Assembly (NCBI GenBank): GCA_052327205.1
Contig: CM126205.1
Coordinates: 322,276,001 to 322,340,000 of the forward strand
Source of the DNA: Somniosus microcephalus
Taxonomy: Eukaryota
Direction of reading: 5' to 3'
Length of the DNA stretch: 64,000 nt
Shown here: positions 1-64,000 of the stretch, in pieces
Layout of the letters: the number at the start of each line of letters is the position of its first letter
Position numbering within the stretch: the stretch's first letter is position 1
Made by a program: the position numbers and the translations under genes
Notes under the pieces: model-generated
The model's database searches: none
What the model saw: the letters and a program-made list of their open reading frames with translations, nothing else
Told to the model about the DNA's origin: nothing

Positions 1-330
1 CCCCCCTCGCCCCTCCCCCTCCCAACCCTTCCCCCCTCGCCTCTCCCCCTCCCAACCCTTCCCCCCCTCGCCCCTCTCCCTCCCAACGCCCCCCTCGCCC
101 CTCTCCCTCCCAACCCTCCCCCCCGACCCCCCCAACCCTTCCCCCCTCGCCCCTCCCAACCCTTCCCCCCCTCCCTTCCCCCCCGCCCCTCTCCCTCCCA
201 ACACCCCCCTCGCCCCAACCCTTCCCCCCACTTGCCCTTCCCCCCTCCCAGCCCTCCCCCCACCACCCTCCCAACCCTTCCCCCGCCTCGCCCCTCTCTC
301 TCCCACCCCCACTTGCCCACCACTCCTTAC
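1..330. repeat. C-rich degenerate tandem/low-complexity repeat
   Basis: Recurrent ccctcccaacccttccccc / ccctcgcccctc units. Confidence 0.85.
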
Positions 331-676
331 CCTGAGTGATTTAGGCCTAGAAATTCAGTTGGTTGCGCCAGCCGGTAACGCCATAAGAGGGGTATATTTC
401 CAGCGCTAGGCACTTAGCGCCCGGGCGCAGACCGATCTGCGCCAACGCCCAAATTCAGTTGACATTTAGCGCCGGCGCAAAGTGTTTGCGCCCGCTCAGC
501 TGCACGCGCAGCTTATGACGTCATCTTGTCGTGCAACGCTGTTTGTGCGCCCCAAACCGGAAATTCAGTGGCGCCCGCCCAATGTGGGTGTGGCGCTGCT
601 AAGAACTGTGAAGTGGAACGCAACAGAGGCCCTGTGGGCCTCGGGGAGCGCTAATTAAAGGGCACTTACACTGACC

Positions 677-682
677 TATAAA
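677..682 (+). promoter_or_regulatory. Candidate TATA box of the copy 1 transposase gene
   Basis: TATAAA about 165 bp before the ATG; same motif at the equivalent position in copy 2 (5561-5566). Confidence 0.55.
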
Positions 683-842
683 GCCCAGCCATTTTGTTGT
701 AATGACTTTACTGCTTTGGATTTCTGGACAGAGACCAAGGGACAGAGCTTACTGATTTGGGACAACATAGGAGAGGTATTTTTGGCTTCTGGCCAGTGCT
801 TTGACATTTGATTCATTTGATTTCACTGTTTTCAACTTTATT

Positions 843-1992
843 ATGGGGGCTGTATGGGGGTCCAACCCTCAGTTGCAGCATTATGTGCGAAGGGCTCGCA
901 GACGCTGTGAGAGAGGGCCAGCCATGCCTAGACGCAGAGGGGCCATCAGGCGTCGGCAACGTAGGCCTTACCCACTCAGGCAATACCGGCAGCAGGTGTC
1001 CTATCTCACCATGACTGCGGCGCATTGTGTTAAGAGGCTGCGCTTCAGAAGGGAGGTGGTTGCAGAGATCTGCCAGCTGCTTCAGAGATCTGCGTCCACA
1101 GCTGATGTGCAGGACGTCTCTCTCGGTGGAAGTGAAGGTCATGGTGGCTCTGAACTTTTATGCAAGCGGCTCCTTCAAAGCCGCTGCTGGGGACATAGCG
1201 AACATCTCCCAGTTCGCCGCGCATCGCTGCATCCGGCAGGTCACCAATGCACTTTTCGCGAGGAGACACCAATTCATCTCCTTCCCCATGACCCGACAGA
1301 GGCAGGAGCAGCGTGCAGTCGGATTTGCCAGGATCGCGCGCTTCCCCATGGTGCAGGGCGCCATTGACTGCACGCATGTGGCTATGCGGGCACCTATCCA
1401 CAATGCCGAGGATTACCGCAGCCGGAAGGGCTACCATTCCCTAAATGTACAGCTGGTGTGTGACCACAGGCAGCGCATCCTAGCTGTCAATGCCCGCTTC
1501 CCAGGAAGCAGCCACGATGCATTTATCCTGCGCCAGACTACTGTGGCTGACATGTTCGAGGCACAGCCTCCACCAAGGGGATGGCTTATCGGGGACAAGG
1601 GCTACCCTTTGTGTACATGGCTCATGACCCCGCTCCGCGTGCCCAGGACCCCAGCGGAGGAGGCATACAACGAAAGCCATCAAGCCACAAGGAACATCAT
1701 AGAGCAAACGATAGGCGTCCTCAAGCAACGGTTCCGCTGCCTGGATCGTTCCGGCGGATCTCTACAGTATTCGCCGGATAGAGTCTCCCAGTTCGTCGTC
1801 GTGTGCTGCATGCTGCACAACCTGGCTATCCGCAGGACTCGGGCACTGCCACCTGACATTGCACCACCACCTCAGGAGGATGAGCAGGAGGACCATGAGG
1901 AGGAGGAGGAGGAGGAGGAGGAGTACCAGCCCAGGAGGGAGCCACAAGGTCCAAGGGCCGTCCGCCAGGGGCTTATTGATCGACACTTCTAG
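843..1992 (+). pseudogene. Harbinger DDE transposase (HARBI1-family) with one frameshift
   Basis: N-terminus MGAVWGSNPQLQ.. is in one frame, and the catalytic core (GAIDCTH, GDKGY, RNIIE, CCMLHN) is in ORF 1027-1992; alignment to copy 2 indicates a 2-bp loss near 1085 (cttcagagatctg vs cttcgccgagatctg). Confidence 0.92.
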
Positions 1993-2105
1993 GCCCCCTG
2001 TCAGGGAATGGGCTGTGGCAATGAACGCACCTGAAGGCAGCCGCTCCGCAAGCCCTCAGCCGGTTAACGCAACAACCACTTGAAACCTGAGACGTGGACA
2101 TGCTG

Positions 2106-2125
2106 AATAAATAAAAAGCTTTATT
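2106..2125. terminator. Candidate bidirectional poly(A) signals between the convergent genes of copy 1
   Basis: AATAAA on + (2106-2111) and on - (TTTATT 2120-2125); same arrangement in copy 2. Confidence 0.65.
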
Positions 2126-2402
2126 TCACAAACTCAGGGCCCTTCCCACATGAAACAGAAAAACAGACAAGACCCCCAAAAAACAGTCAAAAACATCTGT
2201 CACTCCCAAAACCTGGGGAGGACTAACAAAACTTGCCCATCCAAATGGCCTTCATCATCGGCCTTACAAAAATAAGCCCCCCCCTCCACAACACAAACAC
2301 CCCCATAAAAACAAAAAATGCCTTGATCCTCGGCCTTACCAAAATAATGCCCCCCCAGAACAGAAGCCCCCCAATATTAAAAAAAACCGCTATCACCACA
2401 CT

Positions 2403-4451
2403 CTAATGGGTGTGCCGAGAGGGTGAGTCCTTAGACAGGCTTCTCTGGCCCCTGCCCGACCTGCTGCTCCGCCTCAACCTGGGCCCTGCGGGTGTGGCAA
2501 GGCTGGGGGAAGACTCATGAGGGCCACAATGCGTGTCGGCAGATGCCCTTGGGGGTCGGCCTAGACGAGGCCCGGCCCGGGAGGGGCCGGCTGCTGACTG
2601 CTGCAGCTGTGGCTGGCCAACATCAGTCTCAGCAGCAGCTCATCGCACCTTGGCTGGGGGAGTGGCAGTGTCGGCTGCACCAATGGGGGCAAGCTGGCTG
2701 ATGGCAGGCGCGTGCTGCTCGCCAGAGACACTGGCACTCGGCCGGGCTGGCAGTGCAGCAAGCGCAGCAATCTGGTGGAGGCCAGACCGCTGTGCTGCAG
2801 CAGGGCGGCGGGTGCCCTGGCGATGCTTCCGCGCCACAGCGAGTGTGGCAGAAGTGAGTGCCCAAACTGCCCTGGTATGTGCCCGCATCAGCTCTGCCAG
2901 TGTCTGGACGGCACCACTCATCTCGCGAGTCACGTCCTGGGCTGCCGCGAGTTGCTGGACACCCCTGTCGTGCGCTGCCACGAGTTGTTCGACCCCCCTG
3001 GCCTGTGATTCCCCGAAAGCGACCACACTATGAGCCAGGGACTCAATGGCCTGAGGCATCTGTTGCACAACCCCCATGAACTCCTGGTGGCGCCGCTCAG
3101 ACGCCGCCGACATCTCATCGAGGAGGCGCACCTCCTGGGCGAGGACCGTCTCCGGACTGGAGGGCGGACTCTCCCTCTGGGGAGAAGGCTGCCGAGCTGG
3201 CCGACCCTTCCCGCGTGCCTCGAGCCCACTGGGCCCAGGATCTGCCCTCCCCTGCAACACCTCCCCCCTCTGGGGAGAAGGCCGGCGTGCTGCCGGACCC
3301 TTCCCGCGTGCCTCGAGCCCACTGGGCCCAGGATCTGCCCTCCCCTGCAACACTTCCCCCTGGCTCTCCTGCAGGCCAGACGTCTCCCCTCCATTGCCAT
3401 CCCCTGGCGCGGATGAGGGTTCCCCCGATGTGCCGCCTTCCTCCTGGTCCTCGTCGTCCTCCTCCTCCAAGGGCCTGGCACTCTGAGCTTCAGGGACCAC
3501 CTCCTCCTCACCAGCTGAAAGCAGGAAGGCACAAGAGTAGCTTTAGAGTGAGGACAGGGCGTCAGCGAGGGAGGCCTGAGTGGTGGCATTATGCGCATTT
3601 GTCGGTCAGTGCGAAAGGATGTAGATCTGAAGCGCAAGGGCAACGACAGAGGTCCAACCGGTCATGTCCTTACCAGGGTCCGCATCTCCGATCGCAACAG
3701 GGCCAGTCACCCGGGCACGCATGAGTCGAGCCATGCTCTCCTCCAGCTCACTGAGCGCCTGGTACTCGGGACGGCCTCCACCGGTGACAGACTGGCTCCT
3801 CAAATTCCGCGCCAGCTTGGCCTGCAAGAGAAAGGACGGCCTCTAAGTACAGTGTGGTGCCCTGTTGCTGTGTGCACTGCCTCCCATGGTCGAATAGCTT
3901 GGCCAGTGTGGTGCCCTGTTGCTGTGTGCACTGCCTCCCATGGTCGAATAGCTTGGCCAGTGTGGTGCCCTGTTGCTGTGTGCACTGCCTCCCATGGTCG
4001 AATAGCTTGGCCAGTGTGGTGCCCTGTTGCTGTGTGCACTGCCTCCCATGGTCAAATAGCTTGGCCAGTGTGTTAAGTGCAGAAAGTGCTATTGATGATC
4101 ATGCCAGTGCCATTGCTGCGGGAGGAGGGCTGCCCATTAGTCCTTTGAGGTCCCTTTGCCCATAATGTGAGGTGCACATGCAAGGATGAGGAGGACACTG
4201 GAAAGGGTACTCACCTTCACCATCCGAGTGAGGTCGTTGTACTTCTTGCGGCATTGGTCCGCACTCCTGGGGACATCGCAGGTGGATGGCACCCTGCGGG
4301 TGATTTTCCTCCAGGCTTTCCTGTACTGGCTCCTGGGAGCCTTCTTGCCACTGTCCGGGCACAAGATCTCTCTTTTGTTTTCGACACCATTAATCAGCAC
4401 CCTCAGAGCATGCTCTGAGAAGCGCTGCGCTCGTTCACGGGCCCTCTCCAT
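2403..4451 (-). pseudogene. Myb/SANT-like (trihelix) DNA-binding gene of Harbinger copy 1, three exons, one premature stop
   Basis: Exons 4451-4215, 3821-3674, 3514-2403 with GT-AG junctions (phase 0, 1) join in frame; RFSE..L..W..I..V..R...QCRKKYNDL domain; in-frame TGA at 2642-2640, after which the frame continues to a C-terminus homologous to copy 2. Confidence 0.88.
3850..4070. repeat. 54-bp minisatellite, 4 copies, in intron 1 of the Myb-like gene
   Basis: Unit cagtgtggtgccctgttgctgtgtgcactgcctcccatggtcgaatagcttggc at 3850, 3904, 3958, 4012. Confidence 0.95.
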
Positions 4452-4900
4452 GGCTCCAGGCGCTATTTTGGCCCACCAGCAGTGTTGAGGCCTAGCTGCA
4501 GGGCTCCAGTATGCAGGGCGTGGCAGCAGTCAAAGTCGACCCTTCCCCCTTTAAGAGCTGGCCGGCGTCAGGGTGTCTGCTGTCAATCAAAACATGACCG
4601 CACCTGCGCTGCGCCCGGCCTCGGCATTATCAGGCCGCATCGCCGGCTTAGCACCTGAAGAGAGCATTGCAACGCCAGTTTCAGCGCTCAGCCAAACTCT
4701 TGGCCAACTCTACTGAATTTCGGTGATGTGGCCTACACTTTCCGGCGGGCGCTAACTTTAGCGAACGCCCGACTTTAGCGCCCCAAAAGTGTCCAGACTG
4801 AATTTCTAGGCCTTAGTGTCGACACTGTTTATAGGTCTCCACTGAGGGAAGATTTACTATTGAAGGATTGTCATATCTTTAGTACTTTATATATATAAAG

Positions 4901-5225
4901 AGGAAACTCTTTATTATCCGGCACCAATGGGACCGGCGTGGTCCCGGTTTATCAAAAAGTCCGGATTACAGAGAGGTATAGTTAAAAGGTACGAGAGCTC
5001 CGTACACAGCAACAAATCCAGGCTTCCCTGTTGCTTAGCAACATGTGCATGAACTCCAGCCACAGACCAAGCGTCCCTGTTGCTTGGCAACAAGTGCAGG
5101 AACCCCAGTTACACAGCCACAGATCCAGGAACTGCCACTAATATGAAGTAAAACTTACCTGAACCTACTCCTGAATTTTGCCGGTTAACAGAGATTTCCG
5201 GTTATTTAGGTGCCGGTTAAAAGAT
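4901..5225 (+). mobile_element. Tc1/mariner (pogo/Tigger-like) MITE, right end missing
   Basis: Homologous to the complete copy at 36831-37162 (ggaaact..tatccggcac.. and ctcctgaattttgccggttaac..ttccggttatttag). Confidence 0.7.
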
Positions 5226-5728
5226 ATAGGGCTAGATTTTCAGTTGCTTGCGCCAGCAGTTAGCGCCTTAAGAGAAGTGATTTCCGGGCGCTATGCGTGT
5301 AGCGCCCGGGCGCAGCGCAGTTTGCGCCCCGCCCCAAATTAAGTTGCCCGTTAGCGCCGGCGCAAAGTTTAGCGCCCGCCCGGATGCGCGCGCAGAAAAT
5401 GACGTCACATCCTCGTGCAACGCCCTTTGGCCGCCCCGATTGCAAACTTCAGTCGGACCGCCCCATTGTGCGGCGGGCGGCCGGAGCGTTTGGAAAAAGG
5501 AACGCAACACAACCAGCGCGGGCCCCGGGGGGCGCTAATTAAAGGGACCGTCCTCTCCAGTATAAAGGCCATCCATTATTTCAGAAAACAGTCTTGTGCA
5601 ACGCATTTCTGGAGACACAACAAGGAGGATAGCTAACTGGTTTCAAGCAGCAAGAGCCAGGTATTTTTGGACTCAGGCAACAGCGCTGCAAGTGGCCATT
5701 TGGAAATTAGAGTGTTTGCCAGGATTTG

Positions 5729-6889
5729 ATGGGGGTTGCATGGGGTGCCAACGCGGAGCTGCAGCTCCATGTCCGTAGGGCTCGCAGACGCATTGTGAGA
5801 GGGGCAGCCCTGGCTAGAGGCAGAGGGGGCTACAGGCGTCGGCCACGTAGGCCTTACCCAGTCAGGCTATACCGCCAGCAGCGCTCCTACCTAAACATGA
5901 GTGCCGCGCGATGTGTTAAAAGGCTCCGATTCCGGAAGGGGGTGATTGCAGAGATCTGCCACCTGCTTCGCCGAGATCTGCGGCCAAAGCTCAGGTGCAG
6001 GACGTCTCTGTCGGTGGAAGTGAAGGTGACAGTGGCATTGAACTTCTATGCCACCGGCTCCTTCCAATACGCTGCTGGGGACATAGCAAACATCTCCCAG
6101 TACGGCGCGCATCGCTGCATCCGCCAGGTGACCGAAGCACTGTTCAGAAGGAGAAGCCAATTCATCTCCTTCCCCATGGCCCTGGAGAGCCAGCATCAGT
6201 GCGCATTGGGATTTTCCAGACTCGGGGAATTCCCCTTGGTGCAGGGCGCCATTGACTGTACGCATGTGGCTTTGCGGGCCCCTCTGGAGCATGGCGAGCA
6301 GTATCGCAACAGGAAGGGCTACCATTCTCTGAATGTGCAGCTGGTCTGTGACCACAAGCAGCGCATCATGGCAGTCAATGCCAGCTTCCCAGGCAGCAGC
6401 CACGATGCCTTTATCCTGCGGCAGAGTACTGTGCATAACATGTTCCAGGCACAGCCTCCCCCAAGAGGATGGCTACTCGGGGACAAAGGCTATCCTTTGT
6501 GCACCTGGCTCATGACCCCGCTCCGCGCGCCCAGGACCGCTGCTGAAGAGGCCTACAACGAGAGCCATCAAACCACCCGCAACATCATCGAGCTAACTAT
6601 TGGGGTCCTCAAGCAGCGGTTCCGCTGCCTTGATCGCTCCGGAGGAGCTCTCCAGTATTCGCCGGACCGGGTCTCCCAATTTGTGGTGGTTTGCTGCATG
6701 CTACACAACCTGGCTATCCGCAGGACTCAGGCACTGCCACCTGACGTTGGACCAGCACCTCAGGAGGAGGAGCAGGAGGAGCATGAGGAGGAGGAGGAGG
6801 AGGAGGAGGAGGAGCAGGAGTACGTTCCCAGGAGGGAGCGACCAGGGCCAAGGGCCGCACGACGCCACCTTATTACACGGTACTTCTAA
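5729..6889 (+). CDS. Harbinger DDE transposase, 386 aa, intact
   Basis: Single ORF from ATG 5729; HTH-like N-terminal half, GAIDCTHV, YRNRKGYHSLNVQ, FPGSSHDAFIL, GDKGY, RNIIE..IGVLKQRFRCL, CCMLHN; acidic tail. Confidence 0.95.
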   Translation: MGVAWGANAELQLHVRRARRRIVRGAALARGRGGYRRRPRRPYPVRLYRQQRSYLNMSAARCVKRLRFRKGVIAEICHLLRRDLRPKLRCRTSLSVEVKVTVALNFYATGSFQYAAGDIANISQYGAHRCIRQVTEALFRRRSQFISFPMALESQHQCALGFSRLGEFPLVQGAIDCTHVALRAPLEHGEQYRNRKGYHSLNVQLVCDHKQRIMAVNASFPGSSHDAFILRQSTVHNMFQAQPPPRGWLLGDKGYPLCTWLMTPLRAPRTAAEEAYNESHQTTRNIIELTIGVLKQRFRCLDRSGGALQYSPDRVSQFVVVCCMLHNLAIRRTQALPPDVGPAPQEEEQEEHEEEEEEEEEEQEYVPRRERPGPRAARRHLITRYF

Positions 6890-7004
6890 GCCCCCTGTCA
6901 GGGAATGGCCAGGGGCCATGAGGGAAGATGAATGCAGCCGCTCCGCAAGCCCTCAGCCGGCGAAGCCAACAAACACTAAGAAGAACAACCATGGAGACTG
7001 CATG

Positions 7005-7024
7005 AATAAAGATAATTTTTTATT
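7005..7024. terminator. Candidate bidirectional poly(A) signals of Harbinger copy 2
   Basis: AATAAA 7005-7010 (+) and TTTATT 7019-7024 (-). Confidence 0.65.
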
Positions 7025-7252
7025 AAACAAAAATGAAAAGCCCTTCCCACATGAATCCCCAAAAACAATAAACGGGCCCCACAAAAAGCCCAACAAACGA
7101 CTCACTCCCACAAACTGGGGAGGAGCCACTCCACCTTTATTGAAACCGGGCCTCAACGTCGGCCTAACGCAAAAAAAAAGCCCTCCAAAAGCACAACCAT
7201 GGGCAAAATAAAGATGGCCACCGCCATATTAAAGGAAAGCTGGCCACACCCT

Positions 7253-9193
7253 CTACTGAGTGGCCCGCGAGGGCGAGACCTTGGCCAGCATTTTGCCTCC
7301 CCTGCCCTGCCTGCTGCTCCTTCGCAAGCTCTGCCCAGTGGCTGCTGCGAGGCTGGGGGAAGGCGCCTGAGGCTCAGATGCCCTTCCGCCAGATGCCGCT
7401 GGGGGGCGGCCTACACGGCGTTTGGGCCTCGAGGGGCCGTCTCCTGAGTGGCGCACCTGAGCCTGGCCACCATCAGCTGCAGCCGCTTGCCCTTGACGGC
7501 CCAGAGGGGGAATGGCGGCGACGGATGGCGCAATGTGGGCCAGCAGGCGTCTGGGATGCGCTGGCTGGTGCTGTGGCGCGGTGGCACTCGGCCGGGCCCG
7601 CACTGCAGGATCCGCAGCAATCAGCCGACGGCCGGCTTGCTGGGATGGTCCAGCGCGGCGCCTGCCCTGGCGATGCCTGCCTGAGACAGCGCGTGTGGCA
7701 GCAGTGAGTGGCCCTGTGGTCCTGGTGTGCGCGCGCATCACATCCGCCAGGGTCTTGACGGCATCAGTTAGCATGCGGCCAGTCGCGGCAGTTGCTGCCC
7801 CGAACTCGCGCACACTGGTCGCCAGCGACTCGATGGCCTCAGGCATGCGCCCCACCACGCTCATGAGCTCCGTGTGGCGCCGGTCCGAGTCGTCGGCCAT
7901 CTGATCGAGCTTCCGCACCTCCTCCGAAGTGAAGGTGTCCGGACTGGAGTCGCGACTCTCCCGCTGGGGAGGAGGGGGCCGAACTAGGGGACCCTTGCCG
8001 CGTTGGTGACGGCGAGTGTGCCGAGCAGCAGCACTCCCCTCTGATCCTTCCCCCCTTTGGGGGGAAGGCCGCGGGCCACGCGCACGGCTGCTGGGTGGCT
8101 GGACGCCACTGGTCCCAGAAGCTGCATTGCCCTGCGACAGTTCCTCCAGGCACTCGTCCAGTGAGGAGGTGTCGAGCATTTCCTCCTCTCCTGCGGGACG
8201 TGACTGTTCCCCCGAAGGTCCGGCTTGCTCCTCCTCCTCCTCCTGGTTGGAGGTGCTGTCACTGGCAGCCTCAGGGTCCTGGTCGTCACCAGCTGAAAGC
8301 AGGAATGCACAAGAGTAGCTTCAGAGTGAGGAGACGGCGTCAGCGAGGGAGTTAGGACTGGTGGGATTCAGCGCATTGTTGGGACAGTGGCAAAGGAGGT
8401 AGCTCGGATGGGCCAGTGCGACGCGAGAGGGCCAAAAGGCGAGGTCCTTACCATTGCCGGGCAGTGGAGGGTCGGATACACCGCACGCTGTGGGGACAAT
8501 CACACGTGCTCCCATGAGCACACACACGCGCTCCTCCAGCTGAGTGAGCTTCTGCAGCTTGGCGCGGCCACCCCTGGCACGGGCCTGGCGATTAAACGCT
8601 ACTTTAGCCTGCAAGAGAAAGGACGGGCTGTAAGTGCGCAGTGAAGCCCTGATGTAGTGTGCACTGCCTCCCATGGTGGAATAGCTTGGACAGAGTGAAG
8701 CTCTGATGTACTGTCCACTGCCTCCCATGGTGGAATAGCTTGGACAGAGTGAAGCCCTGATGTACTGTCCACTGCCTCCCATGGTGGAATAGCTTGGCCA
8801 AAGTGTAGAGTGCCGAATGGCCATTTGATGCTCATGACTGTCCCAATGCTGCTGGCTGAGGGCTGGCCAAAAGGACTTTCAGGTCCCTTTGCCCATCATG
8901 TCAGGTGTACATGCAAGAATGAGGAGGAGACTGGAAAGGCTACTCACCCTCACAATCCTGGTCAGATCGTTGTATTTCTTACGGCATTGTGTGTGGGTCC
9001 TGGGGGCCTCGCCGGTGAACGTCACCCTCTGGGCGATCTGCTTCCAGGCTTTGGTGTAGTCGTGGTGGGTTGGATTCCTCCCACTGTCTGGAAACAAGAT
9101 CTTGCGCCTCACCTCCAGAGCTGTGACCATGATGTCCAGATCACCCTCTGAGAAGCGCAGGGCACGCTGACGGGCCTTCTCTGGCGTTGCCAT
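7253..9193 (-). CDS. Myb/SANT-like DNA-binding protein of Harbinger copy 2, three exons, about 480 aa, intact
   Basis: Exons 9193-8948, 8608-8452, 8292-7253; donors gtgagt/gtaagg, acceptors cttgcag/tttcag, same positions and phases as copy 1; no stop in the joined frame. Confidence 0.88.
8641..8802. repeat. 54-bp minisatellite, 3 copies, in intron 1 of the copy 2 Myb-like gene
   Basis: Units at 8641, 8695, 8749 with core cactgcctcccatggtggaatagcttgg. Confidence 0.93.
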
Positions 9194-10110
9194 GACTCCC
9201 TGGGGCTGAGCAGTAGTGTTGAGGCCTCTTTGCAAGGCTGCAGTGTGCAGGGCGTGGCAGCAGACCAATTCGTCCCTTCCCCCTTTAAGAGCTGGTCGGC
9301 ACCACGGGGTCTGCTGTCAGTGCAAAAATGACCGCACCCGTGCTGCGCCCCGCCTGGGCGCTATCCCTCTGGACCGCCGGCTTAGCGCCTAAAGAGAGTA
9401 GTGGAACGCCTCTTTTAGCGCTCCACCAACCTCTTAGGGCGAAGCCACTGAATTCCCGGCAACGGGGCGCTACTTTGGGGCGGGCGCTAACTTCGGGCGG
9501 GCGCTAAGGTTAGCGCCCCAAAACTGCCTATACTGAAAATCTAGCCCATAGTGCTAAACGACAGAATTTTAACATTAAGATTAAGGCTTTTAAATTTTTC
9601 TGAATATTCTTTCTTTTTTAAATATATGACTGTGATGCGAAGGGGCCAGTCTGAGAGGGTCAGAGTATGGAAACTGGTAATGTTTTGGAATTTCTTAAAC
9701 GGCTCAGTAAAAATTTAATGGCACTTGCTGTGTGGTAGTTACACTGAATGTTCAAGGAGGCTGGGGGTACTGTTGGCCTGTTAGTACTGAATGGTAGCTT
9801 TGCCTGTTCGGTGCTTAGCGAATCATCTCGAATAGTCTTCTATTTACCTCCAAGGTCGCTAGCCCGTTGATGTATCTCCACATGTTTACGTGGGTTAGCA
9901 AATTGTCTCACTGTTTTACTCCTCCTCCCCTCCCCGCCTCCCCCTCCCCTGCCTTCTGTATGCAGTGACTACTGATTAATGCATCTGTACTTCTCAGTTC
10001 GTGCCCGGTGTCACTTTCAGCTACGTGGCCATTCTTCGCATGTGGAACTGGCCGGTTAGTGAGCTAGTGAGGGACAAAATAAGCCAAGATTCCCACTCCC
10101 TTTCCTTATC

Positions 10111-10733
10111 AGTGTACAGTTTTGGTCGCCTTACCTAAGGAAGGATACACTTGCCATAGAGGGAGTGCAACGAAGGTTCACCAGACTGGTTCCTGGGATG
10201 TGGGGATTGTCCCTATGAGGAGAGATTGAGTAGACTAGGCCTATATTCTCTCGAGTTTAGAAGAGTGAGAGGTGATCTCATTGAAACACACAAAATTCTT
10301 ACAGGGCTTGACAGGGTAGATGCTGGGAGGATGTTTCCCCTGGCTGGGGAGTCTAGAACCAGGGGTCACAGTCTCAGAATAAGGGGCCGGCCATTTAGGA
10401 CTGAGATGAGGAGAAATTTCTTCACTCAGAGGGTGGTGAATCTTTGGAATTCTCTACCCCAGAGGGCTGTGGAGGCGCCGTCATTGAGTATATTCAAGAC
10501 AGAGAGTGGTAGATTTTTGGATATTAAGGGAATCAAGGGATATGGGGATAGTGCAGGAAGGTGGATTTGAGGTAGAAGATCAGCCATGATCTTATTGAAT
10601 GGCAGAGCAGGCTCGAGGGGCCATGTGGCGGAGCAGGCTCGAGGGGCCGAATGGCGGAGCAGGCTTGAGGGGCCGTATGGTGGAGCAGGCTCGAGGGGCT
10701 GAATGGCCGACTCCTGCTCCTATTTCTTATGTT
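10111..10733 (+). mobile_element. CR1 LINE, 5'-truncated 3' fragment
   Basis: LGLYSLEFRRVRGDLIE..TRGH..FFTQRVVNLWNSLP; 3' UTR with ttcttatg tail; flanking direct repeat CTTATC (10105-10110 / 10734-10739). Confidence 0.92.
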
Positions 10734-10806
10734 CTTATCCGGTGATCCCTGCCACAAGTTTATGGAGATTGAGTAGGGACAGGGTTGGCCTTGGCTGAGA
10801 TGGTCG

Positions 10807-11047
10807 TAGGGTTGCCAGCTCAGGTTGGACGTATTTCTGGAGCTTTCATCACATGACACCCCGTCTCCAATCGCCCCACTTGGTCAACCAGCCATTTCCC
10901 CCCCCCCCCACCGCGCCCCCCTCCAACTCAAACAATTTTATAAGTAATAAGCAAAAGCGTTCAAAGAAAATGGGGGAAAAGCGTCCAGGAGAATAATCTT
11001 TAATTCCTGGAGACTCCAGGACAATCCCTGGAGGGTTGGCAACTCTA
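10807..11047. mobile_element. Old non-autonomous DNA transposon with TAGGGTTGCCA termini (hAT-like)
   Basis: tagggttgccag ... ttggcaactcta inverted termini; related copies at about 24670 and 28359. Confidence 0.65.
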
Positions 11048-11639
11048 AATGGTTGAATGTCCCACCAACTGGGTCGCCTCTCGCATGTGTAATGACCGTC
11101 AGTGTGGAGGTACCAAAGGACACCCAGTGCCCGTGAAACCGTATCCCAGAAAGGAATTGTTTTCAGGAAGGTCATGGGCAAAAAAAACCCAACTTGTCAA
11201 GGAAGAGTGGAATGGACAGCATTTATCCTCTTGTGAGATTCCACTTTGGGTGAAATTTCATCCGGCCTTTAAGCTTGCGTGACCCGGGGTTAGAATCATA
11301 AATGCTTCCAGTTAAACTGCACAAGAAGGCACGGGCTTCCTGTTTTTTCCTGACCGACTCTAACTGTGAGCCTGTTATTAACTGATAGTGACTGGAAGCA
11401 GTATCTGTTAACTAATTCCCAGTCATTTTCTCAGCGGAAACCTCACAACAAATCCACCCCATTATCTGTGTATGACTAATTATATACTTATTACTGTTCC
11501 ATTTGAGTCTTTCCTCTTAATTTGTCCAGGGTGAGGGAAGAGAGATTAAATAGTGTTACTGTCCTATAGTGTTCAGGGAGATTGAAGTTGATTCACCCGG
11601 GATGTAGATTCATTCTGCTTGCTATGCGGTAGTGACATT

Positions 11640-12325
11640 GCTCTGAGAGCACTGCGTTCCTCCAACTCAGGCCTCTCGTCCATCCCCCACTTCCCCACCA
11701 TTGGCGGCCGTGCCTTCAGCTATCTAGGTCCTAAGCTCTGGAATTCCCTCCCTAAACATCTCCGCCTCTCCACCTCTCTCTCCTCCTTTAAGGCTCTGCT
11801 TAAAACCTACCTTGTTGACCATGCATTTGGTCACTTGTCTTAACGTCCCCTTCTTTGGCTCGGTGACAGTTTCTTTGCCCGAATGCATTCCTGTGAAGCG
11901 CCCTGGGACGTTTTGCTTACCTCGATTTTAAAATTCTCGGTCCTGGTTTTCAAATCCCTCCGTATCCTCGGCCCTCTCTATCTCTGTAACCTCCTCCAGC
12001 CCTACAACCCTCCGAGATATCTGCGCTCCCCCAAATTCTGCCCTCTTGAGCGTCCTCGATTTTAATCGCTCCAACATTGTCGGCCGTGCCTTCAGCTGCC
12101 TGGGTCCCTAAGTTCTGGAATTCCCTCCCTAAACCTCTCCGCCTCTCTACCTCTCTTTTTCCTCCTTTAAGACGCTCCTTGAACCCTACCTCTTTGACCT
12201 CATCTGCCCTAATACCTCCTCATACAGCTCAGTGTCAAATTTTGTTTGATAATCGCACCTGTGCAGCGCCTTGGGATGTTTTACTATGTTAAAGGTGCTA
12301 TATAAATGCAAGTTGTTGTTGTTGC
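11640..12325 (+). mobile_element. Two adjacent L2 LINE 3' fragments
   Basis: LRSSNSGL..IGGRAFS..PKLWNSLP..SFK..LKTYL twice; tail gctatataaatgcaagttgttgttgttg. Confidence 0.85.
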
Positions 12326-14414
12326 AAACAAGGCAGGAAGATTCCCATTGGTTAATTTTACGATTTTGCATGAAATAACACTAATACCAACCAGGAGAAA
12401 TCTCCTCCCTTCTCTCTCATTAACGGGAATGGTAGCATAGTGATTATGTTACTGGACGAGTAATCCAGAGGCCTGGACTAATGATCCGGAAACACAAGTT
12501 CAAATCCCACCGCGACAGCTGAGGAATTTAAATTCAATTAAATAAATCTGGAATAAAAAGCTAGCATCAGTAATGGTGACCATGAAACTACCGGATTGTC
12601 GTAAAAACCCAACTGGTTCACTGATGTCCTTTAGGGAAGGAAATCTACCGTCCTTACCCGGTCTGGCCTATATGTGACTCCAGACCCACAGTAGTGTGGT
12701 TAACCCTTAACTGCCCCTCTGAAATGGCCTAGCAAGCCACTGAGTTGTAACAAACTGCTACAAGAAATAATAAGAATAAGAATAAAACCGGATGGACCAC
12801 TCGGCACCGGCTTCGGACATGACAAAGGCACACCCAGCCCAGTCAACCCTGCAAAGTCCTCCTCATGAACACCTGGGGGCTTGTGCCAAAATTGGGAGAG
12901 CTGTCCCACAGACTAGTCAAGCAACAGCCTGACATAGTCATACTCACAGAATCATACCTTTCAGCCAATGTCCCAAACTCCTCCACCACCATCCCTGGGT
13001 ATGTCCTGTCACATCGGCAGGACAGACCCACCAGGGGTGGTGGCACAGTGGTATACAGTCGGGAGGGAGTGGCCCTGGGTGTCCTCAACATTGACTCCAG
13101 ACCCCATGAAGTCTCATGGCATCAGATCAAACATGGGCAAGGAAACCTCCTGCTGATTACCACCTACTGCCCTCCCTCAGCTGATGAATCAGTACTCCTC
13201 CATGTTGAACACCACTTGGAAGAAGCACTGAGAGTAGCAAGGGCACAGAATGTACTCTGGGTGGGGGACTTCAATGTCCATCACCAAGGGTGGCTCGGTT
13301 GCACCACTACTGACTGAGCTGGCTGAGTCCTGAAGGACATAGCTGCCAAACTGGGCCTGCGACAGGTAGTGAGAGAACGCGAGGGAAAAACCTACTTGAC
13401 CTCGTCCTCACCAATCTACCTGCTGCAGATACATCTGTCCATGACAGTGTTGGTAGCAGTGACTACCGCACAGTCCTTGTGAATATGAAGTCCTGTCTTC
13501 ACACTGAGGACACCCTCCATCGTGTTGTGTGACACTGCCACTGTGCTAAATGGGATAGATTCAGAACAGATCTAGCGGCTCAAAACTGGGCATCCATGAG
13601 GTGCTGTGGGCCATCAGCAGCAGCAGAATTGTATTCCACCACAATCTGTAACCTCATGGCCCGGCATATCCTTCACTCTAACATTAACATCAAGCCAGGG
13701 GACCAACCCGGGTTCAATAAGGAGTGTAGAAGAGCTATCAAGCGGCACTTACTCACCAATGCTCAGTTTGCTTTTCGCCAGGACCACTCAGCTCCAGACC
13801 TCATTACAGCCTTGGTCCAAACATGGACAAAAGAGCTGAATTCCAGAGGTGAGGTGAGAGTGACTGCCCTTGACATCAAGGCAGCATTTGACCGAGTGTG
13901 GCATCAAAGAGTCTAGTAAAACTGAAGTCAACGGGAATCGGGGGGAAAACTCTCCATTGGCTGGAGTCATACCTAGCACAAAGGAAGATGGTTGTGGTTG
14001 TTGGAGGCCAATCATCTCAGCCCCATGACATCGCTGCATGAGTTTCTCAGGGCAGTGCCCTAGGCCCAACCATCTTCAGCTGCTTCATCAATGACCTTCC
14101 CTTCATCATAAGGTCAGAAGTGGGGATGTTCGCTGATGATTGCACAGTGTTCAGTTTTATTCGCAACTCCTCAGATAATGAAGCAATCCATGCCCACATG
14201 CAGCAAGACCTGGACGACATTCAGGCTTGGGCTGATAAGTGTCAGGCAATGACTATCTCCAACAAGAGAGTATCTAACCACCGCCCCTTGACATTCAACG
14301 GCATTACCATCGCCGAATCCTCTAACGTCAATATTCTGGGGGTCACCATTGTTCAGAAACTTAATGGGACCAGCCACACAAATACTGTGGCTACAAGTAC
14401 AGGTCAGAGACTGG

Positions 14415-15237
14415 GGGCTGGATTTTCATTGAGGAGGCGTGTAGGAGGCGGGACTGCAACTTTCAGGGTTGTAGTCCTGCCTCCATCGAGTTGTAGCCAA
14501 CCCACGCGATTTTCACTTGATTGACCTTGTTGAGCCCGCCCAGCGGGCTCAGCAGGCCAATTAAGGGCCACCCAGCAACAGGTGACGTCACAGATTGACG
14601 TTTCATCTGTCAAAAGCTTTTGACAGATGAAATATCAGCGTTTGAGAGCTGCTTGAAGCTGTCAAACACTGATAATCTGTACTCCAAGTTAATTCCTTCC
14701 TCTCAGGCTGATTTAGAGATCTCTCCAGAACAGAAAGCTGAATGCTGCAATCGCAGCCATTCTGCTTTCTGTGCCGGTGAGATGAGGGACTCCCGAGACC
14801 TGAAGGAAGGAAGGCTGTAAAGGTAAGTAAATATAAGTACAACTTCTTTAAACACTTTACACACACCAAACATACTTACCTCTGCACTCATGCACCCATC
14901 ACTCACCTGAACACCGGACATCTCGAACCCTCCAAGTCCTTCAGCCCGACGGCCCGCCTCGCTAACTTGGCGTGGTTTGGATCCGTCGGGCAGCCCACAC
15001 TTCAAGAATAAAAATAGGGATTAGGCTAAAAACTGCCTGTTAACAGGCAGTTAATTGGCACTGGTCCCCTTCCCGCCTCGGGGAGGCGGCTCCCAGCACA
15101 GGTCAGGTATCCGCCTCCTTTGAAACTGGCATGGAGGCGGGTTGGGGGCGGGATGGGTTCGTGCCCCCCGATTTTGAGATTTTAACCCCCCCACACGCCT
15201 CCAATCCCGCCTCCACGGCCCAATGAAAATCCTGCCC
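14415..15237 (+). mobile_element. Non-autonomous Harbinger-type element, 823 bp
   Basis: TIR GGGC(T/A)GGATTTTCATTG resembling the copy 2 TIR; 3-bp TSD TGG (14412-14414 / 15238-15240); interrupts LINE ORF2 cleanly. Confidence 0.9.
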
Positions 15238-15940
15238 TGGGTATTATGTGGCGAGTGTTTCACCTCCTGACTCCCCAAAGCCTTTCCACCATCTACAAGG
15301 CACAACTTAGGTGTGTGATAGAATACTCTCCACTTGCTTGGATGAGTGCAGCTCCAACAACACTCAAGAAGTTCGACACCATATAGGACGAAGCAGCCCG
15401 CTTGATTGGCACCCCATCCACCACCTTAAACATTCACTCCCTCCACCACCAGCGCACCGTGGCTGTAGTGTGTGCCATCTACAAGATGCACTGCAGCAAA
15501 TCGCCAAGGCTTCTTCAGCAGCACCACCCAAACCTGCCTCTACCACCTAGAAGGACAAGGGCAGCAGGTGCATGGGAACACTATCACCTCCAAGTTCTCC
15601 TCCAAGTCACACACCATCCTGACTTGGAAATATATCTGGTGTTAAATCCGTGAATTTTGATGTATGGTGTCCTTCAATAAATCGACAGAGACTGCAGAGG
15701 AACAATCAACAGGTGTTTACTGGATGAGGGTTACTCTAAAAACTAAAGTACAGATCCCTACTCAAGGTTTATATACAGGTGTGGTCACTGCCGGTACTAC
15801 AGTATACAGGAGTTGTAAAAAGTAGTTCTCCCCTTAAAGGTACATACACTACAATTCCTCCCCTTTTAGATTAACAGTACCATAATATTCATTTAACAAT
15901 TAACACTTTTAACATGCAACATTAACTGCAAATAGTCCAT

Positions 15941-18856
15941 TTATAAATTCAGTCTTTGGGGCGGCTTCCTGATCCTTTCTGGATAGCGCCTTTCCTGAGT
16001 GTCTTGCTCTTGGTGCGGAGGCGATTCTGGCCCCCTGTCGTCGGTTGGTTCATCAGATTCCGATGCTACTGTTTCTGGGGTAGATGCTACCTGTATGTCG
16101 GGTTCATCACCAGGTACGCGAGACCTGGGGTTGCCTCGTTCCTGTGACTCTAGGATCTGGTCAGCATGGCGTCTCACAATGTTCTCCCCAACGTCCACTG
16201 TGTACATTAGTGGCCACTGCCGTGTGCATATCGTTCCTGGCTGCCATTTCTCTGTTCGGTAGTCGCGGGCCAAGACTGGTTGCTCTACATTGAAGCTCTT
16301 TGTCGGCTTCTCATTGATGTGCTGGAATTGCTTATTCTCAACATTTCTTCGTACATTTGGTCTGAGCAAATTCAGACGAGATCTCAACCTTCGGTTAAAG
16401 AACATCATGGCCGGGGTCTGGTTGGTAACTGCATGTGTCGCATTTCTGTAGGCTAACAGGACATTGTCCACCTTATGCTGCAGTAGAATGTCGTCATCGC
16501 ACATGGCCCTTACTGCCTTTTTAAAGGTTTGTACGAACCTCTCAGCCAATCCATTTGTGGCTGGATGATATGGGGCGGATGTGTAATGCCTTACCTCATT
16601 CCTTCTCATAAATTTCCGAAACTCTTCGGACACAAACTGTGGTCCACTATCAGAGCAAATCTGCTCTGGCAAGCTGTTCCTGGCAAATATGGTCCGTAGG
16701 ACTGCAATTGTTTTCTCCGTGGTGGTGGAGGACATTTTGATCACCTCAGGCCATTTCGAGTGCGCATCCACGGCTATTAAGAACATTGAGTCCATGAATG
16801 GACCAGCAAAATCAATGTGCACCCTTAGCCATGGAGAGGAGGGCCACTCCCATGGGTGTAGAGGGGCATGTGGTGGTGCATTTTGGACCTTCTGGCATCC
16901 TGAGCAGTTCTTTGTCAGGTCCTCGATTTGCTGATCGATCCCGGGCCATCACACATAAGCCCTAGCAAGGCTTTTCATTTTCACCCCTCCCAGATGGCCT
17001 TCGTGAAGCTCATTGAGCACTCTCTCCCTTAACTTGGGTGGAATTACCACTCGGGATCCACACATCAAGGTCCCCTGGCATACTGACAGCTGTTCTCTTC
17101 TGGATGAGAATGCTGGCAACAATGAGTCGCCATGTGTTGGCCATCCCTTCACCGTCAAATCATATACCCGAGACAGTGTCGGGTCATTTCGGGTCTCCTC
17201 TATATCCGCGTTAGTTACTGGCAAGCGTTCAATTATAGTCGAATAAAATATTTCGACAGGGTCCACTGCTGGTGCTTCCTCCGCAGTAGGCAGTGGCAGG
17301 CGTGATAGCCCATCAGTGTTTCCATGCTGTTTCGTGCCCTTATACTCTATTTCATATTGGTTCGCCCGTAGAAAAAGGGACCATCTTTGTAGCCATTGCG
17401 CAGTCATCACCGGAACGCCCTTCTTTGGATTAAAGATGGAGACAAGTGGTTGGTGGTCAGTCAGCAAGGTGAACTTCTGCCCGTGCAGATAGTGGTTGAA
17501 CATTTTTACTCCCCACACTAGGCTGAGGGCCTCCCTGTCAATCTGGGCGTAGTTACGCTCGGCTGAGGTTAGTGACCGAGACGCAAAGGCTACTGGCCAA
17601 GCCATCCGGGAATTTGTGTGACAGCACCGCCCCAATACCATAGGGTGATGCATCACACGCCAACCGAATTGGTAGTGCTGGGTTGAAATGAGCCAACACC
17701 TCTTTTGATGTGATCAATTCTTTGCACTTCTGGAAAGCTCGTTTACATTCGTAATTCCACTTCCATGGTACCCCCGTTTGCAGTAGGGTGTTCAGTGGGT
17801 GTAGTACTGTAGAGAAATTCGGCAAGAACTTATGGTAGTAGTTCACCAGCCCGAGGAACGACATCAGTTGTGACACATTTTCCGGTACTGGAGCCTTGAC
17901 TACTGCCTCAATCTTTTCAGGCGACTTATGTAACCCCTCTTCATCAATAACATGGCCACAATACGAGATCTGCTTCTGGAAACACTCGCATTTGTGGCGA
18001 TTAGCTCGGAGCCCATATTCCTTCAATCTAGTGAGCACCTGCTCCAGGTTGGCGAGGTGATCACTGTCATTTTCGCCCGTGACCAGGATGTCGTCCAAAT
18101 AACACTGGGTCCCTGGAATCCCTTGCAGGACTTGATCCATTGCCCTTTGCCAAATAGCCGGAGCTGATGCTACCCTGAACACCAGCCGGTTGTATTGGTA
18201 GAGACCTTTGTGAGTGTTGATCGTGAGGTACTGTTTCGAGGCTTCTTCTACCTCCATTTGCAGGTACGCCTGGGCCAGATCAATCTTAGTGAAGCGTTTT
18301 CCTCCAGATAGCGAGGCGAAAATATCTTCAATCCGCGGAAGCGGATATTGTACCGTGTGAAGGACTGGGTTCACTGTCACCTTAAAGTCCCCACAGATGC
18401 GAACCTTCTTTGGTTCCCCAGGCGTATTACTCAACGACCTCTTCATTATAGGAACGATGGGTGTAGCCCACTCGTTCCAGTCCACTTTGGACAGTACTCC
18501 TGAACGTTCCAACTCTTCCAGCTCTGCTTCGACGGCTGGGCGGATCGCATAAGGTACCGGTCTGGCCATAAAAAACTTTGGGCTTGCATTTTCCTCTATT
18601 TTTTGATCGTCGCTGTTATGCCTTTTAGTGTTCCGAGTCCCTCCTGGAACACTTCTTGTGCATCAGTTAGCGTTTTTGACAGTCGTCCAGGTGTGACGTC
18701 GTCATCCTTTTTGGCATCTACCGTCAGTGCTTGTATGGAATGCCAATCTAACTGTATCTTCCGGATCCATTCACGTCCTAGTAGTGGTGGTCCTCCATCT
18801 GGCAATACATATAGGTCCATTTTTGGTGTTTCCTTGCCGTGGTATATCACGTGCAC
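15941..18856 (-). pseudogene. Gypsy pol (RT, RNase H, integrase) in four broken ORFs
   Basis: RICGDFK, YPLPRIED, YLDD, CDASPYGIGAVL, HEGHLG..C..C, HIDFAGP, SDSGPQF, HPATNGLAERFVQTFK; frameshifts and a TGA at 16949-16951. Confidence 0.93.
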
Positions 18857-18858
18857 CC

Positions 18859-19854
18859 TTATTTTTCCTTTGGGTAGACTTTTTGCCCCGTGTACGTCTT
18901 CAAGACAATCTCTGTATCTCTCAAGGGTATATGTGAGAATAGCCGCTTGTAGTCCCTTCGGTTTATGACTGTTAGGGCTGATCCTGTGTCCAATTCCATT
19001 TTCACTTGGACTCCGTCTATCTTGAGCGTGACCCAGTTAGTTTGGTGATCCTCCATTTTGATTACATTATGTAGTTTCAGACAACCCAGCTCCTTGCTTC
19101 CGGAGTCTGTATCACTTTTCTGTTCGTCTGAACTACTCTCCGTCACCTTATGTACCTTTTTGCACATCTCCTGTGGAGATTTCTTGCTGCTGGTTTTCTT
19201 TCCCGACCTACAGACACTTGCTATGTGTCCTACTTTTCCACACTGTCTGCACACTTGGTCCTTGAACCAACAATCCTTCTGGTCGTGTGTTGTTCTGCCG
19301 CAGCGATAACACTTCACTGCTCCATATGACATTTTATTTGTGCCATATTCTTGCGGTCTCCGTTGTATCTCTGCAGCGCCCCGTGCGGCTGCTTCGTGTG
19401 ATACTGCCATGCTGAAAGCCTTGTCCAGCGTAAGATCCTTTTCTGATAGAAGCCGTTTCTGGGTTCCTTCACTTTGAAGCCCACACACAAACTTGTCCCT
19501 TAACGTATCTGCTAGTCCTGTTCCAAACTGGCAGTGTTTCGATAGCTTGCGCAGTTCCGTTAAATACTCAGCATTACTTTCGTCTTTATGCTGGTTCCTT
19601 TTGTGGAACTTAAATCTTTCTGCTATCAGCAGCGGTGTGGTGTTTAAGTGGTCCTGTAGGATTGCCGCTATGCTTTCAAAATCCTTTTCCACTGGCTTCT
19701 CTGGGGTTACTCGGTTTCGCAGTAAGCCGTACGTTTTTGCACCCATGGAATTCAACAATACCAGTGCTTTCCTGGCATCTGGCACTTCATTCGCCTTGCA
19801 GTACACTTCTATGCGTTCTATATATGTCGCCCAATCTTCGACTTCATTCGGCAT
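18859..19854 (-). pseudogene. Gypsy gag and start of protease
   Basis: Two CCHC knuckles (CYRCGRTTHDQKDC, CRQCGKVGHIASVC) and LDTGS protease motif; frame breaks before RT. Confidence 0.9.
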
Positions 19855-21289
19855 CCCTGGGTGTGGTTAGACTGGCTAAAAATGGCGTCTCCCGTGCTCT
19901 CCCTTCTTCTCCGCTGGCTCAAAATGGCGTCTCCCGCGCTACCTTTCTTCCCCCGCGGACGCTGCTCAGCCCTTGAACACCGGCCGCGCTCTGCGCGTTT
20001 TCCTGCGCGCCTCTATCGTTGACGCCGCTCTGTCTTCAACCCCGGCTGCGCCCTGTGCGCTTTACCCTCTCTCTTACCCCGTCGACGCTGCTCGGCCTTT
20101 TTCTGTGCCGTCGGTCGGCTCCAGCCGCCGCCGTCCGGGAAGGGTCTGCGCCGTACCTGCTGCCAGCCCGCTGCGCTGGATCGTCGCGACTGGAGAACCA
20201 AGCCCAGCTGTCCACAGCCTCCTCTACGATGTTCAAGTCCTCTCCGGATGGTCGACGCCCGCACTGGTGGAATCGGCCTTCTTCAGCAGAGTTGCAGGTA
20301 GGTTTGAATCGACTCGTCGCCAATGTTAAATCCGTGAATTTTGATGTATGGTGTCCTTCAATAAATCGACAGAGACTGCAGAGGAACAATCAACAGGTGT
20401 TTACTGGATGAGGGTTACTCTAAAAACTCAAGTACAGATCCCTACTCAAGGTTTATATACAGGTGTGGTCACTGCCGGTGCTACAGTATACAGGAGCTGT
20501 AAAAAGTAGTTCTCCCCTTAAAGGTACATACACTACATCTGTGTTCCTTCATCGTCGCTGGGTCAAAATCCTGGAACTCCCTCCCTAACAGCACTGTGGG
20601 AGCACCTTCACCACACGGACTGCTGCGGTTCAAGATGGCAGCTCACCACCACCTTCTCAAGGGCAACTAGGGATGGGCAATAAATGCCGGCCTTGTCAGT
20701 GATGCCCACATCCCAGGAATTAATTTTTTTAAAATCTCAGGTCATCCTATTGGAAAGGGATGGGTTGTTGATCCTAAATATTCCTGTGTTTGGAAAACAA
20801 GGGATGCCTCCCATTGTATTGTGCCTCATTTCCTCTCCAACATCTCAAAATGCTTCTCGCACAATGAATTACGTTGAAGAGCAGTGACTGTTGTTCGGTT
20901 GGCAAACCTGTCAGCTATTAGGCACACGGCAAGATCCCACAAACAGCAATGAGATGATGAACGCAGCGAGTGGTGAGGACCTGGAACTCGCTGCCGACAG
21001 AAGTGGTGGAAGCGGAGACACTCAATGTTTTCAAGGGGAGACTGGACAGGCACTTGAGGGAAATAAACTTGCAGGGCTACGGGGATAGAGCGGGGGAATG
21101 GGACTGGCTGGATTGCTCTACAGAGAGCCGGCATGGACTCGATGGGCCGAATGGCCTCCTTCTGTGCCGTTATGACTCTATGAATGACTGGTTAATCTGT
21201 TATTGTTGACGTCAGTTGAGGGAGGAATATTGGCCAGGACAGCTGGAGAACTCCCTTCTCTTCTTGGTATAGTGTTGTCTTTAACGTAG

Positions 21290-22010
21290 AATCTTACAGC
21301 ACAGAAGGAGTCTGATGTAATAAAACTCACTACGCACTTGGTTCGAGTATAAAGCAAGGCTTTAATCAACTTGTTTCAGAACATGGAGGTCTAGTTGTAC
21401 TTAACTAGTTCCTGTCTTACAAAATGTCCCCGGGCAAGCTGGACCCACGCCCAAGTATTTATACTCCTTGGACGGCGCCACCAGCTGGCCGTCCAGTGTT
21501 ATTTCATGAGTAGTTTCTTTATGATGATGAGATTTATAACAGAGTCCATTCGGCCCATCGTGCCTATGCCAGTTCTTTGAAAGAGCTATCCAATTAGTCC
21601 CACTCCCCTGCAATTTCCCCAAATCCCTGCAGATTTTTCCTTTTCTAGTATATATCCAATTCCCTTTAAAAAGTTACTATTGAATCTGCTTCCACCACCC
21701 TTTCAGGTAGTGCATTCCAGATCACAACAACTCGCTGCTTAAAAATAAATTCTCCTCATCTCCCCCTCTGGTTCTTTTGCCAATTATCTTAAATCTGCAT
21801 CCTCTGATCACCGACCCTCCTGCCAGTGAAACAGTTTCTCCCCATCTCCTCGCTCAAAACCCCTCATAATTTTGAACATCTCTATTTAATCTCCTCTTGA
21901 CCTTCTCTGCTCCAAGGAGAACAACCTCAGCTCTCGTCTCTCTACATAACTGAAGTCCCTCATCCCTGGTACCATTCTAATCACTCTCCTCTGCACCCTC
22001 TCCAAGGCTG
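21290..22010 (-). mobile_element. CR1 LINE 3' fragment interrupted by a solo LTR
   Basis: Reverse-strand CR1 C-terminus and 3' UTR (ccattcggcccatc..). Confidence 0.8.
21313..21541 (-). mobile_element. Solo LTR, 229 bp (family shared with 31407 and 32184)
   Basis: TG..CA ends; 5-bp TSD GAGTC (21308-21312 / 21542-21546). Confidence 0.85.
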
Positions 22011-22179
22011 TCTGAACTCTGCCAGAAGTCTGTGTGTAACATCTTAAGACCCTTTAGCTGGTCTCTAAAGGCAGGAGAGCACAAAGACACAATTGACTTG
22101 ACTGCCAAACCATCACTGATCATATCGACTATTCCAAATTAATGAAAGATTAATGTGTGTATTCATTTAAAAAAAGAGG

Positions 22180-22620
22180 TTCCTTTGATGGTTTAGCGAA
22201 TTTATCCAGTCTGTCAACCAGACCAGGCAAATCCAGGATTTGTTCCGCCCTTTCCCCCTGGCCTGGGGTTAGTTAGCTGACCTCAGCTGGAGCTGAGGCA
22301 AAGTGGGGGTGACAATGGACAGCAGTTCCCCGCGGGTTAGTGGGGGGGGTCGCGGGGGACATCGGCCTAGGTCTCTACACTTGATGGCAGCCAGCCAGCC
22401 AGCCCCTGTTGGAAAGTGCGCACCTTGGGATGAGGCCCAGAACGAACCCTGCTCCTACTGCCTCAAACGGTCGCACGGCCTGCTCAGGCTCACTGTTGAG
22501 GTGCGGGCCAAAGGTGGGGGCCCTTGAGTGAGGTAATGCAGGGCACCTGGCAGTCGTGGAACTGTACCCCAGCGAGGAGTCAAGGCGGCAGGAGCAGTGG
22601 AGTGGAGAAAACCGGGGGAC
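22180..22620 (+). repeat. Old SINE-like interspersed repeat, family not identified
   Basis: gttagctgacctcagc.. and gtggaactgtacccca segments recur in diverged form near 24050, 37310-37600 (-), 48900, 57590, 59500. Confidence 0.5.
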
Positions 22621-23033
22621 GGGAAAAAAAATTACAAAATTCTGAAAATTTGCGTCCGTTTTAGTTCAAGCACGTGGCGCCAGCGAGGGTGCTGACATTT
22701 GAATGGGCTGTTGTATGACATTACCTCTGGATGTAACCCCCGCCACCCCTTGTGAGCCGCACGTCCTTCTGTTCAAGTGGCGAGCTCGGATTCTTCTACT
22801 ATTTAAATAAGACCAAAAGAAAATGTCTTCTCTTTTGTGCTTTTAGATAAGCACTTGAAACGCCATAGCATACAAGGCTACGGACCAAGTGCTGGAAAAT
22901 GGGATTAGAATAGACAGGGCTTGATGGCCGGCGTGGACACGATGGGCCGAAGGGCCTCTTTCTGTGCTGTATAACTATGATGACTCTATTGTCCTCACTT
23001 CCTGTGAATCTGCTAACTCTTGTTGAGATCCAT

Positions 23034-23840
23034 TTCCACAGGCGCTAACTCTAGTTGGGGTACCGTTCCACAGGCGCTAACTCTAGTTGGGGTACAGTTC
23101 CACAGGCGCTAACTCTAGTTGGGGTACAGTTCCACAGGCGCTAACTCTAGTTGGGGTACAGTTCCACAGTCGCTAAATCTTGTTGGGGTACAGTTCCACA
23201 GTCGTTAACTCTAGTTGGGGTACAGTTCCACAGTCACTAAATCTTGTTGGGGTACAGTTCCACAGTCGCTAACTCTAGTTGGGGTACAGTTTCACAGTCG
23301 TTAACTCTAGTTGGGGTATAGTTCCACAGTCGCGAACTCTAGTTGGGGTGCAGTTCCACAGTCGCTAACTCTAGTTGGGGTGCAGTTCCACAGTCGCTAA
23401 CTCTAGTTGGGGTACAGTTCCACAGTCGTTAACTCTAGTTGGGGTACAGTTCCACAGTCGCGAACTCTAGTTGGGGTACAGTTCCACAGTCGCGAACTCT
23501 AGTTGGGGTACAGTTCCACAGTCGCTAACTCTAGTTGGGGTACAGTTCCATAGGCACTAACTCTAGTTGGGGTATAGTTCCACAGTCGCTAACTCTAGTT
23601 GGGGTACAGTTCCACAGTCGCTAACTCTAGTTGGGGTACAGTTCCACAGTCGCTAACTCTAGTTGGGGTACAGTTCCACAGTCGTTAACTCTAGTTGGGG
23701 TATAGTTCCACAGTCGCGAACTCTAGTTGGGGTACAGTTCCACAGTCGCGAACTCTAGTTGGGGTACAGTTCCACAGGCGCTAACTCTAGTTGGGGTACA
23801 GTTCCACAGTCGCTAAACTGTTGTTGGGGTACAGTGCCAC
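23034..23840. repeat. 32-bp minisatellite, about 25 copies
   Basis: Unit ttccacagtcgctaactctagttggggtacag, head-to-tail. Confidence 0.97.
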
Positions 23841-24669
23841 AAATGCTGACTCTCTGCCTCCACTCTCCATCCCGTTCCCGGTTCAGACAGGCCGGATTTG
23901 TTTGTGTTGGGAAGGTGGCTGGCGGAGGTGGGGGTGGGGGGGTGGGGGGGAGATGTGGCTGAGGGGTGAGGGGAGGCTGGTGCCAAGAGGTTGAGCTTCA
24001 CTTCATTCAGTTGCTAAGCACGCCATGCAGTGTGGTAACCCAGCCGTGCAGGAAGGTCCCAGATTGGATCCCAGGCCTGAGTTAGCTCACCTCGCTCAGA
24101 GGGGAGAGGGGAAGGGAGCGGGGGTGAGGGGGGAGTATGGGGGCGGGCAATTTTCCTCCGCGTTCCTTCACCTTAGTTACTTTTGCCACAGCTTTCACGA
24201 TTAACTTGCCCAGATCCTGAGAGCTCGGAGTAGTATTTACACGATGAAATAATAAACGGATAACATTTCTGGCGAGGTAAAGAGAGAGTTTCTAAGCAGA
24301 AAGGTTTCAATTACATGTGTGGCCTGCAGCGACCTTGTGGGTGATTGATTCAAGGACCAGCTGGCTGCTCGGAGGCCACATTAAGAACAGTTCATGTAGC
24401 ACATCCTGCTCATTCCCCCTGTCCAACTGATTGTTCTCGCTGATTGCCCATCTTATTTGTTTTGCCCATTGAAACATCGTTGTGATTGGGGAGAGGAAAA
24501 AAAATGCTAAATCACTGACCTGACTTAACTTCTTACTCTCCGAGTCGACACTAGGGTAACATTCAAACACAAGCACTCAGTTGCCGCAGAGTCCACTAAA
24601 TAAGACCTTTACTTACATATGTCCTCCTGGTTCTTATCAAAATGAGGAGTTTAAAAATAAATTAAGGTC

Positions 24670-25305
24670 AGGTTGCCAACTCTGGTTGGACGTGTTCCTT
24701 GAGGTCTCATCACGTGACCCTTTCAGCTCCAGCCAACTGCCCCAGTCAAACAACTTTGTGTTCCTCCCAATCTCCGACATTTTTATAACTAATAAACAAA
24801 ACCGTTCAAAGAAATGAAAAAGGTGCATTTGTAGGAATGTCTAGTTCCTATCAAGAGACTGAGGTCGACTCAGGCAATCAAACAAACGATGTTTAATGTA
24901 AAACTAATTGAGTTTAACAAACAGTTGCAAGAGAACTACGAATACAGGTCTAGTCAGTTCGGAGGCTCCATGAGGACTGCTTGGGCGGTCCCGTGGCTGG
25001 CGTCATGACGTCATCACGTTTTTCCCGCCGGTGGGGGATCACGTAATGAACGGCGTGACGTCATCGCGTTTGCCTGCGCTCTTAAAGGGACCGCGCTCTG
25101 TACATGCAAACAGTATATACAAAGATACAGACTCAGGCTGTAGCTAACATATTGTTAAAGGGAATTATATACATTTGATCGGAGTCCCTTAGTGGCTCTG
25201 CCACACATTTTTTTTAAAATCCCACTATGATTTTACTCCCGGGTTTTTGCTGGCAGCCGTGTCCAGGAGATTAATCTTTCATTCCTGGCGACTCCAGGCT
25301 AATCG
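24670..25305. mobile_element. hAT-like non-autonomous element (10807 family) containing a solo LTR
   Basis: ggttgccaactctggttggacg.. and ccaggagattaatctt..ctccagg homologous to 10807-11047. Confidence 0.6.
24830..25205 (-). mobile_element. Solo LTR, 376 bp
   Basis: TGT..ACA ends; 4-bp TSD CATT (24826-24829 / 25206-25209); orientation inferred from ATTAAA on the - strand. Confidence 0.8.
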
Positions 25306-25306
25306 T

Positions 25307-25947
25307 AGAACATAAGAAATAGAAGCAGGAGTCGGCCATTCGGCCCCTCGAGCCTGCTCCGCCATTCAATGAGATCATGGCTGATCTTCTACCTTATCTC
25401 CACTTTCCTGCACTATCCCCATATCCATTGATTGATTTTCTTAATATCCAAAAATCTATCGGTCTCTGTCTTGAATATACTCAACGACTGAGCCTCCACA
25501 GCCCTCTGGGGTAGAGAATTCCAAAGATTCACCACCCTCAGAGTGAAGATATTTCTCCTCATCTCAGTCCTAAATGGCCGACCCCTTATTCTGAGACTGT
25601 GACCCCTGGTTCTAGACTCCCCTAGCCAGGGGAAACATCCTCCCTGCATCTACCCTGTCAAGCCCTGTAAGAATTTTGTATGTTTCAATTAGATCACCTC
25701 TCATTCTTCTAAACTCTAGAGAATATAGGCCTAGTCTACTCCATCTCTCCTCATAGGGCAATCCCCTCATCCCAGGAACCAGTCTGGTGAACCTTCATTG
25801 CATGTCCTCTATGGCAAGTATATCCTTCCTTAGGTAAGGAGACCAAAACTATACACAATACTCCAGGTGTGGTCTCACCAGGGCCCCATATAATTGCAGT
25901 AAGACGACTTTACTCTTATACTCAAATCCTCTTGTAATAAAGGCCAA
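25307..25947 (-). mobile_element. CR1 LINE 3' fragment
   Basis: ESRTRGHSLRIRGRPFRTEMRRN..LWNSLP on the - strand with 3' UTR. Confidence 0.92.
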
Positions 25948-26070
25948 TCCTCCTTCCAGGTGAGGAACGTTGGTGCTGGAGAATGGAACGTTTTAAATTC
26001 CTGGAACCCTCGTGGCAGCAGCAAGAGCACCTAGGACAGGTTACAGTACAGCTGGGTGCAGTGTAAAGGA

Positions 26071-26530
26071 TTCAGCCGTGACTCAGTGGGCAGCACTCTC
26101 GCCTCTGAGCCAGAAGGTTGTGGGTTCAAGTCCCACTCCAGGGACTTCGCCACATAATCTAGGCTGACCCTCCCAGTGCAGTGCTGAGGGAGCGCTGCAC
26201 TGTCGGAGGTGCCGTCATTCGGATGAGACATTGAACCTAAGCCTCGTCTGCCTTCTCGGGTGGACGTAAAAGATCCCATGGCACTATTATTGGAAGAGCA
26301 GGGGGTGTTCTTCCAGGTCTCCGAATTCAACATTCACTCCTCAACTAATATCACTGAAACAGATTATCTGGTCGTTATCACATTGCTGTTTGTGGGAGCT
26401 TGCTGTGCGCAAATTGGCTTCCTACATTTCAACAGTGACTACACTCCAAAAGTGCTTTGGGGCTGTAAAGCGCTTTGAGATGTCCAGAGGCTGTGAAAGG
26501 CGTGAAATAAATTCAAGGTCTTTCTTCCTT
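26071..26530 (+). mobile_element. Deu-SINE (SacSINE1-like), full length
   Basis: tRNA head (gactcagtggg, gggttcaagtccc), Deu body, L2-like tail ..aaggcg..tctttc. Confidence 0.85.
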
Positions 26531-26964
26531 TTTCCAGTACTCAGCCGCAACAATGTGCTCCAACTTCAACCTCAACAGAGCATTCCCAAATGCACTAGTG
26601 TGTTATTTTCTTCCCCCGCGCCCCCCCCCCCCCCCCCCCGAGCCTGCTGCACCATAGGCCTGCGTGAGTGACATTACCATATACTGTAGTACTAAATTTG
26701 GGGCAAGTTTTATGCTGTAGGCCTGAGGAACTGGACTGGGACTAGCCAAACTCATTTCACAGGGGACCTTTACATCCAGCAGAGAGGGGACTACCTTTGA
26801 GCCCAGGTTCGAGAGGTAAAAGGTCGGTATCTAACCCATTGGACCTTTTAGTTCCCACAGATTTGTTTCCTCCCTTTTGTAGAGTAACAGTGAAATATTT
26901 GGGAAACCTGCCCAAGCCGTTTAACCTCTTGAACCTTTGAAGGTTTCTGTCACGTTTTCGCCCT

Positions 26965-28047
26965 TGTCATGGATACAAAATTGGCTTGTGGATAGAAAAC
27001 AGAGAGTTGTGGAGTTTTCAGACTGGAGGGAGGTATACAATGGCATTCCCCAGGGTTCAGTACTTGGACCACTGCTGTTTTTGATATACATTAATGACTT
27101 GGACTTGGGGGATACAGGGCACAATCTCGATATTTGCAGATGACACGAAACTGCAGTAAAACTGAGGAAGATAGTAATAGACTTCAAGAAGACACAGAGA
27201 GGCTGGTGGAATGGGCGGACACAGCAGATGAAATTCAACGCAGATAAGTGTGAGGTGATACATTTTGGCAGGAAGAATGAGGAGAGACCGCACACACTAA
27301 ATGGTACAATTCTAAAGGGGGTGCAAGAACAGAGACCTGGGGGTGTTTGTGCACAAATCTTTGAAGGAGGCAGGACAGGTTAGCAAAGCAGTTAATCAAG
27401 CATGTGGGATCCTGGACTTTATAAATAGAGGCAGAGAGTACAAATGCCAGGAAGTTATGTTAAACCTTTATAAAACACGAGTTCGACCCCAGCTGGAGTA
27501 TTGTATCCAATTCTGGGCACCACACTTTAGGAAGGACTTGAAGGCTTTGGAGAGGGTACAGAAGAGATTTACTAGAATAGTTCCAGGGATGAAGGATTAC
27601 AGTTGTGTGGATAGACTGGAGAAACTGGGGTCATTCTCCTTGGAGCAGAGAAGGATAAGAGGAGATTTGATAGAGGTATTTAAAATCATGAAGGGTTTAG
27701 ATAGAGTAAATAAAGAGAAACTGTTTCCAATGGCTGAAGGGTCGATAACCAGAGGGCACAGATTTAAGGTGATTGTCAAAAGAACCTGAGGCGACAGGAG
27801 GAAAAACTTTTTTACGCAACGAGTGGTTAGGATTTGGAACGCACTGCCTGATAGGGCGGTGGAAACAGATTCAATAGTAGCCTTCAAAAGGGAATTCGAT
27901 AAATACTTGAAGGAGAAAAAAATTGCAGGGATATGAGGAAAGAGCGGGGGAGTGGGACTAACTGGATCGCTCTGTGAAAGAGCCGGCACAGACTTGATGG
28001 GCCGAATGGCCTCCTTCTGTGCTGTACTAGTCTATGATTCTATGATT
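26965..28047 (+). mobile_element. CR1 LINE 3' fragment, degenerate
   Basis: [31 protein letters not shown]; tail tctatgattctatga. Confidence 0.92.
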
Positions 28048-28358
28048 GTCGTGGGCTGCAGAAATAATACAGTATGAGCATCTTGCGATGCTCACCCAGG
28101 CTGCCCTGGTCAGATCAGCTTACTTGACACAGACCAGGGGGCCTTCTTGGTCGGTGTGGCTCAGCACTGTTACCAGGGTGACCTGCTAACACGCTGAGCC
28201 AGGCGGTGGGAAGGTCCGTCCACTGCAAAGTCTGAAACCGGGGAATCAACGAGATGAAAGTTTCGCTTTTCTCCGAAGCCCGAGGGGTCGAGGAGCCTGT
28301 CTCGGTGTTTGCAAACGGTTCCCGCCGGGACTAACCGCACACACTACTACTACTACTA

Positions 28359-29562
28359 CTAGGGGTTGCCAACTCTGCTTGGACATAGTCCTGGAGGTTT
28401 TATCACATGACATCCCACTCCCAACAGGCCCCCCCCCCCCCCGGCACACTCCCACCATTGGCCGGTCAACATGTCCATCCTCACAGTACACAGCCTTCCC
28501 ACAGCCAATAAGAGCATGAACGGACTCACCGTTACGGGCTGGGGCTCTTTTCTCCAGAAAAGAGAAGACTGAGGGGTGACCTGATCGAGGTCTTTAAAAT
28601 CATGAAAGGGTTTGATAGGGTAGACGTGGTGAAGACGTTTCCACATGTGGGTGAGACCAGAACCAGGGGCCATAACTATAAGATACTAATAAGTCCAACG
28701 GGGAATTCAGGAGGAACTTCTTTACCCGAGAGTGGTTAGAATGTGGAACTCGCTACCACAGGGAGTGGTTGAGGCAAATAGTATAGATGTGTTTAAGGGG
28801 AAGCTAGACAAACACATGAGGGAGAAAGGAATAGAAGGATATAAGAACTAGGAACAGGAGTCGACCATTTGGCCCTTCGAGGCTGCTCCGCCATTCAGTA
28901 AGATCATGGCTGATCTTCTCCCTCAACTCCACTTTCCTGCACTATCCCCATATCCCTTGATTCCCTTAATATTCAAAAATTTATCGCTCTCTATCCTGAA
29001 TATACTCAACAACTGAGCCTCCACAGCCCTCTGTGGTAGAGAATTCCAAAGATTCACCACCCTCCTGAGTGAAGAAATTTCTCCTCATCTCGGTCCTAAA
29101 TGGCCGACCCCTTATCCTGAGACTGTGACCCCTGGTTCTAGACTCCCCTAGCCAGGGGAAACATCATCCCTGCATCCACCTTGTCAAGCCCTGGAAGAAC
29201 TGCCGATAGGGTTAGATGAAGAAGGGGTGGGAGAAGGTTCGTGTGGAGCATAATCACCGCCATAGAACAGTTGGGCTGGACGGCCTGTTTCTGTGCTGTA
29301 AGTAATTTTTTTAATACTTTGTTTCCCGATGGGAGGATTCTTGACTGTCAGTCGAACTGCCTTTTATTTTTTCCAGCTCCAATACTTTTTTTTGAAAATT
29401 AATAAATGAAAGTGAATGTGGGGGCGGAGGGAAAAATACGTTTTTTTTTTAAATGCCTCTGTGGTGTTTTTTTTCTCCCGGGATTTGCCCTCAGCAGTGC
29501 CCTGGAATTTAATCTTCAATTGTTGGAGACTCCAGGGCAATCCCGGAGGGTTGGCAACCCGA
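28359..29562. mobile_element. hAT-like element split by two nested CR1 tails (about 28535-29305 +, 28843-29200 -)
   Basis: Termini ggggttgccaac and gttggcaaccc flank CR1 3' sequences in opposite orientations. Confidence 0.7.
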
Positions 29563-29637
29563 GCTGCTACCGAACTTGAATCTTTGGGGGGTGGCGGGGG
29601 GGGCGCGGGGGGCGGTAAAGCTCCCCGCAGAGACTAC

Positions 29638-30456
29638 GGGCTGGATTTTGATACTGGAGGCGTGTAGGAGGCGCGACTACAACTTTTGGGGTTGTAGTCC
29701 CGCCTCCATCGAGTTGTGGCCAACCCACGTGATTTTCACTTGATTGACCTTGTTGACCCCGCCCAGCGGGTTCAGCAGGCCAATTAAGGGCCACCCGGCA
29801 ACAGGTGACGTCACAGATTGACATTTCATCTGTCAAGAGCTTTTGACAGATGAAATATCAACGTTTGACAGCTCTTTGAAGCTGTCAAACACTGACAATC
29901 TGTACTCCAAGTTAATTCCTTCCTCTCAGGATGATTTAGAGACCTCTCCAGAACAGAAAGCTGAATGCTGCAACTTTTGACAGCTCGCGGCCATTCTGCT
30001 TTCTGTGCCGGTGAGATGAGGGACTCCCGAGACCTGAAGGAAGGAAGGCTGTAAAGGTAAGTAAAACTTCTTTAAACACTTTACACACACCAAACACACT
30101 TACCTTTGCACTCATGCACCCATCACTCACCTGAACACCGGACATCTCGAACCCTCCAAGCCCTTCAGCCCGACGGCCCGCCTCGCTAACTTGGCGTGGT
30201 TTGGAGCCGTCGGGAATCCCAGACTTCAGAAATAAAAATAGTGATTAGGCTAAAAACTGCCTGTTAACTACCTGTTAACAGGCAGTTAATTGGCACTAAT
30301 CCCCTTCCCGCCTCAGGGAGGCGGGTCCCAGCACAGGTCAGGTATCCGCCTCCTGGCATGGGGGCGGGATGGGTTCGTGCCCCCCCCCCGATTTCGAGAT
30401 TTTAACCCCCCACACGCCTCCAATCCCGCCTCCACGGCCCAATGAAAATCCTGCCC
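29638..30456 (+). mobile_element. Second copy of the 823-bp non-autonomous Harbinger-type element
   Basis: Colinear and highly similar to 14415-15237; ends GGGCTGGATTTT / AAAATCCTGCCC; no clean TSD. Confidence 0.9.
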
Positions 30457-30589
30457 CATGTGACTTCAGCTGTGAAATGAAGCTGACAAGAGGCTGGAGA
30501 CGAGTCGCTCTGTAGATCAATGCGAGTTTCGCTCGGTTGATTAAAAAGCAGCGAACGACTGACCCATGCAGACCCGAAGTTCTCCGGAT

Positions 30590-30940
30590 ATGATGGGGTT
30601 GATAGAGAGAAACGATTTCCCCTGGTGGTGGTGGGGGGGCGGAGGGGGGGCGTCCAGAACAAGGGGACATAACCTTAAAGTTAGAGCTAGGTGTTCAGGG
30701 GGTGATGTCAGGAAGCACTTCTTCACACAAAGGGAAGTGGAAATCTGGAACTCTCTCCCCCCCAAAAAGCTATTGAGGTCAGGGGTCAATTGATAATTTC
30801 AAAACTCAGATTGATAGACTTTTGTGAGGCAAGGGTACGGAACCAAGGCAGGTAAATGGAGTTAAGATACAGATCAGCCATGTTCTAATTGAATGGCAGA
30901 ACAGGCTCGAGGGGCTGAATTGCCTACTCCTGTTCCTTGG
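30590..30940 (+). mobile_element. CR1 LINE 3' tail
   Basis: RTRGHNLKVR..HFFTQR..IWNSLP and 3' UTR. Confidence 0.85.
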
Positions 30941-31224
30941 TTCCTTCGCTAAGGAAGGGGAGAGCAAGCCAGAGTTAACACTCCAGTAAACCCGTGCCAT
31001 AAAATGTCTGTCGGTGTAGATGTGACAGTTAGGTATCACCGTGACGCCTTCTGTGAAGGAATAGCCAGCCAGTCACTATCAGTCAGGTTCACACATGGAA
31101 GGGCCAATTGGGTGATTTACCAGAGGCCTCCCAGCACCGTGGATCTGTATCCCAGCAGGAATCCACCCCTTCAGGAGAGGAGGAATGAGAGAGGGGTGGT
31201 AATGAAAAGAAAAAAGAAAAAAAA

Positions 31225-31907
31225 AAGACTTACATTTATATAGCGCCTTTCCCGACCACCGGACGTCCCGAAGCGCTTTACAGCCAATGAGGTACTTTTG
31301 AAGTGCAGTCACTGTTGTAATGTGGTGAAGCACGGTAGCTAATTTGCGCACAGCAAGCTCCCACAAACAGCAATGTGATAATGACCAGATAATCTGTTTT
31401 AGTGATTGACATGAATCAGTCATTCATGAAAGAAAGACTTATGAAATAATACTGAGTGGCCTACGGGTGGCACTGTCCAGGGAGAGTATAAATACTCGGG
31501 CACGGGCCCAGCTTGCGCAGGACATTCTTAACAGGAACTAGTGAAGGACACAACTAGACCTCCATGTTGTAAAACAGTTGATTAACGCTTAGACCAAGTG
31601 CCTAGTAGTTTTCTTACGTCAGTGATGTTGATTGAGGGATAAATATTGGCCTGGACACCGGGGATAACTCCCCCCTGCTCTTCTTCGAAATAGCGCCTTG
31701 GAATCTTTTACGTCCACCTGAGAGAGCGGACAGGGGCCTCTGTTTAACGTCTTATCTGAGAGACGGCACCTTCCGACAGTGTAGTGCTCCCTCAGCACTG
31801 CACTGGGAGTGTCAGCCTAGCTTTATGCGCTCACAAGTCCCTGGAGTGGGATTTGAACCCACAACTTTCTGACTCGGAGGCGAGTGTGCTACTCACTGAG
31901 CCACAGC
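31225..31907 (-). mobile_element. Deu-SINE interrupted by a solo LTR
   Basis: Reverse complement of the 26071 family, split at 31406/31622. Confidence 0.85.
31407..31621 (+). mobile_element. Solo LTR
   Basis: TG..CA ends; 5-bp TSD GTGAT; internal TATAAATA. Confidence 0.85.
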
Positions 31908-32183
31908 TAATAAAGTGTTGAGATTTGAACCTTGAGACTGGTCTAGTTGGGTCATCCATCCCATATTTGGCGTTCGTTCACTCTTGCAAAGGATGGAACT
32001 GCATCTACGTTGGTGGAACTATGGGGGGGGTGCGCGAAACATGGGCCCCCGATATTTGCGGGGGAGCGCGGGGCCAACCCGGCATGTCGGGGGACAGTGA
32101 GGCCCTGCCCCATCTGAACGGCAGGGCCTTATTATCTTTTTGTAAGAGCTGCCTCCCGCCCGACTACCCTGCCAAATGGACAG

Positions 32184-32412
32184 TGACGTAAGAAAACTAC
32201 TAGGCACTTGGTCTGAGTATTAAACAAGACTTTAATCAATTGTTTTTCAACATAGAGATCTAGTTGTGTCCTTTACTAGTTCCTGTTAAAGAATGTCCTG
32301 CGCAAGCTGGGCCCATGCCCGAGTATTTATACTCTCCCTGGACAGCGCCACCAGCAGGCCGCCCAGTATCACTTCATAAGTCATTTCCATGTGAATGACA
32401 AGATTCATGTCA
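32184..32412 (-). mobile_element. Solo LTR, 229 bp
   Basis: TG..CA ends; near-TSD GACAG/GGCAG; reverse complement of 31407-31621. Confidence 0.82.
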
Positions 32413-33290
32413 GGCAGCCTGGCTGCCGGGCGGGAAGGAGGAAGGGAGCACTAGCGGCAAAGCTGCAGCAGGGGACCCGTGCCGACACTCACCCGCCTGT
32501 CGGGAGGAGCAGGGGTGGAGGGTGGTGTGGTTGGGGGAGAAGGAGTTGGGTTAAAATCGAGGCTGCGGCATCAGAGAGTTGCCGGGCCATTTGCAGGGGA
32601 CCTGGCTGGCTCCACTGCTTCAGAATGGGAATGAACTCTTCCTATCTGTCAAAAGTTTAATTAAATCTCGCTATCGCATTTCAGACTTCAAGACGCACTA
32701 AATAGGCCTGATGGCAGTGGGGTAACCATTGTCAGCTTTTGGTTTCACTCCCTCCAGCAAGAGTCTGATCACACAGGTGAGTGACTCACCTCCTGACTCC
32801 AAAGCCTTTCCACTTGCTAAACCTGTATCGAACCTTAGTCAGACCACACTTGGAGTGCTATGTGCAGTCCTGGTCGCCATATTATAAAAAGGATATAGAG
32901 GCACTGGAGAGGGTGCAGAGATGATTTACAAGGATGGTATCAGAAATGCGAGGGTATACATATCAGGAGATGATGAACTGGCTGGGTCTCTTTTCTCTTG
33001 AAAAGAGAAGGCTGAGGGGTGACCTAATAGAGGTCTTTAAAATTATGAAAACATTTTGATAGAGTGGATACAGAGAGAATGTTTCCACTTGTGCGGAAGG
33101 ATTAAAACTAGAGGCCATTGATATAAGATAGTCACCAAGAAATCCAATAGGGAATTCAGAAGAAACTTCTTTATCCAGAGAGTGGTGAGAATGTGGAACT
33201 CGCTACCACAGGGAGTGGTTGAAGCGAATATTATGGATGCAATTAAGGGGAGGCCAGACAAGCATACGAGGGAAAAGGGAATAGAGGGTT

Positions 33291-35792
33291 ATGCTGATAG
33301 ATTTAGATGAGGAAAGACGGGAGGAGGCTCAAATGGAGCATAAAACGAGGGAAATTAGAGAAGCGTGCAATAAGAGCACAGCTGTCATCATAGGTGACTT
33401 TAACTTACATATAGATTGGACTAGCCTAATCAGTAAAAATAATGAGGAGGAGGAATTCCTTGAGTGTTTGAGGGATGGTTATCTGGATCAATATGTCGAG
33501 GAACCAACTCGGGAACAGGCTATATTGGACTGGGTACTGTGCAATGAGAAGGGACTAATCAGTAATCTTGTTGTACGGGGACCCTTGGGTCAGAGCGATC
33601 ATAACATGATCGATTTCTCACTCGAAATGGAGAGCGAAGAAATTGACTCAGAGACTAAGGTCCTGAATTTAAACAAGGGGAATTATGATGCCATGAGACG
33701 GGAACTGAGTAGGTCTGATTGGACAACGTTCCTGGGAGGACTGGAGGTAGATAAACAATGGCAAACATTTAAAGATAGAATGACAAAATTGCAAAAATTG
33801 TTTATACCAATCTGGCATAAAAGGAAATCTAAAAAGGTGACTCAACCGTGGATAACAGGGGAAATTAGAGACAGCATAAAATCCAAAGATAGGGCGTATA
33901 AAATAGCCAAAAAAAGCGCCAGAGCGGAAGATTGGGAACAGTTTAAGATAGAGCAAAGGAGGGCAAAGGGCATAATCAAGAGGGGCAAAATAGCTTACGA
34001 AAACAAGCTGGCGGAAAATATAAAAACTAACTCCAAAAGCTTTTATAAGTATATCAAAAGGAAAAGACTGGTGAAAACCAAAGTTGGTCCATTGCAGTCA
34101 GATACGGGGGAATATATAATGGGAAATAAGGAAATGGCAGATCAACTAAATGCATACTTTGGGTCAGTCTTTACGAAGGAAGACACAAAAAACCTCCCTG
34201 GGATATCGGGAAAAATAGGGACATTGGCAAAGGAGGAACTGACGCAAATCAATATCTCTAAGGATATGGTGTTAAGGAAGCTAAAGGGATTGAAGGTGGA
34301 CAAATCCCCAGGGCCTGATAACATGCATCCTAGGGTACTGAAGGAGGTGGCCCTAGAGATAGCGGATGCACTAAGGATGATTTTTCAGAATTCATTAGAC
34401 TCGGGAACAGTGCCGATGGATTGGAGGGTAGCTAACGTTACCCCACTATTCAAAAAGGGGGGTAGGGAAAAAGCAGGTAATTACAGACCTGTAAGCCTTA
34501 CATCAGTTGTGGGCAAAATGCTGGAGTCCATCATTAAGGATGAAATAGCGGAGCACTTAGCAAATGGGGACAGGATAGGACAGAGTCAACATGGATTTAC
34601 AAAGGGTAAATCGTGCTTGACTAATCTATTGGAATTTTTTGAGGGAGTAACTGGTAGAATAGATGGGGGAGAGCCAGTAGATGTGGTGTACCTGGACTTC
34701 CAAAAGGCCTTCGATAAGGTCCCACATAAAAGATTAGCATGGAAAATTGAGGCTCATGGGATAAAGGGGAAAGTTTTGGCGTGGATAGGGAACTGGCTGT
34801 CAGATAGAAAACAGAGAGTTGGAATAAACGGCTCATTTTCTGAATGGCAGGCAGTAACAAGTGGGGTACCACAGGGATCTGTCCTGGGCCCCCAGCTGTT
34901 CACAATTTACATTAATGACCTGGATCAGGGAGTCGGATGCAGCATTTCCAAATTTGCAGACGACACTAAACTAGGAGGGGGGGTGGGCTCAGAGGAAGAG
35001 ACCAGGAAGCTCCAGAGCGATTTGGACAGACTGGGCGATTGGGCGGATAAATGGCAGATGCACTATAATGTGGACAAGTGCGAAGTTATCCACCTTGGGT
35101 GCAGGAACGGGAGGGCAAATTATTATTTAAATGGCAATAGATTGGGAGAGGGGGAAGTACAGAGAGACCTGGGTGTTCTTGTACACCAGTCACTGAAGGC
35201 GAGCATGCAGGTGCAACAGGCGGTCAAGAAGGCAAACGGTATGCTGGCCTTCATAGCAAAAGGGTTAGAATACAGGAACAGGGATACCTTGCTGCAGCTG
35301 TACAGGGCACTGGTGAGACCACACCTCGAGTACTGTGTACAGTTTTGGTCGCCGCATCTGAGGAAGGATGTTCTTGCCATGGAGGGGGTGCAGCGGCGAT
35401 TCACCAGGCTGATACCAGGAATGGCGGGAATGACCTATGAGGAGAGACTATGTAGTTTAGGGATGTACACACTGGAGTTTAGAAGATTGAGAGGGGACCT
35501 CATAGAAGTGTATAAAATTCTGACAGGTCTAGACAGACTGGATGCAGAAGGAATGTTTCCCTTGGCGGGTGAGAACAGAACTAGAGGACATAATTTGAGG
35601 ATAAGGGCTAAACCATTTAGGACAGAGATGAGGGGGAATTTCTTCACTCAGAGAGTGGTGAACCTGTGGAACTCATTGCCACAGAGGGCAGTGTACGCCA
35701 GCTCATTAAATATATTTAAGAGGGAATTAGATATATTTCTACGGGCAAAAGGGGTTAAGGGTTACGGAGAGAAGGCGGGGACGGGATACTGA
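33291..35792 (+). CDS. CR1 ORF2 (partial endonuclease + reverse transcriptase), 833-aa ORF with a chimeric start
   Basis: [44 protein letters not shown]; first about 18 codons come from the older CR1 3' UTR. Confidence 0.75.
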   Translation: MLIDLDEERREEAQMEHKTREIREACNKSTAVIIGDFNLHIDWTSLISKNNEEEEFLECLRDGYLDQYVEEPTREQAILDWVLCNEKGLISNLVVRGPLGQSDHNMIDFSLEMESEEIDSETKVLNLNKGNYDAMRRELSRSDWTTFLGGLEVDKQWQTFKDRMTKLQKLFIPIWHKRKSKKVTQPWITGEIRDSIKSKDRAYKIAKKSARAEDWEQFKIEQRRAKGIIKRGKIAYENKLAENIKTNSKSFYKYIKRKRLVKTKVGPLQSDTGEYIMGNKEMADQLNAYFGSVFTKEDTKNLPGISGKIGTLAKEELTQINISKDMVLRKLKGLKVDKSPGPDNMHPRVLKEVALEIADALRMIFQNSLDSGTVPMDWRVANVTPLFKKGGREKAGNYRPVSLTSVVGKMLESIIKDEIAEHLANGDRIGQSQHGFTKGKSCLTNLLEFFEGVTGRIDGGEPVDVVYLDFQKAFDKVPHKRLAWKIEAHGIKGKVLAWIGNWLSDRKQRVGINGSFSEWQAVTSGVPQGSVLGPQLFTIYINDLDQGVGCSISKFADDTKLGGGVGSEEETRKLQSDLDRLGDWADKWQMHYNVDKCEVIHLGCRNGRANYYLNGNRLGEGEVQRDLGVLVHQSLKASMQVQQAVKKANGMLAFIAKGLEYRNRDTLLQLYRALVRPHLEYCVQFWSPHLRKDVLAMEGVQRRFTRLIPGMAGMTYEERLCSLGMYTLEFRRLRGDLIEVYKILTGLDRLDAEGMFPLAGENRTRGHNLRIRAKPFRTEMRGNFFTQRVVNLWNSLPQRAVYASSLNIFKRELDIFLRAKGVKGYGEKAGTGY

Positions 35793-35884
35793 ATTAAAAG
35801 ATCAGCCATGATCTCATCGAATGGCGGAGCAGGCACGAAGGGCCGAATGGCCTACTCCTGCTCCTATCTTCTATGTATCTATGT
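33345..35884 (+). mobile_element. Young 5'-truncated CR1 LINE with uninterrupted ORF2
   Basis: TSD ATAAA (33340-33344 / 35885-35889); tail tctatgtatctatg; ORF open to 35792. Confidence 0.95.
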
Positions 35885-35947
35885 ATAAATGCTGGCATGG
35901 ACAGGTTGGGCCGAATGGCCTGTTTCTATGCTGTATATCCGATGTAA

Positions 35948-36500
35948 TCCACCATTTACAAGGCACAAGTCGGGAGTGTGATGGAATACTCTGCACTTGC
36001 CTGGATGAGTGCAGCTCCAACAACACTCAAGAAGCTCGACACCATCCAGGACAATGCAGCCCGTTTGATTGGCACCCCATCCACCACTTTAAACATTCAC
36101 TCCCTCCACCACCAGCGCACCGTGGCTGCAGTGTGTACCATCTACAAGATGCACTGCAGCAACTCGCCAAGGCTTCTTCGGCAGCACCTCCTAAACCTGC
36201 GGCCTCTACCACCAAGAAGGACAAGGGCAGCAGGCGCATGGGAACATCACCACCTCCAAGTTCCCCTCCAAGTCACACACTATCCCGACTTGGAAATATT
36301 TCGGCCGTTCCTTCATCGTAACTGGGACAAAGTCCTGGAACTCCCTCCCTAACAGCACTATGGGAGGACCTTCACCACACGGACTGCAGCGGTTCAAGAA
36401 GGCGGCTCACCACCACCTTCTCAAGGGCAATTAGGGATGGGCAATAAATGCTGGCATTGCCAGCGACGCTCACATCCCGAGAATGAATAATAAAAAAAAC
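35948..36500 (+). mobile_element. 3' fragment of the 12425-20730 LINE family (continues from about 32775-32813)
   Basis: MEYSALAWMSAAPTTLKKLDTIQ..HSLHHQR; tail gggcaataaatgctgg..gaatgaataa. Confidence 0.88.
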
Positions 36501-36639
36501 ATTGCCAGTCAGCCGTGACGCATATTTGAACCTGACAGAGTGGGATTGTTGATTTAACAATGACATTCCGATTCATGGCTCCCATCCCGGGCCGACTCTA
36601 CTTTTTGATGTGTTTTTTCTCATATTGGAAACCACTGAA

Positions 36640-37225
36640 ACAACAAACTTGCATTTTTATAGCGCCTTTCACAACCTCAGAATGCCCCACAGAGCTTTAC
36701 AGCCAATGAAGTATTCTTGAAGCATAGTCACTGTAATGTTGGGAAACGCGACAGCCAATTTATGCACAGCAAGCTCCCATAAACAGCAGTGATCAGATAA
36801 TCTGATTTTAGTGGTGTTGGTTGAGGGATACAGGAAACTTTCTGGTATCCGGCACGGACGGGACCGAGCTGGTGCCGGTCTATCAACAATGCCGGAGAAT
36901 CGAGCGCTATAGTTAAAAGATACAGAGCTCAGCGCTCCGTCTAAAGCAACAAACCCTGTTGCTAACAGCTTCAAAACAATCAGCACAGCTTGCAAGCGTC
37001 TCTGTAGCTTAGCAACAGCTTCAGTTAGACGCTTGCACAGCCAGAAATGAGTAAAAAAAAAAGTAACTAAAAATAAAAAAAGTTATCTGAACCGACTCCT
37101 GAATTTTGCCGGTTAACCGACATTTCCGGTTATTTAGTGGCCAGTTAATCGAAAGTTTCCTGTACATATTAGCCCGGCCACCTGGGGAGAACTCCACTGC
37201 CCTTCTTCCAAATAGTGCCGTGGGG
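36640..37225 (-). mobile_element. Deu-SINE fragment interrupted by a MITE
   Basis: SINE body continues across the insertion (ttgagggata | catattagcc). Confidence 0.78.
36831..37162. mobile_element. Tc1/mariner (pogo/Tigger-like) MITE, 332 bp
   Basis: TIR CAGGAAACTTTC / GAAAGTTTCCTG; TA TSD (36829-36830 / 37163-37164). Confidence 0.88.
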
Positions 37226-38225
37226 CGCAACCATTTCTGATTTTCACTTCAAGCTTCTACCTTCAACGACAGGGATTTTTGTTTAAAAATCCTTCTCAAC
37301 TCCTTGCGGCGATTTTCTCCCTTTCTCTGGCCTTTGCTGGGGTGTGGTTCCACGGGCAACATCCGCAATCCAATACGCAGCTTCTTCGTGCGGGAGCCCA
37401 GTGAGTGTCGGCGGGTCGTTTGATGGTAGAGGGTACGGCAGCGGAGCCCGGCCCGGCCGTGCCTTCGCCCGTCGCCCCTCTGCGTACCTCTCCGACTGGG
37501 CAGTGTTGCCCCAGCTACCAACCTGGCTGAAGTTGGCCAATTGGCAAACAGACCCAAGGTTAAACCTGGGACCTTGTGTTCCACGTGGCTTAGGCCGCTA
37601 ACGTCTTTAAGGAACTGAATGTTTTTACAACCGGTGCGTGTAGAGTTTTCCTTCCAGTTGACGTTGAGAAATTGGCTTTTTCCCTGATTGTTGAGGCTTT
37701 TCCTGCAGACGCTGTGTCATAGAGTCATAGAGCACAGAAAGAGGCCCTTCGGCCCATCGTGTCCGCACCTGCCATCAAGCCCTATCTATTCTAATCCCAT
37801 TTTCCAGCATTTGGTCCGTAGCCTTGTATGTAATGGCGTTTCAAGTGCTCATCTAAAAGCATAAAAGAGAAGTCATTTTCTTTTGGTCTTATTTAAATAG
37901 CTGTAGAAGAATCCGAGCTCGCCCCTTGAACAGAAGGATGTGCGGCTCACAAGACCCATTGTGTCGCAGGTTTATTGTGGAGGGGTGAGCCTGAGCAGGC
38001 CGTGCGACCGTTTGAGGCTGTAGGAGCAGGGTTCGGTCTGGGCCTCATCCCAAGGAAAGTAAGAAAGAACTTGCATTTATACAGCATCTTTCGCAACCTC
38101 ATGACGTCCCAAAGCGCTTTACAGCCAATGAAGTAATTTTTTGAAGTGTAGTCACTGTTGTAATGTAAGAAACACGGCAGTCAATTTGCACACAGCAAGC
38201 TCCTACAAACAGCAATGAGATAATA

Positions 38226-38520
38226 GAGTCATATAGTCATAGAGTTATACAGCACAGAAAGAGGCCCTTCGGCCCATCGTGTCCGCACCGGCCATCAAGT
38301 CCTGTCTATTCTAATCTTATTTTCCAGCACTTGGTCCGTAGCCTTGTATGCTATGGCGTTTCAAGTGCTCATCTAAATGCTTCTTGAATGTTGTGAGGGT
38401 TCCTGCCTCTACCACCCTTTCAGGCACTGAGTTCCAGATTCCAACCACCCTCTGGGTGAAAAAGTTTTTCCTCCAATCCCCTCTAAACCTCCTGCCCCTT
38501 ACCTTGAAACTATGCCCCCT
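38226..38520 (-). mobile_element. CR1 LINE 3' tail
   Basis: Reverse-strand FFTQRVVGIWNS and 3' UTR. Confidence 0.8.
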
Positions 38521-38914
38521 CTACTCTTCTCCTTTCCTGATGGATATTTTCCCATAAATGCCCACAGGGGTGCTTTAAGTCTGGTAACAATCATTGGACG
38601 CACATAATCCTTCCTGGCTGCTTTGCGCGCCCTGTCATGTCCCAGTTTAGTTTTAATGGCTCCAGTCTATTAATGGAATCTTCATGTATCCCCGTATCCT
38701 GCGGAGAGCTGCAGCAGACGGCCCACTTCACGACGCTCCGCCCGATATTGTGGAACCACTTCTTCTACATGAAGTGTGTCTGCAGTCCGCCGGGGCGCTC
38801 ACCGCCCTCTGGGTGGCCTTTCTTATTCTGTAGAGCAATTCTGTCTGAAAGGGACGGTGGAAGCAGGATCGATGGTAACGTTGAAAAGGTAGTCGGGCCT
38901 TCCAGCACTGACCA

Positions 38915-39490
38915 CGCTTCAAAAAGGACCGCATTGCCTCTGCAAGATCCTGCAAATCCATTGGCAGGATAGGCGCACCAACGTCAGTGTTCTTGCTCAG
39001 GCCAACATCCCCAGCATCGAAGCTTTGACCACGCTCAATCAGCTCCGATGGACGGGTCACATTGTCCGCATGCCCGATACAAGACTCCCAAAACAAGCGC
39101 TCTACTCGGAGCTCCGACACGGCAAGAGAGCCCCAGGTGGGCAAAGGAAACGCTTTAAGGACACCCTCAAAGCCTCCTTGAAAAAGTGTAACATCCCCAC
39201 CGACACCTGGGAATCCCTGGTCCAAGACCGCACAAAGTGGAGGAGAAGCATCTGGGAAGGCGCCGAACACCTCGAGTCTCTTCGCCGGGAGCAAGCGGAA
39301 GCCAAGCGCAGGCAGCGAAAGGAGCGCACGTCAACCCAAGCACCCCACCCACCTGCCCCTTCAACCACCGTCTGCCCCACCTGTGACAGAGACTGTAGGT
39401 CCCGCATTGGACTAATCAGTCACCTGAGAACTCATTTTTAATGTGGAAGCAAGTCATCCTCGGTTCCGAGGGACTGCCTAAGAAGAAGAT
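38915..39490 (+). mobile_element. RTE-clade LINE 3' fragment
   Basis: LRWTGHIVRMPDTRLPK..GGQRKRFKD and terminal CPTC..C..RIGLISHLRTH zinc finger; aagaagaaga tail. Confidence 0.9.
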
Positions 39491-40104
39491 TGGGTGTGAA
39501 GTGCTTAGAGACGTCCTGAGGTGGTGAAAGGCGCTATATACATGCAAGTCTTTCTTTCTTTCTAATGATGTATTCATCTTGAATATGAGAATTTAGAGGA
39601 GTTGTCTAGTATCAGCCAATACTGAATCACCATTTCAGTTTAGCAACTGGTTGGATCTAGCCTTGAGCTTTGGTTTGGTTCGGTGCTAAACTGCCATATT
39701 CCCAAGCGAGAGTGATTACCTGCGGGATAGGAGAAGGGTGATAACGGGTTTAAGAGAGGGCGCGGGGAATGAAAATCAATGAGTCCTTGCTGACTGAGGC
39801 TTGTCTTATACAATTTAATAATAGATTGTGTTTATGTCCCGAGTCTGTAGAGGGGCTGGTTCTCTTTCACTGTCAAACTTGAGACTAGATTAATTGACAG
39901 CAACGTGATAAAAAGCAGAAGCTAAGGCCACCGCACGAACCGAGGGCAACGATGACTTTACTCCTCACACCTCCCCGCTCCTTCCCCCCACCGCACAGGT
40001 TCTCCAATCCTGGGATTTGCAGGGATTGGGAATGTTCAAGTTCCATAAATCCCAGCTGACAAAAAAAAAAGAGATGAATAAATAAAAAGAATCTCCGGAG
40101 TTGA

Positions 40105-40800
40105 GGGAGCGGTAGTGTAGCGGTTATATTGCCGGACTAATGATCCTGACAAAGCAAGTTCAAATCCCACCACGTCACTTCGAGAATTTGAATTTTTTTT
40201 TTTTATAAATACCTGGAAATAAAAATCTTGTATCAGTAAAAGTGACCATGAAGTTGTTGGTCGAATTGTGGTTCACTAATGTCCTTTAGGGAAGGAAACC
40301 TGCCGTCCTTCCCCAATACGTGACTCCAGACCCACACCAACAGGGCTGAGTCTTAATTGTTCTCTGAAGTGGCCCAGTAAGTCACTCAGTTGTACCAAAT
40401 TGCTGCCAGCGGTTCGAGACGGCGGCTCACCACCTTCATCTTGGTTGGATCTAGTCTTGAGCTTTGGTTTGGTTCGGTGCTAAACTGCCATATTCCCAAG
40501 CGAGAGTGATTATCTGCGGGATAGGAGAAGGGTGATAACGGGTTTAAGAGAGGGCGCGGGGAATGAAAATCAATGAGGCCTTGCTGACCTTATACAATTT
40601 AATAGATTGTGTTTATGTCCCGAGTCTGTAGAGGGGCTGGTTCTCTTTTACTGTCAAACTTGAGACTAGATTAATTGACAGCAACGTGATAAAAAGCAGA
40701 CGCTAAGGCTCCACCACCACCTTCTCAAGGCAACTAGGGATGGACGATAAAATGCTGGCCTTGCCAGCGACGCCCACATCCCGAGGATGAATTTAAAAAA
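40105..40800 (+). mobile_element. tRNA-derived SINE sharing head and tail with the 12425-20730 LINE; tail split by a 270-bp local duplication
   Basis: A/B boxes (40113, 40158); body ggttcactaatgtcctttagggaaggaaa..gtgactccagacccac (recalled as Meta-domain-like); LINE tail at 40404-40437 and 40710-40800. Confidence 0.8.
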
Positions 40801-40989
40801 AACGTTTGTGCAGGAGTTCTCTTCTTCATTTAAGGGAGCATCGATTTCCATGTTTCCACCCCAACAATCCTCGCGTTTAAAGTTTTTTGAAGAGGTGATG
40901 TAAATAGCAGTGCATCTTTTCACTATTTGCATGTAATAAAATCCCAAACCAATTAAAACCACTAACCTTGTTTATCCTCCTCTTTCCCA

Positions 40990-42135
40990 CTTGATGGCTC
41001 GTCTTCCACCCTCCATAAACTTGAACTCACCCAACACTCGGCTGCCCGTGTCCTAACTCGCACCGAGTCCCGTTCACCCATCACCCCTGTGCTCACTGCC
41101 CCGTGTCCTAACTCGCACCGAGTCCCGTTCACCCATCACCCCCTGTGCTCACTGCCCCGTGTCCTAACTCGCACCGAGTCCCGTTCACCCATCACCCCCT
41201 GTGCTCACTGCCCCATGTCCTAACTCGCACCGAGTCCCGTTCACCCATCACTCCTGTGCTCACTGCACCGTGTCCTAACTCGCACCGAGTCCCGTTCACC
41301 CATCACCCCCTGTGCTCACTGCCCCGTGCCCTAACTCGCACCGAGTCCCGTTCACCCATCACCCCCTGTGCTCACTGCCCCGTGTCCTAACTCGCACCGA
41401 GTCCCGTTCACCCATCACCCCTGTGCTCACTGCCCCGTGTCCTAACTCGCACCAAGTCCCGTTCACCCATCACCCCTGTGCTCACTGCCCCGTGTCCTAA
41501 CTCGCACCAAGTCCTGTTCACCCATCACTCCCCTGTACTCACTGCCCCATGTCCTAACTCGCACCCGGTCCCGTTCACCCATCACCCCGTGCTCACTGCC
41601 CCGTGTCCTAACTCACACCCGGTTCCGTTCACCCATCACCCCGTGCTCACTGCCCCGTGTCCTAACTCGCACCAAGTCCCGTTCACCCATCACCCCCTGT
41701 GCTCGCTGACCTACATTGGCTCCCAGTCTGGCAACACCTCGAATTAAAAATTCTCATCCTTGTTTTCAAATCCCTCCACGGCCTCGCCCCCTCCCTAGCT
41801 CTGTAACCTCCTCCAGTCCTACAAGCCTCTGAGATCTCTGCGCTCCTCCAATTCTGGCCTCTTGCACAGCCCCGATTTTAATCGCTCCACCTTTGGCGGC
41901 TGTGCCTTCAACCATCTGGATCCTAAGCTCTGGAATTCCCTCCCTAAACCTCTCTGCCTCTCTTACCTCTCTCTCTCCTCCTTTAAGACGCTCCTTAAAA
42001 CCTAGTTTTTGGTGACTTGTCCTAATATCTCCCTATGTGGCTTGGTGTTAAATTTTTTTTTGATAACTCTCCTGTGAAGCACCTTGGGATGTTTTACTAC
42101 ATTAAAGGTGCTATATAAATGCAAGCTGTTGTTAT
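40990..42135 (+). mobile_element. L2 LINE 3' fragment containing an internal minisatellite
   Basis: KLEL.Q..AARVLTRT..PITP..L.DLHWLP context and L2 tail. Confidence 0.88.
41043..41706. repeat. 55-56-bp L2-derived minisatellite, about 12 copies
   Basis: Unit ctgccccgtgtcctaactcgcaccgagtcccgttcacccatcaccccctgtgctca. Confidence 0.95.
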
Positions 42136-42136
42136 T

Positions 42137-42330
42137 GATGTGCGGGTTAGGTTGATTGGCTATGATAAATTGACCCTTAGTGTTAGGGGGATTAAATACG
42201 TGGGGTTACAGGGATAGGGTGGGATATGTGTTGGTGTAGGGGTTACGGGGATCGGATGGGATATGTGTCGGTGCAGGCTTGATGGGCCGAAATGGCCTCT
42301 ATCTGCACTGTGGGGTTTCTGTGATTCTGT
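42137..42330 (+). mobile_element. 5'-truncated V-SINE (HE1-like)
   Basis: Nearly identical to the 3' half of the element at 55728-56070. Confidence 0.8.
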
Positions 42331-42879
42331 GAATACTGAGTAGAGCTCCATTGGCGTTGACAACCGTTGACTATCTTGCATGCGCAGTTATTTTTCATGC
42401 ATGGACTCAGCCGTTGGGTATCGGCGGGCTAATTGACACCCAATCGATCACATACTTTTCACGCGTGCACGATTCAGTGGGAATCACTGGCTAGTGATCA
42501 GCACTGCGAATCTTGGCTAATTCCCCACCCTCAGCCAATTAAAATATCCCGACGACTATCTCCCCCCCCCACCCCCCACCGCCCCCTCTCCCTTCCAGCT
42601 GAGGTAGGTAACTGAGCGCAGATCAAGGATTGAATCTGGGGCATTTCTGGTCAGAATAGCAGTTCAGTGCTGGTCACTGCATTTACCGCCTGAGTATTTG
42701 GAGTATTCCACTAGTTTACCAAATTTTTTTGGTGGACGGGAACCATGTGTTTCCATCAAGATAGTAAACTGAAGAACCTCAACCTTGTGTATGTCTTGAT
42801 GACCAGTTGAGATTGGGTGAGCAATCCTGATGGAAAGGTCACCTGCGACACACTCAGGCGGGGTGGGAAGTGGGGGAAT

Positions 42880-45305
42880 AAGGAGATTGAAACCCTCATC
42901 CATACTTCTGTTAGCCTCCAGACTTGACCATTCCAGGTTTCTCGTTCCGCCCATCCATAAATTTGAGCTTGTCCAAAACTCTCCTGCCCTTGTCCTAACT
43001 CGCACCAAGTCTCGTTCACCCATCACCCCCTGTGCTCACTGCCCCATGTCCTAACTCGCACCAAGTCCCGTTCGCCCATCACCCCGTGCTCACTGCCCCG
43101 TGTCCTAACTCGCACCAAGTCCCGTTCGCCCATCACCCCCTGTGCTGACTGCCCCGTGTCCTAACTCACACCAAGTCCCGTTCACCCATCACCCCCTGTG
43201 CTCACTGCACCGTGTCCTAACTCGCACCAAGTCCCGTTCGCCCATCACCCCCTGTGCTGACTGCCCCGTGTCCTAACTCACACCCAGTCCCGTTCGCCCA
43301 TCACCCCCTGTGCTCACTGCCCCGTGTCCTAACTCGCACCAAGTCCCGTTCACCCATCACCCCCTGTGCTCACTGCCCCGTATCCTAACTCGCACCGAGT
43401 CCCGTTCACCCATCACCCCGTGCTCACTGCCCCGTGTCCTAACTCGCACCGAGTCCCATTCACCCATCACCCCCTGTGCTCACTGCCCCGTGTCCTAACT
43501 CACACCAAGTCCCGTTCACCCATCACCCCCTGTGCTCACTGCCCCGTGTCCTAACTCGCACCGAGTCCCGTTCGCCCATCACCCCGTGCTCACTGCCCCG
43601 TGTCCTAACTCGCACCAAGTCCCGTTTACCCATCACCCCCTGTGCTCACTGCCCCGTGTCCTAACTCGCACCGAGTCCCGTTCGCCCATCACCCCCTGTG
43701 CTCACTGCCCCGTGTCCTAACTCGCACTGAGTCCCGTTCGCCCATCACCCCCTGTGCTCACTGCCCCGTGTCCTAACTCACACCCAGTCCCGTTCGCCCA
43801 TCACCCCCTGTGCTCACTGCCCCGTGTCCTAACTCGCACCAAGTCCCGTTCGCCCATCACCCCCTGTGCTCACTGCCCCGTGTCCTAACTCGCACCAAGT
43901 CCCGTTCGCCCATCACCCCCTGTGCTCGCTGCCCCGTGTCCTAACTCGCACCGAGTCCCGTTCGCCCATCACCCCCTGTGCTCACTGCCCCGTATCCTAA
44001 CTCGCACCGAGTCCCGTTCACCCATCACCCCTGTGCTCACTGCCCCGTGTCCTAACTCGCACCAAGTCCCGTTCGCCCATCACCCCCTGTGCTCGCTGCC
44101 CCGTGTCCTAACTCACACCAAGTCCCGTTCGCCCATCACCCCCTGTGCTCGCTGCCCCGTGTCCTAACTCACACCCAGTCCCGTTCACCCATCACCCCCT
44201 GTGCTCACTGCCCCGTGTCCTAACTCACACCGAGTCCCGTTCGCCCATCACCCCCTGTGCTCACTGCCCCGTATCCTAACTCGCACCAAGTCCCGTTCGC
44301 CCATCACCCCGTGCTCGCTGCCCCGTGTCCTAACTCGCACCGAGTCCCGTTCGCCCATCACCCCCTGTGTTCACTGCCCCGTGTCCTAACTCACACCCAG
44401 TCCCGTTCGCCCATCACCCCGTGCTCGCTGCCCCGTGTCCTAACTCACACCAAGTCCCGTTCGCCCATCACCCCCTGTGCTCGCTGCCCCGTGTCCTAAC
44501 TCACACCCAGTCCCGTTCACCCATCACCCCCTGTGCTCACTGCCCCGTGTCCTAACTCACACCGAGTCCCGTTCGCCCATCACCCCCTGTGCTCACTGCC
44601 CCGTATCCTAACTCGCACCAAGTCCCGTTCGCCCATCACCCCGTGCTCGCTGCCCCGTGTCCTAACTCGCACCGAGTCCCGTTCGCCCATCACCCCCTGT
44701 GTTCACTGCCCCGTGTCCTAACTCACACCCAGTCCCGTTCGCCCATCACCCCGTGCTCGCTGCCCCGTGTCCTAACTCACACCAAGTCCCGTTCACCCAT
44801 CACCCCCTGTGCTCGCTGCCCCGTGTCCTAACTCACACCAAGTCCCGTTCGCCCATCACCCCCTGTGCTCGCTGACCAACATTGGCTCCCGGTCCGGCAA
44901 CGCCTCGATTTTACAAATCTCATCCTTGTGTTCAGATCTCTCCATCGCCTCGCCCCCCCCCCCCCATCTCGGTAACATCCAGCAGCCCCACAACCCTTTG
45001 AGAACTCTGTGTTCCTCCAATTCTGGCTTCTTGTCCATCCCTCACTTCTAACGTCCCACCACTGGCAGCCATGCCTTCCACCGTCTCGGCCCTAAGCTCA
45101 AAAATTCACTCCCTAGACCTCTCCGCCTCTCCACCTCCCCTCTCCTCCTTTAAGACCCTCCTTAAAACCTACCTCTTTGACCAAGCTTTTGGTCCCAATG
45201 TCTCCTTCTTTGGCTTGGTATCAATTAGTGACTGACTACGCACCTGTGAAGCGCCTTGGGACGTTTTACTAATTTAAGGGCGCTATATAAATGCAAGTTG
45301 TTGTT
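42880..45305 (+). mobile_element. L2 LINE 3' fragment containing an internal minisatellite
   Basis: SRLDHS..HKFELVQNS before the array; attggctcccgg..L2 tail after it. Confidence 0.88.
42984..44873. repeat. 55-56-bp L2-derived minisatellite, about 34 copies, with a 332-bp higher-order repeat
   Basis: Same unit as 41043; identical translated ORFs at 44201 and 44533 show the 332-bp period. Confidence 0.95.
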
Positions 45306-46204
45306 GAGAAAAAACGAACTGTAGAAAGTAACCCTTTCAAAAAAGGAAAGGCCTCTTGTTTCTGAGTAGCGCAGATTTTCAATTTAGTTAAAGTCCTGAG
45401 CCAAGCCGAGGGTCTGCAGCAGTGTCAGAGTTGGCAAAAGCTCTTGTGAGTAACTTTACAGAAGCACCCTTTGACTCTGCTGGGATGCACTCTGGGTAAC
45501 TATTAATACACATGCATTGGCCGAACATTAGTTCACCCTGCGTAATGCGTGTGGCTTGCCTGACATTAGGCTGTGTTACCGCTGAGATTAAGCCCCCTGT
45601 GCTTGCAGTGCAGATGTGCTTCTCTTGGGGGCTGTGCATTTTTAGGTAGATTTTTTTTTTTAATTTAAAGCTAAGCCTTTCCTATAACGAGCTGTCTGAA
45701 TTTTGTCTGTCTGATCAGTTTGTCGTAGCTAAAGTTCCTCTTCCCATTTCACCACTATCTTGGTCTTTTACTTCCAACCTCCCCACCCCTTCTGAAAGAT
45801 TGGGGAATGGTTCCATGGGTGCATCGGCTGCTTGAGTTGGAGAACAGTAACATGTGCGCTGCAGCTGCACGTGCACATTTGTGACAATCAAAATATCCCC
45901 CTCGCCCCCCCACTCAATGGGACTGCACATTGAGTTGCCACCTCCTGCTTGGGTACTCGCAGGAAGATTGACCACTTGGGCACGGTACTGGAGCTGGCTT
46001 GGCATTTTACAGCCATACCCCAACACGAGCATCTCCACCAGGGGAGAGGGGGAGAAAGGGTAAGCTGTTAGAGTTAAGGACCACCACAGGCAAAGTCCTC
46101 CGCCCATGGAAGAAGTACCGGACTTTCTGAAACCGCTGCTCCTCCGGCCGGGGACGGAAACGTGCTTCTCTCTCCAAATTTTCACAACCAGCTCGGGACG
46201 TATT

Positions 46205-46720
46205 AAAGCAGAAAATACTGGAAAACTCTCAGCCGGGGCGGGTAGCATCTGTGGAGAGAGAAACAGAGGTAGCATTTCAGGTCGATGAACTTTCACCAGT
46301 GCTGGAAGAAATGAGAGATTTAACAGTTTATAAGCAAGTACAGAGCCAGGGGTAAAGGGAGCAGGGTGGGGTGGGAGATGGGGAGGAACTAACAAAAAGG
46401 GTCTGTCATAGAGTGATGGGCAGGAGTGATTAATTGACAAAAGGGATTATAGTGCAAGGCAAACAAGGTTTGGGGAGGGGGTTGGGGTAATGGGACAACA
46501 AGGATAGGTCCAGAGGAGGTGTAAATGGCAACAACAGAACCATTACCAGCACCCGCTGTCCAAGAAAATGGGAAATGAAAAAATGATTATGGTCTGAAAT
46601 TGTTGAATTGATTGTTGAGGCTGTGACGTGCCTAGTAGAAAGATCAGGCACTATTCCTTGAGCTTCCATTGAGCATCATTGGAACAGTGTCGAAGGCCAA
46701 GGACAAAAAGGTCAGAATGA
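46205..46720 (-). mobile_element. Penelope-like element 3' fragment / pseudo-LTR
   Basis: Reverse-strand remnant of the GIY-YIG C-terminus (compare 62570-62834) followed by tctctctccacagatgct.. tail. Confidence 0.72.
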
Positions 46721-46759
46721 TACTTATTAAGACTCTTGTGGACAAATATTACATAGGAT

Positions 46760-46985
46760 ATACGCACAGAAACAGACCATTCAGCCCAACCAGCCCATGC
46801 CGGCGTTTATGCTCCAATCAAGCCTCCTCCTCTCCTTCCTCATCTAACTCCATCAGCATGTCCTTCTATTCCCTTCTCCCTCATGTGCTTGTCCAGCTTC
46901 CCCTTAAATGCATCCATACTATTCGCCTCAACCACTCCCTGTGGCAGCGAGTTCCACATTCTCGCCACTTTCTGGGTGAAGACGT
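46760..46985 (-). mobile_element. CR1 LINE 3' tail
   Basis: Reverse complement of aatgtggaactcgctgccacagggagtggttgaggcgaat. Confidence 0.75.
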
Positions 46986-47122
46986 TTAATAGACGCAGTG
47001 TTAATGGACCTTTCTAACCCGCAAGCTCTCAAACTTAAGTTGCAAGTAAACCAATCTGTTTCCTTTCCAGGCACGTCTCCCAAGTCCCACCACCCTGGTA
47101 GCCAAGACGTTCGACAGACACC

Positions 47123-47276
47123 ATGGGTGTGTCACGGCTGGTGGCCTGCTGTCTGTCTGTGCCGTGCGTTCTACTTATCGTCAGGTGCAGCCTCACGGCC
47201 TCCCAGAGTGCAGAGCGTCTTCTAGAGCATGAGCTACGGTGTGGCGAGAAGGAGCATCCAACCGTGCTTTTCAGCG
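47123..47276 (+). CDS. sema5b: First coding exon (signal peptide) of a class-5 semaphorin, probably semaphorin-5B; exon spans 47071-47276
   Basis: Acceptor tcctttccag|, Kozak acaccATGG, donor |gtaaga (phase 1); MGVSRLVACCLSVPCVLLIVRCSLTA..C40-GEKEHPTVLFS matches recalled SEMA5B C-ALSKHPTVAFE with the same spacing; SEMA5A not excluded. Confidence 0.72.
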
Positions 47277-47443
47277 GTAAGAAAACTAGAATCGAAAGGA
47301 GTTACGGATACTGCCATTTTGGAGATTTCTCTGCTCGTCAAGAAACAGCGCACTTTTCCGCTTTCGTCGCTCAGTTTCAGCATCTCCTGTTTAGTCTGGT
47401 AAAACTAGTTCAGTTGGAAAACTGAGACGGATAGATTTTTACT

Positions 47444-47571
47444 AACAACAGAAAATGCTGGAAAAACTCAGCAGGCCAGGCAACATCCGTGGAGAGAGAA
47501 ACAGAGTCAATGTTTCTCTCTCCACGGATGTTGCCCTGGCCTGCTGCGTTTTTCCAGCGTTTTCTGTTGTT
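47444..47571. repeat. Near-perfect inverted repeat of a Penelope-type tail, 60-bp arms and 7-nt loop
   Basis: aacaacagaaaatgctgg..gagagaaaca gagtcaa tgtttctctc..ttttctgttgtt. Confidence 0.9.
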
Positions 47572-48309
47572 ATTTCGGATTTCCAGCATCCGCGGTATTT
47601 TGCTATCGTACATGGATAGATTTTTGTTGGGCAAGGGTACATGGGAGCCAAGGCGTGTAGATGGAGTTGAGGTCACAGATCAGCCACGATCTAATTGAGT
47701 GGCGGAACAAGCTCGAGGGGCTGAATGGCCTCCTCCTGTGCCTGTCCTCCTAGTAAAAGCTTAAACTCAGAACTTTCTCACTCGGGCAAGATTGCGACAC
47801 CAGTTGAGCCAAGCTAACAGCACAGCCCAGCAAGCAGATCTTGTTAGTCTGGGCTGGATTCAATCTCTGACCCCAGAGGTGAAACCAAAGCTTGCTAAGA
47901 AAGAAAGAACGATTGTGCATTTATATAGTCCCTTTCATGACTGCCGGTTCTTTCAGTCCTGTTTGTCCAATTCTGTGCCAGCGAATCCTCTAACACAGTT
48001 TGACTAATTGTTCCGGATCAACCATATTGCATGGAGGAATTCTCAATATCCAACAATCAAGGCTCCGGGAATTCTAAGATGCATGCAATGCCACAAAAAT
48101 GTGTTTGCGTGGGATCTCTTGGAGCTGCAGAGATTCTCGAGGACTGTAGGATTAATTAGGCTTCAATTTCTTTTCCGTGAAGTTATTTTTCTCTCTTCAT
48201 TCGTCCTCATTCTCCGACCGAGCTGTTTCCAGATTTTTGTTGCTGGATGTTAGCAAGACTGGCTCGAGCTGTGTCCTTTCCCCACTTTTCATCCATGTTG
48301 TAAAGAAAA

Positions 48310-48670
48310 AGAGAAAGAAGAATCTATACAGCGCCTTTCATGACCTCAGGATGTCCCAAAGCACTTTACAGCCAATGATGTCCTTTTGAAGTCTAGTCAC
48401 TGTTGTAATGTAGGATATATTGGCTAGGACACCGGGGAGAACTCCCCTGCTCTTCTGCGAAATAGTGCCACAGGATCTTTTACGTCCACCTGAGAGAGGA
48501 GACGGGGCCTCGGTTTAATATCCAAAAGATAACACATCTAACAGTGCAGCACTCCCTCAGTACTGCGCTGGATTTCAACCTAGGTTTTGTGCACAAGTCT
48601 CTGGAGTGGGCACTTGAACCCCACAACCTTCTGACTCAGAGGCCAGCGTGTTACCCACTGAGCCACAGCT
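48310..48670 (-). mobile_element. Deu-SINE, internally deleted
   Basis: Reverse complement of the 26071 family head and tail. Confidence 0.8.
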
Positions 48671-49299
48671 GACACCATGCCGAGCATATGAAAATGATAG
48701 ACCGGAAAAGACCAGCTGGTCCATCGATCCTGTCCCATTTAGACACAGTGCAATAGAGCAGCAGGGTCCCTAACTCCCTGCCGCCCTCTATCAGAAGCAC
48801 CTCCTCTTCTCCCCACCACCCCAGTCACGTCTCAGCTCGGGTAAAGAGCTATTATGTGAGGAGTACAATCTTGCATTGCCACTTGGAATACCAAGCCATA
48901 TAGAGCAAGGAGGTCCCTAGTTTGACCCCTGGCCTTTTGTCGATCTAGCTGATGTCAGTCTCAGCAAGGCTGTGGGGTTCTATCACTGTCCTCAGTACAT
49001 CTCAAGGGAGAAGAGCCAAGGTGCAGGCTTCCTACTTCCCAATGATGCTCAGTTTCAACTGCTGACTGTTTTGAGGGGGACTGGTTTTGGCTTTTGGCCA
49101 TGATACCCCTCTACGGCTGATAACTCGATGACTATACCCACAAATAACGAATGACAGCTCGGGTGAGGCAGTGGAGGGTTACAAATGCACCCGAGGCACG
49201 ATTATAATTCAGCACCTCGGAAGGGACTAAATTCCAACTCATGGGGCGGAAGTTCTGAGCTGGAGGCCCAGCTCACTACGAGCCGCCATTGCAGTCATG

Positions 49300-51200
49300 T
49301 CAGCCGTGGCTCAGTGGGCAGCACTCTCATCTCGGAGTCAGAAGGTCGTGGGCTCATAGTCCCACTCCAGAGACTTGAGCACAAAAATCTAGGCTGACAC
49401 TCCAGCGCAGTGCTGAGGGAGTGCTGCACTGTCGGAGGTGCCGTCTTTTGGTTGAGGCGTTAAACCGAGGCCCCGTCTGCTCGTAAAAGATCCTGTAGCA
49501 CTGTTTGGAAGAAGAGCAGGGAAGTTATCCCCGGTGTCCTGGCCAATATTTATCCCTCAACTAACATCAGGATAACAGATTATCAAGTCATTATCAGATT
49601 GCTGAATGTGGGAGATTCCTGTTTGGAACAGTACCCATGGATTGGAGGGTAGCTAATGTTACCCCACTATTCAAAAAAGGTAGTAAAGAGAAAATGGGGA
49701 ATTATAGACCAGTGAGCCTGACATCGGTAGTGGGGAAAATGCTAGAGTCCATTATAAAAGATGTAATAGCAGAGCACTTGGAAAGCAGTGACAGGATCGA
49801 ATAAAGTCAACATGGATTTACAAAAGGTAAATCATGCTTGACTAATCTACTGGAATTTTTTGAGGATGTAACTGGTAAAATAGATAAGGGAGAACCAGTG
49901 GATGTGGTGTATTTGGACTTTCAGAAGGCTTTCAATAAGGTCCCGCATAAGAGATTAGCGTGTAAAGTTAAGGGACATGGGATTGGGGGCAAGGTATTGA
50001 CTTGGATAGAGAACTGGTTGGCAGACAGAAAGCAAAGAGTTGGAATATACGGGTCTTTTTCCGAGTGGCAGGTAGTGACTAGTGGGGTACCGCAGGGATC
50101 GGTCCTAGGACCCCAGCTATTCACAATATATATTAATGATCTAGACGAGGGAACTAGATGTAATATCTCCAAGTTTGCAGACGACACAAAGCTGGGTGGG
50201 CGTGTGTGCTGTGAGGAGGATGCAGAGAAACTCCAGTATGATTTGGACAGGTTGGGTGATTGGGCAGAAGCATGGCAGATGCAGTATAATGTGGATAAAT
50301 GTGAGGTTATCCACTTTGGTGTCAAAAACAGGAAGGCAGATTATTATCTGAATGGCAATAGATTGGGAGAAGGGGAAGTGCAACGAGACCTGGGTGTCGT
50401 TGTGCACCAGTCGCTGAAGGTAAGCATGCAGGTGCAGCAGGCGGTTAAAAAGGCAAATGGTATGTTGGCCTTCGTAGCGAGAGGGTTCGAGTACAGGAAC
50501 AAGGATGTCTTGCTGCAGTTGTACAGGGCCTTGGTGAGACCACACCTTGAGTATTGTGTGCAGTTTTGGTTGCCTTACCTGAGGAAGGATGTTCTTGCCA
50601 TGGAGGGAGCGCAGCGAAGATTCACCAGGCTGATACTTGGGATGGCAGGAATGACGTATGAGGAGAGATTGGGTTGATTGGGCTTATACTCGCTGGAGTT
50701 TAGAAGAATGAGAGGGGATCTCATTGAAACTTATAAAATTCTAATGGGACTAGACAGACTAGATGCAAGAAGGATGTTCCCGATGGCTGGGGAGTCCAGA
50801 ACCAGGGGTCACAGTCTAAGGGTAAGGGGTAAGCCATTTAGGAGAGAGATGAGGAGGAATTTCTTCATCCAGGGAGTGGTGAACCTGTGGAATTCTCTAC
50901 CACAGAAGGCAGTGGAGGCCAATTCATTAAATATATTCAAGAAGGAGTTAGATATATTTCTTAAGGCTAAAGGGATCAAGGGATATGGGGAGAAAGCAGG
51001 GACGGGGTACTGAATTTGGATGATCAGCCATGATCTCATTGAATGGCGGAGCAGGCTCGAGGGGCCGAATGGCCGACTCCTGCTCCTATCTTCTATGTAA
51101 CAGCTGCATTTCCCACATTACAACAGTGACTAAACTTCAAAAGTACTTCATTGGCTATATGAGTTTGTGAAAGGCGCTATATAAATGCAAGTTCTTTCTT
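49300..51200 (+). mobile_element. Deu-SINE split by a CR1 insertion
   Basis: Head/body 49300-49612, tail 51098-51200. Confidence 0.8.
49612..51097 (+). mobile_element. CR1 LINE RT-to-3' fragment with stops
   Basis: ORFs 49838-50677 and 50678-51013 closely similar to the 33345 CR1. Confidence 0.94.
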
Positions 51201-51739
51201 TTTTTTTGTCCGATCTCTTCAGGGAGTAAGACCTGTCTGCCAGACTGTCCCTCTTTTAACACATTGACAGGTCTGGTGATGTGCTGTGGGTGGGGGGCGG
51301 GCGGGAGTGGGGGAGAGATAAAAAGAAAGAAAGCCAGAGGTCACAAATTTGACCTTTTGAGAAAAGCTTAAATCCTTTAAATCCTTCGCAGACTGTAAAA
51401 CGGTCACACTCTCCATCTAACCAGGAACGTTACGATTGACTTTAGTAAATGCTTCTGGGCGCGACCTAGGGATTAGTCCCATTCACAGGAATCCTGTCTT
51501 GCTGTGCAGCAGCAGGATGAAGTGAGATTGGTTTCAGATTATTGAAGTTGGGTCAAGATATGTTGTTTTCCCCTCTGGATAAAAGCACGCTGTTGCCACG
51601 GTAAAGTGCCTATAGGTGGGGTGTCAGCGTTTACAGCGTGACGACGATTAGGCTTCTCTCACCAAGTTCTCTTCGTGTTCCCTGACGGTGTTTACTGAAA
51701 CTTAGCATTGAAAAAAATGGTCTGGTACAAGCTGTCAAC

Positions 51740-53722
51740 GTGAGGGTGCTGTGTGAGTGTGTGAGGGTGCTGTGTGTGTGTGTGAGGGTGCTGTGTGTGT
51801 GTGTGAGGGTGCTGTGTGTGTGTGTGAGGGTGCTGTGTGTGTGAGGGTGCTGTGTGTGTGTGAGGGTGCTGTGTGTGTGAGGGTGCTGTGTGTGTGTGTG
51901 AGGGTGCTGTGTGTGTGTGTGAGGGTGCTGTGTGTGTGAGGGTGCTGTGTGTGTGAGGGTGCTGTGTGTGTGAGGGTGCTGTGTGTGTGTGAGGGTGCTG
52001 TGTGTGTGTGAGGGTGCTGTGTGTGTGAGGGTGCTGTGTGTGTGAGGGTGCTGTGTGTGTGTGAGGGTGCTGTGTGTGTGAGGGTGCTGTGTGTGTGAGG
52101 GTGCTGTGTGTGTGAGGGTGCTGTGTGTGTGTGAGGGTGCTGTGTGTGTGAGGGTGCTGTGTGTGTGTGAGGGTGCTGTGTGTGTGTGAGGGTGCTGTGT
52201 GTGTGAGGGTGCTGTGTGTGTGAGGGTGCTGTGTGTGTGTGAGGGTGCTGTGTGTGTGTGAGGGTGCTGTGTGTGTGTGAGGGTGCTGTGTGTGAGTGAG
52301 GGTGCTGTGTGTGTGTGTGAGGGTGCTGTGCGTGTGAGGGTGCTGTGTGTGTGTGAGGGTGCTGTGTGTGTGAGGGTGCTGTGTGTGTGTGAGGGTGCTG
52401 TGAGGGTGCTGTGTGTGTGTGTGAGGGTGCTGTGTGTGTGAGGGTGCTGTGTGTGTGAGGGTGCTGTGTGTGCGTGTGAGGGTGCTGTGTGTGTGTGTGA
52501 GGGTGCTGTGTGTGTGAGGGTGCTGTGTGTGTGAGGGTGCTGTGTGTGTGTGAGGGTGCTGTGTGTGTGTGAGGGTGCTGTGTGTGTGTGAGGGTGCTGT
52601 GTGAGTGAGGGTGCTGTGTGCGTGTGAGGGTGCTGTGTGTGTGTGTGAGGGTGCTGTGTGTGTGAGGGTGCTGTGTGTGTGAGGGTGCTGTGTGTGTGTG
52701 TGAGGGTGCTGTGTGTGTGAGGGTGCTGTGTGTGTGTGTGAGGGTGCTGTGTGTGTGAGGGTGCTGTGTGTGTGTGAGGGTGCTGTGTGTGTGTGAGGGT
52801 GCTGTGTGTGTGTGAGGGTGCTGTGTGCGTGTGAGGGTGCTGTGTGTGTGTGTGAGGGTGCTGTGTGTGTGAGGGTGCTGTGTGTGTGTGAGGGTGCTGT
52901 GTGTGTGTGAGGGTGCTGTGTGTGTGTGAGGGTGCTGTGTGTGTGTGAGGGTGCTGTGTGTGTGTGAGGGTGCTGTGTGTGTGTGAGGGTGCTGTGTGTG
53001 TGTGAGGGTGCTGTGTGTGTGTGAGGGTGCTGTGTGTGTGTGTGAGGGTGCTGTGTGTGTGTGTGAGGGTGCTGTGTGAGTGAGGGTGCTGTGTGAGTGA
53101 GGGTGCTGTGTGTGTGTATGAGGGTGCTGTGTGTGTGTGAGGGTGCTGTGTGTGTGTGAGGGTGCTGTGTGTGTGTGAGGGTGCTGTGTGTGTGTGAGGG
53201 TGCTGTGTGTGTGTGTGTGAGGGTGCTGTGTGTGCATGTGAGGGTGCTGTGTGTGTGTGAGGGTGCTGTGTGTGTGTGTGAGGGTGCTGTGTGTGTGTGT
53301 GAGGGTGCTGTGTGTGTGTGTGAGGGTGCTGTGTGTGTGTGTTAGGGTGCTGTGTGAGTGTGTGAGGGTGCTGTGTGTGTGTGAGGGTGCTGTGTGTGTG
53401 TGTGTGAGGGTGCTGTGTGTATGTGTGAGGGTGCTGTGTGTGTGTGTGAGGGTGCTGTGTGTGTGTGAGGGTGCTGTGTGTGTGTGAGGGTGCTGTGTGT
53501 GTGTGTGTGAGGGTGCTGTGTGTATGTGTGAGGGTGCTGTGTGTGTGAGGGTGCTGTGTGTGTGTGAGGGTGCTGTGTGTGTGTGTGAGGGTGCTGTGTG
53601 TATGTGTGAGGGTGCTGTGTGTGTGAGGGTGCTGTGTGTGTGTGAGGGTGCTGTGTGTGTGTGTGAGGGTGCTGTGTGTGTGTGTGAGGGTGCTGTGTGT
53701 GTGAGGGTGCTGCGTGTGTGTG
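51740..53722. repeat. 2-kb compound repeat [gagggtgct(gt)n]
   Basis: Constant 9-bp core separated by variable GT tracts, roughly 90 units. Confidence 0.98.
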
Positions 53723-54048
53723 GATGTGTGATTTTATTTTCTGAGCTCCTGAACCTGCTGTCTGTTACTGGGGTACAGCGCTGCAGGTGCTTGTGCATCC
53801 GCTCATGCCTCACACAAGTGGCTGCTTCTCGTGAGTTCAAGCAGTGGGCTATTCCAACAGGGGAGTCATCGCAACTGAGGCAGATTTGTCCTCGACTGAC
53901 TAACACTGACACGCGTGCGTTTTCCCCACAGGGCTCAAGGGATGTCGATGGGGAGCTGGAAACTTTGTTGATATGTTCCTTTCTTTTCTCACTGCGTGTA
54001 TTGACACCACTGTGTCAGCCAGTGAGTTGGAGGCAGGAAGGAACTCAC

Positions 54049-54238
54049 GGCAAACAGAATCTATTTTACAGCGAATAGTCTATTTTACAGCGAACAGAGT
54101 CTATTTTACAGCGAACAGGATCTATTTTACAGCGAACAGGGTCTATTTTTTACAGCAAACAGGATCTATTTTACAGCGAACAGAATCTATTTTACAGCGA
54201 ACAGAATCTATTTACTCAGCAAACAAAGTCTATTTAAA
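54049..54238. repeat. 21-bp tandem repeat, about 9 copies
   Basis: Unit acagcgaacagagtctatttt. Confidence 0.9.
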
Positions 54239-54799
54239 CCAAGTCTCTATGAACTACAGCAAAGAGAATTCGTGACCCAAAGTCTCCCCTCAATAAAAAC
54301 AGGATTATTTCTCCAGCACAATGCTGTGAGTGGAGGATAGTTACATAATACATATTATGTGCGTAAAATCAATCCCAGTCACTGACGGCAGTGCGGTCTC
54401 CAGGCGTGATTGATGGGGGAATTGCCCAATCATCTCCATTCTGCCTGGGTCTTGTGGCATCACCATATGCAGCCATATTTCTCCCTGCTCTCTCCCCCTG
54501 CCTTCCCCTCACTTCCCCATTCTCAAGATCTGCTAACACAGCACAGACTGGGAACCAAATGTGGGACCATCCCAGTATACGTGGGTAGTGTACTTACCAA
54601 CTGAGCCATCAGGGGACCCTGTAATGGTGTTTGGAATGGTACTTACAATACAGATTGTTCTGGAAACTGAGTCTGCCTGTAAGCACAGCCAACATATAGC
54701 ACTGCCCTTTGAACCTTATCAGGCAAACCCCTGGATCCAGAGATTAGACTCTCCCTCGGACAGATCAGCAAGGGCTACCAGTATCAGCTACCGCCTAAC

Positions 54800-55250
54800 C
54801 TGGGTTGAGAGGGTTGCCCTATGAGGAGAGATTGAGTAGATTGGGCCTAAACTCTCTGGAGTTTAGAAGAATGAAAGGGGATCTCATTGAAACATATAAG
54901 ATTCTGAGGAGGGTTGACAGGGTAGATGCTGAGAGGCTGTTTCCCATGGCTGGAGAGTCTAGAACTAGGGGTCACAGTCTCAGGATAAGGGGTCGGCCAT
55001 TTAGGACTGAGATGAGGAGAAATGTCTTCACTCAGTGGGTTGTGAATCTTTGGAATCCTCTACCCCAGAGGGCTGTGGATGCTGAGTCGTTGAGTATATT
55101 CAAGGCTGAGATCGATAGATTTTTTGATACTAAGGGAATCGAGGGATATGGAGGTCTGGTGGGAAAGTGGAGTTGAGGTCGAAGATCAGCCATGATCTTG
55201 TTGAATGCCGGAACAGTATCTCCTACTCCTGCTCCTGTTTCTTATGTTTC
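54800..55250 (+). mobile_element. CR1 LINE 3' fragment
   Basis: YEERLSRLGL.SLEFRRMKGDLIE ORF 54805-55176. Confidence 0.92.
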
Positions 55251-55376
55251 TTAACTTCAAGAGATTCAGCAAGGGGCTTTGAGAAGGGTCAAAAAAGATT
55301 TAGTACACCCCGCTTATTCATTGAAAGAATGGGTTGCATTTATATAGCGCCTTTTATGTTTTGTTTCTTTACCTTA

Positions 55377-56265
55377 ACTTGGAACATAGGAGCGAGAGGA
55401 GGCCATTCAGCCCCTCGAGCCTGTTCTGCCATTCAGTTAGATCATGGCTGATCTGTATCTTAACTCCATCTACCTGCCTTTGTTCTGTATCCCTTAATAC
55501 TCTTACCTAACAAAAATCTATCAATCTCAGTTTTTGAAATTATTAATTGACCCTCAGCCTCAATAGCTGTTTTGGGGGGAAAGAGTTCCAGATTTCCACT
55601 ACCCTTTGTGTGAAGAAGTGCTTCCTGACATCACCCCTGAACGGCCTGGCTCTAATTTTAAGGTTGCGCCCTCTTGTCCTGGACTCCCCGCACCAGAGGA
55701 AATAGTTTCTCTCTATCAACCCTATCCAATCACAGAAACCCCACAGTGCAGATAGAGGCCATTTCGGCCCATCGAGCCTGCACCGACACATATCCCACCC
55801 AATCCCCGTAACCCCTACACCAACACATATCCCACCCGATCCCCGTAACCCCATGTATTTAATCCCCCTAACACTAAGGGTCAATTTATCATAGCCAATC
55901 AACCTAACCCGCACATCTTTGGACTGTGGGAGGAAACCGGAGCACCCGGAGAAAACCCACGCAAACACGGGGAGAATGTGCAAACTCCACACAGACAGTC
56001 GCCCGAGGCCGGATTCGAACCCGGGTCCCTGTCGCTGTGAGGCAACAGTGCTAACCACTATGCCACCGTGATCGTCTTAAACACCTCAACTAGATCACCT
56101 CTTAATCTTCTATACTCGAGTGAATACAAGCATGGTTTATGCAACCTGTCCTGATAATTTAACCCTTTTTAGCCCCGGTGTCATTCTGGTGAATCTGCAC
56201 TGCCCCCCTCCGAGGCCAACGTACCCTTCCTGAGGTACGGTGCCCAGAACTGAACACAGTTACTC
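55377..56265 (-). mobile_element. CR1 3' fragment interrupted by a V-SINE
   Basis: ESRTRGRNLKIRARPFRGDVRKHFFTQR on the - strand; resumes after 56070. Confidence 0.85.
55728..56070 (-). mobile_element. V-SINE (HE1-like), full length
   Basis: Head cacggtggcatagtggttagcac..gggttcgaatcc, V-domain gtgtggagtttgcacattctcccc..ctccggtttcctcccaca, CR1-type tail. Confidence 0.88.
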
Positions 56266-56969
56266 AAATATATGACACAACATGATAGTTCCCCCCAAAA
56301 TTAAGCCCGATATGAGACATATTATTTTCTAGGCCAAATGAGTTGCATGTCCCGACGATTCATGTGGTGTTGATGGTGTAAGAGAAGAAGGGAGTTTAAT
56401 GCAGTTAATGTGCTGGGGATTGGCAGCTGATGGGATAAGACATTAAGAAGACACTGTTTCCGTGCGATGATAGCCCAAAGGTGCTGACTGAGAGTTGGCA
56501 GCCGGCTTTTCCTCTGTTGCCACGGGTAACCCGAGAATCCATCAGAATTGCAAGCCCCTCACCCTCCCGCCCCCCACCATGATAAAGGCAGAAAGTTAAG
56601 TCTTGGCATTTAGTTTCCATTCATTTAATTTAAAACCCTGCCATTGACAGTTACCAGACTGAGATTCTCACAGCCTGGGGCAGCAATAAAACAAATACCA
56701 GCAGAGGTTGGACTTTGATGGGGGAGAGGGGCGGGGTGGGGGGGGGGCGGGTGGTTTCAATCCTGTTATAAATTAACAGGGTCATTTGAACTTTACAGTT
56801 CTTTTTCCACTCAGAAAGAACTGAGGTAGATTTAAGACCAACATGAGTTCGCGTTTAGCTCCACCGTAAACTTACTGCCCTATGTGTAACTATTTAGTAT
56901 TTATCGTCGGGATGGGGGTGAGGCTGGAACGGATATGTTTATTGCCCATTCCCTAATTGCCATGAGACG

Positions 56970-57507
56970 TTGGTCGACTATTCCAACGCTCTCCCGGCCT
57001 CCCACCTTGCGCCCTCCGCAAACTTGAGCTCATCCAAAACTCTGCTGCCCGCGTCCCTAAGTTCCATTCCCTGTGCTCGCTGACCTATCCTGGCTCCCGG
57101 TCCGGCAACGCCTCAGTTTTAAAATTCCCATTCGTGTTTTCGGATCCCTCCATGGCCCTCGCCCCTCCCTATCTCTGTGACCGCCTCCAGCCCCACAACC
57201 CTCCGAGATATCTGCGCTCCTCCAAAATTCTGGCCTTTGGCAGATTCCCGATTTTCTTCGCCCCACCATTGGCGGCCGTGCCTTCAGCTGCCTGGGGCCC
57301 TAAGCTCTGAAATTCCCTCCTTACCTCTCTCGTCTCCTTTAAGACGCTCCGTAAAACCTACCTCTTTGACCAAGCTTTTGGTCACCGGTCCTAATATCAC
57401 CTTATGTGGCTCGGTGTCAAATTTTATTTGATAAATGTTCCTGTGAAGTGCCTGGGGACGTTTTAGTACGTTAAAGACGCTATAGAAATGCAAATTGTTG
57501 TTGTTGC
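56970..57507 (+). mobile_element. L2 LINE 3' fragment
   Basis: Same family as 40990 and 42880; tail aaatgcaaattgttgttgttg. Confidence 0.85.
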
Positions 57508-57953
57508 AGTCCTCGTGGTGCTGGTGCTTTCAAGATGGTGACTTAGCCGTACAGACTAGCAGCGTTCCTCGCTCAAATCTCTAGTCTGTGCTGAGTCAGC
57601 TGACCTCAACTGGTGTGGCAATAGGGGTGCTACCAAGGGACGAGGGAAGGTAGGGGAATCAGCCAGGGTTCCTCGTCTTGATGGGCATCACACAACCCTT
57701 CATGTATGGATTAGCTGGCGAATGTCTCACCACATTTTGTTGCAACATTTAAATCAGATTGATTTTGACATGTGTGGAACATTGGGTGACGATAGGGTGG
57801 GACTTGGCCACGGCCCCCTTCATCTGCATGTCCCAAACGTGTGTGGATACTCACTGTCTTGACTCACATGCGAGAGGCGGCCACTGCTTTACGGAGAAGC
57901 TTGGGGATTGGGGAGAAGGGGGTGATTCGGGGTCGCAAAATGTAAAACGCCTT

Positions 57954-58607
57954 GGGGGAAAAATTCGGTTGATTTGCATCTCCCATTAGCGCCTTAACGG
58001 GGCACAAAGCAACTAGCGCCCGGGCACGGCGCCACTAACGCCGCCCGTGAAATTCAGCGGGAGGTTAGCGGTGGCGGTAACCGTTAGCGCCCTGTGGCAC
58101 TGTGCCTCCGGCGATGACGTCATCGCCTGCGCAGCGCCCCGCTCGCGCCCCGGCCACGATCTTCGGTAGCGTCCCCTGACTTACCACCGGGCGCTATGTC
58201 CGACAGGGTTAGGGGGACCTACCTGCGGCCGGGGCGGCGCAAGTTAAAGGGGAGGTGCCAGGCAGCCATTTTTGTTGCTGGCCGCCTGCCAGGACCTGCC
58301 CCCTTTGCCGTCCCCGGCCTTCTGTGAAGCCCCCCCCCCCCTGCGGAGTGCCGGCTGTGCTCCGTGAACCCGCCACTTCTCTTGAGTGCCGGGCTCTTTT
58401 GCTGGCACTCCGATCCCTGGTGGCCCAGCTGGGCCCCTCCCCTTTCATAAGGGGAGGAAGGCCTGCAGTACCGCGTAGCGCTCCGCCTCCCTCTTGGGAC
58501 GCTACCAGTGAATTTCAGGCGCGGGGGCGCTAACTTTATCGGGGCACTAAAAGTAGCGCCCCGGCGAATTTAGCGCCCCAAAGTGGGCTCGACCCAATTT
58601 TGCCCCC
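57954..58607 (+). mobile_element. Non-autonomous Harbinger relative of copies 1 and 2, 654 bp
   Basis: Imperfect 16-bp TIR GGGGG(A/C)AAAATT(C/G)GGT; subterminal TTAGCGCC/GGCGCTAA arrays arranged as in the autonomous copies; TSD ambiguous. Confidence 0.82.
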
Positions 58608-58729
58608 TTGTGTAATAGCTGTGGGGGTAAAGACTTATTTTTCAAATACTTATCACTGTCTTAAAAACAGTGTCCAGTAGTGGGGACTTCATAAAAATAT
58701 GAAGGAAAGGTGTCCGCTTTGGTTCACCT

Positions 58730-59095
58730 CTAAGTCAGAAGGTTGTGGGTTCAAGTCCCACTCCAGGGACTTGAGCTCATAACCTAGGCCGGCACTTCAG
58801 TGCAACACTGAGAGGGTGCTGGTCTGTCGGAGGTGCCGTCTTTCCGATGAGATGTTAAACTGAGACCCCCCGTCTGCCCTCTCGGGTGAACGTGTTTCAA
58901 AGAAGAGCGTGGGGGTGGGGTGGGGGCGGGTTTCCTAATGTCTTGGCCAATAATTACCTTTCGACTAACACCTAAAGCAGATTACCTGGCCATTATCTCG
59001 TTGCTGTTTGTGGGAGCTTGCTGTGCACCTTTTGGCTGCTGCGCTTCCTACATTACAACATGAAAGGCACTATGTTAGTGCAAGTCTTGCTGTTC
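58730..59095 (+). mobile_element. Deu-SINE, degenerate
   Basis: agaaggttgtgggttcaagtcccactccag.. body and tail. Confidence 0.8.
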
Positions 59096-60107
59096 TTTAT
59101 GTATGAGGCATCAAGCATGGCCTCCCTGGAATAGATAGTTCAAGTATTCACTTTAATTAGCTACCTTCTGTGCTGATTTATTAACCTTGTTAGCAACTCT
59201 CATTTGCCCTTATTATCCTAATTAAGCAAGCATTTAAATTTTTGTTTCTTTAAAACACTGTAAATATATTTCGGAATGCCTTTTGCAGCTTACTAACTAA
59301 AGGGGAACTGCGCGTTGTATTGAGTTATCTTGCAGTTTGATTGATTAAAGCGAATTAATCTCGCAAACACACTGGCACCTCCTCAGCCTCCCTTGTCCCT
59401 CCATTTTAGGTGTTAAAGCTACTGGTTAAATTCCATGGATGCTCAATGCTCAGTTTAGTGTGGTACTGAGCCACAGAGACCAGGAGTGTTCCAGGTTTAA
59501 TCTCAGTCCATGCAGAGTCCGCTGATCTCTGTTGTGGGACAAAACAGTTAACCTTGGTTTCCCCCAGGCTAGGAAAGGGAAACAAATTGGCCATCGCTCC
59601 AATTCCTGATTGCTATCCAGTGACTCCCAGTAGAGTTATAAACAGCTTATCTGGTCAGTTATTTCATTGCTGTTTGTTGGGGTCTGGCTGTGTGAAAAAT
59701 GGCTGTTGTGTTTGAACTGCGGCGACTGTTTCTACACAAGCAAAGTCACTCAGTGCGTGTGAAGTTCATTTTGAGATGCAGATGAGGCGACCAGGCTTGA
59801 CTGTGATGCATCACACAGTAGAATAGCACTCTCTAGGCTCGCGTGTGAAGGATCACCATTTGGGCAAGGCGCCAGCGGGCTACGCAACCGTAGAGCGAGT
59901 CAGTGCCTTCGGGGAGGAGTGGAGAAAATCCGAGGGACGAGGAAGAACTGGCTGGCCAGAAGCAGTTCCGCTTCAGGCATTTCTGCAGCGATCCTTGTTG
60001 CCTTCTGCAAGGGGCTGTTGGGTGGTACTGGCTTGTGTGGCACCAGTGGGCTGTGACTTCACGGTGCCATGAAAAGTGGCATTACCCATCATTGGAGCAT
60101 TAGTGCC

Positions 60108-60565
60108 AGTCTTGGCTCGGTGGTGCCACTCTCGCCTCTGAGTCAGAGGGTCTCGGGTTCAAGCCCCATTTTGGTTTTAAGCACATAAGCTAGGCTGACA
60201 CCGCAGTGCAGTGCCGAGGGAGTGCTGCACTGTCAGGGGGTTGCCGGCTTTCAGATGAGACGTTAAACCGAGGCCTCATCTGCCCTCCCCATGGACGTTA
60301 AAGATCCCACAGCACTATTTCGAAGAAGAGTAGGGGAGTATTACCCGGTGTCCTGGCCAATATTTATCCCTCAATCAACACCATCATAAACAGCTTATCT
60401 GCTCATTTATTTCATTGCTGTTTGTTGGGATCTGGCTGTGTGAAAAATGGCTGTTGTGTTTGAACTGTGGCGACTGTTTTACACAAGCAAAGTAATTCAG
60501 TGCGTGTGACGTTCATTTTGAGATGTTCCTGGGAGACATGAAGGTCTCTATGAACGCAGATCTTT
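60108..60565 (+). mobile_element. Deu-SINE
   Basis: tRNA head and Deu body; diverged tail. Confidence 0.8.
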
Positions 60566-61124
60566 GTTTATAGCTTTCCAAAGCGAAGGTTGAATCTAAA
60601 ATGGAGCCTGAGGTTAACCTTTTATCAATGTTTTAACGTTCTGGTTTTACACTTGAAGGCATTTAGCCACAACAAGATAGCTTAGACCGAGGGTCACTGG
60701 CTTATGTTGAATATTCAGTGGTACAGAGATCTTAAGTGTTTTGTCCATAACTAGCCTAAGCACAAGGGTTCTAAGCATATGTTTCCCTTATGCTGCCTTA
60801 GTAGTACATACACATTTGATGTTATTTCTCCGTTGTTGAATACCACAAGCACCAGCACAAACCTTGAGGAGATAAGTTTGGATGCTGAGTGTGTTCGATG
60901 CTACACACGATGGATAAAACCACGGTTCATAGCCCAGAATGGACCAACTCCCTTCCTATTCACTCCCGTTGTATAGAATTCCGGTCGACCAAAAGCCCTT
61001 CCAGTTTTCTCCCGCGGGATAGAGACCGTGTTGTCACGAGGGTTTCAGCGAACTGCGACGGCTAGTGTGTGATATTTTCACACATTGTCAACTTGAACTG
61101 TGGAAAGCATCTGGCATTACCATA

Positions 61125-61460
61125 AAGAAAGAAAGACTTGCATTTATATATAGGCACCTTTCATGACCTCAGGATGTCCCAAAGCGCTTTACAGCCAATG
61201 AAGTACTTCTTGGCGACCTTGGTTTTGGTTCTCCCCGGTGTCCTGGCCAATATTTGTCCCTCAATGAACATCACTAAAACAGATGATCATATTGCTGTTT
61301 GTGGGAGCTTGCTGTCTGTAAATTGGCTACTGCATTACAGTTAATGTTTCTGACATTACTATGGTGACTGGACTTTAAAAGTACTTCATTGGCTGTAAAG
61401 CGCTTTGGGACATCCTGAGGTTGTGAAAGGCGCTGTGGAAATGCAAGTCTTTCTTTTTCA
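61125..61460. mobile_element. Two Deu-SINE tail fragments in opposite orientation
   Basis: 61125-61210 (-) and 61228-61460 (+). Confidence 0.72.
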
Positions 61461-61557
61461 CTCCGTTTCCCATTTCATCAGCCATCATTGTCAGATGGAG
61501 ATGGCAGACTGCTAAGCAAGTCTCGAGCCTCTGCGAATGCTTCCCTGTAACTGAAGC

Positions 61558-62210
61558 ATAGAAACATAGAAGATAGGAGCAGGAGTAGGCCATTCGGCCC
61601 CTCGAGCCTGCTCCGCCATTCAATGCGATCATGGCTGATCATCCACATTCAGTACCCTGTCCCTGCTTTCTCCCCATATCCCTTGATCCCTTTAGCCTTA
61701 AGAAATATATCTAACTCCTTCTTGAATATATTTAATGAATTGGCCTCTACTGCCTTCTGTGGTAGAGAATTCCACAGGTTCACCACTCTCTGGGTGAAGA
61801 AATTCCTCCTCATTTTTGTCCTAAATGGCTTACCCCTTATCCTTAGACTGTGACCCCTGGTTCTGGACTCCCCGACCATCGGGAACATCCTTCCTGCATC
61901 TAATCTGTCTAGTCCTGTTAGAATTTTATAAGTTTCAATGAGATCCCCTCTCATTCTTCTAAACTCCAGCGAGTACATGCCCAATCGACCCAATCTCTCC
62001 TCATCCGTCATTCCTGCCATCCCAGGTATCAGCCTGGTGAATCTTCGCTGCACTCCTTCCATGGCAAGAACATCCTTCCTCAGATAAGGTGACCAAAACT
62101 GCACACAATACTCAAGGTGTGGTCTCACCAAGGCCCTGTACAACTGCAGCAAGACATCCTTGTTCCTGTACTCGAATCCTCTCGCTACGAAGGCCAACAT
62201 ACCATTTGCT
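61558..62210 (-). mobile_element. CR1 LINE 3' fragment
   Basis: ORF 62200-61649 nearly identical to the 49612 copy. Confidence 0.94.
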
Positions 62211-62569
62211 GACTACTAGGAGAAGCGCGGGAGCGTGCTTTGTTTTTGGAGAGGGGGGTGGCTAACACTGCCTAACCTCCCCCTCGTGAACCCGTGTCCT
62301 TTCACACCGTGTCTTGCTCCACCTGGGCCACCACACTTGCCTCTTCCGTGCAGCAGTCTTCGCCTCCCTTTAGCTGCCAGGTTTCTTGCTCGGGGAATCC
62401 CAGCCAACCAACCAGCGTTAAAGCTGGAAGAGAGATAAAACCTGAGGCACGCAGCCTCATTAAAATATTTAAATGAGCGACCCGCCTCCTGGGAGCGGGT
62501 TGGTTGCCCCCCAACCCCCCCCCCCCCCCCCCACTGCCCTGCCTCCATTATAACCAGAAGTAGGAGAGG

Positions 62570-63040
62570 TCTCCTCTACATTGGGGAGACCAAACGCAGA
62601 TTGGGTGACCGCTTTACGGAACACCTCCGTTCAGTCCGTAAGGGTGACCCCGAGCTTCCGGTCGCCTGTCATTTTAATTCACCGCTCCATTCCCACTTGG
62701 ACCTCACCGTCCTCGGGCTCTTGCATTGTTCCACCGAAGCTCAGCGTAAGCTCGAGGAACAGCACCTCATCTTCCGATTAGGCACTTTACAGCCTTCCGG
62801 ACTCAATATCGAGTTCAACAATTTCAGATCATAACCTCGGCCCCTATTATATTTTTATATTTTTTATCCACACTTTTGGTTTGTGACTTTTCCTTTTTTC
62901 TCTCTCCCACATGGCAGCTGTCTTTCACTCTGCCAGCGCATTTCACACTTCATCTAGAGCCATTGTTTGTTTCTTTACCGGTCCTATTACCATCTCGTCT
63001 CGCCTTGAATATCTCTTAATGTCTCTTCTTTCATCCCCTT
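62570..63040 (+). mobile_element. Penelope-like element fragment (GIY-YIG endonuclease C-terminus)
   Basis: YIGETKRRLGDRFTEH..PVACHFN..RKLEEQHLIFRLGTLQPSGLN. Confidence 0.88.
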
Positions 63041-63041
63041 C

Positions 63042-64000
63042 TGTATTGATTTCTTTGTGGGTTCAATGACGAGACATTTATGAAAGAAGATGTCTTTTAA
63101 TCTAAAGTCTTGTTCAACTCTTTATACAGCTTTACAGGAGACACCATGCTAGTGATGCATCTAGAACGAAACTGAAACTAAACTAACTGCCTTGCTTCTC
63201 TCGGTCACATGCCCTCTGCTGGTCAGGCACAAGCAATCAATACATGCAAACATGCTATTAAGGCATCATAATCGACCAGGCAAATACCATCTCTATTTGC
63301 TGATATCATTACATCTCCTTTTCTTAAAACAAAAATATTTTACTTTTAACTAACAACATGTTTTCTTTGTATTAATCTGCATTTTAACTGTAACACTTAA
63401 TGAACTTACATTATCATTATCATGATCAAGGTTTTTTAACCTTGCTTTGTGTATTCACATGAAATATGTCAATACACTAGAACTTGAAGAAAGAATAAGA
63501 TAACATTACTTCCTTCTATAACAATAGTCCTTAAATTTGCTCAATGAGTCTCTCAGGAGGCTTCACGTGTCTTGAGGATTTTCTGATTGATTGTCCTTGA
63601 ATCTGAGTTGTTGCCTCAGATGATTGGTTCTCAGCTGTGTGATCAGGTTGTTCAACAGTATCAGTCTCTTGACCTGCTGTGGCTGGTCCCATGAGAAGAT
63701 CTCGACGATTTCTTCTCAGAACAGCACCCTCATCTGTCTGAATGGTGTATGATCTTGGTTGAACTTCACTCAGGACAGTTCCCTTCTGAGTCCATGTGTT
63801 TGTTTTGTCTTTCAACCTTACTTGGTCACCAGTGTGGAGTTCAGGTGGGTTTTGTGTTCCTCTGTCATAGTAGTACTTTTGCTTTTCTTTCTGTTGTTCT
63901 TTGAACTTCCTCACTTTCTCCCCCTCTTGTTTTCAGGAGGTTCTCCGGGATGGGTAGGTTTGACCTTAGCCGACGTCCCATCAGGAGTTGGGCTGGTGAC
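63042..64000 (-). mobile_element. 3' end of a second Ty3/Gypsy element, running off the window
   Basis: LTR TGT..ACA 63042-63313, PPT 63314-63325, integrase C-terminus SPAQLLMGRRLRS..YYDR..PRSY..RRNRRDL. Confidence 0.9.

Follow-up and report, generated by a model that had tools for sequence, protein, structure and literature searches.

A structurally complete two-gene PIF/Harbinger transposon, a candidate for activity testing, in the genome of Somniosus microcephalus

Overview

Within the 64,000 nucleotides of the Somniosus microcephalus genome analysed here (the whole stretch is referred to below as the window), positions 5229-9547 hold an element that we interpret, with a probability of roughly 0.8, as a recently inserted, structurally complete and autonomous PIF/Harbinger transposon of a shark or ray; its family would have been mobile in recent times. 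The characters of the PHIS superfamily are found in it, i.e., TIRs, a 3-bp TSD, a DDE_Tnp_4 transposase with its catalytic triad and a second ORF of the Myb/SANT kind (Table 1), and it is a reasonable candidate for activity testing. Its assignment to the vertebrate Harbingers, made in the first-pass annotation of this DNA, is borne out by the best database matches and by a tree of database hits, both of which lead to sharks and rays; the nearest relatives of the transposase in that tree are all elasmobranch proteins.

Table 1. Window coordinates of the element at 5229-9547, its parts and the related insertions
Feature	Position	Strand	Remarks
Harbinger element	5229-9547		4319 bp; GGG at TIR start
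Left TSD	5226..5228		ATA; GAT just before
Left TIR	5229..5244	+	16 bp; 16/16 complementary to right TIR
Left subterminal region	5245..5560		6 TAGCGCC motifs, both orientations; CpG o/e 1.2
Octamer TGACGTCA	5400		within left subterminal region
Candidate TATA box, transposase gene	5561..5566	+	TATAAA; 168 nt 5' of ATG; sister equivalent at 677
Transposase ORF	5729..6889	+	ATG 5729 to stop 6889; 386 aa; acidic tail
Poly(A) signals of convergent genes	7005..7024	+ and -	overlapping; AATAAA 7005 (+), 7019-7024 (-)
Myb-like exon 3	7253..8292	-	acidic stretch, helical segment, basic C-terminal motif, stop
Myb-like intron 2	8293..8451	-	159 nt; GT-AG; length and splice sites same in sister
Myb-like exon 2	8452..8608	-	157 nt
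Myb-like intron 1	8609..8947	-	339 nt; GT-AG; 54-bp minisatellite, 3.1 copies
Myb-like exon 1	8948..9193	-	82 aa; Myb/SANT trihelix domain
Right subterminal region	9194..9531		6 TAGCGCC motifs
Motif TTAAAGGG	9281-9288		inward-facing, right subterminal region; candidate TATA-like site
Right TIR	9532..9547	-	16 bp
Right TSD	9548..9550		ATA; GTG just after
Sister element	344..4812	+	4469 bp; 76.6% identical; same gene layout and introns; perfect 16-bp TIRs; TSD TTA
Other-family Harbinger-type element	14415..15237	+	non-autonomous; 823 bp; TSD TGG; CGCCTCC subterminal motif
Second copy of the 14415 family	29638..30456	+	819 bp; TSD mismatched (TAC/CAT)
Non-autonomous relative	57954..58606	+	653 bp; TSD CTT; degenerate TIRs; 7 TAGCGCC motifs

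Ends and Layout

When the entire window was scanned under strict settings for inverted arms of 11 nt that start with GG and are flanked by an identical duplication of 3 bp, only this element and a sister at 344-4812 came up. The perfect TIRs and TSD described earlier for 5229-9547 are there, with arms complementary at every position and ATA on both sides. The candidate TATA and poly(A) signals reported with them are likewise present, and they occupy the same places in the sister, where the 14-nt offset between the two poly(A) signals is identical. The TAGCGCC repeats near both ends are, by analogy with zebrafish Harbinger3_DR, candidate binding sites for the Myb-like protein. Elsewhere in the window, the stretch 24850-25200 carries the TGACGTCA and TTAAAGGG motifs, and a relaxed TIR scan returned no TIR pair there.

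Coding Capacity

The open DDE transposase noted in the first-pass annotation is an uninterrupted ATG-to-stop frame that matches Pfam DDE_Tnp_4 (PF13359) at E 2.5e-39, above the curated cut-off, with its catalytic triad (D176, D252, E288) intact. In a structure model with a pLDDT of 87, D176 lies inside a strand, D252 right after a strand and E288 inside a helix, which is the placement given for the superfamily in the excerpted text of PMC4482050. The protein agrees with 85 of the 86 columns whose conservation across 120 homologues is at least 80% and ties for the fewest departures among the 85 well-covered homologue rows, a comparison that favours it, these homologues having been chosen by their likeness to it. 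At least one catalytic residue is missing in 50 of the 120, and many of the database relatives have thus decayed or changed. The core of the transposase is under purifying selection (dN/dS against the sister 0.24 over 278 codons). A sequence search of the PDB gave weak matches only, driven by the acidic tail, and Foldseek with the model found nothing at E 0.001; its five highest rows, none reaching that value, are TnsB transposases and retroviral integrases.

The three exons of the Myb-like gene splice to 480 aa with a single terminal stop, so that the spliced, open ORF of about 480 aa proposed previously is reproduced exactly at both junctions (8948/8608 and 8452/8292). Exon 1 matches Myb_DNA-bind_5 (PF13873) at E 2.4e-11, above the cut-off; exons 2 and 3 have no Pfam match, and with the Myb profile no PDB match fell below E 0.28. 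The splice model is probably correct, to judge from the introns of the sister and from a sawshark protein, P0133 (Pristiophorus japonicus), that spans all three exons: it can be aligned with residues 14-468 of the spliced product at 27.7% identity (E 8e-24), matches exon 2 at 47% identity over 51 aa (E 2e-8) and has the C-terminal basic motif in common with it, the E-values having been computed among 150 proteins that are the best 150 of 230 HMMER matches (E 0.001). None of the 38 candidates from a word-index search with exon 1 for longer proteins passed. Against the sister, dN/dS is 0.51-0.60 in exons 1 and 2. For exon 3, the top ESM Atlas match (0.90) is an unnamed chordate cluster, with Myb/SANT clusters at 0.76-0.77; recognition fell below the tool's mark, and these matches are thus a lead only. 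A complex prediction for transposase residues 45-340 and exon 2 residues 1-45, run without alignments, scored 0.02.

The linker encoded by exon 2 lacks a conserved TGGG motif and, at 29 residues, falls two residues short there. In a survey of the best 150 of the 230 matches, 116 of which could be anchored, linkers of 31 residues, the most frequent length, were found in 23 of 46 measurable matches and linkers of 29 in four; among 16 aligned rows, chosen by hand, the gap occurs in this element only.

The element probably works as follows. Two inward-facing promoters would transcribe the convergent genes, with transcription ending at the overlapping poly(A) signals, and, as in zebrafish Harbinger3_DR, the spliced Myb-like protein would bind the candidate TAGCGCC motif in the subterminal regions, bind the transposase and carry it into the nucleus. 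The DDE transposase would then cut at the 16-bp TIRs and insert the element into an extended target, GAY-NNN-GTR; the 3-bp duplication that this leaves and the flank pattern are observed, and the chemistry of both steps is presumed.

Related Elements and Target Sites

The sister, which goes unmentioned in the first-pass annotation, has both genes broken, its transposase being frameshifted near 1083-1086 and its Myb-like gene stopped at 2640-2642; a related 54-bp array lies inside its intron 1. Both ends of the element at 57954-58606 are homologous to those of 5229-9547, as local alignments with z scores of 21 and 12 (100 shuffles) indicate. The elements at 14415 and 29638 had been suggested as likely substrates of the system. 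The similarity of the TIRs stands (the left TIR matches at 14/16 and 12/16 positions, respectively), but beyond the TIR the ends are unalike, the alignments giving z scores of -0.6 to 1.9, within chance, and the TAGCGCC motif occurring in neither. With only the TIR shared and a different subterminal motif, these two elements were rejected as unlikely substrates.

The five insertions of Harbinger type that the window contains all lie in sites that resemble the zebrafish Harbinger3_DR target, their flanks agreeing with its consensus at 9, 7, 9, 9 and 8 of 12 positions, for which the chance per site is 0.001 (9), 0.005 (8) and 0.025 (7). At the six positions adjacent to the TSD in four of the elements, 21 of 24 bases match the Harbinger3_DR target as it is quoted in the excerpted part of PMC3016246, a score that was never reached when four window sites were drawn at random 2,000,000 times. 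This similarity of target flanks across all five insertions is a new observation. The TSD itself, ATA (TAT on the other strand), is neither CWG nor TWA, which define the NuwaI and PIF/Harbinger groups, respectively, in the excerpts of PMC4482050; it comes from a single insertion and is not a family consensus. The sister's TSD, TTA, fits PIF/Harbinger (TWA).

Age and Competence

We regard the element as young because its genes contain no stops or frameshifts. The lack of a stop in 2598 coding nt limits neutral decay to at most 3.6% (stops only), and the limit falls to at most about 0.55% when frameshifts are included, their rate being taken from the comparison of the two MITE copies; both figures are 95% limits from a simple Poisson model. 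The 19 matched end pairs bound divergence only at 7.3%. The abundance of CpG, also remarked upon in the first-pass annotation, is real in that o/e is 0.67 in the element versus 0.52 in the rest of the window (0.59 in the sister), but it is unremarkable, since the same value is attained in 31 of the 251 overlapping windows, each as long as the element, that were taken from outside it. A comparison of decay with the sister gave 21 vs 43 at CpG and 25 vs 44 at GpC controls, and with no CpG-specific asymmetry CpG richness was rejected as a sign of youth. The perfect TIRs and TSD were rejected as a sign of activity because they are equally perfect on the dead sister and so do not discriminate. Counted against our reading are the absence of any near-identical copy within the 64-kb window, the dead sister, the short linker, the nine divergent transposase residues and the TSD of ATA.

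How far the element still functions is a separate matter. That it is fully competent, with a family transposing today in the germ line and native proteins that work in cultured cells, we consider unlikely. The open frames, intact triad, splice sites, and retained TATA and poly(A) signals speak for it, as do the several related insertions within 64 kb and the smaller number of derived changes in its transposase than in that of the sister (9 vs 14); it has to be set against the lack of an identical copy or empty site in the window, the two-residue gap in a conserved linker, the distance between the two MITE copies at 14415 and 29638 (39 substitutions in 793 aligned bases, 4.9%) and the frequency with which homologues have lost a catalytic residue. 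The possibility that the copy is open but crippled, by private changes (the short linker, R158C, G167E, R219S, Q289L) or by silencing, deserves more weight, although we put it at somewhat less than an even chance. At nine positions the transposase differs both from the sister and from what most of the top 30 homologues have, and at four of these its residue is found in none of the 30; C158, the product of a CpG-decay type of change, occurs in 6 of 118 homologues, E167 in 1 of 115, L289, which adjoins the catalytic E288, in 3 of 115, and S219 in none of the top 30. Yet the sister departs from the consensus at 167 too, and some of these changes may therefore be family traits; equally short linkers are known from the few matches mentioned above, the 31 columns with at least 90% conservation among the homologues are all unaltered, and the CpG comparison shows no specific excess of decay.

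Two other origins for the locus can be weighed against recent insertion of a complete transposon. Since the sister lies 416 bp upstream in the same orientation, and the two are each other's closest relatives in the tree of database hits, they might represent tandem duplication of one insertion; this is very improbable given that the TSDs differ, that the TIRs share 13 of 16 bases and that the two are alike only as far as the element ends, and the divergence of 23%, together with a low dN/dS across the core of the transposase, implies long separate histories as working elements. Least probable of all is a domesticated pair of host genes like HARBI1 and NAIF1. HARBI1, NAIF1 and MSANTD do belong to the same two protein families and are described in excerpts of PMC9710019 and PMC9392472 as fixed host genes with conservation across jawed vertebrates, and the closest database relatives of the transposase are elasmobranch proteins labelled 'putative nuclease HARBI1', e.g., P0001 (Pristiophorus japonicus, UniRef UPI00398E69EC), which share a clade with it (support 96/93) and carry host-gene annotations that lack any element context, some of the elasmobranch homologues falling in cross-species clades with short branches. 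The element differs from such genes in its perfect TIRs, TSD, subterminal repeats and mobile relatives, among them a non-autonomous one; the best database match is only 66% identical, P0001 carries R in place of the third catalytic residue, and the closest relative is the broken sister next door with a TSD of its own.

Comparison with Known Systems

Zebrafish Harbinger3_DR was reportedly reconstructed by Sinzelle et al. in 2008. Both proteins are required in that system and in mPing, the Myb-like protein binding subterminal DNA and the transposase. [quoted passage not shown]

Harbinger-Snek of the sea kraits is likewise a natural two-gene vertebrate Harbinger with non-autonomous derivatives. 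According to the excerpted text of PMC8437027, it has 269 intact copies in Laticauda colubrina and one in L. laticaudata and is possibly still transposing, and it differs from the present case in that RNA-seq reads over both genes and copy numbers are reported and that it arrived by horizontal transfer; the nearest relatives of the shark element are all elasmobranch. With intact, transcribed copies already published there, the rarity attributed earlier to intact vertebrate Harbingers was overstated. NuwaI and PIF/Harbinger groups share with 5229-9547 the GGG at the TIR start, a length of about 4.1-4.5 kb and two ORFs with Myb/SANT. In the excerpts of PMC4482050, two intact ORFs are the criterion by which 11 NuwaI and 88 PIF/Harbinger families are deemed potentially active, and the 16 NuwaI hosts listed there include no cartilaginous fish.

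Implications

The elephant shark yielded no Harbinger in a survey of 2022, which urged that other cartilaginous fish be checked (PMC9179366). Presence at the level of the class has already been published for the whale shark and grey reef shark, and the element at 5229-9547 is therefore a fully described element and not a first record. If its native proteins work, it would offer an unreconstructed vertebrate Harbinger for bench use; in searches of an open-access library no title reported a cell assay of such an element, and a survey of 130 transposons published in Cell in 2024 may include some. No sequence relative turned up among solved structures and no fold match came within E 0.001, and a well-behaved natural pair would thus be a structural target.

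It would be a long shot, in our estimation, that the native proteins work unaltered in vertebrate cells on a defined site of ~15 bp, in which the flanks GAY-NNN-GTR are kept from zebrafish to shark and the centre varies (TTA, ATA, TGG, CTT), with a family-specific subterminal motif picking the cargo. The shared flanks and family-specific motifs make both the choice of a long target and the recognition of an element's own non-autonomous cargo testable. If live, the system would be a natural, sequence-selective, two-part means of integration, with matched pairs in one genome by which to test which protein chooses the target.

Structure, sister element and relatives

Every structural test identifies the element at 5229-9547 (hereafter the main element) as a two-ORF PIF/Harbinger-type transposon. 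Its left and right terminal inverted repeats (TIRs) are identical in 16/16 bases and ATA, the target-site duplication (TSD), stands on either flank. The first-pass annotation had described perfect TIRs and TSD, an open DDE transposase, a spliced Myb-like frame of about 480 residues, and candidate TATA and poly(A) signals, all of which were recovered, the poly(A) signals being of the AATAAA type. The Myb-like gene has GT-AG introns of 339 nt and 159 nt, and its exon 1 matches Pfam Myb_DNA-bind_5 (E 2.4e-11). The abundant CpG that had also been reported holds as a ratio (o/e 0.67, versus 0.52 in the rest of the window) but is weakly telling, as 31/251 overlapping same-length windows outside the element reach it.

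Harbinger-type elements of the window and their features
Feature	Position	Strand	Size	Remarks
Main element	5229-9547		4319 bp	
Transposase ORF, main element	5729-6889	+	386 aa	Pfam DDE_Tnp_4, E 2.5e-39
Myb-like gene, main element	exons 9193-8948, 8608-8452, 8292-7253	-	480 aa	spliced product
Candidate TATAAA	5561			main element
Overlapping poly(A) signals, both genes	7005-7024			main element
Sister element	344-4812			416 bp upstream of main element; from window self-comparison
Non-autonomous element	14415-15237		823 bp	
Non-autonomous element	29638-30456		819 bp	
Third non-autonomous element	57954-58606		653 bp	TSD CTT; 7 TAGCGCC motifs; found via TAGCGCC search
TGACGTCA octamer	516, 5400, 14583, 29806, 58115			

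The sister element (76.6% identity to the main element over 4215 aligned bases) has perfect 16-bp TIRs, its own TSD (TTA), the same two introns, the second again of 159 nt, and TATA and poly(A) positions in common with the main element. Its transposase carries a frameshift near 1083-1086 and its Myb-like gene a stop at 2640-2642, so both genes are broken, by one lesion apiece, while the ends are perfect; perfect ends are therefore no sign of a working element. Between the two elements the transposase core is under selection and the splice sites are conserved, with dN/dS of 0.24 in the core transposase (278 codons), 0.51 and 0.60 in Myb-like exons 1 and 2, and 0.83-0.88 where exon 3 is of low complexity; the retained introns and this dN/dS pattern confirm the gene model. 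A 54-bp minisatellite in intron 1 of the sister (4.1 copies, 99% matches) varies less from unit to unit than its counterpart in the main element.

Among the best 120 of 203 transposase matches at E 1e-30, the top ones come from sharks and rays, headed by Pristiophorus japonicus (66% identity). A tree of 33 rows, consisting of the two window proteins and 31/120 matches hand-picked for taxon spread, places the main-element and sister transposases as sisters within an elasmobranch clade. These relationships point to a shark or ray as the probable host. A profile built from the two exon-1 sequences found 230 Myb-like relatives, and among the best 150 of these a P. japonicus Myb-like protein (P0133) can be aligned with the spliced product from residue 14 to residue 468 (27.7%, E 8e-24). 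Its identity to exon 2 alone is 47%, and the two proteins have a basic motif at the C-terminal end in common; together these matches support both splice junctions and the exon 3 frame. Some elasmobranch 'HARBI1' proteins group across species into clades whose terminal branches are short (P0005, P0011, P0014, P0016, P0018; P0006, P0007; P0013, P0019); every member lacks at least one catalytic residue, and they may represent additional domesticated Harbinger genes of elasmobranchs.

Target sites and candidate substrates

GAT precedes and GTG follows the insertion in both full-length elements. Across four elements, 21/24 bases beside the TSD agree with the target consensus of Harbinger3_DR, the reconstructed zebrafish Harbinger, as quoted in PMC3016246; with the best of two orientations taken for real and random sets alike, 0/2,000,000 sets of four window sites reached 21/24. 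When 12 flanking bases are compared, the scores of the five insertions are 7, 9, 9, 9 and 8 (chance per site 0.025 for 7, 0.001 for 9 and 0.005 for 8), and their central three bases differ (TTA, ATA, TGG, TAC/CAT, CTT). That members of the superfamily prefer extended targets is already known (PMC2836001). On these five sites the target flanks look shared by zebrafish and elasmobranch families, a likeness not mentioned in the literature passages covered.

The elements at 14415 and 29638, two copies of one non-autonomous family with 4.9% divergence, had been proposed as likely substrates. Their TIRs do share 12-14/16 bases with those of the main element, but this role is unlikely, since alignment of their ends with the main-element ends stays at the level of shuffled sequence (z -0.6 to 1.9) and TAGCGCC, present in 12 copies in the main element, occurs in neither; CGCCTCC occurs 7 times in each. 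Since a subterminal motif is what the Myb-like protein of zebrafish recognises (PMC9710019), the two copies probably belong to a different autonomous family. The third non-autonomous element, which a relaxed TIR scan of the window missed, has degenerate TIRs (left 10/16) and less certain limits; both its ends align with the main-element ends (z 21 and 12 against shuffles). It counts as a relative and only doubtfully as a usable substrate. Its CpG o/e is 0.85, and it has both ends and TAGCGCC in common with the two full-length elements.

On the model of Harbinger3_DR and mPing, as described second-hand, the Myb-like protein would bind the subterminal repeats, with TAGCGCC as the candidate motif, and also the transposase, which it would carry into the nucleus; the transposase would cut the element out and insert it with a 3-bp duplication. 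In 5/5 Harbinger-type elements a copy of the TGACGTCA octamer stands 161-172 nt inward of the left end (5/8 window occurrences; 0.65 expected). The spacing is kept even in the 14415/29638 family, which otherwise does not align. The octamer corresponds to the CRE/ATF site and is a possible driver of the transposase promoter.

Other repeats in the window

On the minus strand, a Gypsy-type LTR retrotransposon (15640-20537; 214-bp LTRs, 98.6% identical) has a gag-pol region divided among several reading frames, which match protease, RT, RNase H and integrase, and splits an older repeat, both halves of which match 35948-36488. At 33285-35792 a LINE frame of 835 aa is open and matches endonuclease and RT, and many 3' fragments resembling it are spread over the window. 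Two TGACGTCA and two TTAAAGGG motifs crowd into 24850-25200, where the relaxed scan found no TIR pair and which may be a solo LTR. Long minisatellites occupy 23012-23841, 41045-44874 and 51740-53722 (units 32, 56 and 19 bp), and the 700-aa 'ORFs' near 52 kb were rejected as artefacts of the last. The inverted arms of 31505-32313 (31407-31624 and 32181-32412, 84.5%) are probably two facing copies of a short repeat. Open frames at 62439-62834 and 38893-39441 resemble the ends of other retroelements, presumably GIY-YIG-like and RTE-like; neither has a Pfam match at E 0.001.

Competence and place among known systems

The main element is real, well-formed and young, youth being a different matter from activity. 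Its youth follows from frames free of stops, which in a simple model limits neutral decay to at most 3.6%, or to about 0.55% on the assumption that frameshifts arise at the rate seen between the two 14415/29638 MITE copies. The catalytic triad of the transposase is present (D176/D252/E288; all three residues are kept in 60/120 listed homologues, not in 50, and gapped in 10, by pairwise alignment), its predicted structure is confident (pLDDT 87, pTM 0.83), and of 86 alignment columns with at least 80% conservation across the 120 listed homologues it matches 85 and the sister 81, in a set chosen by likeness to the main-element protein and thus favouring it. Triad, columns and two open frames argue for a competent element whose family is active now, a reading that we consider unlikely. 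Self-comparison found no near-identical copy within the 64-kb window.

Somewhat short of even odds, we would place an element with open frames that is yet crippled or silenced. Nine transposase residues differ both from the sister and from what most of the top 30 homologues have, and four of them occur in none of the 30; one of the nine, R158C, is of the CpG-decay type, and E167 and L289 are rare among the listed homologues. The Myb-like linker after the trihelix is without the TGGG motif and two residues short (29, a length found in 4/46 measurable matches; 31 in 23/46). With one copy at hand, these departures may be family traits or private lesions. What probability remains goes to a competent copy of a family fallen quiet, or is unassigned.

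On the strength of two intact ORFs, PMC4482050 already rates 88 + 11 eukaryotic families as potentially active. The subgroups defined there have TWA or CWG duplications; ATA, the TSD of the main element, is of neither kind, so the main element is assigned to no subgroup here. Other papers report Harbinger expression in four ray-finned fish (PMC9179366) and a newt (PMC5741667), and Harbinger repeats in whale shark and grey reef shark (PMC8455134, PMC12498223). Among open-access titles, none described a full-length elasmobranch family, a picture that subscription papers and supplementary family tables could change, and none the testing in cells of a vertebrate Harbinger that had not been reconstructed, Sinzelle 2008, Smith 2012 and the 2024 Cell survey lying outside that set. 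According to PMC8437027, Laticauda colubrina has 269 intact vertebrate Harbinger copies, like the main element in being intact, and L. laticaudata one, with reads across both genes. The main element is new, yet intact vertebrate Harbinger copies have, by that source, already been published; that it would supply a native pair active with a defined long target has a probability of roughly 0.15.

Follow-up and report, generated by a model that had tools for sequence, protein, structure and literature searches.

A decayed LINE with a SINE-type head and body ahead of its endonuclease-reverse transcriptase frame, and a SINE that matches both of its ends

Organization of the LINE and of the related SINE

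The window (the whole 64,000-nt stretch analysed) contains, at positions 12425-20735, a decayed copy of a retrotransposon family that is probably of shark origin, with all of the copy's own parts on the forward strand. From 5′ to 3′ it comprises an A/B-box head and a body of about 250 nt (together 12425-12763), a spacer of 95 nt and an endonuclease-reverse transcriptase (RT) ORF. The tRNA-like head (12425-12515) carries an A-box-like sequence at 12433 and a B-box-like sequence at 12498; the body (12516-12763) is common to the LINE and to a SINE located downstream, and the spacer (12764-12858) is found in the LINE only. The sequence-only reading had described head and body running straight into ORF2 without an ORF1, and this layout was confirmed, with the endonuclease starting at about 12859, 95 nt past the shared part. 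These 95 nt, all that separates the two, cannot accommodate an ORF1, and the canonical two-ORF CR1 layout of the HER1 type, with ORF1 upstream of ORF2, was not found. The absence of ORF1 is not unusual by itself, as single-ORF LINEs include RTE and some L2 elements.

ORF2 is decayed. Its first part (12859-14414), with endonuclease, linker and RT, is broken by stop codons and frameshifts and has lost about 230 codons internally near 13739, and Pfam recognised Exo_endo_phos (PF03372, E 8e-10) and, downstream, RVT_1 (PF00078, E 4e-5 and 4e-9). The C-terminal part follows at 15238-15639 and the 3′ end at 20538-20735, with an AATAAA at 20679 and a terminus of T7 and then A4 in this copy. A second, 5′-truncated copy of the same LINE lies on the forward strand at 35930-36500, ends in an A run and is 90-92% identical (322/352 over the C-terminal part); AATAAA is conserved in the tails of both copies. 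An AP-like endonuclease followed by RT, a conserved 3′ tail, an A-rich end and a 5′-truncated copy are the features of an APE-type LINE. No adjacent repeat of at least 6 nt that could represent a target-site duplication was found at the LINE or at the SINE, both of which are old copies.

The pieces of the LINE are separated by two later insertions. One, at 14415-15237, is non-coding, about 830 nt long, with terminal inverted repeats and TGG on both sides, and a second copy of it occupies 29628-30456. The other is a 4.9-kb LTR retrotransposon on the reverse strand (15640-20537), with LTRs identical at 211/214 positions and broken ORFs, in the order gag knuckle, protease, RT, RNase H and integrase. 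The insertions in both the LINE and the SINE were absent from the earlier description.

The motifs of the LINE look like those of the CR1/L2 group. Its RT is 25% identical to that of the other LINE in the window, assumed to be CR1 from its motifs, versus 34-40% to four near-full-length proteins. The closest full-length relatives are proteins of 960-980 residues with a short extension ahead of the endonuclease. The RT search for long relatives gave only 2 proteins and no intact close copy, and in Atlas searches only generic endonuclease or unnamed clusters matched.

The SINE, also on the forward strand, has its head and body at 40105-40409, which differ from the LINE head by three short deletions and a T12 run, and a tail (40410-40803) corresponding to the last 110 nt or so of the LINE. 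The heads align between 12426-12763 and 40106-40409 (E 1e-37) with 231/285 identical bases (81%), and the tails with 87/97 (90%). The SINE proposed earlier at 40105 thus has the related head and the LINE tail, but its tail is not continuous, being split by an insertion of about 270 nt (approximately 40442-40709) that is 94% like 39648-39928. The ACTGC microhomology invoked to explain the join did not hold: ACTGC is present at 12754 and 20619 in the LINE, but at the SINE join another 5-mer stands in its place, along with additional bases. This is the one SINE copy with this head in the window, where nhmmer found no third head.

A search with A-box and B-box patterns located the pair in the SINE head as well (40113/40158), and 7 pairings in the window (6 distinct B sites) versus 1.4 in shuffles. 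By these patterns the 5′ A and B boxes that define SINE2 elements are present. Counted from the apparent 5′ end, the A box lies at +9, the position expected of a working type-2 promoter, and the B boxes of both heads start with AAGTTC, the canonical form being GGTTC. ARAGORN detected 0 tRNA genes in either head and Rfam gave no tRNA match at E 10, although decay may mask homology. Folding of the heads was no better than in shuffles (z -0.9 and -0.4), and among the six folds of heads, body, junction and tails only the tail of the second LINE copy exceeded shuffles (z -2.3). When bacterial and archaeal genomes were scanned for stray host DNA, the head had 0 matches, and the only other result was one irrelevant match of 33 residues.

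The body was compared with known SINE domains. The first guess, a Deu domain as in SacSINE1, was discarded, as the two Deu motifs of AmnSINE1 (PMC7245038 supplement) match neither head; they match five other SINEs in the window, at 26209, 31754, 48465/49438, 58833 and 60241. The second, the V domain of HE1, was also rejected: the V motif (PMC6887750 supplement) is exact only at 55921, with a further match at 9072 with 3 mismatches. Meta and UCON3 gave 0 matches at 3 mismatches in a weak test with one 18-nt motif each. A literature search with a 12-nt motif of the body turned up no related paper.

Recurrence of the body-spacer-ORF2 join

Three endonuclease searches yielded 156 proteins, from which close homologs were defined as those at least 50% identical and reaching the start of the endonuclease (n = 8, counted as proteins, that is, gene models, and not as species). 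The spacer was matched by 7 of the 8 (0-1 of 300 shuffles). The body shared with the SINE was matched by three of them at 32-81 bits (0/300 shuffles) and weakly by a fourth (18 bits, 12/300 shuffles), with the N-termini of these gene models matching from 12621 onward; distant relatives (n = 62) scored at most 19 bits.

In two close homologs, P0008 and P0004, the alignment runs from 12724 past the junction and on into the endonuclease with no large gap. These two and the window are mutually 71-75% identical, so they are separate copies. The body matches of P0005 and P0016 contain a gap and could have arisen if the gene predictor spliced in a nearby SINE. P0001 departs from the spacer into host-gene sequence that is unrelated, and P0006, P0019 and P0055, which begin within the spacer, are uninformative. 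No contiguous alternative 5′ region or ORF1 was found in any of the 8, five of which extend far enough. Since P0004 and P0008 cross the same junction contiguously, the join of body and ORF2 is a feature of the family and not a chance adjacency. The junction is thus not unique to this locus, as it would be for a fortuitous neighbourhood, and independent gene models support, as far as the body is concerned, the earlier proposal that head and ORF2 move together. Because no homolog extends to the A and B boxes (the furthest match is at 12621), recurrence of the join is shown for the body only. Taken together, the sequences strongly suggest a multi-copy, single-ORF LINE family whose usual 5′ end is a SINE-type module.

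In the spacer, homologs have an AUG where the window has ATA (12782), out of frame with the endonuclease, and no in-frame AUG was found upstream of the endonuclease.

Transcription, T runs and the origin of the SINE

The reading that we favour, with a probability of about 0.5, is a single-ORF LINE family with a Pol III-type head and with the SINE as its deletion-type derivative. Of the two possibilities raised earlier, an autonomous Pol III-headed element or a SINE that captured an ORF2, the former is favoured. In the proposed cycle, the internal A and B boxes would recruit TFIIIC and RNA polymerase III, which would make a single RNA of about 3.5 kb kept free of T-run terminators. ORF2, of about 960 codons when intact, would be translated from a non-standard start (a non-AUG codon, reinitiation, or the out-of-frame AUG of the spacer followed by a -1 shift), and its protein would bind the conserved 3′ tail and insert a copy by target-primed reverse transcription. 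Since the promoter would be internal, every full-length copy would retain it. The SINE, consisting of head, body and tail without spacer and ORF2, would borrow the enzyme in trans. Autonomy of the LINE is the likely part of this proposal, and the direction from LINE to SINE is slightly favoured. Pol III transcription of the LINE is more tentative, at somewhat under even odds; what counts against it is that Pol III RNA, being uncapped, serves poorly as an mRNA.

The distribution of T runs bears on this point. The scarcity of T4 runs claimed earlier is real in number, with two T4 and not a single T5 across the 2573 nt that belong to the LINE itself, but it applies only when the inserts are removed and is within chance (expected 4.6, P 0.14). 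Shorter runs are depleted on the sense strand, with 12 TTT versus 27 expected (P 0.002) and 98 TT versus 124, and TTT is in excess elsewhere (39 versus 25 in the neighbouring LINE, 45 versus 34 in the LTR element). Under codon-aware nulls the TT/TTT depletion has P 0.02-0.05, for tests picked among 6 motifs after data inspection. Terminator-like words (T4+, TCTTT, TATTT; list from PMC8466645) number 2 versus 7.3 expected on the sense strand (P 0.02) and 15 versus 15.9 on the antisense strand.

The same autonomous family might be transcribed by Pol II, with a SINE-derived head recruited as 5′ UTR, boxes that are vestigial or act as TFIIIC sites, and an RNA capped and polyadenylated at the AATAAA of the tail. 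This is unlikely, although protein-coding RNAs require a cap, the AATAAA is kept in both tails, the B boxes read AAGTTC and not GGTTC, the tRNA fold is unrecognised and two T4 runs are present. LINEs also co-opt 5′ sequences, according to bioRxiv 2025.02.02.635956. A sense-specific TT/TTT depletion is not predicted by Pol II transcription, the A box lies at +9 as in a working type-2 promoter, and Pol III SINE RNAs can use AATAAA too (PMC8466645).

It is quite unlikely that the element is a non-autonomous chimera, formed by template switching from a pre-existing SINE onto a 5′-truncated LINE, immediately ahead of ORF2, and then multiplied in trans by a conventional ORF1-bearing LINE with its own 5′ UTR, with ORF2 as a passenger. 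Template switching does exchange SINE modules (PMC5499810, PMC7245038), and neither an in-frame start nor an intact copy was found. In addition, the head is more diverged than the tail between SINE and LINE (81% versus 90%; Fisher P 0.06), which is consistent with a separate history of the head and counts against the favoured reading. Nevertheless, another contiguous 5′ region or ORF1 was seen in 0/8 close homologs (five extending far enough), and for T runs to become depleted along the ORF, it would have had to stay behind the head for a long time. Chance adjacency, a one-off chimera of the U6/L1 type and a LINE inserting site-specifically into a SINE are very unlikely and largely refuted: SINEs and LINEs are densely packed in the genome and no clear target-site duplication frames the element, but two other copies are contiguous across the same junction. 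Site-specific insertion was discarded since it would leave the rest of the SINE behind the LINE, and neither LINE copy has such a remnant in its 3′ flank.

LINEs and SINEs are divided by polymerase (II versus III) and coding capacity. A LINE family with an entire SINE front end would blur this divide and allow a SINE to arise from it in a single step. What SINE bodies derive from and what they do has been stated as an open question (PMC5786205, PMC4824008), and two questions meet in this element: can a Pol III transcript code for the enzyme of its own retrotransposition, and can a SINE body be a translation leader? The boldest version, a self-mobilising SINE that is autonomous and Pol III-transcribed, with an ORF2 purged of T-run terminators, an uncapped RNA translated by a non-AUG or frameshift route, the body as translation leader and a SINE arising in one step by internal deletion, is doubtful; if true, it would give a SINE body a direct origin and function. 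If the family is driven by Pol II, or is already in Repbase, it adds only modestly to repeat biology.

Comparison with known systems

RTE-1_DAn, whose host is presumably Drosophila from its name, and its relatives are LINEs that resemble the present one. They have a tRNA-like sequence matching many SINE2 heads, but the accessible part of PMC5786205 gives neither the position nor the function of that sequence and describes no matching SINE with head, body and tail, and the host group is different. In the U6/L1 and Alu/L1 chimeras, small-RNA or SINE sequence also lies 5′ of a LINE; those are occasional single insertions (bioRxiv 2025.02.02.635956), whereas here one junction, immediately ahead of ORF2, recurs among diverged copies. 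RIME/ingi and NARTc/L1Tc share the relation of a short element made of the two ends of a long one, but they are without a tRNA-type head and are considered Pol II transcripts (as cited in PMC5786205).

Among sharks, SacSINE1 (Deu) is paired with L2-2_CM or a CR1-4_DR-like LINE, and HE1 (V) with HER1 (PMC5499810, PMC3747384). These pairs have in common with the present one a tRNA-type head, a body, a tail shared with a LINE and the same kind of host, but there only the tail is common to SINE and LINE, and Deu and V are absent from the head described here.

The bipartite LINE-derived SINEs (Bov-tA, AfroSINE, CoeSINE4 and SINE2-1_EBu), for which only RTE and Vingi have been found as contributors, are also similar in structure (Kojima 2018, PMC5786205; Kojima 2020, PMC7245038). 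As in them, the SINE at 40105 has the 5′ region and the 3′ tail of one LINE and resembles an internal deletion. Their tRNA head, however, is absent from the LINE and joins after the deletion, whereas here head and body are already carried by the ORF2-bearing element.

Anatomy of the LINE and its partner SINE

The LINE starts at about 12425, with an A-box-like motif at 12433 and a B-box-like motif at 12498, called with general patterns for these boxes. Since no tRNA was recognised by ARAGORN, Rfam or folding, the head is assigned a tRNA origin from the two boxes and where they lie. No tRNA genes were found across the window, which is repeat-dense animal DNA. Head and body extend to 12763; a spacer of 95 nt separates them from the endonuclease, which begins at about 12859 and is followed by RT pieces. 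A close homolog of this endonuclease, 82% identical across 50 residues, comes from Heterodontus francisci. The copy is dead: it has stop codons and frameshifts and, by comparison with a 962-residue relative, has lost about 230 codons. No target-site duplication was found. A second, 5'-truncated copy (35930-36500) is 90-92% identical.

Two inserts split the LINE. One is a non-coding element with terminal inverted repeats (14415-15237; internal palindrome 14601-14632), 89% identical to a copy at 29628-30456 and possibly a Harbinger-type MITE. The other is a minus-strand LTR retrotransposon (15640-20537) in which several ORFs are broken; its LTRs are identical at 211 of 214 positions, and it is far younger than the LINE hosting it.

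The SINE head from 40105 is related to the LINE head, and the alignment, with three short deletions in the SINE, continues to 12763/40409 (231/285 identities). Beyond the body, the SINE continues with the LINE's final ~110 nt (87/97 identical). The sequence-only reading had proposed an ACTGC microhomology at this join; the motif occurs at 12754 and 20619 and is absent from the SINE join, so this proposal is not confirmed. Nor did that reading mention the ~270-nt insert that interrupts the SINE tail. This segment is duplicated at 94% identity (39648-39928, 40442-40709, 40580-40709), with its source 800 nt upstream of the tail and CACCAC-like flanks, and looks like a local templated insertion. 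A weak, old match to the tail (E 0.04) was detected at 56902-56976 on the minus strand, with no head.

The body was tried as a Deu domain and as a V domain, and both were rejected, since the published motifs match other SINEs in the window instead: a SacSINE1-like Deu-domain SINE is present in several copies (26072, 31908, 48672, 49300, 58724, 60107), and the V motif lies at 55921-55938 (minus). Both types are reported from sharks in PMC3747384 and, together with the Heterodontus homolog of the endonuclease, point to a cartilaginous fish as host. One motif each for the Meta and UCON3 domains gave no match. The supplements of PMC5499810 align the tails of SacSINE1 and L2-2_CM, and the tail described here may be common to them.

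Other repeats in the window

Two tandem units of ~4.4 kb (338-4818, 5223-9553; 70-74% identical) each carry a Harbinger-type DDE_Tnp_4 transposase ORF (E 1e-38), together with long ORFs on the opposite strand that match nothing in Pfam. Another LINE family, commoner than the first, occurs at 33285-35883, 10112-10732, 25306-25947, 49625-51098 and 61557-62209, and its copy at 33285 retains an open endonuclease-RT frame of 835 codons. Overlapping stop-free frames of 550-760 codons at 51631-54078 (minus), without Pfam match, are probably a degenerate repeat array. Minisatellite arrays with units of ~64 nt and 56 nt lie at 23012-23853, 41004-41711 and 42945-44877; the 56-nt arrays sit within copies of a repeat also found at 11641-12326, directly upstream of the LINE.

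Recurrence of the junction between body and ORF2

Recurrence was assessed in predicted proteins; such models at times run through repeats. Searches with the endonuclease, three in all, yielded 156 proteins, 36 of them at ≥45% identity; eight combined ≥50% identity with reaching the endonuclease start. Their upstream residues were scored against the window DNA under a frameshift-tolerant neutral-divergence model, with 300 shuffles each. The spacer was matched by seven of these eight close homologs (gene models counted, not species). The SINE-shared body was matched by P0005 (42 bits), P0008 (32 bits) and P0016 (81 bits), none of the 300 shuffles doing as well, and all three also match the SINE at 40105. 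The body match of P0004 was weak (18 bits; 12/300 shuffles) because only 13 of its residues reach the body. As controls, 62 distant relatives scored ≤19 bits and 13 close matches missing the endonuclease start ≤17 bits.

The alignments of P0008 and P0004 run from 12724 over the junction and on through the spacer into endonuclease sequence, broken by small indels only, and these two and the window are 71-75% identical to one another. Against recurrence, the alignments of P0005 and P0016 are gapped, and the gaps may correspond to predicted introns; P0001 passes from the spacer into a host-gene domain, and three gene models begin inside the spacer. The LINE with a SINE-type head is real, and its key prediction, a recurring junction, passed a first test. 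Judged from these predicted proteins, the body-spacer-ORF2 join is a family structure. The A and B boxes, reached by none of the eight gene models, would also belong to this structure, as we infer from the two window copies.

Transcription, origin and comparison with known pairs

All T-run tests were post hoc and on a single decayed copy. The two T4 runs counted earlier are correct for the 2573 nt left with both inserts removed, but their scarcity is not significant (4.6 expected). Shorter runs are depleted on the sense strand (TT 98 vs 124 expected, TTT 12 vs 27; both P 0.002). In a neighbouring LINE whose T content is the same, TTT occurs 39 times (Fisher P 0.0002); it is also in excess in the LTR element. 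With the protein held fixed, P was 0.02-0.05 for TTT and 0.3-0.6 for T4. Terminator-like words numbered 2 vs 7.3 expected on the sense strand (P 0.02), with the antisense strand at expectation. This depletion favours Pol III as the putative polymerase of the LINE. The AATAAA in the tail of both LINE copies is compatible with either polymerase, according to PMC8466645.

Most likely, an internal type-2 promoter would drive a single RNA with the coding sequence of the enzyme and, at its end, the recognised tail; the SINE would arise when spacer and ORF2 are lost. We put the probability that the family is an autonomous Pol III retrotransposon at about 0.3. The weakest link of this autonomous model is the start of ORF2: at the position of 12782, three gene models (P0008, P0019, P0055) carry a Met whose frame is not that of the endonuclease; in the window, P0001 and P0008, the endonuclease frame extends upstream via an Arg-rich stretch without Met. 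This is also the best point of the alternative that a SINE template-switched onto a 5'-truncated LINE, the chimera then being amplified in trans by an ordinary LINE with ORF2 as a passenger. As to direction, judged from one SINE copy, the SINE and LINE heads are somewhat further apart than the tails (81% vs 90%, P 0.06), so that the LINE may instead have captured an older SINE head.

In the literature searched, which was largely open-access, no paper was found to describe a shark LINE that carries a SINE head. In the main text of Kojima 2018 (PMC5786205), a comparison of every Repbase SINE with LINEs finds that RTE and Vingi alone contributed 5' parts, the head of the derived SINEs being added after the deletion. 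The LINE and SINE described here work like such a bipartite pair. However, since the head here sits on the long element, they are not of the described bipartite kind.
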